A stretch of 48,677 nucleotides of DNA, taken from Mycoavidus cysteinexigens (GTDB lineage: Bacteria; Pseudomonadota; Gammaproteobacteria; Burkholderiales; Burkholderiaceae). The notes beneath the pieces are model-generated. The model was not told the DNA's origin and did not search any database. It worked only from the letters and a program-made list of their open reading frames with translations. Below, one piece after another: positions 1-48,677 of this stretch. Location: positions 1 through 48,677 of the forward strand of contig JASSUF010000001.1 in NCBI GenBank assembly GCA_031963365.1. The letters run 5' to 3'. Each line of letters begins with the position of its first letter. Within the stretch, counting starts at the first letter, position 1. Made by a program: the position numbers and the translations under genes.

Positions 1-119
1 GTTTCATATTTTGGGGAGCAGGAGCGCAGGGACCGGAACTGTACTTACGTACAGTGAGGATTCCGAGCACCGCACGACCTCAAAGATGGGCCCTTTGAGG
101 CAATTGAGGACGCACCCTA
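1..119. repeat. Family-1 palindromic MITE-like repeat, copy truncated by the window edge
   Basis: Near-identical to 47170-47289 and, in reverse orientation, to the core of 36227-36310. Ends in the arm caattgaggacgcacccta. Confidence 0.8.
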
Positions 120-138
120 GAGTATGGATTAAAAATGC

Positions 139-1908
139 TTATAAATCTTCCGACCCCAAGAGCATCTCCGTAATTCCCTGCCCTGCTTGCACCATAGGCC
201 AAACATTCTCTTGCTGATCGGTTTGAAAATCTAAAAAGACCGTCCGATTTTTTAAAGCAAGCGCTTCTCGCAGAGCGGGTTCCACCTCGGAGGGTTTTTC
301 GATACGCATTCCTACATGGCCATAAGCCTGCGCTAATTTCACAAAATCAGGCAATGCTTCCATATAAGAATGGGAATAGCGTTTTTTGTATTCAATCTGC
401 TGCCATTGGCGCACCATGCCAAGGTAGCGATTATTAAGAGAAACGATCTTAATCGGCGTATCGTGTTGCAAGCAGGTAGATAATTCCTGAATGCACATCT
501 GGATGGAACCCTCACCGGTTACACACACCACATCATCATTCGGGTGTGCCATCTTAACGCCCATGGCTGCGGGCAACCCAAACCCCATTGTTCCCAAACC
601 GCCTGAATTAATCCAACGGCGCGGTTGATCAAATTTGTAATATTGCGCAGCCCACATCTGATGTTGCCCCACATCTGAGCATACAAATGCATTGCCATTG
701 GTCAGTTTATGCAAAACCTCGATCACATATTGCGGCTTCACAATATCACTGGCTCGGTCATACTTCATGCAATCTATCTGTCGCCAGGCTTCAATTTGCT
801 CCCACCATGCGGCTCTAGCTGCTTGTTGCGCCTTATACGCGGGTTTCTCACTATGCGATTTTTGCATAGCAGGCAGACGCTCAAGCATCTGTAGTAACAC
901 TTCCTTCACATCTCCAACGATTGGAATATCGACTTTTACGCGTTTAGAAATGGAGGAAGGATCGATATCAATATGAATAATAGTACGCGGCACTTGTGCG
1001 AAGTGCTCTGTATTACCAATCACACGGTCATCAAAACGCGCGCCAATAGCAATAAGCACATCGCAATGCTGCATGGCCATATTGGCTTCATACGTACCAT
1101 GCATGCCAAGCATGCCCAAAAATTTCTTATCTGATGCCCGAAAACCACCCAAGCCCATCAAGGTATTCGTGACGGGGTAACCTAAAATATCAGCGAATTG
1201 ATTAAGCTCAGAAGAAGCATTCGCTGAAATCACGCCACCACCGGTATAAATATAGGGGCGCTCTGCACTTAATAATGCGTCTAACGCTTTGTGAATATGG
1301 CCTGAATGCCCTTTTGTAATGGGGTTGTAGGAACGCAAATGAATACTTTTTGGATAGTCAAATTCGCAAAGCTCCTTCGACACATCTTTAGGAATATCCA
1401 CCAAAACAGGGCCAGGCCGGCCCGTACGCGCAATGTGAAAAGCTTTTGCTATCGTTGACGCAAGCAAATTTACATCTTTCACCAAGAAATTATGCTTCAC
1501 ACACGGCCTGGTAATACCTACCGTATCGCATTCTTGAAAAGCATCTTGCCCAATAGCTGCGCGAGGCACTTGACCACTAATCACCACCAATGGAATGGAA
1601 TCCATATAAGCCGTGGCAATACCTGTAACGGCATTGGTAGCACCTGGCCCTGATGTAACCAGACATACACCCACTTTCCCCGTCGAGCGCGCATAGGCAT
1701 CGGCTGCGTGCACGGCAGCTTGCTCATGACGCACAAGAATATGCTGAACCGCATCTTGCTTATACAGTTCATCATAAATATGTAGCACAGACCCGCCAGG
1801 GTAACCCCAGATAAACTCCACCCCTTCATGCGCTAGTGCTTTCATAAGCACGGTTGCGCCGATAGAAGGGCTGGCTGTCACACTTTCAGTATTTTCAGAC
1901 TCGTTCAT
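139..1908 (-). CDS. ilvI: Acetolactate synthase (AHAS) large subunit
   Basis: 589-aa ORF with ThDP-enzyme motifs (GYPGGSVL, VTSGPGATNAVTGIATAYMDSIPLVV, GGLGTMGFGLPAAMG, NNRYLGMVRQWQ). Collinear by eye with E. coli IlvI. Confidence 0.93.
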   Translation of the reverse strand: MNESENTESVTASPSIGATVLMKALAHEGVEFIWGYPGGSVLHIYDELYKQDAVQHILVRHEQAAVHAADAYARSTGKVGVCLVTSGPGATNAVTGIATAYMDSIPLVVISGQVPRAAIGQDAFQECDTVGITRPCVKHNFLVKDVNLLASTIAKAFHIARTGRPGPVLVDIPKDVSKELCEFDYPKSIHLRSYNPITKGHSGHIHKALDALLSAERPYIYTGGGVISANASSELNQFADILGYPVTNTLMGLGGFRASDKKFLGMLGMHGTYEANMAMQHCDVLIAIGARFDDRVIGNTEHFAQVPRTIIHIDIDPSSISKRVKVDIPIVGDVKEVLLQMLERLPAMQKSHSEKPAYKAQQAARAAWWEQIEAWRQIDCMKYDRASDIVKPQYVIEVLHKLTNGNAFVCSDVGQHQMWAAQYYKFDQPRRWINSGGLGTMGFGLPAAMGVKMAHPNDDVVCVTGEGSIQMCIQELSTCLQHDTPIKIVSLNNRYLGMVRQWQQIEYKKRYSHSYMEALPDFVKLAQAYGHVGMRIEKPSEVEPALREALALKNRTVFLDFQTDQQENVWPMVQAGQGITEMLLGSEDL

Positions 1909-2055
1909 CGTGGATTCTTTAGAAACTTTTTAGCAATGGTAAAACACACCCTAGAAGCTAAGCAGCACGTTAGGGTAGCGCTTATTTTCAGGATTTTTCG
2001 GGTCCTCTATTTTAGAGGCTAGCTCACGATAGGGATATAAGGATGAATATAATAA

Positions 2056-2083
2056 TTGACCCGGCGACGCGACGCACTATAAT
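2056..2083 (+). promoter_or_regulatory. Sigma70-type promoter for tRNA-Leu
   Basis: TTGACC (2056-2061), 16-nt GC-rich spacer, perfect TATAAT (2078-2083), ~30 nt upstream of the tRNA. Confidence 0.6.
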
Positions 2084-2113
2084 GGCATGCTTTTGAAAGA
2101 TTGTCTGTGCAAA

Positions 2114-2198
<85 letters not shown>

Positions 2199-2230
2199 AA
2201 AAATTTTTCACTGATCGTCAAGTTTTATCC

Positions 2231-2267
2231 AAACCCCGAGAATTCATAAGGATCCTCGGGGTTTTTG
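2231..2267 (+). terminator. Rho-independent terminator after tRNA-Leu (phage-supplied surrogate)
   Basis: ccccgag (2234-2240) pairs with ctcgggg (2255-2261), followed by tttttg. Resembles the displaced native hairpin at 36125-36159. Confidence 0.7.
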
Positions 2268-2311
2268 TTGTTAGCTTTTATCTTATTTTTTTATTGACTG
2301 CACAGGAAATT

Positions 2312-2360
2312 GGGGGGATATTCGGGGGTACAAAAAACACTGCAGCAAATTTATACCCCC
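2312..2360. promoter_or_regulatory. Putative integrase arm-type binding repeats (GGGGGTAT-like), attL side
   Basis: gggggatat (2313), gggggtaca (2324) and inverted tataccccc (2352-2360) lie just upstream of int. The same motif is repeated twice at 35992-36012. Confidence 0.45.
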
Positions 2361-2361
2361 A

Positions 2362-3684
2362 ATGGATTATTCCATGCACCTAACTGATATAGCAGCACGC
2401 AATGCTAAGCCCAAAGACAAGCGTTACAAACTCGCTGATAGTGGAGGATTATTTCTAGAAGTGCTCCCCGCTGGCGGGAAATATTGGCGCATGAAATACC
2501 GGAGCGATGGCAAGGAAAATTGCCTAGCGTTAGGCGTCTACCCTAAAGTAACACTTGCTCAGGCTCGCGCAGCACGCGACGCTGCAAAAAAGCAAATAAC
2601 TGATGGCGTAAATCCTGCCCATGAAAGAAAAAAGAAAAAATATCAAGCTTCTGTGAAAAAGGCACATTCTTTTAAAGCCATTGCAGAAGAATGGCTAGAA
2701 AAGCGCGAAGATGACTGGTCTAAAGATTACGCTCAAAAAAAGCGAGACATATTAGAAAAAGATATTTTTCCTTCACTTGGTCCATTCTCTATCGCAGAAA
2801 TTACGGCAGCAGAACTATTACCCGTAATACAAAAAATTGAGAAGCGAGATGCATTAGAAACTTCGCGCAAAGCTTTACAAACTTGCGGACAAATTTTCCG
2901 GTATGCCATAGCAACCGGTCGAGCCAAGCGTAATCCATCGCCAGACTTACGGGGCGCACTTAAAACTCGCTCAGTCAAACATATGGCACGCATTAAAGAA
3001 TCTAACTTTCCAGAGCTTTTGCACAAAATTTCGGAGTACGCAAATAGCCATGAATCAAAAGGAGAGCCATTGACGGAGCTAGCGCTTGATCTAATGACAC
3101 TGACCTTTGTGCGCACTACTGAGTTGCGGTTTGCAGAATGGAGTGAGATTGATTTTAAAAAGCAAGAATGGCGCATCCCTGCTGAAAAAATGAAGAAAGA
3201 CCGCGAGCATGTTGTACCCTTGAGTAAACAAACTCTTACTATTTTGCAAAAATTACGCGCATTAACCGGTAAATATCAATGGCTTTTTCCAGGGGCACGA
3301 TCAACTAAAACGGTAATGAGTGAAAATACCATTCTGTATGCGTTATATCGCATGGGATACCATAGTCGAATGACTGGACATGGTTTTCGTGGGCTAGCGT
3401 CTACGATCCTGAATGAGCATGGTTTTGATAAAGATTGGGTCGAGCGGCAGTTGGCCCATGAGGATGAAGACGAAACACGGGCTGCGTACAATCATGCTGA
3501 ATATTTACCACAGCGCCGCTATATGATGCAGTGGTGGGCCGATTACCTGGATAGAAGAATGGCAGAAAACTATCCAGAGCACGGCAAAGAAAGGTTTATA
3601 GAGTGCGACCCTGATGTGGAAGCAAGGTTCATAGCCCCTCCTCCGCCCGTTGTTCCTCTGTTTGGTAATTGGCCGGGTCTTTAA
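2362..3684 (+). CDS. int: Tyrosine integrase, P4-like (DUF4102-type N-terminal arm-binding domain)
   Basis: N-terminus LTDIAARNAKPKDKRYKLADSGGLFLEVLPAGGKYWRMKY. Catalytic-domain motifs RTTELRFAEW, HGFRGLAST and AAYNHAEY. Adjacent to the tRNA att site. An alternative start at 2374 is possible. Confidence 0.9.
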   Translation: MDYSMHLTDIAARNAKPKDKRYKLADSGGLFLEVLPAGGKYWRMKYRSDGKENCLALGVYPKVTLAQARAARDAAKKQITDGVNPAHERKKKKYQASVKKAHSFKAIAEEWLEKREDDWSKDYAQKKRDILEKDIFPSLGPFSIAEITAAELLPVIQKIEKRDALETSRKALQTCGQIFRYAIATGRAKRNPSPDLRGALKTRSVKHMARIKESNFPELLHKISEYANSHESKGEPLTELALDLMTLTFVRTTELRFAEWSEIDFKKQEWRIPAEKMKKDREHVVPLSKQTLTILQKLRALTGKYQWLFPGARSTKTVMSENTILYALYRMGYHSRMTGHGFRGLASTILNEHGFDKDWVERQLAHEDEDETRAAYNHAEYLPQRRYMMQWWADYLDRRMAENYPEHGKERFIECDPDVEARFIAPPPPVVPLFGNWPGL

Positions 3685-3850
3685 AATAGCGATGTAATTC
3701 CCGGTTAAGCCAAACCGAGCAGCGTTGCGATAAATGTATGCGTTTAGGGAAGCGCCCTGCAAGCTCATAATTGCGAAGTGCGCTTCTACTAAAAGATAGA
3801 TAGTGTTTAAGGCCGTTCCAGCTAATAAAACCATCTAATGGTAAAGCCAT
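3629..3850 (-). CDS. AlpA/Xis-like small DNA-binding protein (putative excisionase)
   Basis: Internal Met start at 3850. Motif LSFSRSALRNYELAGRFPKRIHLSQRCSVWLNRELHRYF is typical of the AlpA/MerR-type phage HTH. Convergent with and overlapping the int 3' end. Confidence 0.6.
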   Translation of the reverse strand: MALPLDGFISWNGLKHYLSFSRSALRNYELAGRFPKRIHLSQRCSVWLNRELHRYFKDPANYQTEEQRAEEGL

Positions 3851-3986
3851 AGGTTCCGAGCAAATTTCAGCGGACTGTCCAACTAAGGGTGAAAGCAATG
3901 CTTTTTTCTGAAAGGTCATAGTTTCTATCTCAAAGAGAATATACATTCTGGGCCCACTACATATTGCTTAAGTGCAAATAATAGAT

Positions 3987-4601
3987 TTACTTGTACATCG
4001 CTTCTTTCTGAGAACGGATATGCTCTCGCCATTCCTGACTGGCATAAATTTTTTCTTGGATTTTTTTCGGCAGGCGATTTAGAAGTGCTTCATCAGGATC
4101 TTGGATATCAAAAAACTCCAATGCATGCGTATTTTTAGGAAACGGTAAGGAGAGTCCCCGAGGCATTGGGGAGAGGCTAGCAACGTTTGACCAGGTTTTA
4201 CCATCGCGTGCGGTAAGCATGACATTTACCATGCAGAACAGACCGAGTAGGCTTTCGAGATTAAATCCTGGCTCCGTATCTCCTCCTCCATGTAACTCTT
4301 CTTCACTAAAGGCAAGTCCACGCCATGATTCCAAATCTGCGCGCAACGTAGCTCGATCATTGAGGCTGAGGGTATAGATTTTGGCGATAGTCAGATGAAG
4401 CGCATCCTCTGCAGGGAGCGATTCTCCTTGCTCTTCTTGCGTATAGAGCTCCCATCCTATAAGCACCTTACGCCGTAGGCGCATCTCTCCTTCATAGAGT
4501 GATTCTTGCGTTCCTAGATCAATAATGCGGTAGCAGCGGCCAATATGGTTTCCTGCTGGCACTGGTTTAGTCTGGGGATGTGCCATGGCAATTAACGACA
4601 T
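3987..4601 (-). CDS. Phage early protein, function unknown (possibly OB-fold/DUF669-like)
   Basis: 204-aa ORF in the leftward early operon, overlapping the upstream small ORF. Family assignment is from memory of similar prophage proteins only. Confidence 0.5.
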   Translation of the reverse strand: MSLIAMAHPQTKPVPAGNHIGRCYRIIDLGTQESLYEGEMRLRRKVLIGWELYTQEEQGESLPAEDALHLTIAKIYTLSLNDRATLRADLESWRGLAFSEEELHGGGDTEPGFNLESLLGLFCMVNVMLTARDGKTWSNVASLSPMPRGLSLPFPKNTHALEFFDIQDPDEALLNRLPKKIQEKIYASQEWREHIRSQKEAMYK

Positions 4602-4777
4602 GCTGAGCTCCTATAGTAGATTGTAAAACTGGGGCCTGGATACCAGCACCCCTTTGACTCAAAACCACAACGGCCCAATAAGCCTGTAGCGAGCACTAGC
4701 AATACGATACCTAGTGCGCTACAGGGCCTAAAACGGACTGCATGGGCAAATTTGAACAGTTGCACAATAGACATCAC
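4592..4777 (-). CDS. Small membrane protein (one TM)
   Basis: 61-aa ORF packed between neighbouring genes (10-nt overlap downstream). Hydrophobic stretch ALGIVLLVLATGLLG. Confidence 0.4.
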   Translation of the reverse strand: MMSIVQLFKFAHAVRFRPCSALGIVLLVLATGLLGRCGFESKGCWYPGPSFTIYYRSSACR

Positions 4778-4786
4778 GCCATCCGA

Positions 4787-5026
4787 TCATCCAAGATGGT
4801 TAGGATCAGTAGGCCGCGTGGTCTCTTGCTCTGAATCACTGAGCATCTCTTTTTCACGCTCATCCTCTCTCTCCCGCGCCAATTCTTTAGAAACGTTGAA
4901 CATACGTTGCAGGATATCGGCTAAAGCCACTTGTTTTTTCTTAGGTATTTTTGCGAGTAGGTTTTCCTCGCTGCATGCTTTCTCTTCATCATCGGAACCG
5001 CTATTGTTTTCATCGTTATAGGGCAT
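4787..5026 (-). CDS. Small acidic phage early protein
   Basis: Start taken at MPYNDENN. The longer ORF-track N-terminus runs into the family-2 repeat. Highly acidic (DDEE, EREDEREKE). Confidence 0.4.
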   Translation of the reverse strand: MPYNDENNSGSDDEEKACSEENLLAKIPKKKQVALADILQRMFNVSKELAREREDEREKEMLSDSEQETTRPTDPNHLG

Positions 5027-5068
5027 GACTTCTCTCCTGATAGTTATGACTTCTTTCGAAACCAAGTA

Positions 5069-5201
5069 GGTAGGTTGGGGTGAGGTACGAACCCCAACAT
5101 GCATACCACTTACCTGTAATCATCGCTTTTGACATGCGTATGCAGGTTTTCAAAGGATAGTGGCGTGCATATTGGGGTTCCTTCGTCACCACCAACCTAC
5201 C
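5069..5201. repeat. Family-2 REP/BIME-like inverted pair, copy inside the prophage
   Basis: Units ggtaggttgg..gaaccccaacatgcataccac (5069-5109) and gtggcgtgcatattggggttccttcgtcaccaccaacctacc (5160-5201) match the units at 39628-39769 and 41450-41557. Confidence 0.8.
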
Positions 5202-5242
5202 ATTTATATTAGTATAATGCTAATAGTATAGTAAAGAGGTTT

Positions 5243-5252
5243 TGTAGTATTT
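5243..5252 (-). promoter_or_regulatory. Candidate left operator half-site (AAATACTACA)
   Basis: Reverse complement of tgtagtattt equals the 10-mer at 6416-6425 (9/10 with 6436-6445). TAGTAT-type variants lie nearby at 5209-5232. Confidence 0.35.
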
Positions 5253-5318
5253 TTAATATTTTTTGCAAAAAAAATCGCTATCCGTAGATAACGATCCATT
5301 TTTTGAGGAGGGGGAAAG

Positions 5319-5554
5319 TTAAGAGCGTGCGGCTCGCCAGCCTTTACTCGCCTTATACGACAGACTCGCCGCACCCGCCATCGCCCTATCGAGGTGATCC
5401 TCGTAATATCCACTGATATACACCAGCTCCTTACCGTCTTCGAAGAGTTCCACCACCATTTGGCCGATACAGGGCGGTCCGACTCTTTCTGTTCCAGAAG
5501 GTGGGTCGTTTGCTATTTTTTTTGTGGCGCATTAAACAACAGAATATTTCCCAT
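5319..5554 (-). pseudogene. Split small ORF: 13-codon ORF with strong SD ending at an A8 tract, continuing in the -1 frame for 65 codons
   Basis: ggagg SD 5 nt before the ATG at 5554. Frame 0 reads ...cca caa aaa aaa tag. The -1 frame from the last A stays open to the TAA at 5319-5321. Confidence 0.35.
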
Positions 5555-5653
5555 GTGGCCTCCATTCATAAACTGTCATTTTTTAACTATCTGTAGGATA
5601 CGAGCAATAAGGTTTATAAGGTAAGTAATTGAAATAAGACAAATAAAAAGAGT

Positions 5654-5700
5654 AAAAAAAGCGCTGCAACCCGTCTGAGGTGCAGCGCTTTTTCTTTTTT
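5654..5700. terminator. Bidirectional Rho-independent terminator downstream of the repressor gene
   Basis: gcgctgca (5661-5668) pairs with tgcagcgc (5681-5688), flanked by an A-run upstream and a T-run downstream. Confidence 0.7.
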
Positions 5701-5705
5701 ATCGC

Positions 5706-6410
5706 CTAACTGGCTTTCTTGATAGTGGTTGAATCTTTGGCTGGTTTCGTGGTCGTTTCATTCTGAAAAAGCAATGGACGCCGCTGGAAAGGCTTAGGTG
5801 CAGCAGTCTTTACGGGTTGGGCTTTTGTGTGCTGCCCTAATACTTCTGCAATCCCTATGAGCTGCTCGATTTGTTCTGATGACAGCTCCTTAATAGCGTG
5901 TAAGAGCCGTTGCTTGGTGGTCGAGGTAGAGGGAATAGCATTTTGCGGCGCAGGAGGTAATGCGCTTTCCTGCCCGGTGACCAACCACCCTTCGTTCACT
6001 CCTAATACCGCAGCGAGTTTTGCGCTTTCTCGGCTGCGCTTATTACGCCCTTGTTCCAAATGTCCAATAGCGGTTTGACTCATGTCTGCTGCGTCTGCAA
6101 GCTCTTGCTGAGATAAGCCGCGTGCCATGCGCGTTGCTTTCAATCGAGAAGCAAAACTCTCTGTATCGGCAGATGCATGCTCTGTAGCAGGATCGGCGGA
6201 CGATACTTCTTTCATGCCTGTGGCTAACCATCTCAGGCTGATGCCTAACGCAGAGGCGATTTCAGGGAATCGCCACCCACTACGTACTTTCCCATTCTCT
6301 ATACGTGCAATGACCTCAGGATCTATGCCTGTTTTTTGGGCAAGTTCTTCCGGCGACCAACCACGGGCCGTGCGAGCTTGCATAAGACGAGAAGCGAAAT
6401 TATTACTCAT
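5706..6410 (-). CDS. Prophage repressor with two tandem XRE-family HTH domains (CI-like)
   Basis: Start at MSNNFASRL. Two HTH_3-like units (FASRLMQARTARGWSPEELAQKTGIDPEVIARIENG and FASRLKATRMARGLSQQELADAADMSQTAIGHLEQG). Divergent from a Cro-like gene. No S24 peptidase motif seen. Confidence 0.8.
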   Translation of the reverse strand: MSNNFASRLMQARTARGWSPEELAQKTGIDPEVIARIENGKVRSGWRFPEIASALGISLRWLATGMKEVSSADPATEHASADTESFASRLKATRMARGLSQQELADAADMSQTAIGHLEQGRNKRSRESAKLAAVLGVNEGWLVTGQESALPPAPQNAIPSTSTTKQRLLHAIKELSSEQIEQLIGIAEVLGQHTKAQPVKTAAPKPFQRRPLLFQNETTTKPAKDSTTIKKAS

Positions 6411-6514
6411 GTAATAAATACTACACGGTATTTGCAAATACTACTAGTAGATTTTTTCTCAGTTAAGCAGTATTGTGCTGATAGTATTATACTATTTAAC
6501 CTACTACACTCACT
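6411..6514. promoter_or_regulatory. Divergent immunity-switch region with repeated operators
   Basis: aaatactaca (6416-6425) and aaatactact (6436-6445) are 20 bp apart. Inverted agtatt half-sites are at 6469-6474 and 6483-6488. The region lies between the divergent repressor and cro-like genes. Confidence 0.6.
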
Positions 6515-6712
6515 ATGAATGCTCAGGAAATCGTTTTAGCGCTTCGCGCGCAAGGATGGCGGCAACAAGCTATTGCCAGGCGCGTTCGTCTTTCGCAAGG
6601 GGCGATCAGCCATATACAGCAAGGTCGCGGAAAAGACGTAATGGCCTCGACTTATCAGCGCTTATTGAAATTATATGAATCTGTGGTGAATGCACCGTCT
6701 ATCACGCAGTAG
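6515..6712 (+). CDS. Cro-like small HTH regulator
   Basis: 65 aa with RQQAIARRVRLSQGAISHIQQG as HTH. First gene of the rightward early operon. Confidence 0.65.
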   Translation: MNAQEIVLALRAQGWRQQAIARRVRLSQGAISHIQQGRGKDVMASTYQRLLKLYESVVNAPSITQ

Positions 6713-6741
6713 AAGTCCTATCAGCTTAACAAGGAGTCATC

Positions 6742-7050
6742 ATGAAACAGACTGATTTTGAATTATATATGGATACCTGGCGCAAAGATGATGGATTGCG
6801 CAGTTGTTCTTTAGCGGCGCGTGGGCTGTGGGCAGATATGTTCATCATCATGCATGAGGCAAAACACTATGGTTTTCTAACGCTGAAGAATGGGCAGCCA
6901 CTTTATGCCACGCAGCTTTCTCGTATCACCGGCGTAGCGAAATCTACGCTAAAACGCCTCATTGCAGAACTGGAGCATGCGGGTGTTTTGTACCGTAATC
7001 TTAGTGGTCAACTCTATGCCAATTGCATGGTGAAACACTATGAAGCATAA
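6742..7050 (+). CDS. Phage early protein, possible winged-helix replisome-organiser N-terminal-like protein
   Basis: 102 aa with SD aaggag upstream. ATQLSRITGVAKSTLKRLIAELEHAGVL looks like a wHTH. Overlaps the next gene. Confidence 0.45.
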   Translation: MKQTDFELYMDTWRKDDGLRSCSLAARGLWADMFIIMHEAKHYGFLTLKNGQPLYATQLSRITGVAKSTLKRLIAELEHAGVLYRNLSGQLYANCMVKHYEA

Positions 7051-8146
7051 CTATGAAGCCGCTTTGGAGTTGCCAGATACATTGACGCCTGCAGAATGTG
7101 ATTTACGTGATTTTCCATTTATGCAGGTGGATGTCGCACGATTGCGCGATAGTGATCTCGCAGCGCTTGAAACGCCAGAAGCCTGTTGGGCGGCCATGTT
7201 GCTGTGGTGTGCGTCATGGCATCAAGTCCCTGCAGCCTCTTTGCCGGATGACGATAGGGTATTAGCGCGTATTGCAGGATATGGCCGTTGTGTCCAAGTC
7301 TGGAAAAAATTTAAAAAGGGGGCGCTACGTGGATTCGTAAAGTGTAGTGATGGCCGTTTGTATCACCCCGTGGTTGCAGAAAAAGCCAATGCTGCATGGA
7401 AGCTCAAACTGCAGCATAACTATGTCAAATTTGAAGGCCGCATGCGCAAGCACAATAAAAAACGTGCTGAGCAAGGGCGCACCATATTCAAGATTCTTTC
7501 TTTTGAGCAATGGCAACAGGCAGGCTACCCTGCTATGAGTCAGGAAGAAGAAGCAAAAACAGCTACATGTACTCCACCATCTTCCCATGCAGAGCAAAAA
7601 ACTTCTTTGAAATTGGTGAAGAATTCCAACGCTGCTCGAGAAGAGCATAGTTCTCTTTCCAGTGAAATTTCTAAAAATTCTTCTCATTCCGGTGGAATTT
7701 CAAAAAATTCCGCCGGAATTCCTTTGGAAAATGCTCTTAAAAGAGAAGGAGAGGGAGAAGGAGAAGGAAAGGGAGAAGGAGATTTATTTAAAAAACATTC
7801 CGTTCCTAACGGAACGGAGCAAAGCTCGCAATCCGGCTTGGATGCGCAAGATGCGTTGTTTCGTTTGGCAGTCCCGTGGTTGATTGAACGTGGGGTAATG
7901 GACCGCTCAGCGCGGTCTTTGTTGGGTGCGGCGGTTAAGCAGCTTGGGGCTATGGAGGCATGGGAATTAGCTCAGCGCTGTATGCAGGAAAAGCCGTTAG
8001 AGCCTGCGCAGTGGCTCGCAGCTGGCATTCAAGCACAGATGAAATCCACAAAACGCGTGGTAGGTCAAGCGGTAGGCAAGCAAGCTGCTCTAGAGGCGCA
8101 TAACCGCGAGATCGCAGCACGCCTGATAGCTGGGAGAGTCGGATGA
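7040..8146 (+). CDS. DUF1376 (YdaU-like) phage replication-associated protein
   Basis: N-terminal pattern DFPFMQVDVARLRDSDLAALETPEACWAAMLLWCASWHQVPAASLPDDD is typical of DUF1376. Low-complexity EGEGEGEGKGEGD linker. Confidence 0.6.
   Translation: MKHNYEAALELPDTLTPAECDLRDFPFMQVDVARLRDSDLAALETPEACWAAMLLWCASWHQVPAASLPDDDRVLARIAGYGRCVQVWKKFKKGALRGFVKCSDGRLYHPVVAEKANAAWKLKLQHNYVKFEGRMRKHNKKRAEQGRTIFKILSFEQWQQAGYPAMSQEEEAKTATCTPPSSHAEQKTSLKLVKNSNAAREEHSSLSSEISKNSSHSGGISKNSAGIPLENALKREGEGEGEGKGEGDLFKKHSVPNGTEQSSQSGLDAQDALFRLAVPWLIERGVMDRSARSLLGAAVKQLGAMEAWELAQRCMQEKPLEPAQWLAAGIQAQMKSTKRVVGQAVGKQAALEAHNREIAARLIAGRVG
7615..7820. promoter_or_regulatory. Candidate phage origin of replication inside the replication gene
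   Basis: Contains ggaattt-caaa-aaattcc and ggaattcc palindromes (7694-7722), a 44-nt pure polypurine tract (7739-7782), an AT-rich block, then the 8-bp inverted repeat tccgttcc/ggaacgga (7799-7818). Confidence 0.35.
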
Positions 8147-8346
8147 TCGAGCAAGATCGAGCGCCGTTTTTTGCATTGCTTGGTGATGTCTACGTACTGC
8201 ATGGCAAAGCATTATCCGAATCTACAGGCAACGCGTGGTGGAGTGTGATGAAAATTTTCGATTGGGAAGATGTGCACGTGGTGTTAGCGCGTCATCCCAT
8301 TGCCAGCACGGATAACTTGCAAAGTGCAGGAGAACAGCATGCATGA
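8143..8346 (+). CDS. Short paralogue of the N-terminal domain of the following protein
   Basis: The 67-aa FFALLGDVYVLHGKALSESTGNAWWSVMKIFDWEDVHVVLARH aligns with FFALLSDVFSFYRQDLSTFTGNIWWNAMQPFDFHAVHDALTRH of the next ORF. Start and stop overlap the neighbouring genes. Confidence 0.5.
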   Translation: MIEQDRAPFFALLGDVYVLHGKALSESTGNAWWSVMKIFDWEDVHVVLARHPIASTDNLQSAGEQHA

Positions 8347-9022
8347 TCGAGATCGGCCATCGTTTTTTGCCTTGCTCAGCGATGTTTTTTCATTCTATCG
8401 CCAGGATTTATCCACCTTTACCGGAAATATTTGGTGGAATGCAATGCAGCCTTTTGATTTTCATGCGGTGCATGATGCGTTAACCCGCCATTGTGTAAAC
8501 CCCGATAACGGGCAGTTTTTGCCTAAACCTGCTGATGTCGTGCGACTGCTGCAAGGCTCCACGCAAGATAGCGCGCTGATGGCTTGGTCCAAAGTCGAAG
8601 CCGCTATACGCAAAGTAGGCACGCATGTCAGCGTGACGTTTGATGATGCCTTCATTCAACAAGTCTTGCAGGACATGGGGGGATGGATTGCATTGGGGCA
8701 AAAGAAAGAACCCGATTGGCCCTTTGTGCGCAATGAATTTGTCAATCGCTATCGCGGATATCGCCAATTGGGTCCGCTGACCACTTGGCCTGCGGTGTTG
8801 GTAGGAGAGGCTGAGGCAAGTAATCAGTGCAATGGATTTAAAAGCGATCCGCCAGTGTTGATTGGCGATGTGAAAGGGGCGCAGCAGATTCAGGCTCATG
8901 GAACCCATTCAGGCTTGTTAACGGTTACTCGCCCAGATCAAAGCAGTTTTAAGCAACTGAGCGCTCCCGTTATAGCCGCTTTGCAAGCCCATCATGCCAT
9001 TTCCGAGGAGCAGCCAGCATGA
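8339..9022 (+). CDS. Phage replication accessory protein (helicase-loader-like by position; G39P-like resemblance uncertain)
   Basis: Start at MHDRDRP with SD ggag. Positioned after the replication organiser and before packaging genes. Confidence 0.45.
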   Translation: MHDRDRPSFFALLSDVFSFYRQDLSTFTGNIWWNAMQPFDFHAVHDALTRHCVNPDNGQFLPKPADVVRLLQGSTQDSALMAWSKVEAAIRKVGTHVSVTFDDAFIQQVLQDMGGWIALGQKKEPDWPFVRNEFVNRYRGYRQLGPLTTWPAVLVGEAEASNQCNGFKSDPPVLIGDVKGAQQIQAHGTHSGLLTVTRPDQSSFKQLSAPVIAALQAHHAISEEQPA

Positions 9023-9396
9023 GTCGAGGCGCAAAACCAGGAGAGCGGCGTGGTGGACGGCATAAAGGCACACCCAATCAGCTTACACGCACCGTCAAAG
9101 AAGTGATCGAGCGTGTTGCACAAGGTTTAGGAGGCGTGGACGGCATGCTGGCGTGGGCACAAGAAGAAGCCGCAAATGCGCGGATTTTTTGGGGGCAAAT
9201 CTACCCTAAATTGCTGCCCTGCCAAATCAAAGCGGAGCATACCGGTCAAAATGGGCAGCCTTTGGTGGGAGGCGTATTGGTGGTGCCTGCAGTGCTTGCG
9301 CCGCCGGTCTGGGAGCAAGCAGCTTTGCAAGCAGATCTACCTACGGTGCAAAATCAGTCATCTAGGCCTCCTCTGCCTGCAAGTGAGGAGGCATAG
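9019..9396 (+). CDS. Putative terminase small subunit
   Basis: 125 aa with basic N-terminus (KPGERRGGRHKGTPNQLTR), immediately upstream of and abutting the large terminase. Confidence 0.5.
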   Translation: MSRGAKPGERRGGRHKGTPNQLTRTVKEVIERVAQGLGGVDGMLAWAQEEAANARIFWGQIYPKLLPCQIKAEHTGQNGQPLVGGVLVVPAVLAPPVWEQAALQADLPTVQNQSSRPPLPASEEA

Positions 9397-10815
9397 ATGA
9401 CTGCTACTGCGCTTGCTCTGGGTCCCTCAACCGATAACGTGATTTGGTCACCTCATCCTGGTAGCCAAACTTTATTTTTGTCGTGCCCCGTGTTTGAGGT
9501 ATTGCTCGAAGGCACGCGCGGCGGGGGTAAAACCGATGCGCTGCTAATGAGCTTTGCCAAGCATGTAGGACAGGGATTTGGAGCCCATTGGCGCGGCGCA
9601 CTATTTCGTTTGACTTACCCCCAACTTGCTGATGTGGTTGCCAAATCCAAGCATTGGTTTAAACAAATTTTTCCAGAAGCACGTTTTAATGCATCGGATT
9701 ATGTGTGGACCTGGCCGACGGGTGAGCAGCTTTTTTTCCGATACGGTCAATCTGAAGACGATTATTGGAATTATCACGGCCATGAATATCCGTGGCTAGG
9801 ATTTGAAGAACTCACAAACTGGCGCACGCTGGGGTTTTACGAGTCGATGCAGAGCACCTGTCGCTCATCCCACCCTGGTATGCCCAGAATGGTGCGCGCA
9901 ACCTGTAATCCCTATGGCCCGGGTCACAGCGTCGTCAAAGCACGCTTTCGCATTGGCTCTGGCGGGATGCCTTCGGGGCACATTATCCGCGAATCCGGCC
10001 AACTTCCTCGCGTGCGCCTGCACAGCACGCTGCACGAAAATACGCACCTACTTCAAAACGATCCCAACTACTTACCCACGCTTGAAGCCATACGCGATGT
10101 GAATCGCCGACAAGCCTGGTTAGACGGTTCTTGGGATATCCACGCCGGCGCATTTTTAGAAAATGTGTGGCAATCCAAACAGCATGTTGTGGCTCCTTTT
10201 CCTATTCCGTCGACTTGGCGTGTTTGGAAGGCAATGGATTGGGGATATGCCAAACCCTATGCAGTGCTGTGGTTTGCATTAGATCCAGATGGCGTGCACT
10301 ACCTTTGGCGCGAATTATATGGCTACGGGGGTACACCGAATGTGGGCTCACGAGAAGATGCGGCAACCGTTGCCAAAAAAATTCAAGCGATGGAAAACCA
10401 TGACGCCCGCTTAGGTTATGTCTATCGCCAAAACCTAGCGGATCCCTCTATTTTTAGTCAGTACGGCGCAAACCGCTCTATTGGTCAGATCTTTGCCGAA
10501 CATAGCATACGCTGGCTACCTGCATGGAATGGGGCAGGCTCACGAGTGAATGGTGCGCAAGAAATGATTCGTTTGCTCTGTGAAGGACGTTTCAAAGTTT
10601 TTAAGTCCTGCACCCATTGGCTGCGCACGGTGCCAGAGCTACACGGCGACCCTAACAATCCTGAAGACGTCGATAGCGATGCAGAAGATCATGCCTGGGA
10701 TGCAACCCGCTATGGAGTGATGCGACGGCGTGCTATGCCTAACGCGCAAACGTCACCAGAACATAGCGACCATGACAACTTTATTCAATCTTTGTGGAAG
10801 AGGTACGTTGGATGA
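9397..10815 (+). CDS. terL: Terminase large subunit
   Basis: 472 aa. Walker A-like LEGTRGGGKTDALL, FEELTNW (Walker B-like), acidic C-terminal nuclease-like region. Precedes the portal. Confidence 0.85.
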   Translation: MTATALALGPSTDNVIWSPHPGSQTLFLSCPVFEVLLEGTRGGGKTDALLMSFAKHVGQGFGAHWRGALFRLTYPQLADVVAKSKHWFKQIFPEARFNASDYVWTWPTGEQLFFRYGQSEDDYWNYHGHEYPWLGFEELTNWRTLGFYESMQSTCRSSHPGMPRMVRATCNPYGPGHSVVKARFRIGSGGMPSGHIIRESGQLPRVRLHSTLHENTHLLQNDPNYLPTLEAIRDVNRRQAWLDGSWDIHAGAFLENVWQSKQHVVAPFPIPSTWRVWKAMDWGYAKPYAVLWFALDPDGVHYLWRELYGYGGTPNVGSREDAATVAKKIQAMENHDARLGYVYRQNLADPSIFSQYGANRSIGQIFAEHSIRWLPAWNGAGSRVNGAQEMIRLLCEGRFKVFKSCTHWLRTVPELHGDPNNPEDVDSDAEDHAWDATRYGVMRRRAMPNAQTSPEHSDHDNFIQSLWKRYVG

Positions 10816-12716
10816 TGTCAGCCACAGAAAATTCTGCAGTCAATCTGCCGCATCCAGAATCCGAGGCCTTGGCACAACGCTGGATGCAACGGCTAGAACG
10901 CGCCAAAGATCAGTGGTCGATATGGCACAAACGCATGGCGCATAACCAGGATTTGGTGGCGGGGTTTGATGTAACACAAGATCCCGCTAGTTCAGAATTT
11001 TGTCGGTTACGGGCCAATCTGATTTTTTCGACGATAGCGGCCATATTGCCCAATATATACGCCCGTGATCCTGAAATCAGTGTCACCTCTCGCTATCCAC
11101 AGCAACGTTTATCGCTGTTTTGTCACACGTTGCAAACGGTAATTAATCGCGCGCTCCTCGATGCCAATCTCAAAGATCGCGCTAAAGACGCCGTGTCATC
11201 GGCGATGACCTGCTATTTCGGTATTGTAAAAGTGATGTATCAGCGCGAAGCACAGAGCGATCCGATGATGGCGGGGCATCTACACGATAGCGAGACGCAT
11301 AGCTCGCAGTTAACACCATTGCACCAGGATATGCATGATCCTGTAGCGGGTATCGATCAAGAAGCACAACAAGGAGAATCTGCGCAGCTTATCGCCAGTT
11401 TAAAAACACACGAGGATATAAGTCATGCAGAGGGCCTGGTTATCGATCTCGTATCGGCAGACCATTTGCTGATCGACCCCGATATCAAAGAATTTTGTAA
11501 TTTGTATCAAGCAGGCTGGATGGCGCAGCGTATTCCGATGAATCGGCAGGAAGCGCAAGCACGCTATGGCGTCGATTTACGCGGCGCGACCCCTTATAAC
11601 CAGCCCTTTGATCAAGCCACCGCTTCTCGAGATAGGCGATTGGCATCCTGCACCCCCACGCTAGATGAAGATCAACAGATATGTGTGATCGAAGTCTGGG
11701 ATCGGCGCACTGATCGCGTCTATACGCTGGTGGAAGGCTGCCCCTTCTTTGTACGTGAACCTTGGACCCCACCTCGCGTTGGGGCGCGCTGGTATCCGTT
11801 TTTTATCCTGCCGTTTTCAACGGTAGTTGGAAAACTCATTGGCCCATGCCTCGTCGATTTGACCGAAAAACTCCAAAACGAGCATAACGACACCCGCGAT
11901 AAATTTGCCGCACATCGTCATGCTAATCGTCCCCACTGGATTGTATCGACCGATACGGCGCCAGAAACCATACAACGCCATACCCAAGCCACGCTGGGCG
12001 AAATTGTATTGGTACAAAGTAATGGACTCCCTATTCAGCAAGTGATTCAACCCGGCCAAAACATACCGATCCACCCAGCAGATTATGACACCAGCCCTAT
12101 TCGCCAAGATTGGGAGCAAGTCACTGGTTTGCAAGATGCCTCGCGCTCAATGATTGCGCAAGCAAAAACAGCAACCGAAGCGGCTTTGATGGACAAAGCG
12201 CTTACAGGCCGTGTATCGGAGTTTTTAGACAAACTCAAAGGCTGGTTGCAGCAGATTGCGCAATATGTCGCACAAATGCTGTTACAGGAACTCACCCCGC
12301 AGCAGGTGCAGCGTTATATGGGGCCGCCCATTATGAGCACGCGCATTATCGAAGGTCGCTCCATAGTTGAAGAACAGCCAAGCTATGACTGGCCGGAACT
12401 CAGCAAAGCACAAGTTTTTGACATGGTGCAAGTGAGGATACGGGCAGGTACCAGCGGGGCACCCGATACGTTGGAAAAACAAAAAGCCTGGATGGAGTTG
12501 TTGCCGAAGATTGTGCCTCTTATCGAGCAATTGATGCAGCTGCGCGCCAAAGGCGAAGAAGCCGCACCATTAGAAGCGTTGTTACGCATTATCGTCAAAG
12601 TATTTGATGAGAATGAGGACGTCGATGTCGAAACGCTCATTCCAAAAATGGCCCCGCCGCCTAAGCCAGAAGGACCTGTAGAAAATGGTCTAGGTATGGG
12701 CATGTCGGCCGCATAA
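10812..12716 (+). CDS. Portal protein
   Basis: ~634 aa ORF whose ATG overlaps the terminase stop (gGATGATG). Size and position are typical of a portal. Confidence 0.7.
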   Translation: MMSATENSAVNLPHPESEALAQRWMQRLERAKDQWSIWHKRMAHNQDLVAGFDVTQDPASSEFCRLRANLIFSTIAAILPNIYARDPEISVTSRYPQQRLSLFCHTLQTVINRALLDANLKDRAKDAVSSAMTCYFGIVKVMYQREAQSDPMMAGHLHDSETHSSQLTPLHQDMHDPVAGIDQEAQQGESAQLIASLKTHEDISHAEGLVIDLVSADHLLIDPDIKEFCNLYQAGWMAQRIPMNRQEAQARYGVDLRGATPYNQPFDQATASRDRRLASCTPTLDEDQQICVIEVWDRRTDRVYTLVEGCPFFVREPWTPPRVGARWYPFFILPFSTVVGKLIGPCLVDLTEKLQNEHNDTRDKFAAHRHANRPHWIVSTDTAPETIQRHTQATLGEIVLVQSNGLPIQQVIQPGQNIPIHPADYDTSPIRQDWEQVTGLQDASRSMIAQAKTATEAALMDKALTGRVSEFLDKLKGWLQQIAQYVAQMLLQELTPQQVQRYMGPPIMSTRIIEGRSIVEEQPSYDWPELSKAQVFDMVQVRIRAGTSGAPDTLEKQKAWMELLPKIVPLIEQLMQLRAKGEEAAPLEALLRIIVKVFDENEDVDVETLIPKMAPPPKPEGPVENGLGMGMSAA

Positions 12717-12731
12717 AAGGAGTAATACACG

Positions 12732-13778
12732 ATGGAAAACGATACCGATACTGCATGGCCTTCAAGCGCAGGAGCTGCTTCCGAAGGAGAATATGACGAA
12801 GAAGCTGCAGAAGTTCCTGCATCGGCAGCAAATCCTGACACGCCAGAAGCTTCTCACTCAGACCACCCTGCACCCCGTTTGCAAGCGATGCTCGATACAT
12901 TAAGCGAAACCAAACCGGAGGAGCAATCACTAGAGGAAGCTGCAAGCGCATCAGAAGCCGAATCTACGCCAAACCCTGACGCGCCAGCAGAACCCAACGA
13001 TACGGCAGTAGATACCGAAGAAGCCGATCTCCTAAAAGGCGTGAAGTCCGAGCGCAGCAGAACACGCATTCAGAATATGTTAGCAGAGCGTCGGCAGGTA
13101 GAAGACGAGTTACAGCAGATCCGCGGTATGTTTCAAGCTACGGGAATGACGCCAGAGGAGTTAGCACAGACCTTTGAATTCGGGTCATTGGTGCGCTCGG
13201 GGGAAGCGGCAGATTTGCATACGGCGCTTCAAATGGTCGAAGCACAGCGTGCGAGCCTCTGCCAAAAACTCGGTGTAGAACTCCCAGGCGTCGATGCCCT
13301 AGCAGACTACCCCGATTTAGGGCAAGAAGTACAACAAGGCACGCTTTCCCGTGCACGGGCACTCGAAATGGCCACATTGCGTAGGCAACACCACGCCATT
13401 GAACAGCACGTTCAAACTCATACGCAAGCGCAGCAAGACCAGGTGCAATTTGAAAGAGCGGTGACGCAAGGACAGCAATCGATAGCTGCATATTTACAGC
13501 AAAACGCGCACAAAGTAGACCATGCAGCCCGTATGCAGGCAATTCAAGCGCATTTTGCACAACCGGCCAATGTGCAGGCATTTGTGCAAACGTATCAGCC
13601 CACACAGTGGGAACATGCCATTAAGTGGATGTATGAACAGATCCGTATCGCTCCTGCGTCACGCAGCATGCCAACGCCACTGCGCAGTAGCTCCGCAGCG
13701 CTGGGGCAACCTGGTATCTCTGGACAAAGCGCACCTGCAGATCGGTTAGCGCAGCGTATGGAAGCAATGGGGTTATAG
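12732..13778 (+). CDS. Scaffolding protein (putative)
   Basis: 348 aa. Acidic N-terminus and Ala/Gln/Glu-rich helical body. Located between portal and capsid genes. Confidence 0.55.
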   Translation: MENDTDTAWPSSAGAASEGEYDEEAAEVPASAANPDTPEASHSDHPAPRLQAMLDTLSETKPEEQSLEEAASASEAESTPNPDAPAEPNDTAVDTEEADLLKGVKSERSRTRIQNMLAERRQVEDELQQIRGMFQATGMTPEELAQTFEFGSLVRSGEAADLHTALQMVEAQRASLCQKLGVELPGVDALADYPDLGQEVQQGTLSRARALEMATLRRQHHAIEQHVQTHTQAQQDQVQFERAVTQGQQSIAAYLQQNAHKVDHAARMQAIQAHFAQPANVQAFVQTYQPTQWEHAIKWMYEQIRIAPASRSMPTPLRSSSAALGQPGISGQSAPADRLAQRMEAMGL

Positions 13779-13840
13779 CAAAAGGCTTTCTATTGCTTTG
13801 TAGAGATACTATTTTGAGACTTTACTTGAGGGAGTGCGTG

Positions 13841-14692
13841 ATGGTGTGCTTTCCGGTGTCTTTGTCTTTTTGCAATGGCTCTTCTTACCGTTCATTCGAT
13901 TACCCGAAGGAGCGTAAGTATCAGGAGATTTTTTCCAAACAGATTACCGCTGCTACGGGTTTTGAAAAATCTACTTCATTTACCAATCAAACGCGATGTA
14001 AGCCACCCTGCAAACGCAATATGACTAGGCAGTTGCTGGACCAATGGGGCATGGTGCAGCAAGATTTACAAGAAGATGCTTGGTTTCGCCAGTCAGGACT
14101 GGAAACCGCGCAGCAAGATTACCTGGCATGCTTACTCCAGGAATATAAACAAGCATGCGAGGATCTGCAGCCATCCGCAAAGGCCTGCTTATATGTTGAA
14201 GAACAGGATGCGATTTTAGACCGCCTCTGCCATTTAAATGCAGTCATGCAGGAAATAGAAATATTTTTTGAGGACTGTAGCCCTCGGGCCAAAGCACAGC
14301 AATCGGTCTTTTATCTGTCGGTGGCTATTATTGTAGCGGGGGTGTTTTCAGCAGTGATTATCCAAGCGGTGGGAATAGTCTGTACAGCAACGGCGCTGGT
14401 TTCTATTTTGTCGGCGTGTAGTCTAGCCTGTCTGCGGTTGGTGTATGTGCTCTATGAACGCGATATTGCCCACGCACATGCGCAGTGGGAAAGGCGTAGA
14501 AGGCAGTGGAAGACGCTGGAAAAATACTTTGCGCTATTTTGGTGGAAGGAAATAATAAGCGCGCTAGGCAAAGAACAGCTTAAAGGATCCATAAAAGCAA
14601 AACAGCGTGATACTACCATTCGTGCAGTAAGGCGCTATCCTCAAAAAATGCGTTTTACTTGGGTACGGTCTAAAAGAAGGCGGTCTGGATGA
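13841..14692 (+). CDS. Cargo membrane protein with bilobed hydrophobic domain
   Basis: SD gggag before the ATG at 13841. Hydrophobic hairpin VFYLSVAIIVAGVFSAVIIQAV-GIVCTATALVSILSACSLACLRLVYVLY. Basic C-terminus. Interrupts the scaffold-capsid junction. Confidence 0.55.
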   Translation: MVCFPVSLSFCNGSSYRSFDYPKERKYQEIFSKQITAATGFEKSTSFTNQTRCKPPCKRNMTRQLLDQWGMVQQDLQEDAWFRQSGLETAQQDYLACLLQEYKQACEDLQPSAKACLYVEEQDAILDRLCHLNAVMQEIEIFFEDCSPRAKAQQSVFYLSVAIIVAGVFSAVIIQAVGIVCTATALVSILSACSLACLRLVYVLYERDIAHAHAQWERRRRQWKTLEKYFALFWWKEIISALGKEQLKGSIKAKQRDTTIRAVRRYPQKMRFTWVRSKRRRSG

Positions 14693-14741
14693 TCAAAACC
14701 CTATATATGGTGCTTTAACAGTGTTTTTATCTCTAAAGGAT

Positions 14742-16049
14742 TTATCCATCATCCATTTCTATATCTTGCATAACATATACAGACTCTAAATCTTTATTTC
14801 TGCGCTCCACGTCAGGAAGTGGCTGCGCGCCATTAAAACGGATATCCATAAAATTTATTTTGTGCGAGTATGGAATGGCCGCCATTAAATTATTAACGCC
14901 TACATCACCGATGTTATTATAACAAATATTTAATGAATATATTCCTTTTTCTAATATTTTCAATATGTATTGTATCCCTACATGGCTAATTCTATTGGTG
15001 TATAAATCTAATTTTTGAAAATTTTTATACAAATAGGATCCCTCCATTTTTTCTATGAGAATCATACTTAAACTTTTAACCCCTTCGTCCCCAATATCGT
15101 TTCCTCCAAAGGATAATACTTTAAGACTTATCGGTAAAATTCCTATCAATAGTTTTATATCTTCATCACGGATGCCAACGCCCTCCAATCGCAAATCAGA
15201 AATAGTTGATTGTGTAAAATTGGAAATAAAATCTTTTACCCAACCGGGTTGAATATCTCCAGAAGAACAAAAAGAAGGAGCAGAAAACATAGCGCTTCTA
15301 GTAAATTCAAAACTTGAAATCGTGTTTTTAATTTCAGGTCCAAGAGCTAACAAATTCTGCGCGATAAAATTGCTATATCTTAAAGAAAACTTCGTCTCTC
15401 TTATACTTCTACAGCTCTTAAGAAGCTGTATGATTCTATCAATAATAGAATTTTCAGCGGTATATATAAAACCTGCATCAAAATATAAACTTTCAAGATT
15501 TTGTTTGTTTTCCATCGCTTGTAGTGTTGTAAAAAATCGATGGATATCTACAGCGTGCAAAATAATATTACTATCCTCTATGTCATAATTACCCATCGAA
15601 CTAATCTTGATATGCACATGCTGTATATTTTCAATCACTTTTTCAATGTTATATTTAATTTCCTCCTCGGTTAATGTATTATTATTTCTTGTAATGGCAT
15701 CAATTTTTTCACCACTCCATTTTTCTTGGGCTTGACTCCATATAGATCGCGCGTACGTATCTGTTGTCGCAAGCAAACTACGTATCACTCCGCAGAATGG
15801 AGGGCTTATTAGCATCAATTCGATAAAATCTTTTGGAGTCGATAAAGAGTGCGATAAAAAATCGAATATTTGCAACGCTATTTCATTAGGTAGAGGAGGC
15901 AAAGCTTGGCGACTGTATTTTTCCAAAGAAAATTTTTGAGGTGCAGCCTGTGCTATTTCCTGTGATGGTTGGACTGGATTTTCAGAAGGAATATATTGAG
16001 TAGGGAAACATGGAGTGGAAACACGCGACACATTATTAGAGTTCATCAT
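14742..16049 (-). CDS. F-box + leucine-rich-repeat (RNI-type) eukaryotic-like protein, moron 1
   Basis: F-box motif LPPLPNEIALQIFDFLS...FIELMLISPPFCGVIRSLL. C-terminal LRRs LKVLSFGGNDIGDEGVKSLS, LDLYTNRISHVGIQYI, LNICYNNIGDVGVNNLMAAI. Antisense to the late operon and AT-rich. Confidence 0.8.
   Translation of the reverse strand: MMNSNNVSRVSTPCFPTQYIPSENPVQPSQEIAQAAPQKFSLEKYSRQALPPLPNEIALQIFDFLSHSLSTPKDFIELMLISPPFCGVIRSLLATTDTYARSIWSQAQEKWSGEKIDAITRNNNTLTEEEIKYNIEKVIENIQHVHIKISSMGNYDIEDSNIILHAVDIHRFFTTLQAMENKQNLESLYFDAGFIYTAENSIIDRIIQLLKSCRSIRETKFSLRYSNFIAQNLLALGPEIKNTISSFEFTRSAMFSAPSFCSSGDIQPGWVKDFISNFTQSTISDLRLEGVGIRDEDIKLLIGILPISLKVLSFGGNDIGDEGVKSLSMILIEKMEGSYLYKNFQKLDLYTNRISHVGIQYILKILEKGIYSLNICYNNIGDVGVNNLMAAIPYSHKINFMDIRFNGAQPLPDVERRNKDLESVYVMQDIEMDDG
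15762..15902 (-). other. F-box motif region of moron 1 protein (aa ~50-96)
   Basis: LPxEI..xIFxFL followed by a hydrophobic helix pair, matching the F-box consensus LPdEil..Il..L......l.lVsk.w..l. Confidence 0.7.
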
Positions 16050-16560
16050 TTATCCTATTGCATCAAGTACATGCATCTATTGCATAGATACATAACACCA
16101 ACCAAAAATCAGCCTCCTAGGTGTATGAATTTGAACATTTCTATCAGGCACTACTACCTAATACACTCAGGTCTTTTACTAGGAAATGTATTTTTAAAAA
16201 AATACCACCGTATTTAAAATACCGTGCACACTGCACTTTGTAAAAAATCTTTTACTTTGCAATCTGCAGACTGAATCGCTGGAAGCCGAGCGTCGCGTGC
16301 GGCAGCTGTGGGTTAAAAAAGTAAAGATTGCCCACCGCAATGTGTCGCTGTGATCGCCGGGGTCGCGTCCGGTAGCGCTTTTCTCATGCACTATTTATAC
16401 AAATAGTTTGCAATGGAGTTGTACCCTTGCAAGCGCTGTGAGCATTATTTTCCCGTGTGGCGTGCGGGGCCGGTGTGGAAAGTAGGCCGTTTATGACGTG
16501 CAGAATTTTTTCTCTGCGTGGCTAAAACGGTCATGGTGCTTTTTCCACTGGATACTCAGT

Positions 16561-17607
16561 ATGCCTATCTCTGCGCATGATCTACGCGAACTGACCAAAG
16601 TCTCGCTCGACGACTATTTACGCAATATCCCCATCGATCAAATCGGTGTGGAGCGCCCACTCCTGAAACGCTGTTTATCCAAGCGCAAACTCTTTTTTGG
16701 AGCACGCCAGCATATCGTCGAGAACGTGCGTAAAGACTATGGCAGTCATTTCGCCTGGGCTTATGGCGAAACCCTGGTTGAATTCAATAAACGCCATACC
16801 ACGGAGCAAGTGCAATTTCCGTGGCGACGCGCCGTAGATGGACTGTATTTAGACTATGACCGCCTCTTCGGTGCGGGTATTGACGTACGCGAAGGCAAGC
16901 ACGGCGAACATCGACTCGAGCAGAATGAGAAAGTGCAACTGCTCAATTTGCTCGATGAGCAAATGGAAAGCCTCAAACTGGGGTTTTTAGATCGCTTAGA
17001 TACCGAGCTACATCGCGATGGCACTTCTTCTGCGGATGCGGTAACCGGCCTCGATGCGCTCGTATCGGTTGATCCTTCTAACGGCATATTAGGCGGCCTC
17101 GATCGAGAAAAAATGCCATGGTGGCGCAATACCACCTATACCGGCATTGAAACTGGCCGTTCAGGCAATTTGAGTATGCATATGGAGCAAGCTTGGCGGC
17201 GCTGTATTCGTAATGGCGGCGCGCCCGATTTTATTTTGGCGGGATCCGCTTTTTTAGATGCGTATCGACAAGAAATCAGGGTGGTGCAAAACGCGGAAGC
17301 AGCGCGTCCTAAAACGCTCGATGCCGGCGTGGGGACAGCAGGCAGTACCGGTCTGTACTTCAAAGGCGTAGAAATCGTCTGGGACCCGCACTTTGAAACC
17401 CTCGATGCACTCGAAACCCCGCTGATTCCATGGGAAAAGCGCTGTTATTTCCTCAATTTCAAATATTTTAAATATCGCGATGATGATGTACATATCGTCA
17501 CCCCGACGCGCCCCCATAACACGCTCGCACTCTACGCAATGATTACGGTGCGCTGTGCGCTCACGATGTCGCGTGCCAATGCGCATGCGGTTTTGGCGAT
17601 TCAATAG
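16561..17607 (+). CDS. Major capsid protein
   Basis: 348 aa from MPISAHDLRELTK (a GTG at 16498 is possible). Position after portal and scaffold. Sequence character typical of podovirus/HK97-fold coat proteins. Confidence 0.7.
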   Translation: MPISAHDLRELTKVSLDDYLRNIPIDQIGVERPLLKRCLSKRKLFFGARQHIVENVRKDYGSHFAWAYGETLVEFNKRHTTEQVQFPWRRAVDGLYLDYDRLFGAGIDVREGKHGEHRLEQNEKVQLLNLLDEQMESLKLGFLDRLDTELHRDGTSSADAVTGLDALVSVDPSNGILGGLDREKMPWWRNTTYTGIETGRSGNLSMHMEQAWRRCIRNGGAPDFILAGSAFLDAYRQEIRVVQNAEAARPKTLDAGVGTAGSTGLYFKGVEIVWDPHFETLDALETPLIPWEKRCYFLNFKYFKYRDDDVHIVTPTRPHNTLALYAMITVRCALTMSRANAHAVLAIQ

Positions 17608-17617
17608 AGGAGCGGCA

Positions 17618-17944
17618 ATGATGATGCATTGTGATTTACACCACATCCGTGTGCGCCGAGATGCGCAGACGACCACCCCCACGACGATAGCCGCCCATGA
17701 ATTGCCTATTTTGCAGGTGCTCTATGGGATAGAGAATGTGGAGGATAGCGCGTTAACGGGGACGTATCCGATTGATGAAAAGCAAGAATATAAACGCTTG
17801 ACGCTCAAATTCGGAGAAGAAGTGGTACGTAGCATTTATGGCGAGGAGCATAGCGGTCAGCTTGCGCAACGCTTACAGCAAACCGCTAAATCAGCGTCCA
17901 AGAGCAGATCTTCTACTGTTGTCTCTACGCCTTCGGCATCATAA
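17618..17944 (+). CDS. Small virion-associated protein (unknown)
   Basis: SD agaggag before the ATG at 17618. Directly downstream of the capsid gene. Confidence 0.45.
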   Translation: MMMHCDLHHIRVRRDAQTTTPTTIAAHELPILQVLYGIENVEDSALTGTYPIDEKQEYKRLTLKFGEEVVRSIYGEEHSGQLAQRLQQTAKSASKSRSSTVVSTPSAS

Positions 17945-17950
17945 GGAGGA

Positions 17951-19243
17951 ATGATGCAAGCTCCCCGCTACGAACGCCGTAAAAACTTTATGCAGGATAA
18001 CGGCGACCAAACGGACCATGTTGCGCTGAATGCTGAGTTTGATGCAGCCTCGCTCTCCATCAATGGCTTACGCCAAAATCTCTCGCAAATACAACGCGAT
18101 GATGGTGCCTTGCAAGATGGGATTGTCGATGCAGATACGGTTTCCAACCGTTTTAAAGAAGAGCTGATTCAACATCTGTCGAAAAACATTGATGGACGCT
18201 TAGAAGAAAGCCGTAAAGCAGCCAAGCAAGCGAATGCTTCTGCGCAGGCGGCACAACAATCTGAGAACCACGCACAACGAAGCGAAACCGCTGCGCACAC
18301 GGCTAGTAAAAAAGCACAAAGCGCCTGTGAGGAATCTCAACACGCTGCTAAAGAGGCTGCGCTCAGTGCCCACGCTACCGAAAATGCGCATGCTGGCGCG
18401 CAAGAAGCAGCCGATAAAGCCGCTCTTGCACAAAAACATGCCTCCTATTCCAGTAAATCTGCCGCTGTGCATGCGCGTCATGCTGCGCAAAGCGCACACG
18501 CAGCACAGCTAGATGCCACCCTTGCCAATCAAGAAGCCGAACGCGCCAGCCAATCTATGCATGCAGCAGCCCATTCTGCAGGCGAAGCGCGGCGCCTAGA
18601 AAAAATCGTACGGCAGAAAGTCGATGAGGCCACACAACTCGGCACACCCGCAGATCATACGGTCAGCACCGATAAATTAGTCCATGGTGCGGTAACTCAA
18701 GATAAATTAGGCGAATGGGCAGTAACAACCGATCACCTACTCGATGAAGCAGTAACCAGCACAAAGCTTGCGGTAGGTGCAGTTGCTGAACATCTGGGCT
18801 ATACGCCTGCCAATATGGAAGATACCTGGACCCGATCCAATTTTGATCCAAACACCAAACTTAATAATACGGGCGATCAAATTCTGGCAGGCCAACTCAT
18901 GCTTGAGTCCTGGTTAGGGCTTCAAGATACTGAAAGCGGTGCAGTGCGCGGCATTTTGCATCGTAACGATGCAGTGGGATTTATAGATCAAGATGGGCAA
19001 TGGAAGCTGCGCATAGAAAAGGATGATGCAATTTGGACAGGCAAATATGGGTATTTGCATACCGCCTTTACACCCAGTAGTGCTATGGCGCTCAACGGCG
19101 TAGGCAGTCTGCAATTGATCAGTTTAACCAATCCGGTTCCTGCTGATGGAGCCATCATTACCGTTCCCAGTCGCCCAGGTTCCTGGCGCATCCTATGTAA
19201 TTCAGGTTGGGGCGCTATACGTTTATTGGTGAGGGTCGCATGA
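17951..19243 (+). CDS. Tail fibre protein
   Basis: SD aaggagg. N-terminal motif HVALNAEFDAASLSINGLRQNLSQIQRDDGALQDGIV is typical of phage tail fibres. Long Ala/Gln/Ser-rich coiled coil. Followed by an assembly chaperone. Confidence 0.65.
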   Translation: MMQAPRYERRKNFMQDNGDQTDHVALNAEFDAASLSINGLRQNLSQIQRDDGALQDGIVDADTVSNRFKEELIQHLSKNIDGRLEESRKAAKQANASAQAAQQSENHAQRSETAAHTASKKAQSACEESQHAAKEAALSAHATENAHAGAQEAADKAALAQKHASYSSKSAAVHARHAAQSAHAAQLDATLANQEAERASQSMHAAAHSAGEARRLEKIVRQKVDEATQLGTPADHTVSTDKLVHGAVTQDKLGEWAVTTDHLLDEAVTSTKLAVGAVAEHLGYTPANMEDTWTRSNFDPNTKLNNTGDQILAGQLMLESWLGLQDTESGAVRGILHRNDAVGFIDQDGQWKLRIEKDDAIWTGKYGYLHTAFTPSSAMALNGVGSLQLISLTNPVPADGAIITVPSRPGSWRILCNSGWGAIRLLVRVA

Positions 19244-19701
19244 GTTACACCATTTATAACCCTCGATGGAGCGATGTAGAGCACACGGCAATTTTGTGTA
19301 CTTTGGTGTCAGACGTGCATGACGAGATCAATTTCCAGGCGATGCCAACAGATCCTGAGCTACTGGGCCGCACGATCTACGAAGAATGTGTAGCGGGTAA
19401 ATATGGTGCTATTGCACCGTATTTACCCGACCCTCAAGCACTGTTGAATGTCATCGAAGCACAACGTGATGCGGGTTTACGCCATGCAGAAATAGCCACT
19501 CGAGGGCTGAATGATGCTTTTGTAGCCGGTATTTTGGATACCGATCAAGCAAGCCGCTTTCGGGAATGGGCTAGCTATCAGCTCGCTTTGAGGACACTAG
19601 AACAGCAAGCTGGCTTTCCTGAGCAGATTGAGTGGCCCACTGCACCAGCGCCTATTTTTACAGCCACATTACCTTTCATAGAGCCTGCGAATGACACCTG
19701 A
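19240..19701 (+). CDS. Tail fibre assembly chaperone (Tfa-like)
   Basis: ATGA overlap with the fibre gene. C-terminal WASYQLALRTLEQQAGFPEQIEWPTAP resembles the Caudovirales tail fibre assembly protein signature. Confidence 0.6.
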   Translation: MSYTIYNPRWSDVEHTAILCTLVSDVHDEINFQAMPTDPELLGRTIYEECVAGKYGAIAPYLPDPQALLNVIEAQRDAGLRHAEIATRGLNDAFVAGILDTDQASRFREWASYQLALRTLEQQAGFPEQIEWPTAPAPIFTATLPFIEPANDT

Positions 19702-19981
19702 CACAGAAAGCAAATCGCTTATTGAATTGGCCCTTATAGGAGCATTGATTGCACTGGGCAAACTGCTCGCCGGAGGCGAAAAGCTCACGCTGCGCTTGTG
19801 TGCGGGGCGGGTGATTATCGGAGCCGCCTTGAGTATGGTAGCTGGAGCTGCACTCGCCATGATCCCAGATCTCTCTGTAACGGCGCTGATCGGCTTAGGT
19901 TCTGCTTTAGGCATATGTGGACAATCGGTACTTGAAGCTGGGGTACAGCGTTGGATAACCAGCTCTGATGGCAAGCACTAA
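19691..19981 (+). CDS. Three-TM small membrane protein, putative holin
   Basis: 96 aa with three hydrophobic segments (LIELALIGALIALGKLLAGG, VIIGAALSMVAGAALAMI, ALIGLGSALGICGQSVL) and a charged C-terminus. Overlaps both neighbours. Confidence 0.45.
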   Translation: MTPDTESKSLIELALIGALIALGKLLAGGEKLTLRLCAGRVIIGAALSMVAGAALAMIPDLSVTALIGLGSALGICGQSVLEAGVQRWITSSDGKH

Positions 19982-20600
19982 TCAAACGCTGGGCGCATTA
20001 CGGGCTGAGCTTTGCACCCGACTGGGATTTGTATCCCAAGGCCCTGCTGCAGAAAGCAATCGTGCTGAACTGAATTCCTTTTTGCAAGAAGCGCAGGAAT
20101 ATGTGTATGCACAGACGCAGGGCAATCAAAGTCCTTGCACAGCATCTATGGTGACTTCTCCTGGAGAACGCTTATATGACTGGCACGACCGCACCAGAGA
20201 TCAAGCAATAGACCCGCATAGAGTGCAAGAAGTGGGGGTGCAGCATGCAGGACACTATGCGCGGCTGGTACAAGGGATCAGCGCGCATCAACGTGAATCG
20301 CAAATAGCGCGCGATAGTCCCCGCTATTACGATAGCTTAAACGATCAATTATTGCTGTGGCCCACGCCGAATGCACGCTATACCATCATTATTACCTATC
20401 ACGCAGCATTGCCAAGGCTTACGCAAGATGCAGATAGGCCCGGTGTACCGGAGAAACTGCTTTTACTGTATGCCATCGCTTCGGCCAAAGCGCATTACCG
20501 GCATGCCGATGCTGCTGTAGCGGGTAAAGCATTTGATGCGTTGTTGCGCGAATATCAAAGCCGGCAACATGGACAACGGCGCTATTTTATGCGTGGATAG
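19968..20600 (+). CDS. Virion structural protein (possible head-tail adaptor)
   Basis: 210 aa in the late operon, translationally coupled. Function assigned by position only. Confidence 0.4.
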   Translation: MASTNQTLGALRAELCTRLGFVSQGPAAESNRAELNSFLQEAQEYVYAQTQGNQSPCTASMVTSPGERLYDWHDRTRDQAIDPHRVQEVGVQHAGHYARLVQGISAHQRESQIARDSPRYYDSLNDQLLLWPTPNARYTIIITYHAALPRLTQDADRPGVPEKLLLLYAIASAKAHYRHADAAVAGKAFDALLREYQSRQHGQRRYFMRG

Positions 20601-20605
20601 GGGCT

Positions 20606-21991
20606 ATGCAGACCATCACGTTTGATCGCTTTGATTTGGGGATTGATTGGCGTAAAGGCGAATCGGTATCGGATGCCAATCGGCTGCGTGAAATGTGCAA
20701 TGCCTATGTAACCACCGGCCTAGCAGCGCAAAAGCGCCCTGGGTTGGTCAAAGTGGCCACTTTAGAGCCAGGAACCAGCGGCCTTTTTGCAGCAGGTGGA
20801 CAACTGCATACGTTTTATGGGGAAGGACATATAACCCATGCAGATACACGCTTTGTAGCGCACAAGGTCACGCACCCCAAAGGAGAGCAGGCACTCAAAA
20901 GTGTGCCTTTTGTCGATACCTTTCACGGCCTGATTTATACCGCCATTGAATACGAAGACGGTAGTACCGTGCATCACTACCTCGATCATAGTGAAAAAAG
21001 TGCCATAGAAGATGAGCAATGCCCGCATTCACCCTGTGTAATCAAAGCAGCCAGCAAACTCTTTGCCACCAACAATGATGTGGTGCGCTATTGCGCCACC
21101 GGTAACCCGCGCAATTGGACTTTGGAGAACAATGCGGGGTTTTTACCGACGGGGCTGAATTTCCATGGCGATCGGATGGCGAAGGCTTTGGGGATGTATA
21201 GCAATAATCTGGTCGTGCTCTCGCATGAAGAAGCACAGATTTGGCAAGCCGATCCTGATCCTAGTGCGATGCGCTTATTGGACATTGTAAAAAATGTCGG
21301 CACACATTTCCCATTCACCGTGGCTACCGTATCGGGGGATTTGTACTTTTTATCGAGTGCGGGATTCCGTTCGATTACGACTTTGCAATATACCAACAGC
21401 TTAGCCGATGTGGATATTGGCAGTCCGATTGATCCATTGGTAAAAAAAAGCTTACAAAATCTGCAAATCGAACCGCTTGCACGCTATTACGCAGGGACGG
21501 GGCAGTATCTGTGCATGCTGGGCAAAGAGGTCTTTGTCTATTCGGTATCGAGAACCGCACGCATTGCAGCGTGGTCCCGCTATACCTTGCCGTTTGAAGT
21601 ATCAGCACTCGCTGAAATGGAAGGCACGCTGTATCTGCGTCAGGGAGACACCATTTGGCAATTCTCTGATGAAGCGCATGCGGATAATGGCACACCCTTT
21701 GAAGTGAAGATAGAAACGCCGTGGCTGGATCTCAAAGCTCCTGGGCAACTCAAACGCTTATTAGGCGCCGAAATCATCGCGCAAGGCACCTGTGCATTCT
21801 CCGTAGCCTTTGATGAGCAGCATCCCAACGCAGTGACGCCCGTACTGCGTGTGCGCGGAAACACACGTAGCACCGGGCGTTTACCACTGAGCTGTACTGG
21901 GCGCGCCTTTGCATTGAGATTTACCCACAAGGATAACCAACCCTTTAGGCTCGATGCGGTCACCTTATTTTATGAACCGCTAGGAATATAA
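20606..21991 (+). CDS. Virion structural protein (possible tail tubular/stabilisation protein)
   Basis: 461 aa in the late operon. Function assigned by position only. Confidence 0.4.
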   Translation: MQTITFDRFDLGIDWRKGESVSDANRLREMCNAYVTTGLAAQKRPGLVKVATLEPGTSGLFAAGGQLHTFYGEGHITHADTRFVAHKVTHPKGEQALKSVPFVDTFHGLIYTAIEYEDGSTVHHYLDHSEKSAIEDEQCPHSPCVIKAASKLFATNNDVVRYCATGNPRNWTLENNAGFLPTGLNFHGDRMAKALGMYSNNLVVLSHEEAQIWQADPDPSAMRLLDIVKNVGTHFPFTVATVSGDLYFLSSAGFRSITTLQYTNSLADVDIGSPIDPLVKKSLQNLQIEPLARYYAGTGQYLCMLGKEVFVYSVSRTARIAAWSRYTLPFEVSALAEMEGTLYLRQGDTIWQFSDEAHADNGTPFEVKIETPWLDLKAPGQLKRLLGAEIIAQGTCAFSVAFDEQHPNAVTPVLRVRGNTRSTGRLPLSCTGRAFALRFTHKDNQPFRLDAVTLFYEPLGI

Positions 21992-22005
21992 AAGAGTACT
22001 TCTGA

Positions 22006-23169
22006 TTAGTCCCACAAAAACTCAATGTCTGCGCCATGCTTATTTTTTATACCAGAAAATTTATGGCGTTCATTGTCTAAATGGCAGCCAGATAAACGCA
22101 CTGTCTCTAATGTTAAAAAATTTGATATAGCTCTTAAATCATCAGCTTTATAGCCAGACAAATGATTACCGGTTAAGTCTAGATATTGAACATCTATGTT
22201 CTGCAACTTTTTAAAAATATTTTTTGCGCCATTACGGTCAATATTATTACAGCTTAATGATATGGTTTTTAGCTTTTCTGGCAGATTTTCAATTAGATGT
22301 AATGCCTCTCCATTTGCAAGACCAGCAAAATCTGCTGAGAACTCTTTAATATTGATATTTTTTAAATACTTTGAAAATGCATTTAACGCGGGTCTTTTAT
22401 TTTTATCTAAGCCTAAACTAAAAGAATCAATATTTTTACCTGATAATAATTGCAACAAAGTTGGAATATATTTTATGTCAAACTCATCACTGTCCACACA
22501 GAAGAATGGAATACTGCTCAATTCTGAATTTTTATGTAACACCCATAAAAAGTTGGATGTGAATTTATATTTATCATAATTGCATTCGCTAGACAAAGGC
22601 AAGTCCAATGTTTTTATATTGGTTTTTTTTAGCAAAGCATGAAATACCATATCCATTAGTTTATTACACTGATTCACAGTGGATGAGAAAAAAACAAAAT
22701 CGAAGCAAATATGCTGTACTTTATTAATAATAAAGTCAATGCCAAAATTGGTTTGATTATATGAGAATTCGGTTTTTTGTGTAATTCTAGAAGTCGCTCT
22801 TTCACACCAATCCATTTGATACTCAGGGCTTTGCGAGTCTATATCCGCGCTATCAACCAATAACTTTTCGAATTCAGAAAAAAATATCCTATGCTTAACT
22901 TTTATTGCCTCAAAAAATAATTCTTTATTAACCAACATAAGCACAGATAATTGCTGCATAGACTCTTTTGGTGAATATAATTTTGGAATGACATTTAAAA
23001 TCATGCTTACTAATTCTGTTGGCAAATCAGAAAAGGTAGCAGAAGGAGAAACCCTATTCTGGGAAGCGCTATCGTTTTCCAAGCATAGATCTTTAGAATG
23101 TATTTCATTGCCCTTGGAGTATGTAATATAAGAACGTTCTTGCAATTTATTTACATCTGATACATTCAC
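22006..23169 (-). CDS. F-box + LRR eukaryotic-like protein, moron 2
   Basis: GTG start with SD gaggaaat. F-box FSDLPTELVSMILNVIP...LSVLMLVNKELFFEAIK. C-terminal LRRs LKTISLSCNNIDRNGAKNIFKKL, YLDLTGNHLSG, LETVRLSGCHL. Antisense to the late operon and very AT-rich. Confidence 0.78.
   Translation of the reverse strand: MNVSDVNKLQERSYITYSKGNEIHSKDLCLENDSASQNRVSPSATFSDLPTELVSMILNVIPKLYSPKESMQQLSVLMLVNKELFFEAIKVKHRIFFSEFEKLLVDSADIDSQSPEYQMDWCERATSRITQKTEFSYNQTNFGIDFIINKVQHICFDFVFFSSTVNQCNKLMDMVFHALLKKTNIKTLDLPLSSECNYDKYKFTSNFLWVLHKNSELSSIPFFCVDSDEFDIKYIPTLLQLLSGKNIDSFSLGLDKNKRPALNAFSKYLKNINIKEFSADFAGLANGEALHLIENLPEKLKTISLSCNNIDRNGAKNIFKKLQNIDVQYLDLTGNHLSGYKADDLRAISNFLTLETVRLSGCHLDNERHKFSGIKNKHGADIEFLWD
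22894..23034 (-). other. F-box motif region of moron 2 protein (aa ~46-92)
   Basis: LPtELv.mIL followed by L.vLmLVnKelf..i, matching the F-box consensus. Confidence 0.65.
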
Positions 23170-23312
23170 GATTTCCTCACTTTTTACGAGCCAAAAATTA
23201 AATTTTTGAATTTATTCTTAATAAGCAGTAAATGCAAACTGCATACTGATTAAAAAACATTTATTTTTTCATTTTTGCCTATCTACATCAGGCCAAAAGA
23301 TAGGAGCTGCAC

Positions 23313-23729
23313 ATGCAAATCAACTTCTTAGTCGATCCATCTGAATTAGAGGCATACTTTGCCCGCTTGGCACCGCTGTTTGAGCGTGTTGTGGGTAAAG
23401 CTACGCAGGGTGAGTTTGATGTTGAAGATTTATATTGCTTGGCGCGGCAAGGCCATATCACCCTAGGGATGATAGAGAATGAAGGGCAGGTGCAATTGGC
23501 AATCGCTTTTGAGTTTATGGTGTATCCACGATTTATGGCGGTCAATATTTTGGCGCTAGCCGGGCAAGGGTTAGCAGAAGCGTTCAATAAATTTTGGCAT
23601 GATTTCAAAGCCTGGTGCCGAGAAGCTGGCGCACAAAAGATTCAGGCTTCGTGTCACCCTTCAATGACAAGACTGCTTAGGCGGTACGGGTTTCTAAATG
23701 TTTATCAAACGATGCACTACAACCTATGA
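23313..23729 (+). CDS. Phage protein, possibly GNAT-fold
   Basis: 138 aa with SD aggag. The beta-alpha pattern around AVNILALAGQGLAEAFNKFWHDFKAWCREAGAQKI is reminiscent of acetyltransferase folds. Weak call. Confidence 0.35.
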   Translation: MQINFLVDPSELEAYFARLAPLFERVVGKATQGEFDVEDLYCLARQGHITLGMIENEGQVQLAIAFEFMVYPRFMAVNILALAGQGLAEAFNKFWHDFKAWCREAGAQKIQASCHPSMTRLLRRYGFLNVYQTMHYNL

Positions 23730-23740
23730 AGGAGCGCCAC

Positions 23741-24466
23741 ATGTCAAAAATAACTTCTCTTGAACAGTTAGCTACCCAGGCGGCACTGGAATATGGCGGT
23801 CCGCATCTTTTAGCTTGGCCGATGCAACGCGGCGCACGCCTTATGCCACATAAAGGCGGCGGCGCAGGTGCTGCCTATGAAATGGAAGCCGAGCGACAAC
23901 GGCGCGTTAAAGAAGCGGTCTCTAAAATAAATGAAGTATTTGGAGGCACAGATCATGCAGGTCGCCAAGCGCTGTACGATGAACAAAAAAAAGCAATTAC
24001 CGATCTCAATACCCAAGACGTAAATCGTCAGTTTGATCAAGTCTCCCGCACCAATCGATTTGGGTTAGCGCGTGCAGGCTTGATGGGCGGATCGGCAGAT
24101 ATAGATAGCCAATCCGAACTTGCCCGTCGCAACAATGAAGGTTTAGAGCGTTCAGCAGGATTAGGCGAAGGCGCAGCGGCAGATTTACGCAATGCGGATG
24201 AGCGTACGCGCCAGAATTTAACCTCGATGGCGCAAACTGGCATGGATACTGGGCAAGCAGCTCAACTGGCTTTATCCGGGCTAGAAACCAATGCCAAGAA
24301 TGCGGCTGCACAGCGCGCTGGGTCAACGATAGGCGATCTGTTTAGCAATCTCGCCTGGGCGTATATGGCGCTGCAATCTAACGGGTTGCATGGAGCACAA
24401 GGGCAATATGGCTCCTCTCCATGGTATGCGCCTACTTCACCGCGATCGCGGTATGCCGGGCGTTAG
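23741..24466 (+). CDS. Internal virion/ejection protein (putative)
   Basis: SD aaggag before the ATG at 23741. Gly/Ala/Gln-rich. Part of a run of four such genes before lysis. Confidence 0.4.
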   Translation: MSKITSLEQLATQAALEYGGPHLLAWPMQRGARLMPHKGGGAGAAYEMEAERQRRVKEAVSKINEVFGGTDHAGRQALYDEQKKAITDLNTQDVNRQFDQVSRTNRFGLARAGLMGGSADIDSQSELARRNNEGLERSAGLGEGAAADLRNADERTRQNLTSMAQTGMDTGQAAQLALSGLETNAKNAAAQRAGSTIGDLFSNLAWAYMALQSNGLHGAQGQYGSSPWYAPTSPRSRYAGR

Positions 24467-24492
24467 CAAATATTAATGACAAGAGGTGCTCT

Positions 24493-25227
24493 ATGTTCGG
24501 AATAGATGATCTAGCCTTAGCAGGATTGATATCGATGATTGCAGGCAGCGCATTGCAATATCACGCACAGTCCCAAGCTCAAGCACGCCAGCAACGAGTC
24601 CTACAAGAATCCCTACAACGCCAGCGTGGCTATCAACAGCAAGCTGAACAAGCTGTACTGGATCGGGTCAAAGACTATGCGCCTGAGCATCGCCAACAGC
24701 AGCAACAAGAGATCGCTGAACGGATAGACCACGATTTGATGGAACCGGTACGCCAAGCACAGCCTAAGCAAGAAGAAGCCTCTGCGGTACAGGGGGAGGT
24801 TTCACAAGATTATCTGAATGCACGGCATCGTGCACAGGCCCGACAGCGGGAATCGGCTGAGGCATTGGCAAAACTTCTGGGCAAAACGATGTCCGCTGGT
24901 CGACTTCGACAGCAAGAAGGACTCCAACTTGCCGATACAGGGCAAAACCTCGACCGACTAGGCCGAGATGCGCACGGTATTGCTCAAGCCGATCAAATAG
25001 CAATCCAAGAAGCCGGTATTCCTAATATGTGGCAGCAATTAGCAGGAGAGCTATTAAAAGGTGCGGGAACCATGGGGATGGCGGGAGGATTCAGTGGCGC
25101 CTCTACGATGGCCTCTTCCAAATGGGCATTGCCTGCACTATCCACAGGAATGAGCCTGGCAGGTCTAAAACCCAATGGCCTGTGGAGGCTTAATCCCCAT
25201 AGCCGGTATGGCTTACAGCAGTATTAA
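24493..25227 (+). CDS. Internal virion protein with N-terminal TM (putative)
   Basis: SD agagg. N-terminal LALAGLISMIAGSAL, then Gln-rich. Confidence 0.4.
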   Translation: MFGIDDLALAGLISMIAGSALQYHAQSQAQARQQRVLQESLQRQRGYQQQAEQAVLDRVKDYAPEHRQQQQQEIAERIDHDLMEPVRQAQPKQEEASAVQGEVSQDYLNARHRAQARQRESAEALAKLLGKTMSAGRLRQQEGLQLADTGQNLDRLGRDAHGIAQADQIAIQEAGIPNMWQQLAGELLKGAGTMGMAGGFSGASTMASSKWALPALSTGMSLAGLKPNGLWRLNPHSRYGLQQY

Positions 25228-25240
25228 GTGGAGGAACCTT

Positions 25241-26467
25241 ATGCGATCTATGCTCAATGGCCTTTCTGCGGATCCGATCAATGCAGGCCTTCGGCAAATT
25301 TTTCAAGCGTTAGCGACAGGGCCGGCAGTGCGTGCACAACATGCACAGCAACAGGCATTGCTGGGTGCACAGATGGAACATGCAGCCAGTTCAGCTCGTA
25401 AAACAGCCATCGAGGCCCATGCTGCTGATTATGCGCAACAGCAGCGCGAGCAAGCGATGCAAGCGCTAGCTGCTCGCCCCGATACACAAGGCTATGAAAA
25501 AAATCTATTGCTGCTAATGCAATTACTCGGCAATCAGGCAAATCCCACAACGCTCACGCAGGGTGGGCTTAATGCGCAAAAAGGCCAGTTTAGGCAAGAG
25601 GTGCTCAATCAGCATGCAGGCAAGACTGATCATTCCACGGTAGGATTTTTGAATGCCCTTTTAGAAGGCAAACCGCATGAACCCTATGCGGGCTTAGGAA
25701 CCACCGGCTATGCGCTCAATCGTGAAACAGGACAAGGAGTACTTGCAGCTCCTGCGCTCGCAGCACATATTCAAACCCCTTCTCCACGCAAACATTATGA
25801 CGCGGAGTATGGCCGAATCATTGATCTCGATCGAAATATTGCCACGCCGGTTACGATGGAAAATGGTGAACCCATTGCCAATCGCGCGCAAAACGCTGCA
25901 CATCGAGCAAAAACTGCTTTAGCCGGAAGTGTGGCGCAGTTGGATCGGCTAGCGATGGCTGCGCAAGAAGTTAAAGACCATCCTGTGCTATCTCGCATTA
26001 CAGGTGCGATGGGACGTGTACCCAATTTCCCAGGAAGTGCTGCATCGGACTTAGACGCGCGTCTGCATAATCTTAAAACTCAAGTGGGCTTTGCTGCGCT
26101 GCAAGCGATGCGTGATGCCTCTAAAACCGGTGGTGCATTAGGGAATGTGAGTAATTTTGAAGTACAAAGCTTACAAAATAGCTTGGCATCCTTAGAACAC
26201 AGTCAATCCGCTGCTGCGATGCAAGCCAGCCTGCAAAATATTATGGATTATGTGCAGCAAACCAAAGGGCGGTTACACCAAGCAATGCAAGAGGATTATC
26301 CACAGGCTAAACAAGAAATAGAGCCTGCTAAGCTTATGCCTGAAGCAGCAATTCCAAGCACTATACCTACTCAAGCCATCGAGCATTTAAAACGCCATCC
26401 ACACTTACGTGAGGCCTTTGACGAATATTATGGCCCGGGTTCTGCTACGCAGGTGTTGGGATCATGA
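25241..26467 (+). CDS. Internal virion protein (putative)
   Basis: SD ggagg before the ATG at 25241. Ala/Gln-rich, 408 aa. Confidence 0.4.
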   Translation: MRSMLNGLSADPINAGLRQIFQALATGPAVRAQHAQQQALLGAQMEHAASSARKTAIEAHAADYAQQQREQAMQALAARPDTQGYEKNLLLLMQLLGNQANPTTLTQGGLNAQKGQFRQEVLNQHAGKTDHSTVGFLNALLEGKPHEPYAGLGTTGYALNRETGQGVLAAPALAAHIQTPSPRKHYDAEYGRIIDLDRNIATPVTMENGEPIANRAQNAAHRAKTALAGSVAQLDRLAMAAQEVKDHPVLSRITGAMGRVPNFPGSAASDLDARLHNLKTQVGFAALQAMRDASKTGGALGNVSNFEVQSLQNSLASLEHSQSAAAMQASLQNIMDYVQQTKGRLHQAMQEDYPQAKQEIEPAKLMPEAAIPSTIPTQAIEHLKRHPHLREAFDEYYGPGSATQVLGS

Positions 26468-28194
26468 GTACAGAAAACAATCCCTTTGCGCAATTTGGAC
26501 AACAGCGGAGGCAGTCTGCTGCCCCATCACCCAATCCTTTTGCGCAGTTTGACACGATAGAAGCTGCCCCTATAGCAGAAACACCTCAACCTGCCGCATC
26601 GCCACATCTGAGTACAATGGTCAAAGGCTTACCGGCTGCAGCATTACAAGCGCATATTGAAGCAGGGCGAGGGCTTTTGCAGGGTCTATCAGATCCCGTA
26701 TGGGGTGGAGCGCAGGTTCTTGCCCATGGTTATGCCGATGTAGCAAAACACCTTGCCCCCCGTTCTCGTCATGCTGGGTGGGCAAAACAGCAAGTGGAGA
26801 AATTAGATCGTTTACTTTCAGAGCGGGAAGCAGACTATCAAGCTAAAACACCGGATCCTGTCACGGCAGGCATTTTTCGATTCGGTGGACAAATGGGGCC
26901 TGCGCTCTTTACGGGAGGAGCCAGCGCCGCACAGCGCGCTGCTCCATTGCTAAAAAAAATGGGCCATAGTGCTGCAATAAGTACGGCCGCCAGCACACTG
27001 CAACCCATTACTACCACCAACAGCCATTTCACGACGGAAAAACAGCAGCAAGCCCTGAACGGGGCCATTGCAGGAGGATTACTTCCCCTCGCTGGAGCAG
27101 GAATAGCCCGTATAGTCAGTCCCAAAGCGTCTCGTAATCCTGCTGTGCAGACTTTACTCAATGCAGGGGTAACACCGACCCCAGGGCGCATGCTCGGTGG
27201 AACCTTGGCTCAACTAGAAGATAAGCTTGCCAGTACACCGATATTAGGAGACGCAATTCGTTATCGGCAGCGTCAAGCTGTAGAAGAACTCAATCGTGCT
27301 GCCTATGCGCGGGTATTAGCGCCGATTGGCAAAATCCCCTCTAGCGATATAGGCAGAGAGGGGGTAGAACAACTTGCGCGCACGCTCTCTGAATCCTATG
27401 AGAAGCTGTTACCCCAACTCACCTTTCGGGCTGATGCCCCCTTTGTATTAGATCTGGTACGTATTCGAGAAAAAGCGGTCAGCCAGATGCCTATCTCACG
27501 TGCTAAACAACTGATACGTATCTTAGACGACCAGGTACGCAGAAAGCTCATCAAAACATCCTCCGTCATATCAGGGCGTCAAGTCAAACGGGTAGAAAGT
27601 GAATTGGGCATGCTCGCGGCGAAATATGGCCAAAGTGCCTCTGCCGATGAGCGTTTATTAGGTGGAGCGTTGGAAGATATTCATCGTGCATTACGCCATG
27701 CGCTAGAAAGAACGAATCCTGACCATGCTGAACAACTCGCGAATATTAATCGCGCATACGCGCACTATGTACGTATACGCAATGCAGCAAGCCGATTAGG
27801 CGCAAAAGAAGGCGTATTTACCCCTTCGCAACTTGCTGCTGCAGTACGTTCTACAGAAACCAGTAGAGCTAAAGGCAATTACGCACGAGGGCGAGCGTTA
27901 ATGCAAGATTTATCCGATGCAGGCGTACACGTGCTCGGCCCAGGCTATCCGGATTCTGGCACTGCAGCGCGCCTTTTATGGGGTGCAGGAACCCTAAGCA
28001 GCGGCGCTATTCTGCCGCAGATTCCTGCATCGTTAGTGGGGCTAAGTGCACCGTATTTACCCGTATTAAATCGCTTAACCGCTTATGCGCTAGCCAAAAG
28101 GCCTGCATACGCTGATCAATGGGCAAAAGCGTTACGAGCTCTTCCTCCTGCGATCAGTTGGCCTATAGGATCCCAAGCAGGGCAAAAGAGATAA
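26464..28194 (+). CDS. Large internal virion/ejection protein (putative)
   Basis: 576 aa with ATGA-type overlap with the preceding gene. Last structural gene before the lysozyme. Confidence 0.4.
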   Translation: MSTENNPFAQFGQQRRQSAAPSPNPFAQFDTIEAAPIAETPQPAASPHLSTMVKGLPAAALQAHIEAGRGLLQGLSDPVWGGAQVLAHGYADVAKHLAPRSRHAGWAKQQVEKLDRLLSEREADYQAKTPDPVTAGIFRFGGQMGPALFTGGASAAQRAAPLLKKMGHSAAISTAASTLQPITTTNSHFTTEKQQQALNGAIAGGLLPLAGAGIARIVSPKASRNPAVQTLLNAGVTPTPGRMLGGTLAQLEDKLASTPILGDAIRYRQRQAVEELNRAAYARVLAPIGKIPSSDIGREGVEQLARTLSESYEKLLPQLTFRADAPFVLDLVRIREKAVSQMPISRAKQLIRILDDQVRRKLIKTSSVISGRQVKRVESELGMLAAKYGQSASADERLLGGALEDIHRALRHALERTNPDHAEQLANINRAYAHYVRIRNAASRLGAKEGVFTPSQLAAAVRSTETSRAKGNYARGRALMQDLSDAGVHVLGPGYPDSGTAARLLWGAGTLSSGAILPQIPASLVGLSAPYLPVLNRLTAYALAKRPAYADQWAKALRALPPAISWPIGSQAGQKR

Positions 28195-28197
28195 TGA

Positions 28198-28629
28198 ATG
28201 ATGGAGATCTTGAATTATCCCCGCTTAAGGGAAGAGCTCATACGTGATGAAGGGGTTCGATTTAAGCCTTACCGCGATAGTAGAGGGTATCTCACGATCG
28301 GCACAGGCCGTAATCTGGATGCGATCGGTATCAGTCAGCAGGAAAACGATCTAATGCTCGATAACGATATTCAGCGCGCCGCGCATGATTTAGATCAGCA
28401 TTGCCCGTGGTGGCGCACACTGGATGCGGTACGGCAGCGTATCTTAATGAACTTGTGTTTTAATTTGGGTATTGCCAAACTATTGCAATTTACTCAAACC
28501 CTGCATGCTACCCAGCAAGGCGCTTATCCACAAGCTGCCATACATATGCTGGATTCTGCATGGGCGCGGCAAGTGAAAGAACGAGCATTACGGCTAGCAC
28601 ATGGCATGCGCTCTGGAGTCCTAGGATGA
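28198..28629 (+). CDS. Endolysin, T4-lysozyme-like (GH24)
   Basis: LIRDEGVRFKPYRDSRGYLTIGTGRNL catalytic-region motif (E...D...T). 143 aa. Confidence 0.88.
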   Translation: MMEILNYPRLREELIRDEGVRFKPYRDSRGYLTIGTGRNLDAIGISQQENDLMLDNDIQRAAHDLDQHCPWWRTLDAVRQRILMNLCFNLGIAKLLQFTQTLHATQQGAYPQAAIHMLDSAWARQVKERALRLAHGMRSGVLG

Positions 28630-29135
28630 TAAGTGCACTATGGCGTTGGTTTAGTGGTTCACGCCTGGTAGGGGCTATGCTAGTAGGCATCGCTATAGGG
28701 GGATATACCGCTTGGCATATACAAGCCCTTCGTTACGAGGTGCGATTAGCCCGTCTACAAGCTAACATGCTTCACGCCCACCAAATACAAGATGACATTG
28801 CCACACACACAGAAACCACAACCCATGCCAATCTTAGCGCCATTGAAGATCAAGCACGCCGCCTCACCAGCCAGATTCCACGCTATATGGATTCAGACGA
28901 TACTCTGGCTCAGTCTGTGCCTCCTAGCTTCGTGTACCTGTACAACGCCGCTTTCACCGGCGCTACTCCCTCCACCTCCACACGCGCTGATGATCGATCC
29001 TCCCGCATTTCGTTTACTGAACTTGCCGATGCCCACATCACCAACGCCAGCATCTGTCAACAATGGCGAGAACAGGCATTAGCTTGGAGAACATTTTATC
29101 AACAGTTGCGTGACGCTCAAGAGGTGAGACGCTGA
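28626..29135 (+). CDS. i-spanin (Rz-like)
   Basis: ATGA overlap with the lysozyme. N-terminal TM LVGAMLVGIAIGGYTAW, then coiled coil. Contains an embedded +1 frame lipoprotein ORF. Confidence 0.7.
   Translation: MISALWRWFSGSRLVGAMLVGIAIGGYTAWHIQALRYEVRLARLQANMLHAHQIQDDIATHTETTTHANLSAIEDQARRLTSQIPRYMDSDDTLAQSVPPSFVYLYNAAFTGATPSTSTRADDRSSRISFTELADAHITNASICQQWREQALAWRTFYQQLRDAQEVRR
28825..29082 (+). CDS. o-spanin (Rz1-like lipoprotein) embedded in Rz +1 frame
   Basis: Lipobox LLAS|C (Cys codon at 28933). Mature part is Pro-rich (PLSPALLPPPPHALMIDPP). Lies entirely within the Rz gene. Start uncertain (28792 or 28825). Confidence 0.6.
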   Translation: MPILAPLKIKHAASPARFHAIWIQTILWLSLCLLASCTCTTPLSPALLPPPPHALMIDPPAFRLLNLPMPTSPTPASVNNGENRH

Positions 29136-29223
29136 GCAAATGGCGCTGTCTATTGTATGGATAACTCATACGCAGAAAGCAATATCATCTATGGTATTAG
29201 GATTAACAATAGACAGATTGCCA

Positions 29224-30432
29224 TTAGGCCAGAGCATGTACATTTGCAGCTACGTAAGAGGACTCACTTGAATCCGTATAGCCGGATGCAGACATGTCAC
29301 TATCCCCTTCTGTAGACGAAGAGCCATGCTCGTCCAATGTGGGCATTACAAGAGCATTTTCCACAGGAGGCTGGGGAAGAGGAAGAGAAAGCGATTGTGA
29401 AGGGTCAAAATCTTGGTGTAGCGGCAACGTTGGATTCATCGGCACCCTATCTATAGAGTTCGTTAGAGAAGTGGACTGAGTACCTGCCTGAAGGAGTGCG
29501 GTATCGCTGCCATTTTCCTGATGACGGTTACTTTGACTGGTAACCTGGCTACTGCTATGACCTTGCTCAAGAGCATGTAATCGTTCAGAGAATGCATTAA
29601 GTTGAGCAAGCAAATTTTGGTTTATTAACTGCTGCTGTTGATTTGTTTGCCTTAATTCTGCAATTATTTCTCCACTTTGCTTGACTTCTATTCTTAATTG
29701 CGCATTAAGGCTCTTCAATTGTTTAACTTCATTTTCTAATTGTTTATTTTGATTTCTTAATTTTGTATTTGCATTTGTATTTCTTAATCGCGTATTTTTG
29801 TTTTGTAATATTCCGTGAGGCTCTTCTGAAGTTTTGATGCGATTATTTAATTTCGCTACTAACATCTCACTTCCAGCAGCAGTATTGGATGCGGTTTCAC
29901 TGACTACGGTTTGGGTTACGCTTCCCACCCCTGTTTGCGGTACTTCAAAAGGTGCAAGTGCAGTTTCTTCGATTTCAAGGCGGTATGGCATTTCGCTGCT
30001 TGGAACAGATAGAGTACTGTTGTTTTGATTTGCTGGTTCTATATCAGCATTTCCTTCGCCAATACTCACTGTTGGGGCAATAATAGCGCTAGCTGCTGTC
30101 GTATTGGATTCAGTAACATGGGCCGCAATGGCACCAATAGGAGGCGAGGTTTCTGGTCTTTGACGAGGTAAGGGTGCAGTTTGTTTGGCTTCAAATTTTT
30201 CTGACGCCATCGGGTTTGAGGTGAATGTTTTTTTACTATTCTGGTCTTCTATTGGGAGTTGTGCTATATAGGCAACGCTGGATCCACCAAGAAGGGTCGC
30301 GGCAACAGCAGCGCCGCCCGCTATCGTAGTGCTTGATCCAGAACCCGCAGCTGTGATAGCGGCGGCGGCCGAGGCGCTTCCCATTTGTGATAACACAGCA
30401 AATGCACCAATTCCAGCAAGAGGTAATGGCAT
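29224..30432 (-). CDS. Cargo protein: N-terminal Ala/Gly-rich double hydrophobic segment + Gln/Asn-rich coiled coil + Ser/Asp/Glu-rich tail
   Basis: SD ggag. LAGIGAFAVLSQMGSASAAAAITAAG and IAGGAAVAATLLGGSSVAYIA. Heptad region LRNQNKQLENEVKQLKSLNAQLRIEVKQ...LLAQLNAFSERLHALEQ. Confidence 0.6.
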   Translation of the reverse strand: MPLPLAGIGAFAVLSQMGSASAAAAITAAGSGSSTTIAGGAAVAATLLGGSSVAYIAQLPIEDQNSKKTFTSNPMASEKFEAKQTAPLPRQRPETSPPIGAIAAHVTESNTTAASAIIAPTVSIGEGNADIEPANQNNSTLSVPSSEMPYRLEIEETALAPFEVPQTGVGSVTQTVVSETASNTAAGSEMLVAKLNNRIKTSEEPHGILQNKNTRLRNTNANTKLRNQNKQLENEVKQLKSLNAQLRIEVKQSGEIIAELRQTNQQQQLINQNLLAQLNAFSERLHALEQGHSSSQVTSQSNRHQENGSDTALLQAGTQSTSLTNSIDRVPMNPTLPLHQDFDPSQSLSLPLPQPPVENALVMPTLDEHGSSSTEGDSDMSASGYTDSSESSYVAANVHALA

Positions 30433-30820
30433 AGATCACTCCAGTGAGTACGTGTTTATGAAATACTTTTCAGCTTTGCGTCGCTTTTAAGTTTTACAGA
30501 AAACCTCATTGGCTAGAACTACATCTGCATATGCTGCTTGGAATAGCATGTACCTAATAAAATAATGGCCAAGACAAAAAATATTAATACAGTGATCTAG
30601 CAGGGATAGGTTTAATCAATCTCTACTGCTTATCAGCGCAATGACGGATACCCAATAGAAGAAAAAATATCCAAAGTATTCAGATAAAGGTATTGCTCCT
30701 ACATCTACCTCGTTTGCAGGCGATAAAAGCGACTCCTGCGCAATACCATAAAGTTAAAAAACGATAAGCAGTATCCGGCCAAGACCTGTTAATAACCAGC
30801 TGGCTTTGTGGACCCAAACT

Positions 30821-32467
30821 ATGGACCGTATCACGCCTATTCCTTCTCCAACACTTCCTGCAACCGCAGCTAAACCCATCGCCTGCGAAGATGCCCTATG
30901 GGTTCCGCTCCCTGAGCAAGATGTAATAGAGCGCAATAGCCTTATTGCTATCGAAGCATGGCAAAAGCTATTTACTGATTTGCCGCTTGAAATAGTGTCA
31001 ATAATTTTTACAGAAACATTATTTGGTCTAACGCTCAATGAAATATTGAATATTGCAGAATATCAAAGAGGGAAACTCAAACCTGAGGCTTGGTCCGCAC
31101 TCTATAAAGCTAGTATTTTTTGTTTTGGCTCAATAGAAGAGCTATCAGAGTGGCTCTCTAATCCTAAACAGTTTCGGAATTTTGTCGAAGATGCGCAAAA
31201 ATACGGAGATAAAACCCTGCGGCAAATCTTTTATGGATTACAACTGCTGGAAAAAACAAAAGACTCGATAACCATTGAAGATTGTATGCGTGCTGGAATG
31301 ATAGATAGAGAGCGTATCTGTTCAGAAAATGCATTACCAAGTATTAGGGGCGAGCAAGATTTTTTATCGTGGCTCTGTGGAAAAAAAGCGCGTATAGTAA
31401 TTTGTTTACGTTGGCTTCCTGCGCAAACCCACAATCCTGAAGCTCGTAATCCTGATTTACTAGAAGAAGCAGTAAAACAAGGTAATTGCACGATAGTAAA
31501 GCAAGTATGCGCCTATATGAAAAAGCATAGGCTGCATGATGGGGCTGTCCTTCACCCATGTCGAAATGCATTATGGAGAGCGGTTATTGATAATGATGTC
31601 CCAATAGCACAATATTTATTCGACGAATTTCCAGATTTTCGGTTCACTCAAGGTCTTCTACAAATTTCTGCAGCAGAAGGATGTTTGCCTATGGTTCAAC
31701 TGCTTATAGAAAGAAAAATAGAAATTAATGAACTAGATGACTATCAAAAAACGGCCTTGCAGACAGTAATAGGTACCTTCTATCCATATCAGCTTTCTCC
31801 TTCATATTGGTTAGGATTTGATGAGGAGGGGCGTCAAAAAACCCTCGATCAATTAGATGTGATTATTTTTTTACTGCGTCAATATGTTGATAAAGGACTT
31901 GATTTTGATATTAACTGGGAATTGCAAGAACAAAATACTTTTTTGCATATGGCTTGTTATGTGCAAAACCCTGACTCTGCAGAATGGTTAGCACAGTTTA
32001 TATTGGAACAGCAAAAGGATAAAAACCTGTTCGATACTCAAAATGAAGATGGGAAAACGCCTTTCATGTGTGCATTAGAGGCTGATAATTACCCTATGTA
32101 TACTTTTTTGCAAGAACAGCAGGCGAAGCGAGTGTTAGGAACCGAGAGATTTCCCCTTCTTTCTCGAGAAGAGTTTCAAGCTTTACGAACAGCGTCGAAT
32201 AGAACATCCTCAACGCCACCTTCCACAAAGCCCGTCTTGCCTGCTTCCACTAGTATTCAAAACGACCCTCCTGTTGCTGTTCAGCCTCGCATTACAGCTT
32301 CCTATGCACCTTCTGCGCAAGAGATCTCTTGGCTACACACATGGGTGCAAGCCTTTGTTGATTTATCAAAATATCTGCTCACGATGGTGTTCTTTATTCC
32401 CCGTACTTTGTATGTCTTCTACCTCAATGTCATACAAGCTTGGATAAGTAGAGTGAGTGAAAGGTAA
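30821..32467 (+). CDS. F-box + ankyrin-repeat protein with C-terminal hydrophobic anchor
   Basis: F-box LFTDLPLEIVSIIFTE. ANK-like units (LLEEAVKQGNCTIVKQVC, ALWRAVIDNDVPIAQYL, LLQISAAEGCLPMVQLLIERKIEINELDDYQKTAL, NEDGKTPFMCALEADNYPMYTFL). C-terminal YLLTMVFFIPRTLYVFYLNVIQAWI. Confidence 0.75.
   Translation: MDRITPIPSPTLPATAAKPIACEDALWVPLPEQDVIERNSLIAIEAWQKLFTDLPLEIVSIIFTETLFGLTLNEILNIAEYQRGKLKPEAWSALYKASIFCFGSIEELSEWLSNPKQFRNFVEDAQKYGDKTLRQIFYGLQLLEKTKDSITIEDCMRAGMIDRERICSENALPSIRGEQDFLSWLCGKKARIVICLRWLPAQTHNPEARNPDLLEEAVKQGNCTIVKQVCAYMKKHRLHDGAVLHPCRNALWRAVIDNDVPIAQYLFDEFPDFRFTQGLLQISAAEGCLPMVQLLIERKIEINELDDYQKTALQTVIGTFYPYQLSPSYWLGFDEEGRQKTLDQLDVIIFLLRQYVDKGLDFDINWELQEQNTFLHMACYVQNPDSAEWLAQFILEQQKDKNLFDTQNEDGKTPFMCALEADNYPMYTFLQEQQAKRVLGTERFPLLSREEFQALRTASNRTSSTPPSTKPVLPASTSIQNDPPVAVQPRITASYAPSAQEISWLHTWVQAFVDLSKYLLTMVFFIPRTLYVFYLNVIQAWISRVSER
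30968..31105 (+). other. F-box motif region of the ANK protein (aa ~50-95)
   Basis: LPlEIvsiIF then LtLnEILniae. Weaker second half than in the two LRR proteins. Confidence 0.55.
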
Positions 32468-32544
32468 ACTCAACCATTGCGCAATATAGAAAGTGCAGCT
32501 AACCCAAAGAGAATAATGTTTTTATCTTTATAAATAAATATTTA

Positions 32545-32584
32545 CGAAAAAATAGCCCTTCTTCAAAAAAGAGCTATTTTTAGA
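32545..32584. terminator. Putative bidirectional terminator between convergent cargo genes
   Basis: aatagc (32551-32556) pairs with gctatt (32573-32578), plus inner tctt/aaga. A-run upstream and T-run downstream. Confidence 0.4.
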
Positions 32585-32631
32585 GGACATTAATTTACTT
32601 TTAGATTTATTGTACGGGAGAGAGAGGGGGA

Positions 32632-34074
32632 TTACCCTAATTTATTTATTAATTTTGCTATTAACTCATCTTTCTGAGCCAGTTGTTCTTTTAGTCGTGC
32701 ATTTTCCGCTATCAAATCAGCATCTGGGCTAGAAGAGGCAGAACGAGAGACGAGAAGTTGTTTGACTTCGTCCAGCTCTTTCTGCAATTGAGCAGCGCCA
32801 TTATTGAAGGCAGTAAAAATGTGATCTTGTTGCGCACCAATGGCCGACTTAATATCTTTAACTTGATCAGTGCTCATTTTTAATACACCTTTACCTTTTA
32901 ATACTTTGAGTAATGCGGGGAGAATCTTATCCCTTAATTGTATACGAATAAGATTCTCCTTTCCAAATTGTTCGTTTTTTTGTATCTCTCTAACAGGAGT
33001 GAAGGCTGAAGGGAGGTTGAGGAAGGCGACAATGTTTCCTCCTACCAAAGGAATAAAAGCAATAAGTGTTTTAAGCGTAGCAAACCAAGCGGCGAAAGTC
33101 GTCCATTTCTTGCGAGCTTCGTCTTCTTGCTTTTGGATAGTATCGAAGTACGCAGCTTGTGCTTGAGCCAATTTATCAAATGGCAGCCATAACTGATCAG
33201 TAGAAAGCCATACAGATTCCGTAGATTCTTCTAAAGAGTTAGAACTTGCCCCACTCTCGATGATAGAAGGGGTTATCAAACGGCCATTATGGTCCTCAGA
33301 GGGTAAAATTTCACTTATTTTACGAGGAAGGCGCACTCCTTGAGAAGGATGTAACAATAGCTCTGGGTATCGCCATAAAGAAGAAAGCGTCTCTTGGATT
33401 TCAATACGAGTACGATGTATAAGTGAAGCATCTGCGCAGAGCTGCTGCATAGATACATTACGCTGACCTTCATTTCTATTTGCAAGGATATGCTCTGTAA
33501 AGAGAGCATCTAACGAATCTTTGGCTTCTTCTAATGCTTTTTTGGCCGATTGACCGTAATTATTTAATGCATCGCTACCTGGTTTGATAAGCGCCATGCC
33601 CATCTGCGACGCAGATTGCGCTTTTGTCGCAGGCTTTTTATGGCCAAGGAGCCAATAGGCATGAGCACGTGATTTACTCAGTGATCCATCTGGTTCAAGC
33701 TGCGCAATACGGGTATCGATCTGCTGACTAGTTAAAGAATACAGCGTTTTTTCATACGCTGTTTTAGCCTTAGCCGCTTTATTTGAGCGATACTCTTCCA
33801 TATGACGTCTAGAAGAATGTAATAGCGCATTCTGCGCTTTCAGGGCTTTGAGAGACCTTTCTATTTGACTAGGGACAAAAGAACAAAATGGCTCACAGAG
33901 ATGCGCTAATGAAGTAGTAGGAATATGTTTGCCAAATAGTGGATGCCCTTTCTCAAATACGGGTAAATTTTCTTGGAATTCTGGAGGATCTTGTAGCGTG
34001 AGCTCAACACAGGCGGCCTGCGAGGAAAAGATCGCATGATCTATGGGTATTCCACCTGCGCCAGTAATTCGCAT
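32632..34074 (-). CDS. Cargo protein: large helical protein with internal hydrophobic hairpin and C-terminal coiled coil
   Basis: SD aggag, 480 aa. FAAWFATLKTLIAFIPLVGGNIVAFLNLPSAF. C-terminal LIAENARLKEQLAQKDELIAKLINKL. Confidence 0.6.
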   Translation of the reverse strand: MRITGAGGIPIDHAIFSSQAACVELTLQDPPEFQENLPVFEKGHPLFGKHIPTTSLAHLCEPFCSFVPSQIERSLKALKAQNALLHSSRRHMEEYRSNKAAKAKTAYEKTLYSLTSQQIDTRIAQLEPDGSLSKSRAHAYWLLGHKKPATKAQSASQMGMALIKPGSDALNNYGQSAKKALEEAKDSLDALFTEHILANRNEGQRNVSMQQLCADASLIHRTRIEIQETLSSLWRYPELLLHPSQGVRLPRKISEILPSEDHNGRLITPSIIESGASSNSLEESTESVWLSTDQLWLPFDKLAQAQAAYFDTIQKQEDEARKKWTTFAAWFATLKTLIAFIPLVGGNIVAFLNLPSAFTPVREIQKNEQFGKENLIRIQLRDKILPALLKVLKGKGVLKMSTDQVKDIKSAIGAQQDHIFTAFNNGAAQLQKELDEVKQLLVSRSASSSPDADLIAENARLKEQLAQKDELIAKLINKLG

Positions 34075-34221
34075 ACGTTCTCCTAATAAAGCACCTCCTC
34101 GGAGATACTATGATTAAGCATATGGAAGATTTTTTTCAGCAGGTATACGGCTAATACCTGGAAGATAAGATTTGGCAAAACGCTGAATACGCTTTAGTTT
34201 GGTAACAAAATACGATGCAAA

Positions 34222-34261
34222 AAGTCCCACATCCTCAAAAAAACTGAAAACATGGGACTTT
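34222..34261 (-). terminator. Possible terminator after the 321-aa cargo gene
   Basis: On the minus strand agtccca pairs with tgggact (long loop), followed by ttttg. Confidence 0.35.
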
Positions 34262-34286
34262 GGCGATCTAAAAAAAGCCATGTTAA

Positions 34287-35252
34287 TTAGGCTAGATCCT
34301 CAATAGATTTAAGCACTATTCGAGCCTGCTCTAAAGGGATGCCTGATTTGGTGAGAGCTTGCTTTAAAATCTCCTTGGAAACGTAATCAGCATGGTTAGC
34401 AGACTGCACTTGTTGGGCTGCCTTGACTTCCGCTAGCTCACGCTGCATGTTTTGCATTATTCGATTCATATTTTCAATTTTGTTATTAACACTCATATTG
34501 TTTCTCAACGATTCTTCTAATTGGGCTACAAATTGATTAAAAAGATTTTTGTGTTTATTAAGGTGAATACGCCGCTCACCTTCTATCTGCGCAATTAAAA
34601 ATCGATAAAACTGCACATATACCGAGATAAACACAAAGCATTTCCCAAACAGAGCCGCCATGCTTGCTGAAATCGCCAATGCGATACACAGTTGCGCGCA
34701 AAGCGGTGCAATAAGGGGCATTAAAATCAAGGTTGCTGTAAACAAAAATACAAAACGACTAGTTTTTTGTTCCTCCGATTCAACCTTAAATTCCTCGTAG
34801 CACTTGGCAAATTTCAGCATGACTTTATGCAAACACGCTAAATTGGCTTCAATTTGGCTGCTTTCTTCAGGTGATAAAGCAATTTCCTCCGTAGTTACTA
34901 ATCCATCAGGCAAGGGAGGCATCTCTGATTGAATGCTGATGCCTTTTTCTACCCACTGCATAAGCGGCTGACAGGCTTTAGCGAAGTTAGAAAGCACGGC
35001 TGCGAACTTGGCCTCCTCCACTTCTGATAAACCTCGGCCGCAATACCAGTTATCTTCCTTCAATACAGTCTTTATGCACGTCCATTGCTCTGAAACTTGT
35101 TCATACAAACTGCACTCTGGTTCGATAATTTCTGGATCGATAAAGCCGCATTCAGATTGGCTTTTACTTTCAGTAACAGCGGGGCTGGGAAAAAAAGGAA
35201 TGTTGAATGTTGAGATGCCTCTTGCCTGCAAAGTGTGCAGGAAGGAAGACAT
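34287..35252 (-). CDS. Cargo protein with central bilobed hydrophobic domain and C-terminal coiled coil
   Basis: SD gggagg. FVFLFTATLILMPLIAPLCAQL-CIALAISASMAALFGKCFVFISVYV, then LEESLRNNMSVNNKIENMNRIMQNMQRELAEVKAAQ. Confidence 0.6.
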   Translation of the reverse strand: MSSFLHTLQARGISTFNIPFFPSPAVTESKSQSECGFIDPEIIEPECSLYEQVSEQWTCIKTVLKEDNWYCGRGLSEVEEAKFAAVLSNFAKACQPLMQWVEKGISIQSEMPPLPDGLVTTEEIALSPEESSQIEANLACLHKVMLKFAKCYEEFKVESEEQKTSRFVFLFTATLILMPLIAPLCAQLCIALAISASMAALFGKCFVFISVYVQFYRFLIAQIEGERRIHLNKHKNLFNQFVAQLEESLRNNMSVNNKIENMNRIMQNMQRELAEVKAAQQVQSANHADYVSKEILKQALTKSGIPLEQARIVLKSIEDLA

Positions 35253-35648
35253 AGCATTTCCTCCCTAGCGCAGTGCAGATAAATAAGGGCTGATATAACA
35301 ACCCCGCCAGAGGGTTATCAAACAGGAAAGCAACGGGTGACTTCGAGAGACAGAAAGCCGGGAAGAAGTTGTTAAACGTCTATAAGCTTTGAGATACGGG
35401 GGATAAATAAAGGAACAGAAACCCATTGGAGGGTCTGGATACGAGCGTAGGTAGTACATTGCAACTCCTAGAGGAGAGTTTCAATTCCCTACCAACCTTC
35501 GCTATCAACCAAAGGGTGGCAGGACCGAGCGAGGTTGATAGACCGGCCTCTAGACCAGTGAGCCGTACGGCTCCCACACTCGGCCCCACCATAAACGGGA
35601 CTGACATAGAGGAACGGAGCTATCAACCTCCGGCTACCTTTTGGTAGC
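35253..35648 (-). ncRNA. Long structured 5' leader (or independent RNA) upstream of the 321-aa cargo gene, class unknown
   Basis: ~396 nt with no convincing ORF between a near-consensus promoter and the gene's SD. Several long-range perfect complementarities (see findings). Confidence 0.4.
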
Positions 35649-35654
35649 GCATTG

Positions 35655-35683
35655 ACTATTACAAATTTATAAGATTTTGTCAA
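35655..35683 (-). promoter_or_regulatory. Sigma70-type promoter (minus strand)
   Basis: On the minus strand: TTGACA (35683-35678), 17-nt spacer, AATAGT (35660-35655). Confidence 0.5.
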
Positions 35684-35991
35684 ACACAATAAAAAAAGGG
35701 GCAATTTCGATGTTTGCACACCATCACACTGCCTAGGAATCGAGGAACATAAGCAGTTTTGAAACGCTGAAAACGGAGGGTACTCCGATAGAAATGCTTA
35801 GCGTAAATTTACCCCGCTTTTTCATGTGGCTAGGCTAACCTTGTTTACTAAAGTAGGTATGAGAAGTAAAAAAACTGCTAGACTAGATGTAACGGCAGCC
35901 TCTACTGCTTTTTATAAGGTCGCCACTGTATATTTGCTGTGAAACAAATTTTAAAAGTAATAATGGCAACATTCTTGTAGCAAATTTTTTT

Positions 35992-36012
35992 GGGGGTATA
36001 TTTGGGGGTATA
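35992..36012. promoter_or_regulatory. Putative integrase arm-type repeats, attR side
   Basis: gggggtata at 35992-36000 and 36004-36012 (12-bp phasing). Same motif as the attL-side cluster. Confidence 0.45.
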
Positions 36013-36074
36013 AATTATACTCACTGAAGAATGAGCCCTTTATTTATATGAATTTCGTCTTTAAATGTGTATCT

Positions 36075-36090
36075 TCTTCCGGGTACCAAA
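36075..36090. repeat. attR core (tRNA-Leu 3' fragment)
   Basis: Exact copy of 2185-2200. Confidence 0.85.
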
Positions 36091-36124
36091 CAAAAATTGC
36101 TTCGAACATGCTTAAAATTCTATG

Positions 36125-36159
36125 AAACCCCGAGGGATTTGATCTATCGGGGTTTTTTA
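36125..36159 (+). terminator. Displaced native tRNA-Leu terminator
   Basis: ccccga (36128-36133) pairs with tcgggg (36147-36152), followed by tttttt, ~35 nt after the attR tRNA fragment. Confidence 0.65.
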
Positions 36160-36198
36160 TTACATGCTCCCACAAAGTGATAGAGCCAATTTCAATAA

Positions 36199-36338
36199 GA
36201 ACCTGTTTAGAGTCTCCCAAAAGGGCCCATCTTCGGGGTCGTGCGGTGCAAGGTATTCACTGTACTTAAAGTACATCCGGATCCTGCGCTCCTGCTCCCC
36301 CAAATATGAACCCTTTTGGAAGACTCTAAACAGGTTCT
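36199..36338. repeat. Family-1 MITE-like repeat, inverted copy with different outer arms
   Basis: The core 36227-36310 is the reverse complement of the 47170-47262 core. Outer 28-bp arms are agaacctgtttagagtctcccaaaaggg / cccttttggaagactctaaacaggttct. Confidence 0.8.
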
Positions 36339-36363
36339 AAGCGCAGTGTGGAGCACACATTTT

Positions 36364-38079
36364 ATGAAACACACAAAGATCCTTTGGTTAAGGGATTGTT
36401 TAATACGTATAGCGCCACTACGCCTATTTATTAACCTGCTGATATATCTACTAATCCGACCTGTGTCCCGCCTACTTTTTGGAAAAAAACGCACCGCGTC
36501 TTCCATTGATTTTCTGCCAGCGCCTGCTAAAGGTGCTCGCAAAAAAAAGCATCTAGATACTTTACCAGGAGATATAGGCAATCCGGCTAAGATCCCAGCT
36601 AGTGTGCATCACATCGATATGTCGCTGATTTCCCCGAATGCACTGCGCGTCATTGAAACGTTGCAGGCAAAAGGGCATCACGCCTTTATCGTTGGAGGAG
36701 CTGTACGCGATTTATTGCTTGGCAGAGAACCCAAAGACTTTGATGTAGCAACCGATGCCACGCCCGAAGAAGTGCGGGCTTCATTTCGTCGCGCGCTATT
36801 GATTGGCCGGCGGTTTCAGATCGTGCATGTTACCTTTGGCAAAGAAATTATTGAGGTCTCGACATTTCGAACGTCCTCTAATAACGCGCCCCAGAATGCT
36901 GCTCCCACTAAAGTGCGGGAAAAACGCCGCTTTTTTTCAAAAGAGGATGCTTCCTCCGGCGGATTGAAGCGCTCCAGACGCCATTTCAAACTCGAGGCTA
37001 ATACGCATGCTGTAGATGCAAGTGGTTTAGTCCTGCGTGACAATATATGGGGAAGCCAGCACGAAGATGTCGCACGGCGAGATTTCACCATCAATGCGAT
37101 GTATTACGATCCGGCAACCCAAACTATTGTCGATTATTACAATGGCGTTGCTGATGTAAACGCGCGTGTATTGCGCATGATTGGCGACCCTGCCACCCGC
37201 TATCGCGAAGACCCTATGCGGATGCTACGCGCGGTGCGCTTCGCTGCAAAGCTCGGTTTTGATATTGCTCCGGATACCCGCACCCCCATACGTGAATTGG
37301 CGGATCTCATTTGCAATGTACCTCCTGCACGACTTTTCGATGAAGTGCTCAAACTCTTACTCTGCGGCCATGCGCTAAGCTGCTTGCAACGTTTACGCGC
37401 AGAAGGTTTGCATCACGGTGTTCTACCTCTATTAGATGTAGTGTTAGAGCAACCGCAAAGTGAGCGGTTTTTCACGCTAGCCCTCTCTCGTACAGACGAG
37501 CGCATATTGTCAGGAAAATCGATTTCTCCTAGCTTTTTATTCGCAGCGCTTCTCTGGCATGAAGTACGCACACGCTGGGAAAAAGGGTTAAAACAAGGGC
37601 AAAATCCAATTCCATCACTGTATACCGCCATGAATGACACGCTGCTTATACAGACAGAGCGCCTCGCAATTCAAAAGCGCTATGTTGGAGATATGCGCAT
37701 CATCTGGGATATGCAGCCACGTTTAGAAAAACGCGGGCGCAGTGCAGCAAAATTACTGCAACATCCTCGTTTTAGAGCTGCGTACGATTTTCTCTTACTG
37801 CGATGTGAAGCCGGGGAACGCGACATCCTGTTAGGGCAATGGTGGACAAACTTTATCGATGCTACGCCTGAAGAGCGTGAAGAGCTGATTAAACAAGCTC
37901 AAAATAACCCTATCCCGCTGCCAAAAACGCACTCTGCCCATGCTGAGCAAGCGGATAAAAAACCACGCCGGCGTAGGATTAAAAAACCCACCTCCACCAC
38001 GCTTGAGCAAAATGATGAGCCTGTTACAGACAATACTGAAGAGCTTGCAAAGCGCCCATCTAAAAATCAGGATCAGTAA
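36364..38079 (+). CDS. pcnB: Poly(A) polymerase I
   Basis: FIVGGAVRDLLLGREPKDFDVATDATPEEV, RRDFTINAMYYD, YREDPMRMLRAVRFAAKLGF, FRAAYDFLLLR. Collinear with E. coli PcnB and has a basic C-terminal tail. Start uncertain: the ORF runs back into the repeat, and E. coli uses a non-ATG start. Confidence 0.88.
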   Translation: MKHTKILWLRDCLIRIAPLRLFINLLIYLLIRPVSRLLFGKKRTASSIDFLPAPAKGARKKKHLDTLPGDIGNPAKIPASVHHIDMSLISPNALRVIETLQAKGHHAFIVGGAVRDLLLGREPKDFDVATDATPEEVRASFRRALLIGRRFQIVHVTFGKEIIEVSTFRTSSNNAPQNAAPTKVREKRRFFSKEDASSGGLKRSRRHFKLEANTHAVDASGLVLRDNIWGSQHEDVARRDFTINAMYYDPATQTIVDYYNGVADVNARVLRMIGDPATRYREDPMRMLRAVRFAAKLGFDIAPDTRTPIRELADLICNVPPARLFDEVLKLLLCGHALSCLQRLRAEGLHHGVLPLLDVVLEQPQSERFFTLALSRTDERILSGKSISPSFLFAALLWHEVRTRWEKGLKQGQNPIPSLYTAMNDTLLIQTERLAIQKRYVGDMRIIWDMQPRLEKRGRSAAKLLQHPRFRAAYDFLLLRCEAGERDILLGQWWTNFIDATPEEREELIKQAQNNPIPLPKTHSAHAEQADKKPRRRRIKKPTSTTLEQNDEPVTDNTEELAKRPSKNQDQ

Positions 38080-38091
38080 AATTTTTTGTAC

Positions 38092-38123
38092 TAGGGCGTG
38101 TCCTCCATTGAGGAGACGCCCTA
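38092..38123. repeat. Solo REP-like palindrome (same arms as the family-1 outer arms)
   Basis: tagggcgtgtcctccattgaggagacgcccta, between the pcnB stop and the folK start. Confidence 0.7.
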
Positions 38124-38142
38124 TCCAACACCTTTATTTTTT

Positions 38143-38718
38143 ATGACTACCATTGCCTATCTTGGCTTAGGAGCCAATCTAGGCCAAGCAGAATTAACGG
38201 TTAGACAAGCTATTGAATCTTTTAAAAAGCATCCAAGCATTCAAAATGTGCAAGTCGCAAGCCTCTACAAAACGCATCCTGTAGATGCCGACGGAGAGAA
38301 TTATTGCAATACGGTAGTAGCTATTGAAACCACGCTATCCCCTCAGGCATTGCTCATACTCTGCCAAAGTATTGAAAATGCATTTCATCGAACACGCTCT
38401 TATCGGAATGCACCTCGCACGCTCGATATCGATATCTTGTTATACGGTGTGCACTGCATTGAAGAAGATGATTTAGTTATTCCTCATCCCCGCTTAACCG
38501 ATCGTGCATTTGTTTTAGTGCCCCTTTTAGAACTCAATCCGCACATTGAGATTCCTAAAGCCGGACCCGCCCTCGTTTTTTTGAAAAAACTACATTTTTC
38601 TGCAAAGGAAGCGGGACTGCCCTCTTTTTGTGCCCCTCCTTTGCCAGAAAATGAACATGGCACCACACCTGCCAACCCTTCCCTTTTCCAATATATTGAG
38701 AAAATAAGTCCGTTATGA
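38143..38718 (+). CDS. folK: 2-amino-4-hydroxy-6-hydroxymethyldihydropteridine pyrophosphokinase (HPPK)
   Basis: AYLGLGANLG, RTLDIDILLY, IPHPRLTDRAFVLVPLLEL. pcnB-folK-panB synteny. ~30-aa C-terminal extension. Confidence 0.88.
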   Translation: MTTIAYLGLGANLGQAELTVRQAIESFKKHPSIQNVQVASLYKTHPVDADGENYCNTVVAIETTLSPQALLILCQSIENAFHRTRSYRNAPRTLDIDILLYGVHCIEEDDLVIPHPRLTDRAFVLVPLLELNPHIEIPKAGPALVFLKKLHFSAKEAGLPSFCAPPLPENEHGTTPANPSLFQYIEKISPL

Positions 38719-39527
38719 GCGCCTCTAAACCTACCCACCCTCGCGCCATCACCTTGCCCGAACTCCAGCGCATGCATGAACAATCTCGCAAGATTACTTC
38801 CTTAACTTGCTATGACGCCAGTTTTGCGCAGATACTCAATGAAGCGGGGGTAGAGATACTGCTGGTGGGAGATTCTTTAGGTAATGTATTACAAGGCCAT
38901 GCGACCACCTTGCCTGTATCCATAGAGGATATGATCTACCACACCCGCTGTGTGGCACGAGGCAACACCACAGCCCTGCTGATGACAGACCTGCCTTTTG
39001 GAACCTATGCCACTCCACAAGAAGCGTTTACCCATGCAGCGCAACTTATGCGTGCAGGCGCCCATGTCGTAAAACTCGAGGGAGGCGCTTGGCAGACAGA
39101 CACTGTGCATTTTTTACAACAACGGGGAATTCCCGTATGCGCACATCTAGGCCTCACCCCCCAATCGGTACATACCCTGGGCGGATTCAAAATGCAGGCT
39201 AAAGAGCCTGCCCAAGCAAAGCAACTTCTAGAAGATGCCTGTGCACTGGCCGATGCAGGCGCAGATATGCTGCTTCTTGAAGCAATTCCAGCTAGCCTAG
39301 CCGAAAAAGTGAGCTCTACCGTGCAATGCCCCACCATAGGAATTGGTGCAGGGCCGCACTGCTCCGGGCAGGTTTTAGTGTTACACGATCTACTGGGTTT
39401 GAGCGCGCATCCTCCGCGTTTTAGCAAAAATTTTCTAGCGGGATATTCCAGCATTGCTGATGCAGTGCGCGCTTACGTGGATGCTGTCAAAAATGGAACC
39501 TTTCCAGAAGCCCAACACTGGGTCTAA
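38715..39527 (+). CDS. panB: 3-methyl-2-oxobutanoate hydroxymethyltransferase
   Basis: LTCYDASFA, VGDSLGNVLQGH, VKLEGG, CPTIGIGAGPHCSGQVLVLHDLLG. ATGA overlap with folK. Confidence 0.93.
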   Translation: MSASKPTHPRAITLPELQRMHEQSRKITSLTCYDASFAQILNEAGVEILLVGDSLGNVLQGHATTLPVSIEDMIYHTRCVARGNTTALLMTDLPFGTYATPQEAFTHAAQLMRAGAHVVKLEGGAWQTDTVHFLQQRGIPVCAHLGLTPQSVHTLGGFKMQAKEPAQAKQLLEDACALADAGADMLLLEAIPASLAEKVSSTVQCPTIGIGAGPHCSGQVLVLHDLLGLSAHPPRFSKNFLAGYSSIADAVRAYVDAVKNGTFPEAQHWV

Positions 39528-39627
39528 AAAGCGCTCTCAGAAAATTAATGCAGCATATGACAGAGCAAAGAGGATTACTTGTTAACCTTTGTCTTTAAGA
39601 ATTTGTAAGCTGGTCATAAAGAACGCG

Positions 39628-39769
39628 GTGGCCTGCATGTTGGGGTTCGTGCTTAACCCCAACCTACCGTGCTTTGCTTTTCTTGTGGTGGGTAGAGTTT
39701 GATAGAACCCTTTTATATGTGCATCTCGGTAGGTTGGTGGTGACGAAGGAACCCCAACATGCATACCAC
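39628..39769. repeat. Family-2 REP/BIME-like inverted pair
   Basis: gtggcctgcatgttggggttcgtgcttaaccccaacctacc ... ggtaggttggtggtgacgaaggaaccccaacatgcataccac. Each unit contains a GTTGGGGTT/AACCCCAAC-type hairpin. Confidence 0.8.
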
Positions 39770-39878
39770 TGTCTTTTTGAATACCTGCGTAACATGAGTT
39801 ATTAAGGCTATAAAACGCTGCAATACGCTTATTTTTACGCCCATCAATATATCTTTACGACCTTTTATATAGCCATTC

Positions 39879-41429
39879 ATGCACTCCACGACTTCCGCTG
39901 CCCCGCTCACTTTAGCGGATTACTTCGAAAAAATAGTAACCGCACGCGTCTACGATGTAGCACGTGAAACAGAGCTTGAATACGCATCTGCGTTATCTGC
40001 TGATTTAGGGCATACCCTATATTTCAAACGCGAAGACAAGCAGCCTTGCTTCTCATTTAAGTTGCGTGGGGCCTATAACAAAATCGTGCAACTCAGTACA
40101 GCGGAGCGCGCTAGCGGTGTAATAGCAGCCTCTGCGGGCAATCATGCACAAGGTGTAGCGCTAGCTGCGCACCGGCTAGCATTACGCGCAACGATTGTGA
40201 TGCCACTTACTGCCCCGCAAGTCAAAATTGATGCCGTACGCGCACTAGGCAAAGAGGCTGTGGATATCGTACTGCATGGCACGTCCTACAGCGATGCCTA
40301 CCAACACGCGCTCGACCTACAAAAAGTCTCTGGCGCTACATTTGTGCATCCTTTTGACGACCCTGAAGTGATTGCTGGTCAGGGAACGGTCGCTATGGAA
40401 ATTCTAAAACAGCACCCGGATCACATTGACGCTATCTTTGTACCTATTGGTGGGGGTGGCTTAATTGCAGGCATGGCGGCTTACATCAAAATGCTGCGCC
40501 CAAATATCCGCATTATTGGTGTGCAAGCGGAAGATTCCTGCGCAATGGCACGCTCTTTGGAAGAAGGCGAACGTGTGATGCTGCGCACGGTAGGTCTCTT
40601 TGCAGATGGCACCGCCGTCAAACAAGTAGGTACCGAAACCTTCCGGCTCTGCCAGCACTATGTAGATGAAATAATTCGTGTAGATACCGATGCTTTATGC
40701 GCCGCGATCAAAGAAGTATTTGCCGAAACCCATAGCTTGCCTGAGCCTGCTGGTGCATTGGCAGTGGCCGGCGCTAAGGTATTTGCCGAGCGCACAGCCG
40801 GCCCTCCTCAAACCCTCGTAGCCGTCGTCTCTGGAGCGAATCTCAATTTTGACCGTTTACGCTTTATTGCCGAACGTGCCCAAGGTGGTGAAGCCCGAGA
40901 AGCACTCTTCGCTATCACTATTCCAGAAGCACAGGGAAGTTTTAAGCAACTTTGCGCACTCATTGGCGCACGCCATGTTACGGAATTTAATTACCGTATT
41001 GCAGATAAGCAAGAAGCCCATCTATTAGTTGGGTTACAAATTCAAAACCAATCAGAAGCAGCAGATATAGAAGCGCTTTTTAAACAATATCAATTCCCCA
41101 TATTAGATCTAAGCCACGACGAGCTGGCTAAACAGCATATCCGCCATATGGTAGGCGGACACTCGCCCCTTGCTCGAGAAGAGCGTCTCTACCGTTTTGA
41201 ATTTCCAGAATATCCAGGAGCACTCATGCACTTTTTGAGCGCACTCCAACCAGACTGGAATATAAGCCTCTTTCACTACCGTAATGAAGGCGCAGACTAT
41301 GGCCGTATTCTGGTCGGGTTACAGGTCCCGAGCGCAGACATGCCTGTGCTGTCTACATTTTTAGAAGCACTGGGCTATCCTTGGTCAGATGAAACAGATA
41401 ATCCGGTATATCGCCTCTTTTTGGGCTAA
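39879..41429 (+). CDS. ilvA: Threonine ammonia-lyase, biosynthetic
   Basis: 516 aa. PLP-lysine motif CFSFKLRGAYNK, IGGGGLIAG. C-terminal duplicated regulatory domain length typical of IlvA. Confidence 0.93.
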   Translation: MHSTTSAAPLTLADYFEKIVTARVYDVARETELEYASALSADLGHTLYFKREDKQPCFSFKLRGAYNKIVQLSTAERASGVIAASAGNHAQGVALAAHRLALRATIVMPLTAPQVKIDAVRALGKEAVDIVLHGTSYSDAYQHALDLQKVSGATFVHPFDDPEVIAGQGTVAMEILKQHPDHIDAIFVPIGGGGLIAGMAAYIKMLRPNIRIIGVQAEDSCAMARSLEEGERVMLRTVGLFADGTAVKQVGTETFRLCQHYVDEIIRVDTDALCAAIKEVFAETHSLPEPAGALAVAGAKVFAERTAGPPQTLVAVVSGANLNFDRLRFIAERAQGGEAREALFAITIPEAQGSFKQLCALIGARHVTEFNYRIADKQEAHLLVGLQIQNQSEAADIEALFKQYQFPILDLSHDELAKQHIRHMVGGHSPLAREERLYRFEFPEYPGALMHFLSALQPDWNISLFHYRNEGADYGRILVGLQVPSADMPVLSTFLEALGYPWSDETDNPVYRLFLG

Positions 41430-41449
41430 AAAGCAAAAACTAGAGGGCG

Positions 41450-41557
41450 GTGGCGTGCATGTTTTGATTCGTGCCTCACCACCAACCTACCCCTATCGCA
41501 AAGATATGAGGTCTCTCATAGGTTGGGAGGATATTGGAATCCAAATATGCAAACCAC
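41450..41557. repeat. Family-2 repeat, degenerate pair
   Basis: gtggcgtgcatgttttgattcgtgcctcaccaccaacctacc plus a diverged inverted unit ggttgggaggatattggaatccaaatatgcaaaccac. Confidence 0.65.
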
Positions 41558-41628
41558 TGCCCTCTAATTTATAACCTTTTCAATATATAGGCTCTAGCTA
41601 CAGGATAATGCACCACGTACATGGAGCC

Positions 41629-42201
41629 TTACGCCAAATTAGAGACCTGTGCAGGTACTAAATTTGGGAATAATTTTGAAAGCAAATTCATAATAAATTG
41701 ATACAAACGTTCCAAAAACGTAGGTCCAGATGTTCCAGTATCTGCAGCACCTTTTAGAACAGCATCCGTAGCATTTTCTAGAACATTATGAATAGATTCT
41801 AGCTGCAAGATATCGCTGTTTTCTTCTTGTGCATATATCGCTGTTTCTTGGCTTGCTTGCGACACGGCAAAACTATCTATTGGTTGATTTTTCCAGTACA
41901 CTATTTCCTGGTTTTTTACTTTAATCTCCTCTTTTAAAAAAGCTGACTGTACGCTTAATGCAGCAATTTTTACGTTATTTTTATCAGATTTTGGATCTGA
42001 TCTTAATCGTGATATTTCTTTTTCTACTTTTTGAAGCTTTTTCTTCAAATTTTCAAGGTCACCCTGAAGGGTTTTTACTATCCTATTTCTTTCATTATTG
42101 GATAATAATATATCTACTTTACCTGAAGAAGATGTATTTAAATTAGGTTGCTGAACATTTTTAGAAAATAATTTTTGAATGGGCGCCATTGAAACTTTCA
42201 T
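41629..42201 (-). CDS. Coiled-coil hypothetical protein in an AT-rich islet
   Basis: Start at MKVSM with SD gaggaaat. Heptad-rich LQGDLENLKKKLQKVEKEISRL. No recognisable enzymatic motif. Confidence 0.5.
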   Translation of the reverse strand: MKVSMAPIQKLFSKNVQQPNLNTSSSGKVDILLSNNERNRIVKTLQGDLENLKKKLQKVEKEISRLRSDPKSDKNNVKIAALSVQSAFLKEEIKVKNQEIVYWKNQPIDSFAVSQASQETAIYAQEENSDILQLESIHNVLENATDAVLKGAADTGTSGPTFLERLYQFIMNLLSKLFPNLVPAQVSNLA

Positions 42202-42646
42202 ATTTCCTCGCATTTTTATTAATTAAAATGAATCGGATTATTTTTTATAATCCTTTTTCTGCGGCTTCATGTATGAATTGGAATATACGCCTCAGTCACA
42301 CCATGACTCCGCAGCACCAAACTTAATTAATAATAGCCCAACAAAAATAATTTTCCATTCTATATTTTCTGCAATCTGGAAAAGAAAAAATACTTAACCC
42401 ATCACAGAATAAGTATATTTTCCTATACCTCAGATAGCCTATCTAAGGTTTTTCATACTTCTAATATAGAAATATTGTATGCGCAGCGACCATTCCAGCA
42501 CTTTATTACATAATAATATTCACATTCTTCAAAGGCCTCGGACTATCCTTGAACAGATGAAACGGATAATCCAATATATACACTGCTTCTAGGATGACGG
42601 GCGTAGAGCGAACCTTCTGATTTATAAAATGTACCCTATTACTTTA

Positions 42647-42689
42647 AATCGCTCGGAGAGGCTTTGCGCGCAGACTAGAGCGATTTTTT
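42647..42689 (+). terminator. Orphan hairpin + T-run on the plus strand (could also serve radA on the minus strand)
   Basis: aatcgctc (42647-42654) pairs with gagcgatt (42678-42685), then tttt. No plus-strand CDS upstream. Confidence 0.35.
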
Positions 42690-42732
42690 ATAATATTATT
42701 TAATATACTATTTTTATTCGAGAAAAGAAGCA

Positions 42733-44184
42733 TCAATGTTGAGCGCGTTCAATCGCTTCTTCAATACGATCTACTGCATACACGCTCAAGCCATCAATAA
42801 TATAAGGAGCAGAGCCTGATCCAGAGGAAGCTGTGCGAGAAGGGAGGTTTGCGCGGGGGATAATGGCAGAGGTAAAACCTAGCTTTGCAGCCTCTTTGAG
42901 GCGCTCTTGTCCGCGTGGGCAGGGACGAATTTCGCCTGCCAGACCCACTTCACCAAACACTACTAAACCTTTTGGCAAAGCGACATTCCGAAGCGAAGAG
43001 TGGATAGCCAAAAGAACTGCTAGATCTGCAGCAGGCTCCGTGATTTTGACGCCTCCTACCGCATTTAGAAAAACGTCTTGATCAAAACAAGCAATGCCTG
43101 CATGCCGGTTTAGAACCGCAAGCAGCATCGCCAGTCGGTTTTGCTCTAAACCTACTGCTAAACGACGAGGATTGGGGATATGAGCGGTATCTACCAAAGC
43201 CTGAATTTCCACAAGCAAAGAGCGGGTGCCCTCTTGCGTGACCAGCACACAAGATCCTGAAACAATATGGGGGTGGTGCGATAAAAATAAGGCGGAAGGG
43301 TTGGCTACCCCTCGCAAGCCTCGCTCAGTCATTGCAAACACACCTATTTCATTGACTGCGCCAAAACGATTTTTAAATGCGCGCACTAAACGATATGCCG
43401 AGTGAGTATCTCCTTCAAAATACAGCACCGTATCAACAATATGCTCCAATACACGAGGACCTGCGAGGTGGCCCTCCTTGGTAACGTGGCCCACTATAAT
43501 TAAAGTCACCTCCACCTGTTTAGCTAAACGAGTCAGTTGCGCTGCGCATTCGCGCACTTGAGAAACCGAGCCTGGCGCCGAACTCAGGGCTGCGCAGTAC
43601 ATAGTTTGGATAGAGTCAATCACCACTACCCGAGGGCGTTCTTGAGTCATGACGGTTGAAATACGCTCTAGAGAAATATCTGCGAGTAACTGGACAGGGC
43701 CTATCCCTCTCAATTTTTGTGGATCTTTTGTCGATTTTGGGTCTCTAGTATCAAGCAGACCTAAACGACGCGCACGCATTGCAATCTGTGCCCCCGATTC
43801 TTCACCACTTACATAAAGAACCTGTCGGTCTGCTTCGTTCGCACTTTGTAAGGCAAGCGATTGCAATAAGAGCGTCGACTTACCGATACCAGGGTCACCT
43901 CCAATTAATACCACGCCTCCAGGAACAAAACCTCCTCCAAGCACACGATCAAATTCAGCTATACCGCTTGAGAAACGGGCCACCTCTACCGCTTCTACTG
44001 AAGAGAGTAATTGCAGCGGTGTAGCTTGCGTTAAGCCTTGAAAGCGATGAGGTGATTCAGAGGAGACGGCTGCCTGATGTTCAACCAAAGTATTCCACTC
44101 ACCACACGCTGGGCAACGTCCTTCCCACTTTGGCGTCTGCCCACCACATTCATTGCATACATACAAAGTTTTAGGCTTACTCAT
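42733..44184 (-). CDS. radA: DNA repair protein RadA (Sms)
   Basis: Start [14 protein letters not shown]. Zinc ribbon [13 protein letters not shown], Walker [20 protein letters not shown] motif, Lon-protease-like C-terminal domain. Confidence 0.93.
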
Positions 44185-45317
44185 TTTTGGGTTCGCAACG
44201 CACTTTGACTTACACATTGAGCCGTTTCAACATGAGCTGAAATGCTCTCTTCTACACTAACAGGCACACGTAAAGACAGCGCACACATCAATTCATAGCC
44301 CAGTGTGGAAGCGGCTTGGGCGACTTCATCTAAGGGTAAATTCTGCCCCCATAGCTCAACTGGAGCCCCTACCCCTGCTTGGGGAATGGGTGTTAAATCA
44401 ACCGTCATCATATCCATCGAGACTCGTCCAACGCTACGCGTTCTCACCCCATTCACTAAAACAGGGGTGCCATTTGGTGCATTGAGTGGATAGCCGTCTG
44501 CATAACCACAGGCTATTACGCCCACACGCATTGCAACCGGTGCACGATACATAGAACCGTACCCAATGGTATCGCCTGGTTTGAGCTGCTGAACAGCAAT
44601 GATTTTACTGGCTAATGTCATCGCAGGACGTAGGCCATGCGGTGCTAAATCCTGCACACGCCCTGAAGGGGACGCACCATACAAAATCACACCTGGGCGA
44701 ACCCAATCTGCTTGGGTTTTAGTATGCCAGAGTAATGCCGCAGAATTTGCAAGGCTACGCTCTCCAGCAATACCCTGTGCACCACGTTCAAAAGTGGAAA
44801 GGGGCGTTTCAATCCCTGATGAGGTATCTGCATCTGCGAAATGTGTCATTAAGGTGATGTTTCTAACCCAAGGGCATGCCCGCGCCCGCTTCCAAGCTGC
44901 TTGGAAATGCTCAGGAAGGAAACCTAAACGGTTCATGCCGCTATTCATCTTCAAATAGATATTAATAGGCTGCGTTAAACGCGTTTGCTCAAGCATGCAG
45001 AGCTGCTCGCTCGAGTGCACTGTCACTGTTAAATGGTACTGATCAATCAAAAGAAGATCTGCAGGATTGAAAAAACCCTCTAATAACAAAATAGGGCCTG
45101 CCCAACCCAGCTCGCGCAACTGGATCGCCTCATCCAAATCCAGCAAACCAAACCCATCTGCATTTTGTAATCCTTTAAATACTCGGATTAGGCCATGTCC
45201 ATATGCATTGGCTTTAATAATTGCCCATACTTTTGAGTGCGGAGCATGGCGTCTAACCACATCAAGGTTGTGTGCAAGTGCAGAAGCGTGAAGCGTAGCG
45301 ACAATAGGGCGAGGCAT
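44181..45317 (-). CDS. alr: Alanine racemase
   Basis: Start [12 protein letters not shown]-lysine motif [25 protein letters not shown]. The stop overlaps the radA ATG (ATGA). Confidence 0.9.
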
Positions 45318-45418
45318 AGAAAGGCAATAAAAAATCACAGACAAACTACTAACATTGAACACCAATTTGCTAGCAGAGCGCTGATATTAAAAAAGAAATT
45401 CAAAAGATGCGAGTGCAT

Positions 45419-45450
45419 TAGGGTGTGTCCTCAATTGAGGACACACCCTA
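45419..45450. repeat. Solo REP-like perfect palindrome
   Basis: tagggtgtgtcctcaattgaggacacacccta, upstream of alr. Same arms as the family-1 outer arms. Confidence 0.75.
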
Positions 45451-45733
45451 CAAACGCTCAGTATACTCACCCTCTAGCGCATACCTGCATGCTATAAAAT
45501 CTTAGAAGCTATCTTGAGGGTGCCTAAAAAAGTGCAATCTGTAACCCAGCCAGTACTGTAGACTGGCTCTACTTTAAAAACCGTTGCTAAGCTATTTCCG
45601 CTACCATTTGCCCCCCACTTCTCAGTTGCTGGGAAAAGGCTAGGTTCATGTTATAGCCGATAGCACTATTGAAGCGTTTTTTTCTCTTCATCCCAAGCCC
45701 TATCATCTTTTAAGTTTTTGCTTCCTTTGCCGC

Positions 45734-47080
45734 ATGAAAAAAGGTTTTTACACGATTATGGCCGCGCAATTTTTTTCGTCGCTGGCTGATAACGCGCTGT
45801 TGATTGCTGCTATTGCCCTGCTCGACGCAAAACATGCGCCGGGCTGGATGACGCCCATGCTTAAGCTATTTTTTGTACTTTCTTATGTTGTGCTGGCTGC
45901 ATTTGTAGGGAATTTTGTAGATTCCATGCCCAAGGGGCGGGCCATGTTTATCACCAATGGGATCAAGATTGTAGGATGCGGCTTGATGCTCTCTGGAGTA
46001 CACCCGCTTTTAGCCTATGGCATAGTTGGATTCGGCGCTGCTGCGTATTCCCCTGCTAAATATGGCATTTTGACTGAGCTTCTTCCACCTGGCCAGTTAG
46101 TTGCTGCCAATGGTTGGATTGAGGGAACCACCGTTGCCTCCATTATTTTTGGTACGGTATTAGGCGGTGCGCTGATTAGCCCCTATTGGGTAGAAACCTT
46201 TTCGCCGTTTCTCACTTTTTTAAGCTGGCTACATATACCCACACTCTCTAGCTATGCGAAAAGCGCCATCGTGGTGGTGGTAGGCATTTATCTTTTGGCA
46301 GGGCTTTTTAATCTGGCTATTCCAGATACTGGCGCACGCTACAGCAAGCAGCGGCGCGCTCCAATACACATGGTGTCGGATTTCTACTCGGCCTTTTTGG
46401 CTTTATGGCGCGACCCGCTTGGGCAACTTTCTCTGTCAGTGACCACGCTTTTTTGGGGTGCAGGTGCCACACTACAATTCATCATTCTAAAATGGGCAGA
46501 ACATTCTCTGGGAATGAGTTTATCTCAAAGTGCAGTTCTGCAAGCCATGGTAGCCATAGGCATAGCTGCAGGAGCCATCTTTGCTGCTACCAGAATTCCT
46601 TTGCACCGTTCTCTTAAAGTCTTACCTGCAGGATTTTTAGCAGGTATTGCCGTTATAGCTATGTCGTTTTATACAAGCCGTCTTTTCCCAGGCCATTGGA
46701 GCGTACAAATCGCTGGTTTTTCGCTTCCTATTCCTATATTGATAGCGGATGCGCTACTCATTGTTATTGGCGCGCTCTGCGGCTTTTTTGTGGTGCCTAT
46801 GAATGCATTGCTTCAACATCGCGGGCACTTATTACTCTCATCAGGTCATTCCATTGCAGTACAAAACTTCAATGAAAATCTCTCAGTCATTGTGATGCTG
46901 TGCGTTTATTCATTGCTAGTGTGGTTAGATATACCAATAACAGCCATCATGGTGTTATTAGGAGTCTTTGTACTACTCGTTATGGCTTGCGTCATACGCG
47001 TTCACCAAATCAACCAACGTCGCAATCAGCGCCTCTTAAGCAAAACCAAAGAACCCCGGCGCACTCCATCTGGACTTTGA
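45734..47080 (+). CDS. lplT: Lysophospholipid transporter LplT (MFS)
   Basis: 448 aa, ~12 TM. N-terminus FYTIMAAQFFSSLADNALLIAAIALL is typical of LplT. Confidence 0.75.
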   Translation: MKKGFYTIMAAQFFSSLADNALLIAAIALLDAKHAPGWMTPMLKLFFVLSYVVLAAFVGNFVDSMPKGRAMFITNGIKIVGCGLMLSGVHPLLAYGIVGFGAAAYSPAKYGILTELLPPGQLVAANGWIEGTTVASIIFGTVLGGALISPYWVETFSPFLTFLSWLHIPTLSSYAKSAIVVVVGIYLLAGLFNLAIPDTGARYSKQRRAPIHMVSDFYSAFLALWRDPLGQLSLSVTTLFWGAGATLQFIILKWAEHSLGMSLSQSAVLQAMVAIGIAAGAIFAATRIPLHRSLKVLPAGFLAGIAVIAMSFYTSRLFPGHWSVQIAGFSLPIPILIADALLIVIGALCGFFVVPMNALLQHRGHLLLSSGHSIAVQNFNENLSVIVMLCVYSLLVWLDIPITAIMVLLGVFVLLVMACVIRVHQINQRRNQRLLSKTKEPRRTPSGL

Positions 47081-47144
47081 AGTAGAGGTTCTGAATTAAA
47101 GATTTTTGATTTTTCAATAGACTGCCTTTTGTCTAATAGCAGGC

Positions 47145-47289
47145 TAGGGCGTGTCCTCAATTGTCCCAAAGGGTTCATATTTGGGGAAGCAGGAGCGCAG
47201 GGACCGGAGCTGTACTTTTGTACAGTGAGGATCCCGAGCACCGCACGACCTCAAAGATGGGCCCTTTGGGGCGATTGAGGACATGCCCT
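47145..47289. repeat. Family-1 MITE-like repeat, complete copy nested in a REP-like palindrome
   Basis: Outer arms tagggcgtgtcctcaattg / cgattgaggacatgcccta. Inner termini cccaaaggg / ccctttggg. Central hairpin ctgtac-tttt-gtacag. Confidence 0.85.
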
Positions 47290-47331
47290 AAGAACCCGGA
47301 TGTTAGACTTCTTGTTAAAAGGAGAATAGAT

Positions 47332-47745
47332 ATGGGCTTACCTGCATTTGCATTTAATTCGTTAGAATTTGTGAAGGAGCTAGAAGTGGCGGGCGTATCT
47401 CGTATTCAAGCTGAAGCACAGGCACATGCTTTGTCTAAGGTTTTCGAGGCAAATATTAAAGAATTAGCCACTAAAGATAACCTCCAAGCTGTCGAAACCA
47501 ATCTGCGCTGTGAAATTGCAGATTTGCGTAAAGATATGGATTCTAAATTTACTATCGTGGATACTAAATTCAGTGCCATAGAGGCAAACTTAGGCGCTAG
47601 ATTTGCTACCGTGGATACCAAATTTGCTGCTGTGGATACTAAATTAGACAAGCTGGCATTACAAATGACTGTCCGATTAGGCAGCATAGTTTTAGCTGCC
47701 TGCACAGGCATGCCATTCATCTTTAAGCTGTTTCATTTACTCTAA
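47332..47745 (+). CDS. DUF1640-like coiled-coil protein with C-terminal TM
   Basis: SD aaaggag before the ATG at 47332. Repeats VDTKFSAIEANLGARFATVDTKFAAVDTKLDKL. C-terminal LGSIVLAACTGMPFIF. The upstream part of the tracked ORF is repeat sequence. Confidence 0.65.
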   Translation: MGLPAFAFNSLEFVKELEVAGVSRIQAEAQAHALSKVFEANIKELATKDNLQAVETNLRCEIADLRKDMDSKFTIVDTKFSAIEANLGARFATVDTKFAAVDTKLDKLALQMTVRLGSIVLAACTGMPFIFKLFHLL

Positions 47746-47801
47746 GCGGAGTTTGCTAGGCCCTAGTGGCTAGGGTTCTCTCCTGCTTCCTCGTAAGAAT
47801 A

Positions 47802-48632
47802 ATGACCTCTTTTCCCTCTCCCTCAACTCTATCCAGCCCTCCTAGGCTCCTCACCATCGCAGGCTCTGACTCGAGTGGAGGTGCAGGCATTCAAGCTGAT
47901 TTGAAAACATTTTCAGCCTTAGGGGGATATGGTGCCAGTGTCATCACTGCGCTCACCGCACAAAATACTCAAGGTGTATCGGCCGTACATGCACCGGATG
48001 CGGCATTTGTCACAGCTCAACTCGATGCCGTATTCGACGATATCGCGATAGATGCAGTCAAAATTGGGATGCTCGCCAATGCATCTATTATTCGTGCCGT
48101 CGCTGCGGCACTTCGCCGCTATAAACCCAGCCACATTATTCTAGATACCGTCATGCTCGCCAAAAGCGGGCAAGCACTGCTTGAACCTGAAGCTATTCAT
48201 GCATTGCGTGAGGAGCTTTTTCCTCTAGCACAACTCATCACCCCAAACCTACCCGAAGCTGCTGCGCTGCTAAACACTTCTGTTGCGCAAAATGAAGAGG
48301 AAATGGTCGAGCAAGGTCAAGCTTTACACGCACTAGGCGCACACCATGTTCTGATGAAAGGAGGCCATCTAAGCAGCCATAAAAGCCCAGATTGGCTCAT
48401 AGGTAACGAGCCTCCTTTACGCTTCGTTGAAAACCGCTTAAGCCAGCCTAATCACCACGGCACCGGTTGTACCCTCTCAGCAGCTATTGCAGCACTCTGC
48501 CCCAGGCATGCTAGCCTTGGTGAAGCTATTGGTGAAGCTAAAACCTACCTAACCCAAGCTCTTTTTCACAGCACCCGTCTTCAAGTAGGTAAAGGCATTG
48601 GCCCTGTCCATCACTTCTACCGCTGGTGGTAA
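47802..48632 (+). CDS. thiD: Hydroxymethylpyrimidine/phosphomethylpyrimidine kinase
   Basis: LTIAGSDSSGGAGIQADLKTF, VKIGMLA, HHGTGCTLSAAIAAL. Confidence 0.9.
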   Translation: MTSFPSPSTLSSPPRLLTIAGSDSSGGAGIQADLKTFSALGGYGASVITALTAQNTQGVSAVHAPDAAFVTAQLDAVFDDIAIDAVKIGMLANASIIRAVAAALRRYKPSHIILDTVMLAKSGQALLEPEAIHALREELFPLAQLITPNLPEAAALLNTSVAQNEEEMVEQGQALHALGAHHVLMKGGHLSSHKSPDWLIGNEPPLRFVENRLSQPNHHGTGCTLSAAIAALCPRHASLGEAIGEAKTYLTQALFHSTRLQVGKGIGPVHHFYRWW

Positions 48633-48645
48633 TCCCATCGGCATA

Positions 48646-48672
48646 GGGGGCAGCCTTCTGAGGCTGCACCCC
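48646..48672 (+). terminator. Possible thiD terminator hairpin (window ends before any T-run)
   Basis: gcagcc (48650-48655) pairs with ggctgc (48662-48667), with flanking gggg/cccc. Confidence 0.3.
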
Positions 48673-48677
48673 TGCCA

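Follow-up and report, generated by a model that had tools for sequence, protein, structure and literature searches.

The stretch of DNA analysed here (the window; 48,677 nt from Mycoavidus cysteinexigens assembly GCA_031963365.1, contig JASSUF010000001.1, positions 1 to 48,677, to which all coordinates refer) contains a 33.9-kb prophage lying between 16-bp direct repeats at 2185-2200 and 36075-36090. The left repeat falls within a tRNA-Leu(CAG) gene (2114-2198, + strand, identified by ARAGORN), the integration target, which is still intact. The attL core, TCTTCCGGGTACCAAA, overlaps the 3' end of the tRNA and recurs exactly, over all 16 nt, as the attR core; elsewhere in the window there is no other match of at least 12 nt to the 3' region of the tRNA. 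A candidate arm-site motif, ATWTTYGGGGGTA, occurs three times in the window (0.21 expected by chance), always just inside the att sites: once on the attL side, as ATATTCGGGGGTA (2318-2330), and twice on the attR side (35986-35998 and 35998-36010).

The backbone begins with a tyrosine integrase (2362-3684, +; phrog_1, E 6.5e-66) and an excisionase-like protein (3629-3946, -; phrog_2790, E 4e-7). These are followed by a cI-like repressor (5706-6437, -; phrog_4, E 6.6e-28), a Cro-like regulator (6515-6712, +; phrog_6831, E 1.7e-14) and a + strand replication module (7040-8146, 8143-8346 and 8300-9022; phrog_22470, E 3e-44, and phrog_10105, E 5e-69). A putative small terminase, TerS, assigned by position alone (9019-9396, +), precedes the large terminase TerL (9397-10815, +; phrog_979 and phrog_2, about E 1e-31), which is 46% identical to a Xanthomonas phage TerL. 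The portal (10794-12716, +; phrog_12082) and a gene in the scaffold position (12732-13778, +) make up a region (10794-13778) that is kept in 74 IMG/VR relatives. The major capsid (major head) protein (16498-17607, probable start 16561, +; phrog_9953, E 2.6e-36) is followed by a tail/lysis block (17951-21991), containing a tail fibre (17951-19243, +) with its fibre assembly gene, a holin (19691-19981, +), an adaptor-like gene (19968-20600, +) and a 461-aa virion gene (+). A second block of late genes (23313-29135, +) includes a 576-aa protein, an internal/ejection-like protein (25175-26467, +), the endolysin (28198-28629, +) and the spanin (28560-29135, +). The original prediction of a complete prophage between att repeats is borne out by the tRNA-Leu(CAG), the repeat match and the full set of modules. 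The tight linkage of late genes also holds: the + strand gene chain has four ATGA overlaps and elsewhere short overlaps or gaps. Its only large gaps, of 1868 nt and 1321 nt, are occupied by opposite-strand genes, referred to below as c2 and c3. Judged from its sequence, this is a temperate, podovirus-type phage with an Mx8-like capsid and an intact-looking backbone.

A sister prophage (L163, in the NCBI MAG GCA_031963225.1) shares 88-92% DNA identity with the one in the window outside two variable slots, and its orthologues of the 17951-21991 block bear Pfam tags. Backbone proteins of the two copies are mostly 90-98% identical. Between them, TerL, portal, capsid, holin and tail genes have dN/dS values of 0.02-0.1 at dS 0.2-0.5; the major capsid proteins, for example, are 97% identical (dN/dS 0.028). 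Thus, the backbone has evolved under purifying selection, and virion function was selected for while the two copies diverged. This bears on an alternative view, in which the prophage is domesticated or decaying and immobile and the cargo described below consists of ordinary chromosomal effector genes lodged there, with no present-day lysogenic conversion or spread. The early region carries, at 5069-5201, an inserted copy of a palindromic (MITE-like) repeat that is dispersed in the host, indicating that the prophage has had a period of residence; further copies lie at 39606-39791 and 41426-41558 of the window, and many are found in L161, L162 and L164. In addition, neither an empty attB site nor an attP was found among relatives, metagenome scans found no related contig, and members of the cargo gene families are also present in the chromosome outside prophages. 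However, besides the constraint on virion genes, no module is missing and the ORFs are of full length, the structural genes are collinear with those of 80 distant IMG/VR relatives, and the integrase and excisionase genes are intact, as are the att cores and arm-site motifs. Immobility is consequently considered unlikely, and the prophage would presumably be inducible today.

Seven ORFs (c1-c7) without phage function sit, as had been predicted, at three module junctions: 13841-16049, 22006-23169 and 29224-35252. Their GC content is 31-46%, versus about 51% for the backbone, and they have no homologues in the 80 IMG/VR relatives. In 17 of these relatives the genes flanking the second site are only 3-15 bp apart, versus 1322 bp in the window, which agrees with the expectation that relatives of the backbone would lack the cargo. 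Searches of PHROGs and PADLOC matched none of the seven to a phage or defence family. The cargo is foreign to the phage backbone, as its low GC and its absence from distant relatives indicate.

The c2 gene (14742-16049, -; GC 34%) encodes a predicted F-box-like N-terminus followed by an RNI-type LRR solenoid; c3 (22006-23169, -; GC 31%) encodes a divergent member of the same family. A six-frame translation of the window contains just three instances of the motif LPxE[ILV]xxx[ILMV][ILFM] (0.125 expected): in c2 (LPNEIALQIF, residues 52-61), in c3 (LPTELVSMIL, residues 49-58) and in c5 (30806-32467, +), an ankyrin-repeat protein (Ank_2, E 4.6e-14) with an N-terminal LPLEIVSIIF and a moderately hydrophobic C-terminal segment. 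The LRRs pass their Pfam cut-offs (c2, LRR_6, 27 bits; c3, LRR_1, 22.6 bits), as do the ankyrin repeats, so that this part of the earlier claim of eukaryote-like domains stands. The F-box part does not pass at Pfam level: c2 scores 14.5 bits, or 18.8 for an N-terminal fragment, both below the 24.3 cut-off, and c3 and c5 give no match. Sub-threshold F-box matches do recur in independent family members (c2, E 0.0014-0.03; P0034, E 0.005), and an F-box-plus-ankyrin protein with the same motif, from a related MAG of a neighbouring lineage, exceeds its Pfam cut-off (23.9 versus 20.5 bits).

When the N-terminal profile of the c2/c3 family, which includes the Pfam-passing MAG protein, is compared with the PDB, F-box proteins rank first and form four of the top five matches, aligned on the F-box, all at E > 0.1. 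No F-box protein was retrieved when the PDB was searched by sequence with c2 on its own or with the N-termini of the three window proteins; the best match of c2 is ribonuclease inhibitor, and by sequence the c2 LRR is RNI-type, with 28-29-residue repeats. An AF2 model of c2 (pLDDT 72.5, but only 57-68 over residues 51-100) shows the LP motif followed by three helices, then a linker helix and the LRR solenoid. Its rank-2 Foldseek match is FBXL17 from a SKP1 complex, aligned over 405 columns and thus nearly full length; its other matches are mostly to LRRs of the RNI or NLR type that lack an F-box. Taking the family-level and structural evidence together, an F-box-like fold is likely in c2 and c3. 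For c5, only the motif remains of the three F-box genes that had been proposed: its match to the family covers 15 residues (hhalign probability 8.8%), the motif stretch is its most hydrophobic 19-mer, and a PDB search returned designed ankyrins and AnkX only.

These data also bear on whether the cargo is eukaryote-directed but does not mimic an SCF adaptor. In that case the conserved LPxE N-terminus would be a helical cap specific to the family, a helix for membrane association or a signal for export, and the LRR or ankyrin repeats would simply bind or sequester their targets. The sub-threshold scores, the hydrophobic motif of c5, the variable insertions after helix 1 among c2/c3 family members and the predominance of LRRs without F-box among the structural matches would fit such a role. 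The F-box alignments of the family profile, the nearly full-length match to FBXL17 and the neighbouring-lineage protein that passes the Pfam cut-off argue against it, and it is regarded as possible but doubtful.

By sequence, c2 and c3 belong to a lineage-specific family. In BLASTP, c3 matches P0034 (E 2e-7) and P0108 (E 6e-6), the best non-family matches of c2 cover the LRR region only, and a eukaryotic donor is not detectable. The two genes occupy the variable slots of the prophage. Slot 1 (14554-16180, holding c2) has no blastn DNA similarity to L163 although its flanks are about 91% identical, and slot 2 (21994-23340, holding c3) likewise has none. The L163 slots instead hold family members about 25% identical to c2 and c3 (26% between c2 and P0108 in slot 1; 21% between c3 and a 337-aa gene in slot 2). 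In slot 1, each of the two alleles is more similar to chromosomal paralogues than to its counterpart.

The other four cargo genes had been described as encoding membrane or coiled-coil proteins. Clear hydrophobic hairpins are present in three of them. In c1 (13841-14692, +), a hydropathy scan places a hairpin of about 50 aa at residues 170-221 of a 299-aa ORF starting at 13793. Its paralogue c7 (34287-35252, -; BLASTP E 4e-8) has a hairpin (residues 164-223) and then a coiled coil, and c6 (32632-34074, -) combines a coiled coil with a hairpin at residues 326-356. The fourth, c4 (29224-30432, -), is an orphan with an Ala/Gly-rich, only weakly hydrophobic N-terminus, a central coiled coil and a Ser-rich tail. 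The c1 protein is 85% identical to its L163 counterpart (dN/dS 0.41), and the only homologue of c7 is P0003, 45% identical and chromosomal in GCA_031963225.1. Small membrane proteins are common exclusion factors. The hairpin and coiled-coil proteins could accordingly be superinfection-exclusion or abortive-infection factors, with the LRR proteins binding phage or bacterial targets; the cargo lies at typical moron positions, beside the lysis genes and near attR, and no secretion system or export signal is visible in the window. Such action on the bacterium or phage is highly improbable, given the lack of PADLOC and PHROGs matches and given that chromosomal paralogues are clustered with genes of the ankyrin, HEAT-repeat and Toxin_15 types and not with defence genes. 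Moreover, detectable relatives of the cargo are confined to this endosymbiont lineage (c2 and c7 searched directly; c3 joins the c2 family). In the BFVD viral structure library the c2 fold belongs almost exclusively to giant eukaryotic viruses; phages contribute a single entry to the top 50, a weak match to a tail protein at rank 49.

The window shares pcnB-folK-panB synteny with Burkholderiaceae, the proteins being about 55-66% identical at the amino-acid level, which by sequence makes the host a low-GC member of that family. Family A of the MITE-like repeats is common only to the window, GCA_031963225.1 and GCA_031963005.1. Residence inside a eukaryote, as originally proposed, is very probable. 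The suggested amoeba, however, is less likely than a fungus, since repeat and phage are common to MAGs in an accession series with 'Mycoavidus cysteinexigens BRE-AV005'. We infer that the host is a Burkholderia-related endobacterium of Mortierellaceae fungi and not an amoeba symbiont. Mycoavidus genomes are reported to be rich in prophages and to encode a T3SS (PMC5877345).

By analogy, the nearest counterpart is found in Wolbachia phage WO, whose eukaryotic association module (EAM) groups eukaryote-like genes, among them ones for ankyrin repeats and for the F-box-related domain PRANC (Bordenstein & Bordenstein 2016, PMC5062602). The novelty claimed for three F-box genes on one phage is tempered by these WO genes. 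Both are temperate phages of intracellular bacteria with eukaryote-like cargo that is polymorphic between haplotypes. However, the two share no sequence relationship, the backbone here being betaproteobacterial, podovirus-type and Mx8-like in its capsid. There are three cargo sites, two of which are antisense cassettes of one gene each that break up the virion operon; an F-box-like motif is joined to an RNI-type LRR in place of PRANC, latrotoxin or NACHT; and the eukaryote is probably a fungus rather than an arthropod.

APSE phages of Hamiltonella defensa show toxin-cassette polymorphism in a conserved backbone. Here too, presumably eukaryote-directed cargo differs between variants at a fixed locus, but it comprises adaptor-like repeat proteins instead of toxins, in two slots that both lie inside the structural operon. 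Eukaryotic FBXL adaptors (Skp2, FBXL17, Grr1) resemble c2 and c3 in having an LPxE-type helical N-terminus, a linker and a curved LRR solenoid; they differ in that the c2 F-box score is below threshold, the LRR is RNI-type, no eukaryotic donor is detectable and Skp1 binding by c2 and c3 is predicted only. Among bacteria, F-box effectors include Legionella AnkB, LegU1 and LicA, Ralstonia GALA and Agrobacterium VirF. Like GALA, c2 and c3 pair an F-box-like motif with an LRR; like AnkB, c5 joins an F-box-type motif at its N-terminus to ankyrin repeats and a putative C-terminal membrane-association element. No sequence homology to these effectors was found, and c5, which ends in ...WISRVSER, has a hydrophobic segment in place of a CaaX box. 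To our knowledge none of these effectors is located on a phage, unlike the cargo genes here. Chlamydial Inc and other vacuole-membrane effectors have a bilobed hydrophobic domain; in c1 and c7, similarly, a single hydrophobic hairpin of 50-60 residues lies between soluble or coiled-coil regions, but homology is lacking and the phylum differs.

The best overall explanation, to which we assign a probability of roughly 0.58, is that a temperate prophage carries eukaryote-directed effectors of the F-box-like/LRR, ankyrin and hairpin types, with slots whose contents are swapped. The phage sits at the 3' end of tRNA-Leu(CAG), where its tyrosine integrase inserted it. Expression of the cargo in the lysogen may be independent of the late operon, to which c2 and c3 run antisense within separate low-GC cassettes. 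The cargo proteins would be exported into the fungal cytoplasm, where LRR or ankyrin surfaces may bind host proteins, the F-box-like N-terminus may dock on Skp1 and divert SCF ubiquitin ligases, and the hairpin proteins may enter host-facing membranes. The F-box-like/LRR slots would turn over as cassettes are replaced from paralogues elsewhere in the genome. Through such replacement, the phage would both spread and diversify effectors.

A complete-looking prophage had been predicted between 16-bp att repeats at a tRNA-Leu gene, and the tRNA, the exact repeats, and the modules identified by profile searches all bear this out. The single tRNA gene of the window, tRNA-Leu(CAG), lies at 2114-2198 (ARAGORN). 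The sequence TCTTCCGGGTACCAAA at 2185-2200 comprises the last 14 nt of this gene plus 2 nt, and an exact second copy is present at 36075-36090; beyond this repeat, the tRNA 3' region has no further match of at least 12 nt in the rest of the window. As is typical of a tRNA phage, a tyrosine integrase gene (2362-3684; phrog_1, E 6.5e-66) adjoins these direct repeats, in which the 3' end of the tRNA gene is duplicated. The motif ATWTTYGGGGGTA occurs just inside both repeats, at 2318-2330, 35986-35998, and 35998-36010, and nowhere else in the window (0.21 expected); these copies may be integrase arm sites. After both attL and attR, at 2235-2265 and 36128-36158, comes a GC-rich hairpin with a T-run behind it (CCCCGAG...CGGGGTTTTT), and the two are similar; the phage therefore seems to bring a terminator that replaces the one of the interrupted tRNA-Leu gene. 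Outside the repeats lie the housekeeping genes ilvI, pcnB, folK, panB, ilvA, radA, dadX, lplT, and thiD.

Between the repeats, genes for lysogeny, replication, packaging, virion formation, and lysis are all present and undisrupted, and their alignments to relatives are full length. Profile searches identified an excisionase (3629-3946, - strand), a cI-like repressor (5706-6437, - strand), a cro-like regulator (6515-6712), replication genes (7040-9022), the large terminase subunit TerL (9397-10815), portal (10794-12716), major head protein (16498-17607), a tail fibre and its assembly protein, a holin (19691-19981), an ejection-like protein (25175-26467), an endolysin (28198-28629), and a spanin (28560-29135). 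Position is the sole basis for naming the small terminase and several of the tail genes, and a Pfam search of the unassigned tail and internal genes gave no matches. The lysis cassette is split: the holin gene is flanked by the tail-fibre assembly gene and an adaptor-like gene, and the endolysin and spanin genes (28198-29135) follow 8 kb downstream; a sister prophage, L163, shares this layout. The genes of the + strand chain are tightly packed, with four ATGA overlaps, as the original prediction of closely linked late genes had it, and there are only two large gaps, of 1868 and 1321 nt.

Seven cargo genes (morons), c1-c7, are foreign to this backbone. c1 (13841-14692, +) and c2 (14742-16049, -) lie at the first site, c3 (22006-23169, -) at the second, and c4 (29224-30432, -), c5 (30806-32467, +), c6 (32632-34074, -), and c7 (34287-35252, -) at the third. 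Their GC content is 31-46% versus about 51% for the backbone. Among 80 related IMG/VR contigs, with capsids up to 73% identical and collinear TerL, portal, scaffold, capsid, fibre, and tail genes, none encodes a counterpart of any of the seven, confirming that the backbone has relatives without the cargo. Homologues of the genes at 20606-21991 and 23313-23729, which are 1322 bp apart in the window, are separated by just 3-15 bp in 17 of the 80. IMG/VR scans with c3 and c5 as queries found no match. Scans of the cargo regions for promoters and terminators gave no more matches than chance would and were not used. An unlikely alternative is that the cargo functions at the level of the phage or the bacterium; in its favour, the window contains no secretion genes, and against it, none of c1-c7 has a convincing PHROGs family or a PADLOC defence model.

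A 29-kb contig of the metagenome-assembled genome (MAG) GCA_031963225.1, L163, carries the same phage with the same gene order; this contig stops short of the third cargo site. Backbone proteins are mostly 90-98% identical between the two (72-98% overall; c1, 85%). At the DNA level, identity is 89.6% over window 5206-7562, 91.7% over 7717-14553, 91.3% over 16181-21993, and 88% over 23341-26147, and DNA similarity is absent at two places: 14554-16180, the c2 site (slot 1), and 21994-23340, the c3 site (slot 2). In L163 both slots hold antisense genes of the same family (GC 31-33%), with motifs VPIEVLIKIL and FPTELMEIIF and with 26% and 21% identity to c2 and c3, respectively. The L163 gene P0108 scores 109 bits against P0016 and 108 bits against P0034, versus 81.6 bits against c2; c2 scores 97.8 bits against P0016 and 72 bits against P0108. 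Thus, since either slot-1 allele is nearer to chromosomal paralogues than to the opposite slot-1 allele, these scores favour replacement of the slot-1 cassette over divergence in place.

Comparison of the two prophages also bears on whether the phage works. By the Nei-Gojobori method, at dS of 0.2-0.5, dN/dS is 0.028 for the capsid, 0.041 for the gene at 20606-21991, 0.047 for TerL, 0.053 for the holin, and 0.066 for the portal; the TerL, portal, capsid, holin, and tail genes together span 0.02-0.1, and c1 gave 0.41. The low values for virion genes therefore indicate purifying selection while the two copies diverged, which suggests that the phage still worked in the recent past, if not later. 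A less likely alternative is a domesticated, immobile prophage. In the look-up for an empty attB, a tRNA-Leu gene beside pcnB was found in 0 of 80 Burkholderiaceae loci, the related-MAG loci examined being without any tRNA, and two metagenome scans with backbone proteins as queries returned no related contig. The selection on the virion genes and the undisrupted gene set speak against this alternative.

Repeat domains in three of the cargo proteins had been predicted correctly: Pfam scores exceed the cut-offs for leucine-rich repeats (LRR) in c2 (LRR_6, 27 bits; cut-off 23.4) and c3 (LRR_1, 22.6 bits; cut-off 20.6), and c5 has clear ankyrin repeats (Ank_2, 53.2 bits; Ank_4, 48.8 bits). The LRR of c2 is of the ribonuclease inhibitor (RNI) type, since ribonuclease inhibitor is its best PDB sequence match (E 1e-6), and its predicted model alternates strand and helix over residues 128-430, as in an alpha/beta horseshoe.

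Whether an F-box precedes these repeats is a harder question. Matching to Pfam was the check set beforehand for the three predicted F-box genes, and all three failed it: c2 scores 14.5 bits at full length and 18.8 bits as an N-terminal fragment against F-box-like (cut-off 24.3) and 12.9 bits against F-box (cut-off 20.5), and neither c3 nor c5 matches F-box or F-box-like (PF00646, PF12937) up to E 10. PDB sequence searches with c2 alone and with the three window N-termini retrieved no F-box protein; the latter profile, from a poor MAFFT alignment, gave chance matches such as antithrombin and was set aside. The motif LPxE[ILV]xxx[ILMV][ILFM] is nevertheless present in c2, c3, and c5 only, starting at residues 52, 49, and 59, respectively: three matches in the 97,350-residue six-frame translation, versus 0.125 expected. 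The c2 family came to light only in an exhaustive HMMER search; in word-indexed searches c2 matched only itself, and a family-alignment query added only LRR-only proteins. For the full-length relatives P0108, P0034, P0016, and P0094, the alignment to c2 and c3 begins at the motif, and BLASTP joins c3 to the family (E 2e-7 versus P0034, E 6e-6 versus P0108), which as an alignment is too divergent for pattern scans.

P0034 ('FSNLPPEILSIIVEFLS') scores 17.2 bits against Pfam F-box (E 0.005), and a 314-aa protein encoded beside it in the same MAG (L162:652-1596), with the motif plus ankyrin repeats, scores 23.9 bits, above the cut-off of 20.5. When a profile of seven family N-termini was compared with PDB, four of the top five matches were FBXO42, Dia2, Cdc4, and FBXO4, all aligned at the F-box, at E values of just 0.11-1.2. 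An AF2 model of c2 from the single sequence (pLDDT 42) was discarded. With a six-sequence alignment the model (pLDDT 72.5, pTM 0.70) has helices at 55-68, 72-81, and 83-95 (pLDDT 57-68), then a linker helix and a strand/helix solenoid to residue 430. Foldseek places FBXL17, from its complex with SKP1, at rank 2 (E 6.5e-8, 405 columns) among RNI and NLR LRRs, a score driven by the LRR. In a viral structure library nearly all matches of c2 are from giant eukaryotic viruses, several annotated as F-box; just one of the top 50 is a phage protein, a tail protein matched weakly at rank 49. The motif and three helices ahead of the repeats are thus seen for c2 in the model and for c3 through the family alignment, and for c5 there is the motif alone.

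Consequently, of the three F-box genes first proposed, two hold up in part: an F-box-like fold is likely in c2 and c3, on the family profile and the model. For c5 it is unproven, because the likeness consists of a 15-residue motif (hhalign probability 8.8%), which is also the most hydrophobic stretch of c5. c5 also differs from Legionella AnkB-type effectors, which have a C-terminal CaaX farnesylation box; it ends ...QAWISRVSER, without CaaX. A less likely rival reading, that the cargo genes encode effectors that do not engage SCF, draws on the failed Pfam check and on the LRR-driven Foldseek score, and is met by the above-threshold F-box of the L162 protein and the F-box-aligned PDB matches. 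Literature searches for Mycoavidus with F-box and for the MAG accessions found no report.

The remaining cargo had been described as four membrane or coiled-coil genes. A hydrophobic hairpin of 50-60 residues is present in c1 (170-221) and c7 (164-223), which are weak paralogues (E 4e-8), and a shorter one in c6 (326-356); c1 and c7 resemble Inc-like hairpin effectors in having a hydrophobic domain that is bilobed and roughly 40-60 residues long. Heptad-like segments occur in c4, c6, and c7, with weak coiled-coil Pfam matches in c4 and c6. The description therefore holds except that c4 has no strong transmembrane segment.

The flanks identify the bacterial lineage and reject a chlamydial one, to which the Inc-like hairpins had pointed. 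Around pcnB-folK-panB, gene order and sequence match Burkholderiaceae at about 55-66% amino-acid identity, with Mycoavidus best for folK and panB. Flank GC is about 47%, which is low for Burkholderiaceae. One MITE-like repeat, palindromic and about 130-190 bp long (core GGTAGGTTGG...GAACCCCAACATGCATACCAC), is present once in the prophage early region (5069-5201) and twice in host intergenic DNA (39606-39791, 41426-41558). Loci of GCA_031963225.1 and GCA_031963005.1 (L161, L162, and L164) contain many further copies; 80 Burkholderiaceae and 80 viral loci contain none. Likewise, members of the c2 family and the c7 homologue P0003 were found only in GCA_031963225.1, GCA_031963005.1, GCA_031963045.1, and one raw sequencing run. 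Exact look-ups with c2 and PanB matched no record. We infer that the source is a Burkholderia-related endobacterium of Mortierellaceae. The original prediction of a bacterium living with or inside a eukaryote is thus supported, with a fungus, given the Burkholderiaceae flanks and the shared repeat, a likelier partner than the amoeba it proposed. Mycoavidus genomes are reported to have unusually many intact prophages and to encode T3SS components (PMC5877345).

Several other features of this DNA and of the related MAGs were observed. A second dispersed repeat family (about 120-140 bp) is present at 3-119, 36198-36338, and 47144-47290; the middle copy directly follows attR on the right, forms an internal palindrome, and overlaps the pcnB ORF in its TTG-extended upstream portion. 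Outside the prophage, between ilvA and radA, a 37-42% GC island within the low-GC stretch 41000-43000 contains a 194-aa coiled-coil orphan ORF (41629-42213, -) with no Pfam, PHROGs, or NCBIfam family; it may be another chromosomal effector-like gene. ORF 47161-47745 (194 aa), which has a weak homologue beside panB in a Mycoavidus locus (L012; 40% identity over 68 aa), contains at 47537-47645 four copies of a repeat of about 34 nt at alternating 21/33-nt spacing. In related MAGs, HEAT-repeat proteins of >800 and 940 aa (L161 69-2492 and L165 6330-9152) adjoin a c7 homologue and fragmented F-box-like/LRR genes, suggesting chromosomal clusters of eukaryote-like repeat proteins. At L162 652-3468 (GCA_031963225.1), the F-box-plus-ankyrin gene adjoins a Toxin_15-domain gene and a gene of >1000 aa, a candidate effector island near the chromosomal P0034.

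Lysogenic conversion with effectors is the best-supported model, with export, Skp1 binding, and localisation as its presumed steps. c2 and c3 would be transcribed from their own cassettes, antisense to the late operon; c4-c7 sit where morons are classically found, with the lysis genes on one side and attR on the other. Once exported, the products could bind fungal proteins through their LRR and ankyrin surfaces, the F-box-like N-terminus would recruit Skp1/Cul1, and the hairpin proteins would enter membranes. To our knowledge, phages of intracellular bacteria with eukaryote-directed genes are limited to a few systems, mainly WO of Wolbachia and APSE of Hamiltonella. In concept, phage WO comes closest, through its eukaryotic association module, where ankyrin genes and genes with an F-box-related domain, PRANC, are found (PMC5062602). 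The likeness is conceptual rather than ancestral. There is no sequence relationship to WO: the best phage matches of TerL and capsid, all <50% identical, are from Xanthomonas, Microcystis, and Myxococcus phages (TerL closest to Xanthomonas phages, at 46%; capsid Mx8-like). Three features set the window prophage apart from WO: its cassettes within the virion operon hold one gene each, its F-box-like/RNI-LRR family is restricted to its own lineage, and the symbiosis in which it acts is probably a fungal one.

The full reading, to which we give a probability of roughly 0.4, is that of an active phage of fungal endobacteria with two fixed antisense slots in its virion operon for exchangeable mimics of SCF adaptors, together with an ankyrin protein and membrane effectors. 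Such a phage would spread effectors that target fungal ubiquitination and diversify them rapidly; it would be the equivalent, in a fungal symbiosis, of the WO module, with a cassette swapping undescribed for WO. What makes the element interesting is not so much "three F-box genes" as the combination of a backbone under purifying selection with effector slots whose alleles are unrelated between the sister phages.

Few of the effectors behind the symbioses of Burkholderia-related fungal endobacteria are known; in the related genus Mycetohabitans, the TAL-like effectors are the only secreted family known (PMC11261895). The window locus offers candidate families, namely F-box-like/LRR, ankyrin, and hairpin-membrane proteins, tied to a phage that would be able to carry genes between strains. 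The phage is itself a candidate genetic tool for endobacteria that are hard to manipulate, and near-identical phages with unrelated alleles in the same slots constitute a natural experiment, in which effector turnover may be set against host-fungus specificity.

Follow-up and report, generated by a model that had tools for sequence, protein, structure and literature searches.

Legionella AnkB, Ralstonia GALA and Agrobacterium VirF are translocated bacterial F-box mimics that hijack the host SCF ligase. In phage WO of Wolbachia, the eukaryotic association module (EAM) includes ankyrin and F-box-related PRANC genes, is polymorphic between prophage haplotypes and is thought to act on the eukaryotic host (PMC5062602). 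In the chlamydial NEX1a proteins, an N-terminal F-box(-like) domain is combined with a conserved region of ~50 aa and a C-terminal set of LRRs that varies in number (Domman et al. 2014, PMC4209131); NEX1 is not reported on phages, and the word "phage" occurs 0 times in that paper. The closest analogues of the prophage-borne F-box-like/LRR genes presented below are the phage WO EAM and the F-box-LRR family NEX1 of chlamydiae.

Mycoavidus is a Burkholderia-related endobacterium that lives inside Mortierella (soil fungi), and almost nothing has been described of the tools by which Burkholderia-related endobacteria manipulate Mortierella. No paper connecting Mycoavidus to F-box proteins came up in a full-text literature search, and the terms LRR, ubiquitin and ankyrin are absent from the text of the published comparison of Mycoavidus prophages. 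The window analyzed here is a stretch of 48,677 nucleotides from Mycoavidus cysteinexigens (assembly GCA_031963365.1, contig JASSUF010000001.1). An integrase, a tRNA-Leu and a 16-bp att repeat delimit a prophage at ~2185-36090 of this chromosome piece. It is integrated at the tRNA-Leu(CAG) gene (2114..2200, plus strand, ARAGORN), the 3' end of which serves as attL (2185-2200, plus strand, TCTTCCGGGTACCAAA); the second copy of this exact 16-mer, for which ~0.001 chance matches are expected, is attR at 36075..36090 on the plus strand and marks the right prophage end. The backbone phage genes have a GC content of 0.49-0.54 (~51%), and the portal gene matches phrog_12082. Inside the att repeats, the right end carries cargo of lower GC content (29224..35252, GC 0.41-0.45), including an ankyrin-repeat protein gene (30806-32467, Pfam Ank_2 at 4.6e-14). 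The region 12000-18000 had no blastn match among 50,697 phage records, and in tblastn the capsid protein had nothing closer than Mx8, Mx9 and a Microcystis phage, at 21-28% identity. One AT-rich gene in the structural block of this element is most likely no virus part but an exchangeable gene for manipulating the host.

This gene lies between two conserved late genes. The left edge is the putative scaffold gene (12732..13778, plus strand), which is assigned by its position between the portal and capsid genes; it has no family match in Pfam or PHROG, keeps 41-50% amino acid identity in relatives and stands there immediately 5' of the capsid leader. The right edge is the major capsid protein gene (16561..17607, plus strand), which is recognised by phrog_9953 "major head protein" (2.6e-36) and has 809 homologues, among them P0002 at 99% identity; the relatives at 99% and 76% identity come from Mycoavidus cysteinexigens BRE-AD058 and BRE-AD051, in support of Mycoavidus as the host. 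Its reading frame opens at GTG 16498, and the ATG at 16561 (MPIS...) is the start in all homologues. An earlier note on this DNA, made from the letters alone, had held that scaffold and capsid genes are normally adjacent, and this is borne out by 13 cargo-free relatives, in which the gap measures 237-710 bp. The gap is 406 bp in prophage L002, prophage L003 has PhD/PIN there, and both cargo slots are empty in BRE-AD051. In other relatives the slot contains PhdYeFM+PIN, Fic/DOC, AbiEi, RNase T or subtilase+AAA. Since the junction holds either a short gap or unrelated cargo, it is a cargo slot, and the term moron used in the earlier note is correct; the comparison of related phages proposed there was run, and the cargo is not kept as a structural component. 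This temperate phage carries 13779-16195 as accessory cargo, or moron.

As in the classical prophage morons (lambda bor/lom, HK97-family), an extra gene of odd GC content stands on the opposite strand between conserved late genes and is absent at the same position from related phages (L002, L003 and the 13 relatives). Two differences from the classical morons were found, in that sister phages carry different paralogs from a single effector family in the same slot and the insertion site is set by a conserved structured RNA leader. This leader, located 5' of the capsid gene at 16341..16480 on the plus strand, belongs to the phage backbone and not to the cargo. Five helices are predicted, with an invariant GGGGTCGCGTCC hairpin at 16357-16368 and GGTGTGGAA at 16472-16480, and in relatives the spacing between the motif and the capsid ATG is constant. 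Pairing holds in 91% of the alignment cells, compared with 43-50% in slid controls, and compensatory changes occur at 9 pairs. An Rfam search of the locus and four relatives gave no match for the leader. On this covariation support, 16341..16480 is a structured leader conserved across Burkholderiales prophages and has no Rfam entry. The slot boundary, directly 3' of the scaffold stop and directly 5' of the structured leader, is one that tolerates insertions across the whole phage lineage. The junction is a cargo hot spot common to a phage lineage widespread in Burkholderiales, its boundary marked by an apparently undescribed structured RNA.

The first gene in the slot encodes an accessory membrane protein of 283 aa (13841..14692, plus strand, with the ORF from 13793/13841). 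The assignment as a membrane protein holds, as a single unbroken hydrophobic stretch of 52 residues (aa 154-205) fits a two-helix hairpin. This gene is not foreign by composition: its GC content of 0.466 is backbone-like and thus, unlike that of its neighbor, not distinct, and the gene is 84% conserved in the sister prophage L001. It is absent from L002 and L003. No family was found for the protein in Pfam, PHROG, NCBIfam or PADLOC. Small membrane proteins are well known as exclusion factors of prophages, and the protein possibly has a role in superinfection exclusion. It could be proposed on this basis, and because the PhdYeFM+PIN, Fic/DOC, AbiEi-like and subtilase+AAA cargo of related slots is of defence or toxin type, that the whole cargo serves the phage or bacterium, through superinfection exclusion, anti-phage defence or counter-defence. 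We regard this as improbable. Neither the LRR protein nor the membrane protein matches a PADLOC or NCBIfam family, and therefore defence is disfavoured; the LRR protein also lacks any domain of enzymatic or effector type. Members of its family occur only in an endohyphal bacterium, together with eukaryote-like genes of the ankyrin, WD40 and NACHT kinds. Furthermore, the structural matches of the LRR protein in a viral library all come from giant viruses that infect eukaryotes, with no phage among them.

The second gene, on the minus strand at 14742..16049, encodes a protein of 435 aa, which is described here as an F-box-like/RNI-type LRR protein and candidate secreted effector. The reading frames and their positions were exact in the earlier note, and its hand counts of G+C (22/60, 15/60 and 38/60) were reproduced without change. 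Its view of this gene as antisense and foreign in composition is upheld by a GC content of 0.339 and a GC3 of 0.278, compared to 0.49-0.54 in the backbone. Of the spacer 16050-16560, one part is AT-rich as described (16050-16229, 33.9% GC), but the part called GC-rich (16230-16560) is at the backbone level with 49.2%. The AT-rich 5' region of the gene (16050..16195, minus strand) has an AGGA Shine-Dalgarno site 5 nt 5' of the ATG, and the gene presumably uses its own promoter in this region. In consensus scans, 11 promoter-like sites (8.3±3.3 expected) and 4 terminator-like sites (2.5±1.9 expected) were counted, both at chance level.

The LRR solenoid covers codons ~140-430 (14760..15632, minus strand) and comprises ~9-10 predicted strand-helix units, of which the last four are of the canonical RI type. 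That the repeats are RNI-type LRRs is supported by Pfam LRR_6 (27.0 bits against a gathering score of 23.4), and the pattern L.L..N.IGD.G...L is canonical at aa 312, 347 and 373. In the AF2 model (pTM 0.72), strand-helix units extend from residue 144 to 402, with pLDDT mostly 80-97 in the solenoid. A PDB sequence search with phmmer gave ribonuclease inhibitor (RNH1, 1.1e-6) and NOD2 as the best matches. Similarly, Foldseek found ribonuclease inhibitor, NLRP and NOD2 at ~1e-7, with RNH1 (1a4y_A) at 1e-7 and a TM of ~0.45-0.48, and FBXL17 in its SKP1 complex (6w66_B) followed at rank 12 (E 5e-7), below RI, NLR and axonemal LRR proteins. Thus both features of RI-like LRRs are present, namely LRR_6 with the LxxLxLxxNxIgdxG consensus in units of ~26-29 residues, and a curved alpha/beta solenoid, and on the basis of sequence and model we are confident that the protein carries an RI-type LRR solenoid.

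The F-box is more difficult. The F-box-like segment lies at codons ~50-95 (15765..15902, minus strand; LPPLPNEIALQIFDFL...FIELMLISPPF...LL) and is predicted to form three helices, at residues 55-67, 72-81 and 83-94 in the AF2 model, where confidence is low (pLDDT 41-63). In Pfam tests with PF00646 and PF12937, the F-box-like match reached 14.5 bits against a cut-off of 24.3 (E 0.031) over residues 53-67 only, below the gathering threshold. In other family members, the best PF00646 match had an E of 0.005, and weak F-box or F-box-like matches occur in up to 3/7 of the members that have the N-terminus. When a profile of the family N-termini was aligned by hhalign with nine Pfam-verified F-boxes, the probability was 83.7%, compared with a usual bar of ~95%, over 37 aligned columns in H1 and H2 (E 8e-6, score 29.2). 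Shuffled controls had a mean score of 8.2 (sd 1.8, maximum 15.4), so that 0/200 reached 29.2, and the reversed profile scored 10.8. The P, E, I and L of the family motif LPxE..I...L are invariant. On the other hand, the family does not conserve the Trp that is canonical in helix 3 of the F-box, and 10-14 aa are inserted between helices 1 and 2. No F-box was found by Foldseek with the full model or with a second AF2 model of the N-terminal half, for which nothing matched at E < 0.05 and the best, non-significant matches were tropomodulin/leiomodin LRR caps. PDB sequences searched by hmmsearch with a profile built on the N-terminal 244 aa yielded no F-box protein and only non-significant SecA matches. 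The F-box proposed in the earlier note therefore stands in part: the hhalign result, its controls and the invariant LPxE..I speak for it, whereas it is sub-threshold in Pfam and was not found by Foldseek. We consider an N-terminal F-box in the F-box/LRR protein probable from these comparisons.

The FBXL/Skp2 architecture named in the earlier note was likewise retained only at the level of domain order, because the LRRs resemble those of ribonuclease inhibitor and NLR more than those of Skp2/FBXL. As in the eukaryotic FBXL substrate receptors (Skp2, FBXL17), an N-terminal F-box-like segment precedes an LRR solenoid; unlike in FBXL, whose LRRs are of the cysteine-containing class, the best matches are the LRRs of ribonuclease inhibitor, NLRP and NOD2, and there are extra residues between helices 1 and 2. 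Such LRRs act by binding alone in ribonuclease inhibitor and NLR. It is conceivable, though unlikely, that the protein is a binding effector or decoy acting through its LRRs only, the N-terminal helices being a family-specific cap or localisation module with no Skp1 binding and no hijack of a ligase. The sub-threshold Pfam score, the lack of an F-box in the Foldseek and PDB profile searches and the LRR caps among the non-significant matches of the N-terminal model would all agree with this. It accounts less well for an hhalign match to verified F-boxes that is far above the shuffles and falls on the invariant LPxE..I motif, for independent weak Pfam F-box matches in several very divergent members, and for the order of F-box-like segment, conserved linker and LRR, which mirrors chlamydial NEX1a (PMC4209131).

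We therefore favor, as the somewhat better supported reading, that the moron cargo of this Mycoavidus prophage includes an F-box-like/LRR effector that is exported to the fungus and hijacks SCF. The analysis establishes gene structure, LRR fold, foreign composition, slot variability, replacement of paralogs and host, whereas we infer F-box function, secretion, target and expression in the lysogen. The protein would be produced in the lysogen and delivered to the cytoplasm of the fungus, where the LRR surface would bind a fungal target and the F-box-like segment would dock on the Skp1 of the fungus, leading to ubiquitination of the target by the hijacked SCF ligase. T2SS, T3SS and T4SS are reported to be encoded in Mycoavidus genomes (PMC5877345). 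This proposed action is the same as that of AnkB, GALA and VirF, but those proteins rely on ankyrin repeats or on a GALA-type LRR of 24 residues, their F-boxes are recognisable, and none of them is cargo of a phage structural module.

The F-box/LRR gene is a member of a Mycoavidus-only multigene family, in which family alignments distinguish at least 9 divergent paralogs. The layout is fixed, with a disordered N-terminus, the F-box-like three-helix segment (LPxE..I ... LMLVS..F), a helical NIQH linker and the RI-type LRR solenoid, and GC is 28-34% in all members checked. A word-indexed search of 5.8 billion proteins with the F-box/LRR protein returned only itself. An exhaustive HMMER search found the family members, and most of its 763 matches span the LRR region alone; for the N-terminal and linker regions, all matches are to Mycoavidus proteins. 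Aligned as a whole, the family shows no conserved stretch. A scan of IMG/VR and JGI metagenome contigs with a subfamily alignment found no relatives.

These results bear on the suggestion of the earlier note that the gene is eukaryote-derived, for which no support was obtained. RI-type LRRs and F-boxes occur mainly in eukaryotes, a fish NLR-like protein and a green alga are among the best LRR matches outside the family, and the composition is strongly unlike that of the phage, all of which could be read as a recent direct capture of the gene from a eukaryote by the phage. We judge this very improbable. There is no close eukaryotic homologue, and the eukaryotic matches, with 31-38% identity over ~110 aa, are confined to the generic LRR region, whereas nothing outside Mycoavidus matches the N-terminal and linker regions. 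The many divergent bacterial paralogs imply long residence in the lineage, and the genes are without introns and have bacterial Shine-Dalgarno sites. Moreover, the GC content of the family is unlike that of Mortierella nuclear DNA, which is roughly 48-50%. On this evidence, a recent eukaryotic origin is unsupported.

The likeness to phage WO can now be stated more exactly. Both are prophages of intracellular bacteria with genes for eukaryote-like interaction domains, here LRR, F-box-like and ankyrin in an att-bounded element, with the ankyrin gene near the attR end. In contrast to phage WO, the host is a betaproteobacterial endosymbiont of fungi instead of an alphaproteobacterium of arthropods; the phage lineage is unrelated, with a capsid family common to free-living Burkholderiales; the F-box-like/LRR genes are single-gene cassettes in the structural block and not a dedicated, contiguous module at the end of the element; and no sequence is nearer to eukaryotes than to bacteria, the closest full-length relatives all being from Mycoavidus. 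With chlamydial NEX1a the family shares the domain order and the character of a lineage-specific, rapidly diverging family of an intracellular bacterium, but no homology is detectable outside the LRRs and the Mycoavidus family is much smaller (~9 members). The idea of phage-carried tools aimed at eukaryotes may thereby be extended from Wolbachia and arthropods to a bacterial-fungal symbiosis.

The content of the slot differs between near-identical prophages. In blastn against the sister prophage L001, the window is 91.7% identical up to 14553 and 91.3% identical from 16181, with no match between. The segment without DNA similarity, 14554..16180, is the exchanged cassette and runs from the 3' part of the membrane gene through the complete F-box/LRR gene to a point 130 bp upstream of the latter. 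At the protein level, the gene product is collinear with, and 25% identical to, the paralog in the same slot of the sister prophage. A second cargo slot contains a further paralog of 387 aa (P0271; 22006..23169, minus strand, GC 0.314, Pfam LRR_1 22.6 bits against a cut-off of 20.6), and the exchanged segment there, 21994-23340, has no alignment with L001. The sister prophage thus has paralogs of ~25% identity in both slots, and these, together with the 91%-identical flanks, point to cassette exchange. In-situ hyperdivergence of one orthologue was considered and rejected, since the 25% identity is uniform across the gene and the change to the 91%-identical flanks is abrupt at the breakpoints; it is also countered by a chromosomal copy of the slot-2 gene in the sister genome, P0273, which is 66% identical to P0271.

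The paralogs P0273, P0274, P0152 and P0134 lie outside phage regions; some of them have ankyrin, WD40 or NACHT genes as neighbors, and others are surrounded by housekeeping genes. Because different paralogs occur in one slot of near-identical prophages and paralogs also occur in chromosomal islands, the phage slots are most likely exchangeable cassette sites that diversify and mobilise the effector repertoire. The locus thus yields concrete candidate effectors that are phage-borne and apparently traded as cassettes between sister prophages and chromosomal islands. A broader proposal, which we hold only tentatively, is that the prophages are shuttles and swap sites for a rapidly diversifying family, confined to this lineage, of SCF-hijacking F-box-like/LRR effectors and a fungal-symbiosis counterpart of the phage WO EAM, the cassettes being traded between chromosomal islands and two fixed slots in the virion block, one of them set by the structured RNA leader.

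No convincing recombination sites or repeats common to the cassette borders were found. The border signals consist of the flank homology to L001 and, in slot 2, of a cassette 3' end that is homologous to the L068 chromosomal copy. The promoter-proximal regions of L068 and L069 are similar to each other, and the slot-2 5' region of the window resembles both by eye.

The window comes from a bacterial chromosome and carries a prophage; it is not a free phage genome. The left end of the prophage is marked by a tRNA-Leu(CAG) gene (2114-2200), the first gene of the integrated element is a tyrosine integrase (2362-3684), and because the 16-mer TCTTCCGGGTACCAAA at the tRNA 3' end is found again at 36075-36090 as a 16-bp direct repeat, the prophage is placed at about 2185-36090 (approximately 33.9 kb). 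Housekeeping genes flank the element (acetolactate-synthase-like TPP enzyme, pcnB, panB, ilvA, radA, alr and thiD). Capsid relatives are found in two Mycoavidus cysteinexigens MAGs, BRE-AD058 (99%) and BRE-AD051 (76%), and a third, 68% identical, in M. cysteinexigens itself; the window and BRE-AD058 prophages share 91% DNA identity. On the strength of the prophage and of the LRR gene family described below, and not of the chromosomal flanks, the host is assigned to Mycoavidus, a group of Burkholderia-related endobacteria living in Mortierella. Their prophage content is reported to be unusually high, with prophages at approximately 49% GC, and their genomes to encode T2SS, T3SS and T4SS (PMC5877345).

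The ORF list of the window contains all the features that an earlier note had described at the scaffold-capsid junction, each in its place: a membrane protein ORF on the plus strand (13793/13841-14692) and a 435-aa LRR protein ORF on the minus strand (14742-16049). Their left neighbor, a 348-aa ORF (12732-13778), is called the scaffold by position only, because the gene preceding it matches portal PHROGs and the capsid gene follows. The latter matches phrog_9953 "major head protein" (2.6e-36), and all capsid homologues start with MPIS, equivalent to ATG 16561. Three G+C counts made by hand in the earlier note (22/60, 15/60 and 38/60) were exact on recount; the foreign composition proposed there holds for the LRR gene (GC 0.339 and GC3 0.278, versus GC 0.49-0.54 in the virion genes) but not for the membrane gene, whose GC of 0.466 is not anomalous.

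By retrieving 63 loci encoding capsid relatives and locating the scaffold homologue in each, the junction was compared across related phages. The gap between the two genes is just 237-710 bp in 13 relatives, including those of Quisquiliibacterium, Tepidimonas, Achromobacter, Pusillimonas, Sutterella, Polaromonas, Oxalobacter and Mycoavidus BRE-AD051. In M. cysteinexigens, it is occupied by a PhdYeFM+PIN pair, and in Polynucleobacter prophages by Fic/DOC, AbiEi-like, RNase T, subtilase+AAA and tautomerase genes. Since the gap is either short or filled with unrelated cargo, the junction is a cargo hot spot across the phage lineage, and the view of the inserted genes as a moron is borne out. In the Polynucleobacter prophages L022, L025, L032 and L033, the slot repeatedly holds Fic/DOC-domain genes, often in minus-strand orientation, and the subtilase+AAA ATPase pair, found in L025, resembles a defence system. 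The site of insertion is sharply defined: where relatives lack cargo, the stop codon of the scaffold gene leads directly into a conserved block beginning with TGAACAAAAATCC, which in the window follows the cargo on its 3' side, at approximately 16199. This block (approximately 16197-16236 in the window, and about -300 from the capsid ATG in L007, L009, L011, L014 and L015) reads TGAACAAAAATCC, N9-10, CTTGAC, about 6 nt, RATAAT, about 10 nt and CCAGTTC. The block might serve capsid transcription as a promoter or a protein-binding site, with a spacing unlike that of sigma-70 promoters.

The spacer between the LRR and capsid genes is AT-rich over 16050-16229 (33.9% GC), as previously described, whereas its second part (16230-16560), which had been called GC-rich, is at 49.2%, the level of the backbone. 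Sequence comparison identifies this second part as a conserved structured element of the phage backbone. A leader of approximately 140 nt with five predicted helices lies on the plus strand at 16341-16480, upstream of the major capsid gene, and an additional hairpin lies ahead of it at about 16283-16303. Relative to the capsid ATG, an invariant GGGGTCGCGTCC hairpin keeps a fixed position at -140 to -150, an RTCGCGY hairpin, whose loops are repeated in the leader, lies at -95, and GGTGTGGAA, which forms the 3' strand, lies at -44. This spacing is kept in relatives from Mycoavidus through Oxalobacter and Sutterella, and the leader is also present at -230 to -40 in L002, L003, L007-L017 and L044-L056. 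In an alignment of 18 sequences, 91% of cells are paired in the five-helix structure, compared with 43-50% for slid partners; covariation scores 0.28 versus 0.05-0.09, and compensatory changes occur in nine pairs. The invariant G-U pairs point to a plus-strand RNA. Neither the window nor four relatives gave an Rfam match, and the leader seems to be a so far undescribed cis-acting RNA in a prophage lineage found widely across Burkholderiales. In the window and the BRE-AD058 phage only, an insertion of approximately 55 nt (16481-16540) separates the leader from the capsid ribosome-binding site; it is hairpin-capable (GCAGA-ATTTTTTC-TCTGC inside CCGTTT...AAACGG).

Another finding concerns a second cargo site, slot 2, where an AT-rich paralog of the LRR gene (22006-23169, minus strand, GC 0.314; product P0271) lies between the gene for a 461-aa virion protein and the next late gene. 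Slot 2 carries no cargo in the relatives from BRE-AD051 and M. cysteinexigens, and in BRE-AD058 it is occupied by another paralog, approximately 20% identical. The window and BRE-AD058 prophages are 91-92% identical over 7717-14553 and 16181-21993, with zero alignment over 14554-16180 and 21994-23340, and these non-aligning segments are exactly the two LRR genes plus their 5' regions. At the junction, the LRR proteins of the two prophages are collinear but only 25% identical, between neighbors that are 84% (membrane protein) and 99% (capsid) identical. P0271, in turn, is 66% identical to the product of a chromosomal, non-prophage gene of BRE-AD058. Divergence in place was considered; flanks at 91-92%, junction proteins at 25% and a chromosomal copy at 66% are better explained by replacement of the LRR genes by paralogs. 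A search of the cassette borders revealed no recombination site in common. In one subfamily (P0271, the chromosomal paralog P0273 of BRE-AD058, and P0274), the promoter-proximal sequence ...AAATTTATATAATTAATTTTTCAGTC..AAAGTGAGATAATC-ATG is conserved (window 23170-23230, minus strand; L068 7780-8000; L069 7780-8000), and the cassettes therefore appear to travel with their own 5' regulatory region. The capsid gene is present in at least five truncated copies in the Mycoavidus MAG BRE-AD086, on separate high-coverage contigs (L057, L058, L059, L065 and L066), some of them beside a membrane-protein homologue (31-52%) or a homologue of the slot-2 LRR protein (37%); these look like decaying, rearranged prophages of the same type.

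In an exhaustive HMMER search, a few proteins aligned with the LRR protein over its full length, beyond the LRRs alone. The aligned family comprises the LRR protein, P0271, two sister-prophage proteins, P0152, P0134, P0212, P0273 and P0274. Members with an N-terminus share a common order of F-box-like LPxE..I, LMLVS..F, an NIQH motif and LRRs. All members checked have a GC of 28-34%, and every traced member (all but P0212) comes from a Mycoavidus assembly. Several are non-prophage, each a single AT-rich gene, some neighboring ankyrin, WD40, NACHT and HEAT genes and others amid housekeeping genes, for example following the sdh operon or beside selO. No relatives of the best-conserved subfamily were found in IMG/VR and JGI metagenome contigs, and in the literature no paper connected Mycoavidus with F-box proteins, LRR co-mentions being incidental only. 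The earlier note had suggested possibly eukaryote-derived DNA; for a recent capture of the LRR gene from a eukaryote, no evidence was found. Eukaryotic protein matches are limited to generic LRRs, and within Mycoavidus the family has a long history and has diversified.

The assignment of the repeats to the ribonuclease inhibitor type, on the other hand, was confirmed. Pfam LRR_6 matches at 27.0 bits (threshold 23.4), and among PDB sequences ribonuclease inhibitors (1.1e-6) and NOD2 match best. In an AF2 model built from the family alignment of nine sequences (pLDDT 73, pTM 0.72), residues ~140-430 form a strand-helix solenoid predicted with confidence. Foldseek matched this model to RNH1, NLRPs, NOD2 and axonemal LRR proteins (E ~1e-7), with SKP1-bound FBXL17 at rank 12. 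In a viral structure library, all significant matches were LRR or F-box proteins of eukaryote-infecting giant viruses, and none was a phage protein. The LRRs belong to the RI/NLR type and not to the FBXL type.

The F-box part of the earlier claim fared less clearly. Pfam F-box-like scores 14.5 bits at residues 53-67, below the cut-off of 24.3. A PDB search with a profile of the N-terminal half found no F-box protein, and Foldseek with the N-terminal model gave no significant match; AF2 confidence at residues 55-95 is low. In favor of an F-box, AF2 places three consecutive helices there (55-67, 72-81 and 83-94), LPxE..I...L is invariant across seven very divergent members, up to three of these seven have weak, independent Pfam F-box matches, and hhalign of the family N-terminal profile against nine F-boxes (each confirmed genuine by Pfam) gave 83.7% probability, E 8e-6 and a score of 29.2, compared with a mean of 8.2 (sd 1.8, maximum 15.4) for 200 column shuffles and 10.8 for the reversed profile. 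The poor Pfam score is attributable to a 10-residue insert that the alignment requires between helices 1 and 2. By curated criteria, the protein is not demonstrably an F-box family member, and we give the segment an even or slightly better chance of being a genuine Skp1-binding F-box.

The best-supported reading is that the cargo is a lysogenic-conversion cassette for a eukaryote-directed LRR protein, for which we infer secretion, expression and target. The LRR surface would bind a presumed fungal target, and the F-box-like segment may recruit fungal Skp1 and thereby lead to ubiquitination of that target. Such a route is likened to those of Legionella AnkB, Ralstonia GALA and the chlamydial NEX1a family (PMC4209131); NEX1a is also a parallel to the LRR protein in architecture. 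A rival reading is an LRR-only binder without SCF hijacking. A defence or exclusion function inside the bacterium is disfavored by the lack of PADLOC matches and by the distribution of the LRR family; for the membrane protein, which matched no family in Pfam, PHROG, NCBIfam or PADLOC, superinfection exclusion is a reasonable guess.

Compared with known systems, the cargo is grouped with the eukaryote-like effector genes that prophages of intracellular symbionts carry; its two unusual features are the swapping of paralogs at fixed slots within the virion-gene block and the undescribed RNA leader at the insertion boundary. In function and ecology, it comes nearest to the eukaryotic association module of Wolbachia phage WO, where ankyrin and F-box-related PRANC genes are found (PMC5062602). 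The window prophage, too, has an ankyrin gene close to attR. This gene (30806-32467, 553 aa) lies in a right-end cargo block inside the prophage (29224-35252, GC 0.41-0.45) that is reminiscent of the WO module. Three ORFs of the block (402, 480 and 321 aa) have weak matches of coiled-coil type only, and the 321-aa ORF faintly matches a type IV secretion effector family (E 0.0047). Outside the prophage, between ilvA and radA, an AT-rich single-gene island on the minus strand (41629-42213, GC 0.328, GC3 0.231) encodes a coiled-coil-like protein of 194 aa.

Follow-up and report, generated by a model that had tools for sequence, protein, structure and literature searches.

The 48,677-nucleotide stretch of DNA analysed here, referred to as the window, belongs to the chromosome of the endofungal Burkholderiaceae bacterium Mycoavidus cysteinexigens and carries a P22-like prophage inserted at a tRNA-Leu gene; it is not a free phage. 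This status follows from the integrase, the tRNA-Leu gene, the att repeat and the flanking housekeeping genes. The left end of the element (2114-3684, plus strand) comprises tRNA-Leu(CAG) at 2114-2198, the attL core at 2182-2203 and a tyrosine integrase gene at 2362-3684, and the other end is marked by a candidate attR at 36072-36093 (plus strand), a 20/22 repeat of the 3' end of the tRNA-Leu gene. The integrated element between the tRNA-Leu gene and the candidate attR measures about 33.9 kb, and the housekeeping genes around it include pcnB, ilvA, radA and alr. Its structural genes are of the P22/SU10 podovirus type; neither the late-operon DNA nor the moron 2 protein described below had a match in the GenBank phage collection. 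A cargo region (29224-35252) lies between the lysis cassette and attR, and the att-bounded element holds two leucine-rich repeat (LRR) proteins and one ankyrin protein. Repeat elements of about 140 bp are common to the window and Mycoavidus genomes, and these elements and the homologues of moron 2, found only in Mycoavidus cysteinexigens MAGs, point to this lineage as the host.

One of the LRR proteins, which we call moron 2, is encoded at 22006-23169 on the minus strand, antisense to the surrounding late operon. On its left stands the gene of a 461-aa P22 gp10-like head-completion ('packaged DNA stabilization') protein (20606-21991, plus strand), identified by tblastn against annotated phage genes (E 2e-40), with 64% identical homologues in IMG/VR contigs and preceded by an SU10-type adaptor gene (19968-20600). 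On its right stands a conserved 138-aa phage gene (23313-23729, plus strand), which bears the annotation 'putative acyltransferase' in a single distant phage. A gap of 3-12 bp separates these two genes in 12 of 13 related IMG/VR phages, against 1321 bp here, and they are likewise adjacent in two distant phages. A moron 2 homologue is missing from all 82 related phage loci; one related phage, L056, has a different antisense insertion at the same junction. The 138-aa gene was itself suspected to be part of the insertion since two loci (L007 and L008) are without it, but 12 IMG/VR relatives and the two distant phages have it directly after the gp10-like gene, which rules this out. Moron 2 is a true moron, an insertion relative to related phages: it is placed between normally adjacent genes, deviates in composition and is absent from the relatives.

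The coding sequence specifies 387 aa, with a GTG start at 23169-23167 and a stop at 22008-22006. The Shine-Dalgarno sequence GAGGAAAT occupies 23178-23171, so that its GAGG ends 5 nt ahead of the GTG. The reading frame, its start and its ribosome-binding site are as the first-pass annotation had described them from the ORF list and the sequence, and the count of 16 G+C in 60 given there for positions 22381-22440 was exact. With 31.4% G+C and a GC3 of 0.286, the gene departs from its upstream neighbour (50.4%, GC3 0.513) and from a late operon of about 50% G+C, and the G+C profile shows sharp compositional steps near 21950 and 23300. The left edge of the insertion is a 14-bp spacer (21992-22005), on either side of which the gp10-like gene and moron 2 end in convergent stop codons. 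The AT-rich upstream region, first put at about 140 bp, spans 143 bp (23170-23312, 29.4% G+C); it is a divergent intergenic region and presumed to hold the promoter. It contains a 5-bp palindrome, ATGCAgttTGCAT, at 23232-23244, while a consensus scan of the moron 2 region found neither a sigma-70 site in 23170-23312 nor a terminator. The extreme compositional contrast, the GTG start and this lack of a predicted promoter or terminator could suggest that the ORF is spurious or in decay, or that AT-rich DNA of fungal or other origin was joined to the contig as a chimera during assembly. Such an explanation is effectively refuted. Independent assemblies place the gene beside the same phage neighbours, at least four genomes have the ORF intact and with dN/dS below 1, the predicted fold is confident and the Shine-Dalgarno sequence is correctly spaced. 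Intact homologues in three Mycoavidus MAGs share 66%, 47% and 33% identity with it, and dN/dS among intact orthologues and paralogues from four genomes lies between 0.44 and 0.58, with dS reaching values above 1. Moron 2 is a real gene.

The architecture of the protein was derived from an AlphaFold (AF2) model built on an 11-sequence alignment (pLDDT 81, pTM 0.74), which supersedes a first run on 3 sequences where aa 50-100 appeared as one long helix with a pLDDT of about 60. Residues 1-45 (23035-23169, minus strand), rich in S, N and Q, are predicted to be disordered (pLDDT below 50 in both models); direct reading of the sequence found no hydrophobic signal peptide among them, and they may act as a secretion signal. 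They are followed on the same strand by an F-box-like three-helix module (aa 46-103; 22861-23034), supported by AF2, hhalign and a shuffle null, and by a helical linker (aa 104-136; 22762-22860; AF2 helix 115-130) whose Q-x-x-W-C motif is conserved in the family alignments. The remainder (aa 137-387; 22009-22761, minus strand) is predicted to fold into nine ribonuclease inhibitor (RI)-type LRRs, as indicated by AF2, Pfam, the PDB profile search and Foldseek. The nine strand-helix units of the AF2 model have β strands at residues 153, 187, 219, 246, 273, 302, 329, 356 and 383, spaced by 26-34 residues, and AF2 and Foldseek agree on an α/β horseshoe of the RI/RNI-like kind, a class whose repeats measure about 28-29 residues. 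The domain carries a conserved C-terminal cap, F-x-G-I-K-N-K-H-G-x-x-I-E-F.

Profile matches also place the repeats in the RI/RNI-like class. Pfam LRR_1 reached 22.6 bits on moron 2 (cut-off 20.6); LRR_6 gave 20.1 bits, under its cut-off of 23.4, and 27.0-27.2 bits on moron 1, the second LRR protein of the element, and on the protein P0149. When compared with the PDB, the family profile retrieved the LRRs of NLRP1, ribonuclease inhibitor and LRRC34 (E 1e-4 to 8e-4), and Foldseek with the moron 2 model returned LRRC34 at 6e-8 together with NLRP3, NLRP9, NOD2, RI and RanGAP. Judged from sequence profiles, the LRRs are beyond chance, and the PDB profile and Foldseek matches make them RI/NLR-type, not the CC-type of classical FBXL proteins. 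The two repeats picked out by the first-pass annotation, LSLSCNNIDRNGAKNIFKKL and LDLTGNHLSG, are present, but the LRRs are not just C-terminal: all nine modelled repeats together fill aa 137-387. Moron 2 had no match in PHROGs or NCBIfam, and moron 1 had no meaningful one.

Moron 1 (14742-16049, minus strand; 435 aa, 34% G+C) has the same architecture. In an hhalign comparison, aa 117-343 of moron 2 aligned with aa 106-359 of moron 1 (probability 96.5%, E 9.5e-10), an alignment within which the linker falls, and tblastn of moron 1 against a relative of moron 2 gave 25% identity over 249 aa; a word-indexed protein search with moron 1 found only itself. The profile comparison bears out the common layout that had been proposed for the two proteins. 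Their description as diverged paralogues at late-operon junctions also holds, as the homology reaches the non-LRR linker and both genes stand at such junctions; moron 1 and moron 2 are supported as distant paralogues by sequence. The opposite outcome, no homology and no F-box or LRR matches, does not apply, since both homology and LRR profile matches exist. The ankyrin-repeat protein of the cargo region (30806-32467, plus strand; Pfam Ank_2 4.6e-14) has an N-terminal F-x-D-L-P-x-E-I-V-x-x-I motif at aa 59, and hhalign aligned it with the N-terminus of the family over 15 columns (E 2.3e-4). Among 40 ORFs of the window, this motif is limited to the three low-GC repeat proteins, in all of which it lies at aa 49-59.

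The N-terminal module (aa 46-103) contains LPTELVSMILNVI and then LSVLMLVNKELFFEA, separated by an insertion of about 8 residues, and AF2 with the 11-sequence alignment predicts helices at 51-64, 67-78 and 82-103 (pLDDT about 85). Its sequence follows the F-box pattern L-P-x-E-[LI]-x-x-x-I-[LF] in helix 1 and L-x-x-L-x-x-V-x-K-x-[WF] in helices 2-3, with the Trp usual in F-box helix 3 substituted by Leu/Phe (KELF). The string FSDLPTELVSMILNVIP...LSVLMLVNKELFFEAIK, quoted as an F-box motif by the first-pass annotation, is found in the protein and resembles F-box helix 1 above chance in column shuffles. The reference for hhalign was one hand-built F-box profile, whose set was validated 13/13 by Pfam. 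Against it, a 5-sequence profile of the family N-terminus scored E 1.3e-4, and a 12-sequence profile scored E 8.6e-5 over 36 columns covering helices 1-3 across the 8-aa insertion; the matches to this reference extended over 18-36 columns with probabilities of 54-60%. Column shuffles of the smaller profile scored 8.9 ± 2.0 with a maximum of 16.4, and none of 300 reached the observed 24.2. Pfam F-box and F-box-like (PF00646 / PF12937) did not match moron 2 even at E<=10, and none of 12 family N-termini attained the gathering score of the Pfam F-box. Relatives scored 11.3, 13.9 and 18.8 bits against the Pfam F-box models, whose cut-offs are 20.5 and 24.3; these sub-threshold matches came from moron 1 (E 0.0014, N-terminal fragment), P0002 (0.31) and P0028 (0.055), and different relatives matched different halves of the model, P0028 the second. 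An HMM of the family N-terminus found no F-box protein in the PDB, and its matches there to poxvirus topoisomerase, DUF433 and TLR6 were at chance level. Among moron 2 orthologues, amino-acid identity peaks in aa 46-103; region-wise dN/dS did not single the module out. The F-box call stands as to the string and the profile match beyond shuffles and does not stand as to Pfam recognition, and the F-box identity of the module is only partly supported, on sequence comparison.

These observations have to be weighed against a rather unlikely alternative, that moron 2 is secreted and acts as an LRR effector but has no F-box activity and recruits no ubiquitin ligase. Residues 46-103 would then form an export, chaperone-binding or localisation domain common to Mycoavidus effectors, and the RI-type LRRs would bind or sequester a fungal protein like ribonuclease inhibitor, or mimic an NLR LRR. 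No F-box profile reached its threshold, which is what such an effector would show, and the LRRs are of the RI type, not the usual partner of an F-box. The occurrence of a 15-residue motif at a fixed position (aa 49-59) in both LRR and ankyrin proteins is consistent with an export module. The top structural matches are also NLRP, NOD2, LRRC34 and RI, not FBXL: with the 11-sequence model, non-F-box LRR proteins led the Foldseek results, and FBXL2 and Skp2 came at ranks 31 and 36 as whole-chain matches. FBXL2-SKP1 and Skp2 were nonetheless matched at E 1e-4 to 5e-5. Several points argue for the F-box-like reading. The profile-profile match spans both halves of the F-box in order and lies far over the shuffle null, the sub-threshold Pfam matches of the three relatives are all to the F-box with no other family recurring, and F-box proteins canonically have the F-box at the N-terminus, ahead of LRR or ankyrin repeats, as AnkB and GALA also do (established knowledge; PMC2244805). 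P0114, a protein of another bacterium, has an F-box closer to the canonical form (Pfam E 0.004), together with six LRR_6 repeats and the C-terminal cap motif of the family. Because the F-box identity is sub-threshold, the substrate-receptor function and the selection for several receptors that had been proposed can be put forward only conditionally.

Outside the prophage, moron 2 homologues were found only in Mycoavidus genomes (M. cysteinexigens MAGs). The sequences place all other members of the family on chromosomes and restrict it to Mycoavidus genomes; its members number about 10 and share a conserved 15-residue motif. A search with the 11-sequence profile recovered only the four already known proteins, and scans of IMG/VR and JGI metagenomes for the family found none. 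Decayed fragments of the 138-aa gene and of a 246-aa phage gene, oriented as in the prophage, border the chromosomal copies of BRE-AD058 and BRE-AD086. Near the P0003 homologue, 461-aa and 137-aa genes were considered as phage neighbours by their length, but tblastn found no similarity. The closest non-family LRR matches of moron 2 are eukaryotic, its BFVD matches all come from giant eukaryotic viruses, and eukaryote-like ankyrin, WD40 and NACHT genes co-occur with it. This distribution bears on a further explanation, which we hold to be very improbable, that moron 2 serves the phage or the bacterium through superinfection exclusion, anti-defence or the binding of a bacterial or phage component, to the benefit of lysogen fitness. 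Late-operon morons are often lysogen-protective (established knowledge), the different insertion in L056 would mean that the site is simply permissive, and secretion of the moron 2 protein is something that we infer. Against a role of this kind stand the absence of homologues from the 82 related phage loci and from the phage and IMG/VR collections, the giant-virus matches in BFVD, the persistence of the gene in Mycoavidus chromosomes after phage decay, and the eukaryotic affinities of the LRRs and of the co-occurring genes.

Our preferred interpretation, which we hold with evenly divided confidence, is that moron 2 is prophage-borne, horizontally acquired cargo encoding a secreted SCF-mimic effector of the fungal host. 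Expression in the lysogen, secretion, Skp1 binding and ubiquitin-dependent action are the steps that we infer for it. The gene would be expressed in the lysogen from its own AT-rich upstream region and the protein would be exported to the fungal cytoplasm, most probably by a type III or a type IV secretion system (T3SS or T4SS); T2SS, T3SS and T4SS genes have been reported in Mycoavidus genomes (PMC5877345). There, the LRR surface would bind a fungal protein and the F-box-like module would dock on fungal Skp1, so that a host SCF ubiquitin ligase could modify or degrade the LRR-bound target, a mode of action as understood for Ralstonia GALA/RipG or Legionella AnkB. The phage would be the vehicle spreading this Mycoavidus-specific family, and after integration the phage would decay while the cargo gene stays.

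Among known systems, the GALA/RipG proteins of Ralstonia solanacearum, also a member of the Burkholderiaceae, resemble moron 2 in combining an N-terminal F-box-type module with an LRR horseshoe. They occur as multiple diverged paralogues per genome, with a proposed lateral origin and a proposed role as host-SCF adaptors, and are defined by CC-type 24-residue LRRs and a GAxALA signature (PMC2244805). The LRRs of moron 2 are in contrast of the RI/NLR type and recur every 26-34 residues, and the GAxALA motif is absent from its sequence, so that it falls outside the GALA LRR definition. GALA F-boxes are recognisable by profiles whereas that of moron 2 is below threshold, the GALA host is a plant and that of moron 2 a fungus, and no search detected sequence homology between them. 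To our knowledge, no GALA gene is a phage moron. AnkB/LegU1/LicA of Legionella pneumophila, F-box effectors that are Dot/Icm substrates, likewise come from an intracellular bacterium and fuse a eukaryote-like F-box with repeats, and the F-box plus Ank layout of AnkB is paralleled by the ankyrin protein at 30806-32467. The Legionella proteins have canonical F-boxes and are not prophage-borne; they differ from moron 2 in secretion system and host and have no detectable sequence homology to it. Eukaryotic FBXL proteins (Skp2, FBXL2, TIR1) also pair an N-terminal helical module with an LRR solenoid, and Foldseek matched FBXL2-SKP1, Skp2, TIR1 and FBXL3. Sylvanvirus and Pithovirus F-box-domain proteins were among the giant-virus structural matches. 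TM-scores for this eukaryotic and giant-virus group were only 0.3-0.45. Moron 2 differs from these eukaryotic and giant-virus F-box/LRR proteins by its RI-like LRRs, its 8-residue F-box insertion and the loss of the helix-3 Trp.

The genomic setting resembles the eukaryotic association module of Wolbachia phage WO, in which eukaryote-like repeat or effector genes ride as cargo on a temperate phage whose bacterial host is obligately intracellular (PMC5062602). Eukaryote-like genes are carried here too on the prophage of an intracellular symbiont, and the region at 29224-35252 plays a comparable role. The WO lineage is however unrelated to this P22/SU10-type podovirus, without homology between the two, and both morons are embedded in the structural operon whereas the WO module is terminal. 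WO also belongs to an arthropod symbiosis; the present one is fungal, with a domain content of F-box-like modules and RI-LRRs.

Hardly any effectors of endofungal bacteria are known, the TAL-like effectors of Mycetohabitans being the characterised example named in a review (PMC12306442), and the literature library that was searched contains no paper naming both Mycoavidus and F-box. We tentatively suggest that P22-like temperate phages of Mycoavidus may vector lineage-specific 'split F-box' SCF-mimic effectors, an F-box-like head joined to RI-type LRRs or ankyrin repeats and inserted in a virion-structural operon, whose genes the bacterium keeps after phage decay. The domestication of a moron is documented here by a cargo gene that outlasts its phage beside recognisable stumps of its former phage neighbours. 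If the suggestion is true, these proteins would stand as the first candidates for effectors of the ubiquitin system in an endosymbiosis of bacteria with fungi, and they would offer a small family open to testing, with about 10 members, a conserved 15-residue motif and a predicted binding surface on the LRRs. It would also follow that prophages carry such effectors from one Mycoavidus lineage to another, as a fungal-symbiosis counterpart of the eukaryotic association module of phage WO, and that the ubiquitin system of fungi can be tested directly as a target of bacterial endosymbionts.

The prophage that carries moron 2 lies within a bacterial chromosome. The window is not a free phage genome, given the chromosomal genes at both ends, a tRNA, an integrase and an att repeat. 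At the left end are a thiamine-pyrophosphate enzyme gene, tRNA-Leu(CAG) (2114-2198) and a tyrosine integrase (2362-3684), and at the right end pcnB, ilvA, radA, alr, an MFS transporter gene and thiD. A direct repeat (20/22) of the tRNA 3' end (2182-2203) occurs at 36072-36093, and the pair bounds an element of about 33.9 kb that includes, besides the prophage, about 6 kb of cargo low in G+C (29224-35252). Its podovirus-type late operon begins with terminase, portal (10794-12716) and major head protein (16498-17607), followed by tail fibre and tail-fibre assembly genes, an SU10-type adaptor (19968-20600), a 461-aa homologue of 'packaged DNA stabilization protein' (P22 gp10-like, 20606-21991), ejection/internal-virion proteins, endolysin and spanin. 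By this order, the first-pass annotation was about right in placing moron 2 between tail-structure and internal-virion genes. A repeat of about 140 bp matching in both orientations (MITE/REP-like) is common to the window (5069-5207, 39627-39791 and 41433-41490) and Mycoavidus MAG contigs, at 72-97% identity; the MAG locus L001 has copies at 5-143, 1085-1303, 8309-8425 and 11376-11519, one of them just downstream of its moron homologue.

Moron 2 (22006-23169, minus strand) encodes 387 aa from a GTG codon. Its Shine-Dalgarno sequence, GAGGAAAT, is located at 23178-23171, GAGG ending 5 nt ahead of GTG. GTG is a sensible start because the next in-frame ATG, at residue 56, falls inside the conserved motif. 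All peptides quoted in the first-pass annotation were found in the protein, and the G+C of 16/60 counted for line 22381-22440 was exact. The gene has 31.4% G+C (GC3 0.286) and the 143 bp upstream 29.4%, while the flanking late genes have 50.4% and 46-53% (GC3 0.44-0.51), with sharp steps at about 21950 and 23300. Upstream, the AT-rich spacer between the divergent genes contains ATGCAgttTGCAT (23232-23244), a perfect 5-bp inverted repeat picked out by eye that could be an operator.

The insertion was delimited on 82 related phage loci, collected from IMG/VR scans with the 461-aa protein and the head protein as queries, in none of which a relative of either moron was detected at E<=1e-5. The gp10-like gene and a homologue of the 138-aa gene (23313-23729 (+)) were both visible in 13 loci and were separated by 3-12 bp in 12 of these, against 1321 bp in the window; the 138-aa homologue also directly follows the 'stabilization protein' in two distant GenBank phages. 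Since the flanking genes adjoin in 12 of the 13 loci, the insertion is exactly 21992-23312, the extent originally annotated. The thirteenth, the IMG/VR phage locus L056, holds a different 684-bp antisense insertion at this junction (13983-14666 (-)), encoding a 227-aa Cys-rich ORF whose putative product is possibly nuclease-like. The junction thus tolerates cargo, which suggests an insertion hot spot, and moron 2 is a true moron. Upstream of moron 1 (435 aa, 14742-16049, minus strand), a 299-aa ORF (13793-14692 (+)) has no homologue in the 82 loci, and the gap from the homologue of 12732-13778 to the head gene is 2720 bp in the window versus a median of 676 bp in relatives; on these grounds the moron 1 insertion may include this ORF. 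The stretch 16050-16497 lies on the other side of moron 1, before the head gene.

An AlphaFold2 model of moron 2, computed from an 11-sequence family alignment (mean pLDDT 81.4, pTM 0.74), shows a disordered segment (aa 1-45), three helices (51-64, 67-78 and 82-103; pLDDT about 85), a helical linker (115-130) and nine strand-helix repeats from 137 to 387. The LRRs annotated at the C-terminus are thus present, but in the model their domain takes up about two-thirds of the protein. Searched against the PDB, the family profile matched the LRRs of NLRP1, ribonuclease inhibitor (RI) and LRRC34 (E 1e-4 to 8e-4, aa 238-370), and the best Foldseek matches were LRRC34 (6e-8), NLRP3, NLRP9, NOD2, RanGAP and RI. 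From these best matches the repeats are of RI/NLR type, not the CC type of FBXL/GALA proteins. FBXL2-SKP1 and Skp2 ranked 31 and 36 in Foldseek (E 4-5e-5), and 4 and 5 with a weaker first model. The predicted viral structures that matched moron 2 were all LRR or F-box-domain proteins of giant eukaryotic viruses, with no phage protein among them.

The F-box assigned to the N-terminus stood only in part. Moron 2 had no Pfam F-box match even at E<=10, none of 12 family N-termini reached the Pfam gathering score, and an HMM of five family N-termini found no F-box chain in the PDB; by the Pfam criterion the module is not a member. As a comparator we aligned 13 classical F-boxes, all 13 of which were recognised by Pfam F-box (best E 1.7e-19) and F-box-like (best E 6.4e-13). 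With hhalign, the five-sequence N-terminal profile matched this comparator over 18 columns of helix 1 (E 1.3e-4, probability 54%), scoring 24.2 versus 8.9 ± 2.0 (maximum 16.4) for 300 column shuffles. A 12-sequence family profile extended the match to 36 columns (E 8.6e-5, probability 60%), which cross an 8-residue insertion and pair LM-x-VN-x-x-F-Y with V-C-K-x-W-x-x-L; the three predicted helices of moron 2 would then fall on the three F-box helices. Sub-threshold Pfam matches in three relatives were all to F-box models and differed in which half of the domain they covered (moron 1, E 0.0014, positions 4-28; protein P0002, E 0.31, positions 1-32; protein P0028, E 0.055, positions 21-40 of 43), and no other family recurred. 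On balance, the module is probably a divergent 'split' F-box-like one. The main alternative, that it is an export or targeting domain, the LRR working by binding alone, is less likely.

Morons 1 and 2 had been described as diverged paralogues, and profile comparison bears this out, as distant ones. BLASTP aligned only their LRRs (E 0.008), while a profile of four moron-2 relatives matched moron 1 with an hhalign probability of 96.5% (E 9.5e-10, aa 117-343 versus 106-359), taking in the non-LRR linker with its Q-x-x-W and Q-H motifs; by tblastn, moron 1 and a moron-2 relative share 25% identity over 249 aa. A strict N-terminal motif ([LIFWM]P.[EDK][LIVM][LIVAF]..[ILVF][LIFV]) occurred in 3 of 40 window ORFs, namely moron 1 (aa 53), moron 2 (aa 49) and a low-GC ankyrin-repeat protein (aa 59, FTDLPLEIVSIIF), and only in the moron family and the ankyrin protein in a set of 95 ORFs, each 150 aa or longer, from the window and five Mycoavidus loci. 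The ankyrin gene (30806-32467 (+); Ank_2 E 4.6e-14) is part of the cargo that separates the lysis cassette from attR. Its N-terminus, with the F-x-D-L-P-x-E-I-V-x-x-I-F motif common to both LRR morons, matched that of the moron family over 15 columns (E 2.3e-4); alone it did not match the F-box profile (E 0.057), and the protein has no Pfam F-box hit. It would share an 'F-box-like + Ank' layout with Legionella AnkB. Three further low-GC cargo ORFs (29224-30432 (-), 32632-34074 (-) and 34287-35252 (-)) lack a family match and abound in coiled-coil, low-complexity and hydrophobic segments; one weakly matches the NCBIfam type IV secretion effector family BAB2_0123 (E 0.0047).

A word-indexed search of 5.8 billion proteins returned only two relatives of moron 2 (66% and 47% identity), which, together with a further one at 33%, a genome scan assigned to three Mycoavidus cysteinexigens MAGs; these belong to the 'BRE', the Burkholderia-related endosymbionts found in Mortierellaceae. 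About eight further members, full-length or partial, came from an exhaustive HMMER search of 1.84 billion representatives. All of them are in NCBI assemblies, whose contigs reach 2.4-3.0 Mb; the remaining matches were mostly giant eukaryotic NLR/RI-type LRR proteins. The GenBank phage collection, IMG/VR and JGI metagenome contigs yielded no relative. All members that were checked have a G+C content of 27-31%, against 40-45% for their genomes. Pairwise dN/dS of 0.44-0.58, with dS up to >1, indicates a gene that is maintained but fast-evolving, and that moron 2 is an artefact is effectively excluded. In the BRE-AD086 locus L006, a 428-aa member (6184-7470) lies about 5 kb from a degraded copy (11462-12019) without an ORF of at least 120 aa, and a near-duplicate gene of about 240-255 aa follows each copy, which looks like tandem duplication. 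A 378-aa protein of an unrelated bacterium (P0114, GCA_965186715.1, locus L010 6001-7137) has a hydrophobic N-terminus, a more canonical F-box (Pfam E 0.004), six LRR_6 repeats and a C-terminal tail, F-E-N-L-R-N-R-H-G-R-L-I-S-V-I-F-W, resembling the family cap F-S-G-I-K-N-K-H-G-A-D-I-E-F-L-W.

Remnants of the phage genes at 23313-23729 and 23726-24466 (the 246-aa gene) flank chromosomal moron homologues in the Mycoavidus loci L001 (9737-9956) and L009 (7629-7883). BRE-AD058 aligns with window 21954-23213 at 80% nucleotide identity and, immediately beyond, with 23612-23817 (69%), a stretch that codes for the final 38 residues of the 138-aa protein and the beginning of the 246-aa one; between the two blocks about 400 bp are deleted. 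Fragments of both phage genes also lie upstream of the paralogue P0009 in BRE-AD086, again divergently oriented, and cover aa 1-45 of the 138-aa product (62%) and aa 113-156 of the 246-aa one (75%). The other genes around these loci are chromosomal (SLAC1, NACHT/WD40, CutA, YgjP, LolB). The simplest reading of these alignments is that such phages brought the gene repeatedly or long ago and then decayed, the cargo gene being retained.

The best-supported mechanism, to which we give an even chance, is one in which the resident prophage would express moron 2 and the protein would reach the fungal cytoplasm by secretion; T2SS, T3SS and T4SS genes have been reported in Mycoavidus genomes (PMC5877345). 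There the LRR horseshoe would bind a fungal protein, which the F-box-like module would link to host Skp1/SCF. The proposed action of Legionella AnkB is parallel to this, as is that of Ralstonia GALA/RipG (PMC2244805). A function aimed at the phage or the bacterium appears improbable. Bacterial F-box/LRR mimics are already known. So is eukaryote-like prophage cargo, in the eukaryotic association module of phage WO (PMC5062602). In the library searched, no paper joined 'Mycoavidus' and 'F-box'. What is new here is a Mycoavidus-restricted family that combines RI-type LRRs with a split, probably F-box-like head, is carried by an endofungal bacterium's P22-like prophage, within the structural operon, and has chromosomal copies adjoined by phage stumps.

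Follow-up and report, generated by a model that had tools for sequence, protein, structure and literature searches.

A candidate portable cassette headed by a C4-type antisense RNA at the right end of a Mycoavidus-type prophage

Genes and setting of the right-end island

The window, the whole 48,677 nucleotide stretch of DNA that was analysed, contains a prophage with a CI-like repressor gene (5706-6437). The attL core (2185-2200) lies at the 3' end of tRNA-Leu(cag) and is matched exactly by the attR core, TCTTCCGGGTACCAAA (36075..36090, + strand). These are the only two exact copies in the window, where 0.19 chance matches are expected at up to 3 mismatches. Since the attR core copies the tRNA-Leu(cag) 3' end at attL, the island is inside the prophage. 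The genes directly before it encode a lysozyme (28198-28629) and an Rz-like spanin (28560-29135). Four cargo genes had been placed after this lysis cassette by the original prediction, and the ORFs are confirmed at 29224-30432 (- strand; 402 aa, p402), 30806/30821-32467 (+ strand; an ANK-repeat protein), 32632-34074 (- strand; 480 aa, p480), and 34287-35252 (- strand; 321 aa, p321). That these are cargo, rather than phage core genes, agrees with the lack of matches in PHROG and in phage genomes by tblastn. The SD motifs are GGAG for the 402-aa gene, AGGAG for the 480-aa gene, and GGGAGG for the 321-aa gene, with none for the ANK gene, as described previously. Comparison with a 67% identical ortholog suggests that the true start of the ANK gene is probably the ATG at 30821, giving a protein of 548 aa. 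GC3 in the island is 0.32-0.42, against 0.47-0.51 in terL, portal, and lysozyme.

The phage backbone is 91% identical to a 'Mycoavidus cysteinexigens' MAG, and repeats are also in common. An intracellular endofungal Mycoavidus-like bacterium (Burkholderiaceae) is therefore supported as the host. In Mycoavidus, 7-11.5% of the DNA is prophage and T2SS, T3SS, and T4SS are present (PMC5877345). Burkholderiaceae-related endobacteria likewise carry these three secretion systems and are often observed inside host vacuoles (PMC5877345, PMC6307997).

The module and its C4 antisense RNA

The module opens with a promoter, followed by a C4 RNA, a 64-codon leader ORF, and the 321-aa and 480-aa genes; a bidirectional terminator separates these from the convergent ANK gene, and the 402-aa gene comes last. 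The identical order recurs in an unrelated P2-like prophage from a Mycoavidus MAG (L003), within the tail gene cluster between gpS and gpV. The best explanation is that the island forms one portable accessory ('moron') cassette, ~6.5 kb long, on prophages of Mycoavidus-type endofungal Burkholderiaceae. The ANK ortholog in L003, 67% identical, is of equal length and p402 is 37% identical over 312 aa to its L003 counterpart, P0005. Between the cassettes, neither the 321/323 pair nor the 480/544 pair of proteins has detectable sequence similarity. The putative conservation of the cassette, in a comparison of two instances, rests on the C4 RNA, the leader, the ANK protein, p402, and the common architecture. 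The terminator-like hairpin between the convergent p480 and ANK genes (32549..32583, no strand assigned) has an A-tract, a stem, and a U-tract; it was read from the sequence and was not flagged by the consensus scan, and its stem, AAAAAAUAGC..GCUAUUUUU, is present in the MFE and centroid folds. Neither the unity of the island as one module nor its presence in the P2-like prophage was part of the original prediction.

A σ70-like promoter, TTGACA-17-(TG)AATAGT (35655..35683, - strand), lies ~60 nt upstream of the C4 RNA and is the best promoter-like site of the region (10/12 with an extended -10). It is kept in the L003 cassette at 32 of 34 nt (94% identity; L003 4523-4556). The C4-type antisense RNA is full length (35512..35596, - strand; Rfam RF01695, model positions 1-87), with a score of 59.7 bits (gathering score 45; E 1e-10 to 4e-9), and the MFE folds are consistent with this assignment. 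The L003 copy (4619-4705) scores 68.8 bits and is directly upstream of the equivalent genes. Target sites complementary to C4 are present in the leader (35467..35510, - strand). Target GGUUGAUAG (35510-35502) is complementary to the C4 junction, CUAUCAACC, and target CCUCUAGG (35474-35467), which overlaps the GGAG SD of the leader ORF, is complementary to the C4 loop, UCUAGAGG. In L003 both pairing partners are changed and complementarity is kept, GUUCCUUAAGUG with CACUUAAGGAGC and CUUCUAA with UUAGAAG. The duplexes, which cover the leader SD and a site immediately 3' of C4, are 8-9 nt in the window and 7-12 nt in L003. Judged by this predicted pairing, the C4 loop has changed in step with its target from one cassette to the other.

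The leader ORF (35265..35459, - strand) occupies the position of icd in P1, and 13 nt separate it from the 321-aa gene. The N-terminus of the leader ORF is kept relative to the 48-codon ORF of L003 (MYYLRSYPDPP.. versus MFHLHSYPSPP..), with an in-frame indel. The C4 RNA was not found beside solo members of the 321-aa family. Neither the C4 RNA nor the leader ORF at the head of the operon had been noted in the original prediction.

A C4 RNA with a target over an SD and a short leader ORF before larger genes is the c4-icd-ant layout of P1 (PMC8201110). The module might on this basis be a P1-like immI immunity module, in which the 321-aa and 480-aa proteins are antirepressor analogues driving the lysis-lysogeny switch. 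This is very improbable, however, as p321 and p480 have no Ant, KilA-C, Bro-type, DNA-binding, or repressor-binding domain and membrane hairpins are unexpected in antirepressors. The genes downstream of C4 are also non-homologous between the two cassettes, and the L003 copy lies within the tail gene cluster of its P2-like prophage.

The cargo genes have dN/dS values of 0.36-0.64 versus 0.04-0.16 for the backbone. These are 3-10x the backbone value, yet still below 1 for each gene with a homolog. That the genes are decaying or non-functional, in a prophage undergoing degeneration, is hardly credible for this reason, and because the long ORFs are intact with SD motifs, the regulatory RNA is conserved with compensatory changes, and the ANK ortholog has kept its length at 67% identity. 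Such decay would fit the orphan, low-complexity sequences and a host genome that is undergoing reduction (PMC5877345).

Features of the encoded proteins

p321 has an N-terminal helical domain, a hairpin at residues 167-223, and a C-terminal heptad-rich helix. The hairpin is a 57-aa bilobed hydrophobic domain (KD19 2.34) with approximate insertion energies of 0.3 and 0.6 kcal/mol. A similar domain (KD19 2.66; approximate insertion energies of -1.7 and 0.1 kcal/mol) is found in p283 (13841..14692, + strand), the product of a moron in the head-gene region beside an LRR/F-box-like gene. The two proteins are homologous (E 1e-6 to 1e-8; hhalign 93.7%). From these alignments p283 is a distant paralog of p321, alike in the N-domain and the bilobed hairpin, with the coiled coil absent. 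P0006 is the ortholog of p283, and hairpin hydrophobicity is kept in P0002, P0007, and P0006. The p321 family, of which p321 is the founder, is tiny and lineage-specific, with 11 proteins at E<=1e-3 among 1.84 billion representatives. Members are found repeatedly beside ANK, LRR, or HEAT-like repeat genes, and some are solo chromosomal genes amid housekeeping genes.

A bilobed hydrophobic domain of 40-55 aa had been proposed for three island proteins and for p283. It is strong in p321 and p283, but not in the other two. p480 is an orphan, with no homolog among 5.8 billion proteins, and has one marginal hydrophobic stretch of 26-33 aa with a central GG (within 326-361; KD19 1.91), no segment below 3 kcal/mol, and a coiled-coil-like C-terminal tail. 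The N-terminus of p402, of 61 uncharged Ala/Gly/Ser-rich residues, has a KD19 of 1.45 and no predicted TM, and the homolog is not hydrophobic there (0.77). The middle part of p402 is rich in Ser/Thr, and after it come a leucine zipper (~223-290) rich in Asn/Gln/Lys and a C-terminal tail that is acidic and Ser-rich. p480 and p402 have no convincing TM segments. The Ser/Asp/Glu-rich tail reported for p402 is present, and is also kept in its homolog. The coiled-coil character ascribed to the three island proteins, and not to p283, is likewise seen in a crude heptad score of 10.6-11.5, versus 6.4-8.3 for four controls and 8.1 for p283, and p402 has a sub-threshold bZIP_1 match.

In Pfam and NCBIfam there is no match for p321, p480, p402, or any of 7 family members, including to Inc families such as IncA, and PHROG, phage genomes (tblastn), and PDB have no match for the orphan proteins of the cassette. 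Judged by sequence similarity, the orphan proteins have no relatives outside this endosymbiont lineage. The absence of anti-phage defence domains, as originally predicted, is upheld by PADLOC, which has no match for any of 8 cargo proteins. Structure models reached pLDDT 40 and 46, too poor to use.

The hairpins of p321 and p283 are equal in hydrophobicity to the helices of a host MFS transporter and have basic residues on both flanks. Being as hydrophobic as ordinary inner-membrane helices, they could also be those of bacterial envelope proteins, and hydrophobicity of this grade would tend to keep them in the inner membrane of the bacterium. The proteins with hairpins and coiled coils may then serve the phage there, in superinfection exclusion, abortive infection, lysis, or cell-division control, restrained by C4 because they are toxic, with the ANK gene as an unrelated neighbouring moron. 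The genes adjoin the lysis cassette, and C4 in P1 gates Icd, a cell-division inhibitor (PMC8201110). Such a role is possible but unlikely, since PHROG, PADLOC, and phage genomes have no match and a holin, an endolysin, and a spanin are already present elsewhere on the phage. The solo genes and the ANK and LRR neighbours of the family in other contexts also argue against it, as does the limitation of the family to this endosymbiont lineage despite a broad phage search.

The ANK protein (30821..32467, + strand) matches Ank_2 (4.6e-14) and Ank_4 (7.5e-13) above the Pfam thresholds. It has an N-terminal F-box-like motif, LPLEIVSIIF, and a conserved C-terminal hydrophobic tail, YLLTMVFFIPRTLYVFYLNVI. 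The F-box label previously given to this gene is not established; the motif is present, with no F-box match in Pfam even at E<=10. In the same test, which covered the ANK gene and the two LRR morons, p435 has an F-box-like match that falls short of the cut-off (E 0.0036). When 7 N-terminal motifs were combined in a profile, its best PDB match was the start of the yeast Cdc4 F-box, at E 0.085, and the AF2 model of the N-terminal region was unusable for this check.

Proposed function and comparison with known systems

There is about an even chance that this is a mobile, RNA-gated, fungus-directed effector-like cassette of Mycoavidus-type prophages. By analogy with immI of P1 (c4-icd-ant), the C4 RNA would keep the leader ORF from being translated. 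The 321/480 operon downstream would then be expressed weakly or conditionally, with infection or induction lifting the block. Repression by C4 on the P1 pattern would leave the operon largely off in lysogens, which is awkward for a constitutive symbiosis effector. The cassette products would target the fungal host, not the phage cycle. The ANK protein may be a membrane-tethered adaptor, possibly F-box-like, and p321 and p283 may be membrane proteins built on a helical hairpin, with their two large domains on the same side. Once secreted, these two could occupy a host vacuolar or other organelle membrane, like Inc proteins. It is a good deal more speculative, and distinctly improbable, that endofungal Mycoavidus prophages exchange a C4-gated, fungus-directed membrane effector module that is silent in the lysogen and on at phage infection or induction, so that the fungal vacuole or organelle membrane enclosing the bacterium is remodelled in step with the lytic or transfer cycle of the phage.

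The Inc-like label of the original prediction can be kept as an analogy, in architecture and for the 321-aa family only. Like chlamydial Inc proteins such as IncA, p321 and p283 each contain a bilobed hydrophobic domain, 47-57 aa long, whose lobes are joined by a short loop, and p321 has an adjacent coiled-coil-like helix. In contrast to Inc proteins, the hairpin is mid-protein rather than near the N-terminus, there is no sequence similarity to Inc families, and p480 and p402 have no two-TM hairpin of 40-60 aa.

The ANK protein resembles AnkB of Legionella and GogB of Salmonella Gifsy-1 in its N-terminal LPxEI motif, its repeats, and its putative C-terminal membrane-anchoring element. AnkB is an F-box-type effector, as is GogB, which is prophage-borne (PMC3386239, PMC2790608). 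The cassette ANK gene is also prophage-borne, and two LRR genes with the same motif are on the phage. It differs in having a hydrophobic tail as the anchor, rather than a CaaX box, and in its putative F-box, which Pfam does not detect at its thresholds.

The ant gene of P1 is under C4 and Icd control (PMC8201110). Like immI of P1/P7 (c4 - icd - ant1/2), the cassette has an Rfam C4 RNA with a promoter immediately upstream and two C4 elements that are complementary to parts of their own transcript, one of these parts covering the SD of a short ORF before larger genes. Unlike immI, its downstream genes are membrane-hairpin and coiled-coil orphans rather than antirepressors, its leader ORF is 13 nt from the next gene, and it behaves as mobile cargo, with one copy at a phage's att end and the other inside the tail cluster of a different phage.

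The eukaryotic association module (EAM) of Wolbachia phage WO is reportedly a block of non-phage genes at the prophage end, with ANK and other eukaryote-type repeats and some TM segments, and fast-evolving (attributed to Bordenstein & Bordenstein 2016). The literature search found no paper linking EAM to endofungal bacteria. The cassette is similarly a fast-evolving block of genes with eukaryote-like domains, inside att and after the lysis and late genes, in an intracellular bacterium. Its host is a betaproteobacterial endofungal symbiont rather than Wolbachia, and in Pfam and NCBIfam it has generic ANK repeats alone, without latrotoxin-CTD, PRANC, OTU, or NACHT domains. It also differs in being a discrete cassette with a C4 antisense RNA at its head, common to two unrelated phage types. 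If the proposed exchange of a C4-gated effector module is true, the cassette would represent, in a fungal symbiont, the equivalent of the phage WO module, with a defined RNA switch.

Position of the island in the prophage

The window is a chromosomal segment carrying a complete-looking prophage. On its left flank are a TPP enzyme gene and a tRNA-Leu(cag) gene (2114-2198), after which come a tyrosine integrase (2362-3684), a CI-like repressor, DUF1376/DUF6475 genes, the large terminase, a portal that is 25% identical to the portal of a Microcystis phage, and an SU10-type adaptor. The holin (19691-19981), the lysozyme (28198-28629) and an Rz-like spanin (28560-29135) are also present, and the right flank holds the host genes pcnB, folK, panB, ilvA, radA and alr. 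The 16-nt 3' end of the tRNA, TCTTCCGGGTACCAAA (2185-2200), has a single further exact copy in the window (36075-36090), which is followed by a similar terminator hairpin. The element therefore occupies about 2185-36090, with the island (29224-35252) within it. Beside both att sites there are GGGGGTAT(A)-type repeats (2330-2360 and 35990-36016), which are candidate arm-type integrase binding sites; TTGGGGGTATATTTGGGGGTATAAATT is found close to attR, with an inverted copy close to attL. The prophage backbone has about 91% DNA identity to contig 34 (JASSUD010000034) of the Mycoavidus MAG GCA_031963225.1, which carries a sister prophage. A 576-aa late protein has no match in IMG/VR.

One interspersed repeat is common to the window and the Mycoavidus MAG. 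It is MITE/REP-like, 50-130 bp in length and located in intergenic DNA, with many copies in one MAG locus (L001). Copies in the window are at 5068-5204, 39606-39788 and 41433-41512, as well as at about 36210-36330 and 47161-47290. Spurious ORFs sharing the peptide HIWGSRSAG...KMGP.GRL arise from this repeat. Adjoining one copy, in a low-GC islet between ilvA and radA, is a 194-aa coiled-coil-rich orphan (41629-42213, minus strand) that has no match in Pfam and may be a further lineage-specific host-interaction gene, outside the prophage.

The probable C4 RNA cassette and its second copy

The four island ORFs are p402 (29224-30432, minus), the ankyrin repeat gene ANK (30821-32467, plus), p480 (32632-34074, minus) and p321 (34287-35252, minus); their orientations, and a recognisable SD for all except ANK, are as first described. 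The ANK start is most likely the ATG at 30821, which gives a protein of 548 aa, the same length as its ortholog.

A full-length C4 antisense RNA (Rfam RF01695) is present 5' of p321, on the minus strand at 35596-35512 (59.7 bits, against a gathering score of 45). The region's best sigma-70-like promoter, TTGACA-17-AATAGT with a TG, is at 35683-35655, about 60 nt upstream of the C4 RNA. A leader ORF of 64 codons (35459-35265, minus) ends 13 nt ahead of the p321 start, p480 follows p321 downstream on the same strand, and between p480 and the convergent ANK is a hairpin (about 32549-32583) that resembles a bidirectional terminator. Immediately 3' of the C4 RNA, GGUUGAUAG (35510-35502) complements the junction sequence CUAUCAACC of the C4 RNA. 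Likewise, CCUCUAGG (35474-35467) complements its loop sequence UCUAGAGG and overlaps the leader ORF SD, GGAG. Blastn of the C4 leader against phages, and a scan of IMG/VR with the conserved promoter, gave no match.

The sole homolog of p402, P0005 (37% identity over 312 aa), is encoded in the same Mycoavidus MAG within a P2-like prophage (locus L003), between the tail-completion genes gpR/gpS and the baseplate genes gpV/W/J. Its neighbourhood has the gene order and orientation of the window, which brings the available instances of the cassette to two. The C4 RNA of this locus (4619-4705) scores 68.8 bits in a leader region that is 75% identical, and its promoter (within 4523-4556) matches at 32 of 34 nt. 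The leader ORF has 48 codons, with a similar N-terminus and an in-frame indel. The ANK proteins are both 548 aa (67% amino acid and 78% DNA identity), and the last protein is 486 aa, compared with 402 aa in the window. The first and second proteins (323 and 544 aa, in the places of the 321- and 480-aa proteins) have no significant similarity to p321, p480 or the p321-family profile. They do share the architecture of their counterparts, with a hydrophobic stretch about two-thirds along and a C-terminal coiled coil after it.

The loop and junction sequences of the L003 C4 RNA are unlike those of the window, and the targets are altered in step: over the SD, GUUCCUUAAGUG pairs with CACUUAAGGAGC, and CUUCUAA pairs with UUAGAAG. 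Being compensatory, these joint changes support the antisense interaction. The island is probably a mobile accessory cassette with a functional C4-type antisense RNA at its head, and this reading is well supported. No C4 RNA was found at the loci of solo p321-family members, and no convincing repeats that might account for mobility flank the cassette. Directly 3' of the C4 RNA, both copies (window 35487-35498, L003 4716-4728) have a conserved stretch that complements the C4 closing stem on its 3' strand (8-11 nt in the window, 13 nt in L003), a hint of a processing signal or of an alternative precursor structure.

Features and evolution of the encoded proteins

A bilobed hydrophobic domain of 40-55 aa had been described for p321, p480, p402 and p283 (13841-14692, plus), and it is found in p321 and p283 but not in the other two. 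Using home-made transmembrane measures and insertion energies that are rough (Hessa scale, without position weighting), p321 has a 57-aa region of two lobes (residues 167-223; KD19 maximum 2.34; about 0.3 and 0.6 kcal/mol), conserved in its relatives P0002 and P0007, and p283 has 47 uncharged residues (KD19 maximum 2.66; about -1.7 and 0.1 kcal/mol), conserved in its ortholog P0006. By the same measures, neither p480, with 26-33 aa around a GG (KD19 maximum 1.91; no homolog), nor p402, with an N-terminal tract of 61 uncharged Ala/Gly/Ser-rich residues (KD19 maximum 1.45; not conserved, the homolog having 0.77), contains a segment below 3 kcal/mol. When all ORFs of the window were scanned for hydrophobic stretches of 45 aa, the only non-spurious ORF to stand out beside p283 and p321 was that of a host MFS transporter. 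The homology of p321 and p283 is seen by blastp (E 1e-6 to 1e-8) and hhalign (93.7%).

The analogy to Inc proteins, which the original prediction extended to three island proteins, is retained for one family, the p321 type, and for these proteins insertion in a host-derived membrane in the manner of Incs is no more than an analogy and rather unlikely. The main alternative is that they are toxic phage accessory proteins of the bacterial inner membrane, and this toxicity would account for the RNA gate.

The coiled-coil character of the three island proteins is borne out by a crude, home-made heptad score (10.6-11.5, compared with 6.4-8.3 in four control proteins), and p283 is below them at 8.1. 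The acidic Ser-rich tail at the p402 C-terminus is likewise present and kept in the homolog. A sub-threshold Pfam match of p402 to bZIP_1 covers the zipper part only; the basic-region spacing is wrong and is not conserved in the homolog, and p402 was rejected as a bZIP protein. Residues 1-61 of p402 include no charged residue, Ser makes up 12% of the first 50, and Leu/Pro are at positions 3-4, a pattern that fits the rules of thumb for Hrp-type T3SS export signals. The N-terminal half of the L003 homolog differs, and about 33 aa of it are duplicated in tandem. AlphaFold2 models of p321 (3-sequence alignment, pLDDT 40.5) and of the ANK N-terminus (single sequence, pLDDT 46.4) were too poor for fold searches.

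The ANK N-terminus has no F-box match in Pfam at E<=10. A profile of seven LPxE[IL] N-termini has the start of the yeast Cdc4 F-box as its best PDB match, which is weak at E 0.085. Two LRR morons of very low GC (0.31-0.34) in the structural gene cluster (14742-16049 and 22006-23169, both minus) also have an N-terminal LPxE[IL] F-box-like motif. The corresponding slots of the 91%-identical sister prophage (L006, 11006-12253 and 18271-19284, both minus) hold the same kind of gene, with a mere 21-25% identity to those of the window. The two slots look like hypervariable effector-type slots.

A search of 5.8 billion clustered proteins gave one homolog each for p321 and p402 and none for p480, and the p321-family profile finds 11 proteins at E<=0.001 (1.84 billion representatives). 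Of the members with readable surroundings, P0006 is a moron of the sister prophage, P0007 is a solo gene amid housekeeping genes, P0002 adjoins a HEAT-like repeat protein and P0011 adjoins another ANK protein with an F-box-like N-terminus. The HEAT-like protein, encoded just 5' of P0002 in the MAG (L001, 3-2492, plus), is at least 829 aa with about 20 repeats (LDALIALTKDSDREVKRRAAEALGKQSSLP). The ANK and p321-family profiles have no match in JGI metagenomes or IMG/VR, tblastn against 50,697 GenBank phage genomes gave none, and neither p321 nor protein P0012 is on record by exact-sequence look-up. The hairpin/coiled-coil proteins and the p321 family have no assignment in Pfam, PHROGs, NCBIfam or PDB sequences and, in agreement with the original prediction, PADLOC gives no defence match for the island proteins.

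The GC3 of the island genes is 0.32-0.42, and that of three phage genes (terL, portal and lysozyme) is 0.47-0.51. Backbone genes have a dN/dS of 0.04-0.16 between the window and the Mycoavidus MAG; p283, compared in the same phage pair and at similar dS, reaches 0.43, ANK 0.36 and p402 about 0.64. The last three genes are therefore evolving rapidly with constraint retained.

Proposed role and comparison with known systems

Mycoavidus is an endohyphal symbiont of Mortierella, with 7-11.5% prophage DNA and genes for T2SS, T3SS and T4SS (PMC5877345). Because of this host biology, the lineage restriction, the ANK/LRR/F-box-like association, the fast evolution and the absence of phage or defence assignments, the cassette proteins may be directed at the fungal host, to which we give just short of an even chance. 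For Mycoavidus and the related Burkholderiaceae endosymbionts that live in early-diverging fungi, essentially no effectors are known, and no paper was found on host-directed cargo of their abundant prophages. A defined cassette would supply concrete effector candidates and a testable regulatory switch. It combines a recognisable RNA regulator, movement between unrelated phages, and fast-evolving ANK, F-box-like and membrane-hairpin proteins, and could reveal phage spread of host-interaction genes in an endofungal symbiosis.

In P1 immI, the C4 RNA governs the downstream ant genes together with the short icd ORF (PMC8201110, citing Citron & Schuster 1990 and Riedel et al. 1993). The island, with its C4 RNA, short leader ORF and downstream genes, has the layout of P1 immI. 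If the C4 RNA works as in P1, lysogens would keep the operon repressed, which would point to expression upon infection or induction. The cassette would also widen the use of C4-type RNA past antirepressor control. The eukaryotic association module has so far been tied to Wolbachia phage WO, and the cassette would widen this idea past that phage.

Follow-up and report, generated by a model that had tools for sequence, protein, structure and literature searches.

Prophage context of the ankyrin-repeat gene

The window, a 48,677-nt stretch of DNA from Mycoavidus cysteinexigens, contains a prophage (2185-36090) that is bracketed by a 16-bp att repeat at a tRNA-Leu gene and in which phage structural and lysis genes were found (Table 1). 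An ankyrin-repeat gene lies between the two att copies and is therefore phage-borne, which confirms the preliminary description of this locus. It is contained in a low-GC four-gene cassette adjoining attR; GC content is 0.37-0.41 in the inserts of the prophage versus about 0.50-0.52 for the core of the phage. A Megablast search of 50,697 phage records with the phage region returned no match, none of the PHROG families matches the ankyrin protein, and no secretion system is present within the window. A promoter and terminator scan, using consensus sequences only, gave 5 promoter-like sites (6.0 expected) and 0 terminator-like sites.

The open reading frame extends upstream to a TTG codon (30806-32467, +). 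The ATG at 30821 is the start in all homologues (MDRI.PIPS) and was therefore taken as the start codon, giving a length of 548 aa. The gene is real and intact, and its dN/dS of 0.36-0.43 against the homologues at L001 and L002 indicates purifying selection. A pseudogene was discarded on the basis of the intact open reading frames and dN/dS below 0.5.

Table 1. Features of the prophage and of the ankyrin-repeat protein, with positions in the window.
Feature	Position (nt)	Strand	Description or basis
attL core, 3' end of tRNA-Leu(CAG) (2114-2198)	2185-2200	+	TCTTCCGGGTACCAAA; 16-bp repeat
Integrase	2362-3684		Inside the att-bounded prophage
Low-GC insert in structural module	14742-16049	-	F-box-like motif (LPPLPNEIALQIFDFL) and ribonuclease-inhibitor-type (RNI-type) LRRs
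Second low-GC insert	22006-23169	-	F-box-like motif (FSDLPTELVSMILNVIP ... LMLVNKELF) and LRRs
Cassette neighbour 1	29224-30432	-	402 aa, low GC; 37-39% identity to the same-position gene in L001 and L002
Ankyrin-repeat gene, whole	30821-32467	+	548 aa and stop; member of ankyrin-repeat protein family
N-terminus, aa 1-39	30821-30937	+	Pro/Thr/Ser/Ala-rich; sequence, pLDDT < 35
Module A, aa 40-97	30938-31111	+	F-box-like (LPxE[IL]xxx[IL][FL] ... AWxxLYK); hhalign, module separability
Module B, aa 98-204	31112-31432	+	Conserved helical domain (DAQxYGxKT..Q, CLRWxPAQ); family alignment, AF2
Ankyrin-repeat domain, aa 205-440	31433-32140	+	~5-6 units and insertion; Pfam, AF2, Foldseek
Linker, aa 441-498	32141-32314	+	One helix, then disordered Ser/Thr/Pro-rich linker; AF2, composition
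C-terminal helix, aa 499-548	32315-32464	+	Conserved, aromatic-rich hydrophobic core (nt 32372-32446); alignment, AF2, hydropathy
Cassette neighbour 3	32632-34074	-	480 aa, coiled coil and hydrophobic 'IAFIPLVGG' stretch; weak similarity to L001 positional equivalent
Cassette neighbour 4	34287-35252	-	321 aa, ~50-aa two-lobed hydrophobic region and coiled coil; paralogue of 13841-14692 (+)
attR core	36075-36090	+	Exact 16-bp copy of attL; repeat search

Domain organization of the ankyrin protein

The protein is modular, with a disordered N-terminus followed by a ~57-aa module carrying an LPxEI motif (module A), a ~105-aa helical module (module B), the ankyrin repeats (ANK), a linker and a hydrophobic C-terminal helix. 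Inspection of residues 1-39 revealed no Sec-type hydrophobic signal, and a Sec signal peptide was discarded for a protein without an N-terminal hydrophobic region; this segment is a possible secretion signal.

The preliminary description had counted at least four ankyrin-like units and had proposed Pfam searches for Ank_2 and for the F-box as a check. The repeats are firmly supported by Pfam and Foldseek: Ank_2 (4.4e-14) and Ank_4 (7e-13) match at about residues 235-435, and five Pfam families (Ank_2, Ank_4, Ank_3, Ank_5 and Ank) all exceed their gathering scores. The AF2 model of the region has a pLDDT of 65-90 and, searched against the PDB with Foldseek, gave 110 matches at E<=1e-3, of which the best 50 are nearly all ANK or DARPin structures. 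With ~5-6 helix pairs and an atypical insertion at residues 320-358, the domain makes the earlier count a reasonable one. Module B, for which no match to a known fold was found, is duplicated jointly with the ANK block in the family members P0010 and P0012. The Ser/Thr/Pro-rich linker was also correctly described, as these residues make up 46% of aa 451-498 versus 17% protein-wide and the segment is predicted to be disordered (AF2 pLDDT < 50); this stretch is missing from P0006 and P0007.

Relationship of module A to the F-box

Module A occurs once per protein and contains the F-box-like motif LFTDLPLEIVSIIFTE at aa 50-65 (nt 30968-31015). P0010 and P0012 show that its ~57 residues are separable from module B and the ANK block. 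The helix-1 signature L-P-x-E-[IL]-x-x-x-[IL]-[FL] is kept in the family, in which E57 never varies and L54 hardly does (14 members), and the proteins of both LRR inserts start with the same motif, placed before eukaryote-type LRRs. In one of these two, the segment gave a sub-threshold match to Pfam F-box-like (E=0.0016).

Pfam F-box (PF00646 / PF12937) reported no match for the ankyrin protein or for a 69-aa segment around the motif at a setting of E<=10, at which the HMMER filters still drop most matches above E ~0.1. Among the 14 family members a single one, P0009, has a Pfam F-box-like match (E=0.0064, 16.7 bits versus a cut-off of 24.3), which spans profile positions 2-16 only. Comparison of the family profile with an F-box reference by hhalign yielded P=1.6e-4 and a probability of 50%, a score that was reached by 0/300 column shuffles; part of the reference alignment is unverified, and using its two verified sequences alone raises P to 0.0044. 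The match covers ~17-25 columns, corresponding to helix 1 of the F-box and the beginning of helix 2, and ends before helix 3. At the level of family profiles, the resemblance of the motif to the F-box is thus more than chance.

The sole PDB match of a close-family profile is the F-box of yeast Cdc4 (E=1.6), and a broad family profile found nothing F-box-related. In the full-length AF2 model, built from 7 sequences, the N-terminal 210 residues have a pLDDT below 50; the N-domain was remodelled alone with 11 diverse sequences, resulting in one compact, confident model (pLDDT 83) with helices at aa 56-66, 72-79 and 90-102, the second and third of which are separated by a hairpin insertion. Foldseek against the PDB gave a best E of 1.6 for this model, with F-box proteins absent from the top 50, the 45-aa substructure being a weak Foldseek target. 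Against BFVD nothing was significant, and the best match, a Pandoravirus 'F-box incomplete domain' protein (E=1.6), is anecdotal. The F-box named in the preliminary description is a conserved LPxEI motif with profile-level similarity, and neither Pfam nor the PDB fold search returned an F-box for this protein. Matched in helix 1 and sub-threshold across the family, module A is not established as an F-box, and that it works as a functional one is a tentative suggestion from sequence which we would lean against.

The C-terminal hydrophobic helix

The preliminary description had also proposed a C-terminal transmembrane anchor in place of a CaaX box. A hydrophobic segment is indeed present and is conserved even among distant family members, but it does not resemble a canonical tail anchor. 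Its core, YLLTMVFFIPRTLYVFYLNVIQAWI (aa 518-542), is split by a conserved I-P-[R/H], which is Pro-Arg in this protein. No uncharged run exceeds 15 residues, hydropathy peaks at a KD-19 of 1.56 and the Hessa scale sums to about +4.4 kcal/mol; the neighbouring gene 34287-35252, used as an internal positive control, scores +0.27. A tail anchor would have ~18 or more uninterrupted uncharged residues within ~30 residues of the C-terminus, longer than the run found here, and the family is mixed in this respect. In the closest homologues the KD-19 maxima reach 1.85-1.88, and the core of close paralogues contains 4-5 residues that are charged or His. Hessa sums are +7.6 to +9.7 in P0005, P0006 and P0007, and the distant members P0014 and P0016 have uncharged runs of 28-36 residues (36 in P0016, with a Hessa sum of +1.3).

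Due to the Pro-Arg split and the poor transmembrane scores, a classical tail anchor is unlikely. The tail may possibly act as a hairpin or a peripheral membrane anchor, and membrane association through it is only slightly short of an even prospect. The protein ends in ...QAWISRVSER without Cys at position -4, and CaaX-type lipidation was discarded since Cys is absent near the C-terminus.

Family distribution and host

The ankyrin family is represented by 10 representative clusters among 1.84 billion, and all traceable members come from assemblies titled Mycoavidus cysteinexigens or from the same deposit series, except one JGI fragment. A homologue search with the N-domain alignment added one fragment only, and a single-protein search of genome contigs with the ankyrin protein gave no matches. 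Members are multi-copy per genome and are found in P2-like prophages, in MobI and TraV neighbourhoods and at a plain chromosomal site; the same cassette layout recurs inside unrelated P2-like prophages of other Mycoavidus assemblies.

Mycoavidus are endofungal bacteria that live inside Mortierella. As the relatives all stem from Mycoavidus assemblies, the eukaryotic host is likely a Mortierella-type fungus and not an amoeba, and a Legionella or amoeba context was discarded. T2SS, T3SS and T4SS have been reported in Mycoavidus genomes (PMC5877345). In the literature searched, Mycoavidus and F-box are not mentioned together, and the few papers on Mycoavidus and ankyrin address other topics by title.

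Proposed role and alternative explanations

We regard the ankyrin protein as probably a host-directed ANK effector. The wider proposal, on which our judgement is evenly divided, is that an endofungal member of the Burkholderiaceae carries the gene as prophage cargo (a 'moron') and that its product belongs to a family of eukaryote-directed ankyrin proteins restricted to this lineage and associated with mobile elements. The protein would be exported to the fungal cytoplasm, where its C-terminal element, acting not as a spanning tail anchor but as an interfacial helix or monotopic hairpin, would bind a membrane of the host or one facing the symbiont; the ANK domain would then bind a host target, which module A, as a divergent F-box-like adaptor, may link to Skp1/SCF ubiquitination.

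That last step is where the nearest alternative departs, according to which the protein is a host-directed ankyrin effector whose N-terminal 165 residues form a lineage-specific all-alpha domain with another role, such as target binding or chaperone docking, the LPxEI motif being a product of chance or convergence. A compact and confident N-domain model without a PDB match, Pfam and PDB sequence profiles below significance and a similarity spanning just ~17-25 columns all fit this explanation, which we nonetheless find somewhat unlikely: P0010 and P0012 show modules A and B to be separable, the hhalign score is unmatched in 300 shuffles, two independent LRR proteins of the same prophage begin with the same motif, and F-box+LRR and F-box+ANK are classic architectures. 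The model of the preliminary description, with an AnkB-like SCF recruiter held by a true transmembrane tail anchor, is very unlikely. It could draw on a hydrophobic stretch less than 30 residues from the C-terminus with basic flanks, on the KD-19 maxima of the closest homologues, on the long uncharged runs of P0014 and P0016 and on a long AF2 helix that does not evidently belong to the ANK domain; set against these are the 15-residue run with its central Pro-Arg, the KD and Hessa values of this protein and of P0005, P0006 and P0007 next to those of the control gene, an unproven F-box and the absence of homology to AnkB.

Alternatively, the protein could serve the phage inside the bacterium (for example in anti-defence, superinfection exclusion or lysis timing), with its tail in the inner membrane and the ANK domain on a bacterial protein. 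A location beside lysis genes and attR is typical for phage accessory genes, intrabacterial ANK proteins exist in bacteria and phages, and the Bdellovibrio immunity protein Bd3460 is among the Foldseek matches. This is highly improbable for a family that is confined to obligate endofungal bacteria, has members outside prophages, is multi-copy per genome with low GC, lacks a PHROG match and shares its prophage with eukaryote-type RNI-like LRR proteins.

Mortierella is oleaginous, and the host-directed effector proposal has a more specific and, in our view, unlikely extension. Mycoavidus phages would carry a fungus-directed counterpart of the phage WO module, consisting of divergent F-box adaptors (one ANK and two LRR fusions in the present prophage alone), and the proline-kinked hairpin of the ANK family would sit on fungal membrane or lipid droplets and recruit fungal SCF. 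If true, this would make it the first SCF-hijacking system that is carried by a phage and aimed at a fungus, and the hijacking would rest on an N-terminal domain without a solved fold relative.

Comparison with known systems

Phage WO of Wolbachia is a known example of a bacteriophage with a eukaryote-like gene module. By analogy, this eukaryotic association module is the closest known concept for the locus, which is not a homologue of Legionella AnkB. The phage WO module comprises eukaryote-like genes including ankyrin repeats and PRANC, an F-box-related domain, and its describers predicted similar modules in phages of other intimate symbionts (PMC5062602). In both cases a eukaryote-like block lies apart from the structural core in the prophage of an obligate intracellular bacterium, here as ANK and LRR proteins with F-box-like starts, encoded in low-GC inserts and next to attR. 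Unlike phage WO, the present prophage resides in a betaproteobacterial host within a fungus instead of an arthropod, sequence homology to WO genes was not detected, inserts are also scattered inside the structural module, and the cassette is shared by two phage types that are unrelated. With its F-box-like starts on ANK and LRR proteins, this att-bounded prophage from a fungal endosymbiont would be a second setting after phage WO. Should the proteins be translocated and bind Skp1, phages would act as distributors of host-manipulation genes among endofungal bacteria, in which TAL-like effectors are the sole such genes so far known (PMC11261895).

The likeness to Legionella pneumophila AnkB (PMC2916131) claimed in the preliminary description holds for the order of an N-terminal F-box(-like) region, ANK and a C-terminal membrane-targeting element, and does not extend to sequence relationship or a CaaX box: homologues come from Mycoavidus assemblies, and phmmer against the PDB gives generic ANK proteins. 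The anchoring device of AnkB itself differs between strains, being a farnesyl CaaX or a di-lysine motif (PMC2916131; PMC5506055). AnkB has a bona fide F-box according to the literature, whereas Pfam detects none in the present protein; the latter also lacks CaaX (...SRVSER), is much larger, with a further module of 105 aa and a higher number of ANK units, and is prophage-borne.

Within the Burkholderiaceae, the GALA/RipG proteins of Ralstonia solanacearum are F-box + LRR type III effectors (PMC2244805), which resemble the LRR inserts 14742-16049 and 22006-23169. The LRRs in the window are RNI-type and not GALA-type, their F-box is sub-threshold, and the protein of insert 14742-16049 had zero relatives in a homologue search of 5.8 billion proteins. 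Poxvirus and Orientia ANK-PRANC/F-box proteins combine ankyrin repeats with an F-box-like SCF adaptor, as products of a virus and of an intracellular bacterium. There the repeats precede the F-box-like domain, whereas in the Mycoavidus protein the F-box-like module is N-terminal and the C-terminal position is taken by the hydrophobic helix.

The F-box-like ankyrin gene and its prophage setting

The gene at 30821–32467 is carried as cargo by a prophage, within a mobile low-GC cassette, and codes for a modular, lineage-restricted ankyrin-repeat protein. The gene is real. Its reading frame opens at a TTG codon (30806..32467, +), but all homologues share the ATG start at 30821 (MDRI.PIPS...), which gives a product of 548 aa. 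Five Pfam ankyrin families exceed their curated cut-offs at approximately aa 235–435 (Ank_2, 4.4e-14; Ank_4, 7.1e-13), the full-length AF2 model (seven sequences) is confident for aa 210–440 only, and Foldseek matched this region to ankyrin/DARPin structures (110 matches at E ≤ 1e-3). Residues 451–498 consist of 46% Ser/Thr/Pro, versus 17% protein-wide; disorder is predicted for them (AF2), and the whole stretch is missing from two paralogues. The preliminary description, whose two quoted strings map to aa 50–65 (F-box-like) and aa 518–542 (hydrophobic), is partly confirmed: it was correct about the gene, the ankyrin-like units and the Ser/Thr/Pro-rich linker, but F-box membership is not demonstrated.

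Coordinates of features in the window and on related contigs
Feature	Position	Strand	Remarks
tRNA-Leu(CAG)	2114–2198		
att repeat	2185–2200		TCTTCCGGGTACCAAA, 16 bp, tRNA-Leu 3' end
Tyrosine integrase	2362–3684		
Orphan paralogue of 34287–35252	13841–14692	+	
Low-GC LRR insert	14742–16049	-	F-box-like start LPPLPNEIALQIFDFL; Pfam F-box-like E=0.0016 on segment; hhalign P=2e-4
Low-GC LRR insert	22006–23169	-	F-box-like start FSDLPTELVSMILNVIP...LMLVNKELF
Endolysin and spanin-like protein	28198–29135		
Four-gene block	29224–35252	-,+,-,-	
att repeat	36075–36090		exact copy
Contig L001, tandem Ank genes	10001–13378		545 and 552 aa
Contig L002, cassette neighbour	10853–12487	-	
Contig L008, NACHT + WD40 protein	6153–11861	+	1902 aa
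Contig L011, WD40 protein	7440–8237	+	

Because the tRNA 3' end recurs exactly at the second repeat, directly preceding pcnB-folK-panB (chance expectation for such 16-mers in this comparison, ~8e-4), the prophage was placed at ~2185–36090 with the ankyrin gene inside, and the earlier view that the gene is phage-borne stands. The element, ~33.9 kb long, is integrated in tRNA-Leu(CAG), and its att core is 16 bp. It carries a CI-like repressor, replication genes, terminase, portal, major head protein, an ejection-type protein, tail fibre and tail-fibre assembly proteins; sheath, tube and tape-measure genes were not detected in it, and megablast of the phage region against 50,697 phage records gave no match. 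The GC content of the four-gene block is ~0.38–0.45 versus ~0.50–0.52 in the phage core.

Is the N-terminal module an F-box?

In two family members, P0010 and P0012, domain dissection found a second copy of HMM positions 58–158 plus the ankyrin domain without positions 1–57. The first ~57 aa (aa 40–97 of the target) can therefore be separated from the rest and form a module of roughly F-box size that each protein has only once. Its AF2 helices span aa 56–66, 72–79 and 90–102; the third, preceded by a small hairpin, begins with the invariant Trp91. In P0010 (859 aa), P0012 (883 aa) and P0016 (1213 aa), the following helical module and the ankyrin domain are doubled or tripled behind a single F-box-like module, and within P0016 a stretch of ~190 aa is repeated almost perfectly.

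Profile comparison (hhalign) of the family with an F-box reference gave a probability of 50% (P=1.6e-4), the alignment covering LPxEIxxxIF, a 4-residue insertion and the start of helix 2; the score of 23.7 was reached by 0/300 column-shuffled controls (mean 9.0, maximum 18.5). Since only two of the eight sequences in that reference, FBXW7 and FBXO44, were verified from PDB output, the match is treated as a lead. When the reference was cut down to these two, P was 0.0044 and 0/200 shuffles reached the score. The only PDB match of the close-family profile was the yeast Cdc4 F-box, in register, at E=1.6. The helix-1 similarity to the F-box is read as real. Family membership, which had also been claimed, is not demonstrated: Pfam reported no F-box family for the target (E ≤ 10 setting, although HMMER filters remove most matches above ~0.1), only one of 14 family members (P0009) has an F-box-like match, itself sub-threshold (E=0.0064; 16.7 bits versus a cut-off of 24.3; profile positions 2–16 of 47), the 12-sequence family profile found no F-box protein in the PDB, and the confident AF2 model of the N-terminal domain alone (11 diverse sequences; pLDDT 83, pTM 0.79) matched nothing in the PDB below E=1.6, its best 50 matches including no F-box protein.

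SCF adaptors and their bacterial mimics classically take two forms, F-box+LRR and F-box+ANK. Both LRR inserts begin with the same LPxE[IL] motif as the target, continue into eukaryote-type LRRs, and have a GC of 0.37–0.39; they are inserted within the structural module of the phage and run on its opposite strand. The LRRs of 14742–16049 best match ribonuclease inhibitor (1e-6, PDB), and its product has zero homologues among 5.8 billion proteins.

The C-terminal tail

The C-terminal 50 aa are kept throughout the family, distant members included (P0013, ...HFFAILTFIPLFFYEICRNW...; P0014, ...LFSTLILFPHTCYIFCWNWINYCIAVL...; P0016, ...LYTCLFSILTFIPLSLYWIFYNWIPSIAASF...), with a central Pro common to all, followed by Arg in the target. 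The hydrophobic C-terminus noted earlier is conserved, but a classical transmembrane tail anchor is not supported in the target: no more than 15 residues in a row are uncharged, the highest Kyte-Doolittle average over 19 residues is 1.56 and the Hessa values sum to +4.4 kcal/mol, whereas the neighbour 34287–35252, an internal positive control, gives 2.34 and +0.27. The tails of P0005, P0006 and P0007 score +7.6 to +9.7 (Hessa) with 4–5 charged or His residues in the core, and only that of P0016 (+1.3; 36 uncharged residues) looks insertion-competent. AF2 gives a single long helix (aa 499–547, pLDDT 50–67). The tail may reasonably be read as a hairpin kinked by proline, or as an aromatic-rich interfacial helix that associates with membranes; a partner-binding element or secretion signal is also possible.

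A hydrophobic "FIP" core occurs in the target tail (VFFIPRTLY), in the neighbour 32632–34074 (-) (IAFIPLVGG) and in its L002 counterpart (LGFIPFLPLAVG), the latter two having C-terminal coiled coils after the hydrophobic stretches. It may be a shared membrane-insertion motif or coincidence and is suggestive only. The neighbour 34287–35252 (-) has a ~50-aa two-lobed hydrophobic region and a coiled coil, which recalls the Inc-type membrane effectors of chlamydiae; it and 13841–14692 are orphan paralogues that share 22% identity (phmmer 1.7e-7, small database) and each adjoin one of the eukaryote-like genes.

Distribution of the family and its cassette

A search of 5.8 billion protein clusters returned only six homologues (35–68% identity), and when 1.84 billion representatives were searched exhaustively with a profile of the N-terminal 178 aa, only 10 clusters emerged. 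All traceable members come from assemblies bearing the title "MAG: Mycoavidus cysteinexigens" (isolates BRE-AD058, BRE-REB-025A) or a sister assembly of the same series, and a JGI fragment and a Logan read-set contig make up the rest. Judged by these homologues, the window itself most likely derives from Mycoavidus. On contigs L001 and L002 the cassette has the same layout (about 490 aa -, Ank +, 514–544 aa -, 323 aa -) and is inserted in a P2-like myovirus prophage, flanked by gpV (baseplate) and gpS (tail completion). Its first gene shares 37–39% identity with that of the window, the third shows marginal similarity only, and the fourth shares architecture with no detectable sequence similarity. 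Other members adjoin MobI, lie in a TraV/WD40/LRR island or have a plain chromosomal setting. All ORFs are intact, with dN/dS of 0.36–0.43; the family is multi-copy, mobile-element-associated and under moderate purifying selection. The tandem L001 copies, in one P2-like prophage, resemble the L002 copy in a mosaic pattern: in its tail region the second L001 copy has no synonymous difference from L002, which suggests recombination among paralogues. The L008 and L011 proteins, on Mycoavidus contigs with family members, have fungal-NLR-like architectures and could be host-derived genes or contig mis-binning.

Proposed role and known systems

Mycoavidus lives obligately within the hyphae of Mortierella fungi; T2SS, T3SS and T4SS are reported for it, and prophages account for 7–11.5% of its genome (PMC5877345). 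The protein would be exported into the fungal cytoplasm, associate with a membrane through its C-terminal element and bind a host target through the ankyrin domain, which the N-terminal module might bridge to SCF. A Skp1-adaptor role for this module is tentatively plausible; an effector without any F-box, which would fit the missing Pfam and PDB matches and make the helix-1 resemblance chance or convergent, is somewhat unlikely. The original proposal of a true tail-anchored AnkB mimic retains the phage-borne gene and the conserved tail, but neither the classical anchor nor demonstrated F-box membership, and is improbable. Intrabacterial phage accessory function would suit the prophage location but not the company of eukaryote-type LRR proteins, and appears very improbable.

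The target is not a homologue of Legionella AnkB and lacks a CaaX; in AnkB itself the anchor is interchangeable, either farnesylation or a di-lysine motif serving (PMC2916131, PMC5506055). As a concept, the eukaryotic association module of Wolbachia phage WO comes closest, with ankyrin proteins and the F-box-related PRANC domain (PMC5062602). The LRR inserts in the same prophage as the target bring to mind the F-box-LRR type III effectors of Ralstonia, GALA/RipG (PMC2244805). In the literature searched, no paper pairs Mycoavidus with F-box or describes these proteins. What sets the present system apart is its fungal host, its betaproteobacterial symbiont, an N-terminal domain with no relative of solved structure, a hydrophobic tail kinked by Pro, and a cassette shared by two unrelated phage types.
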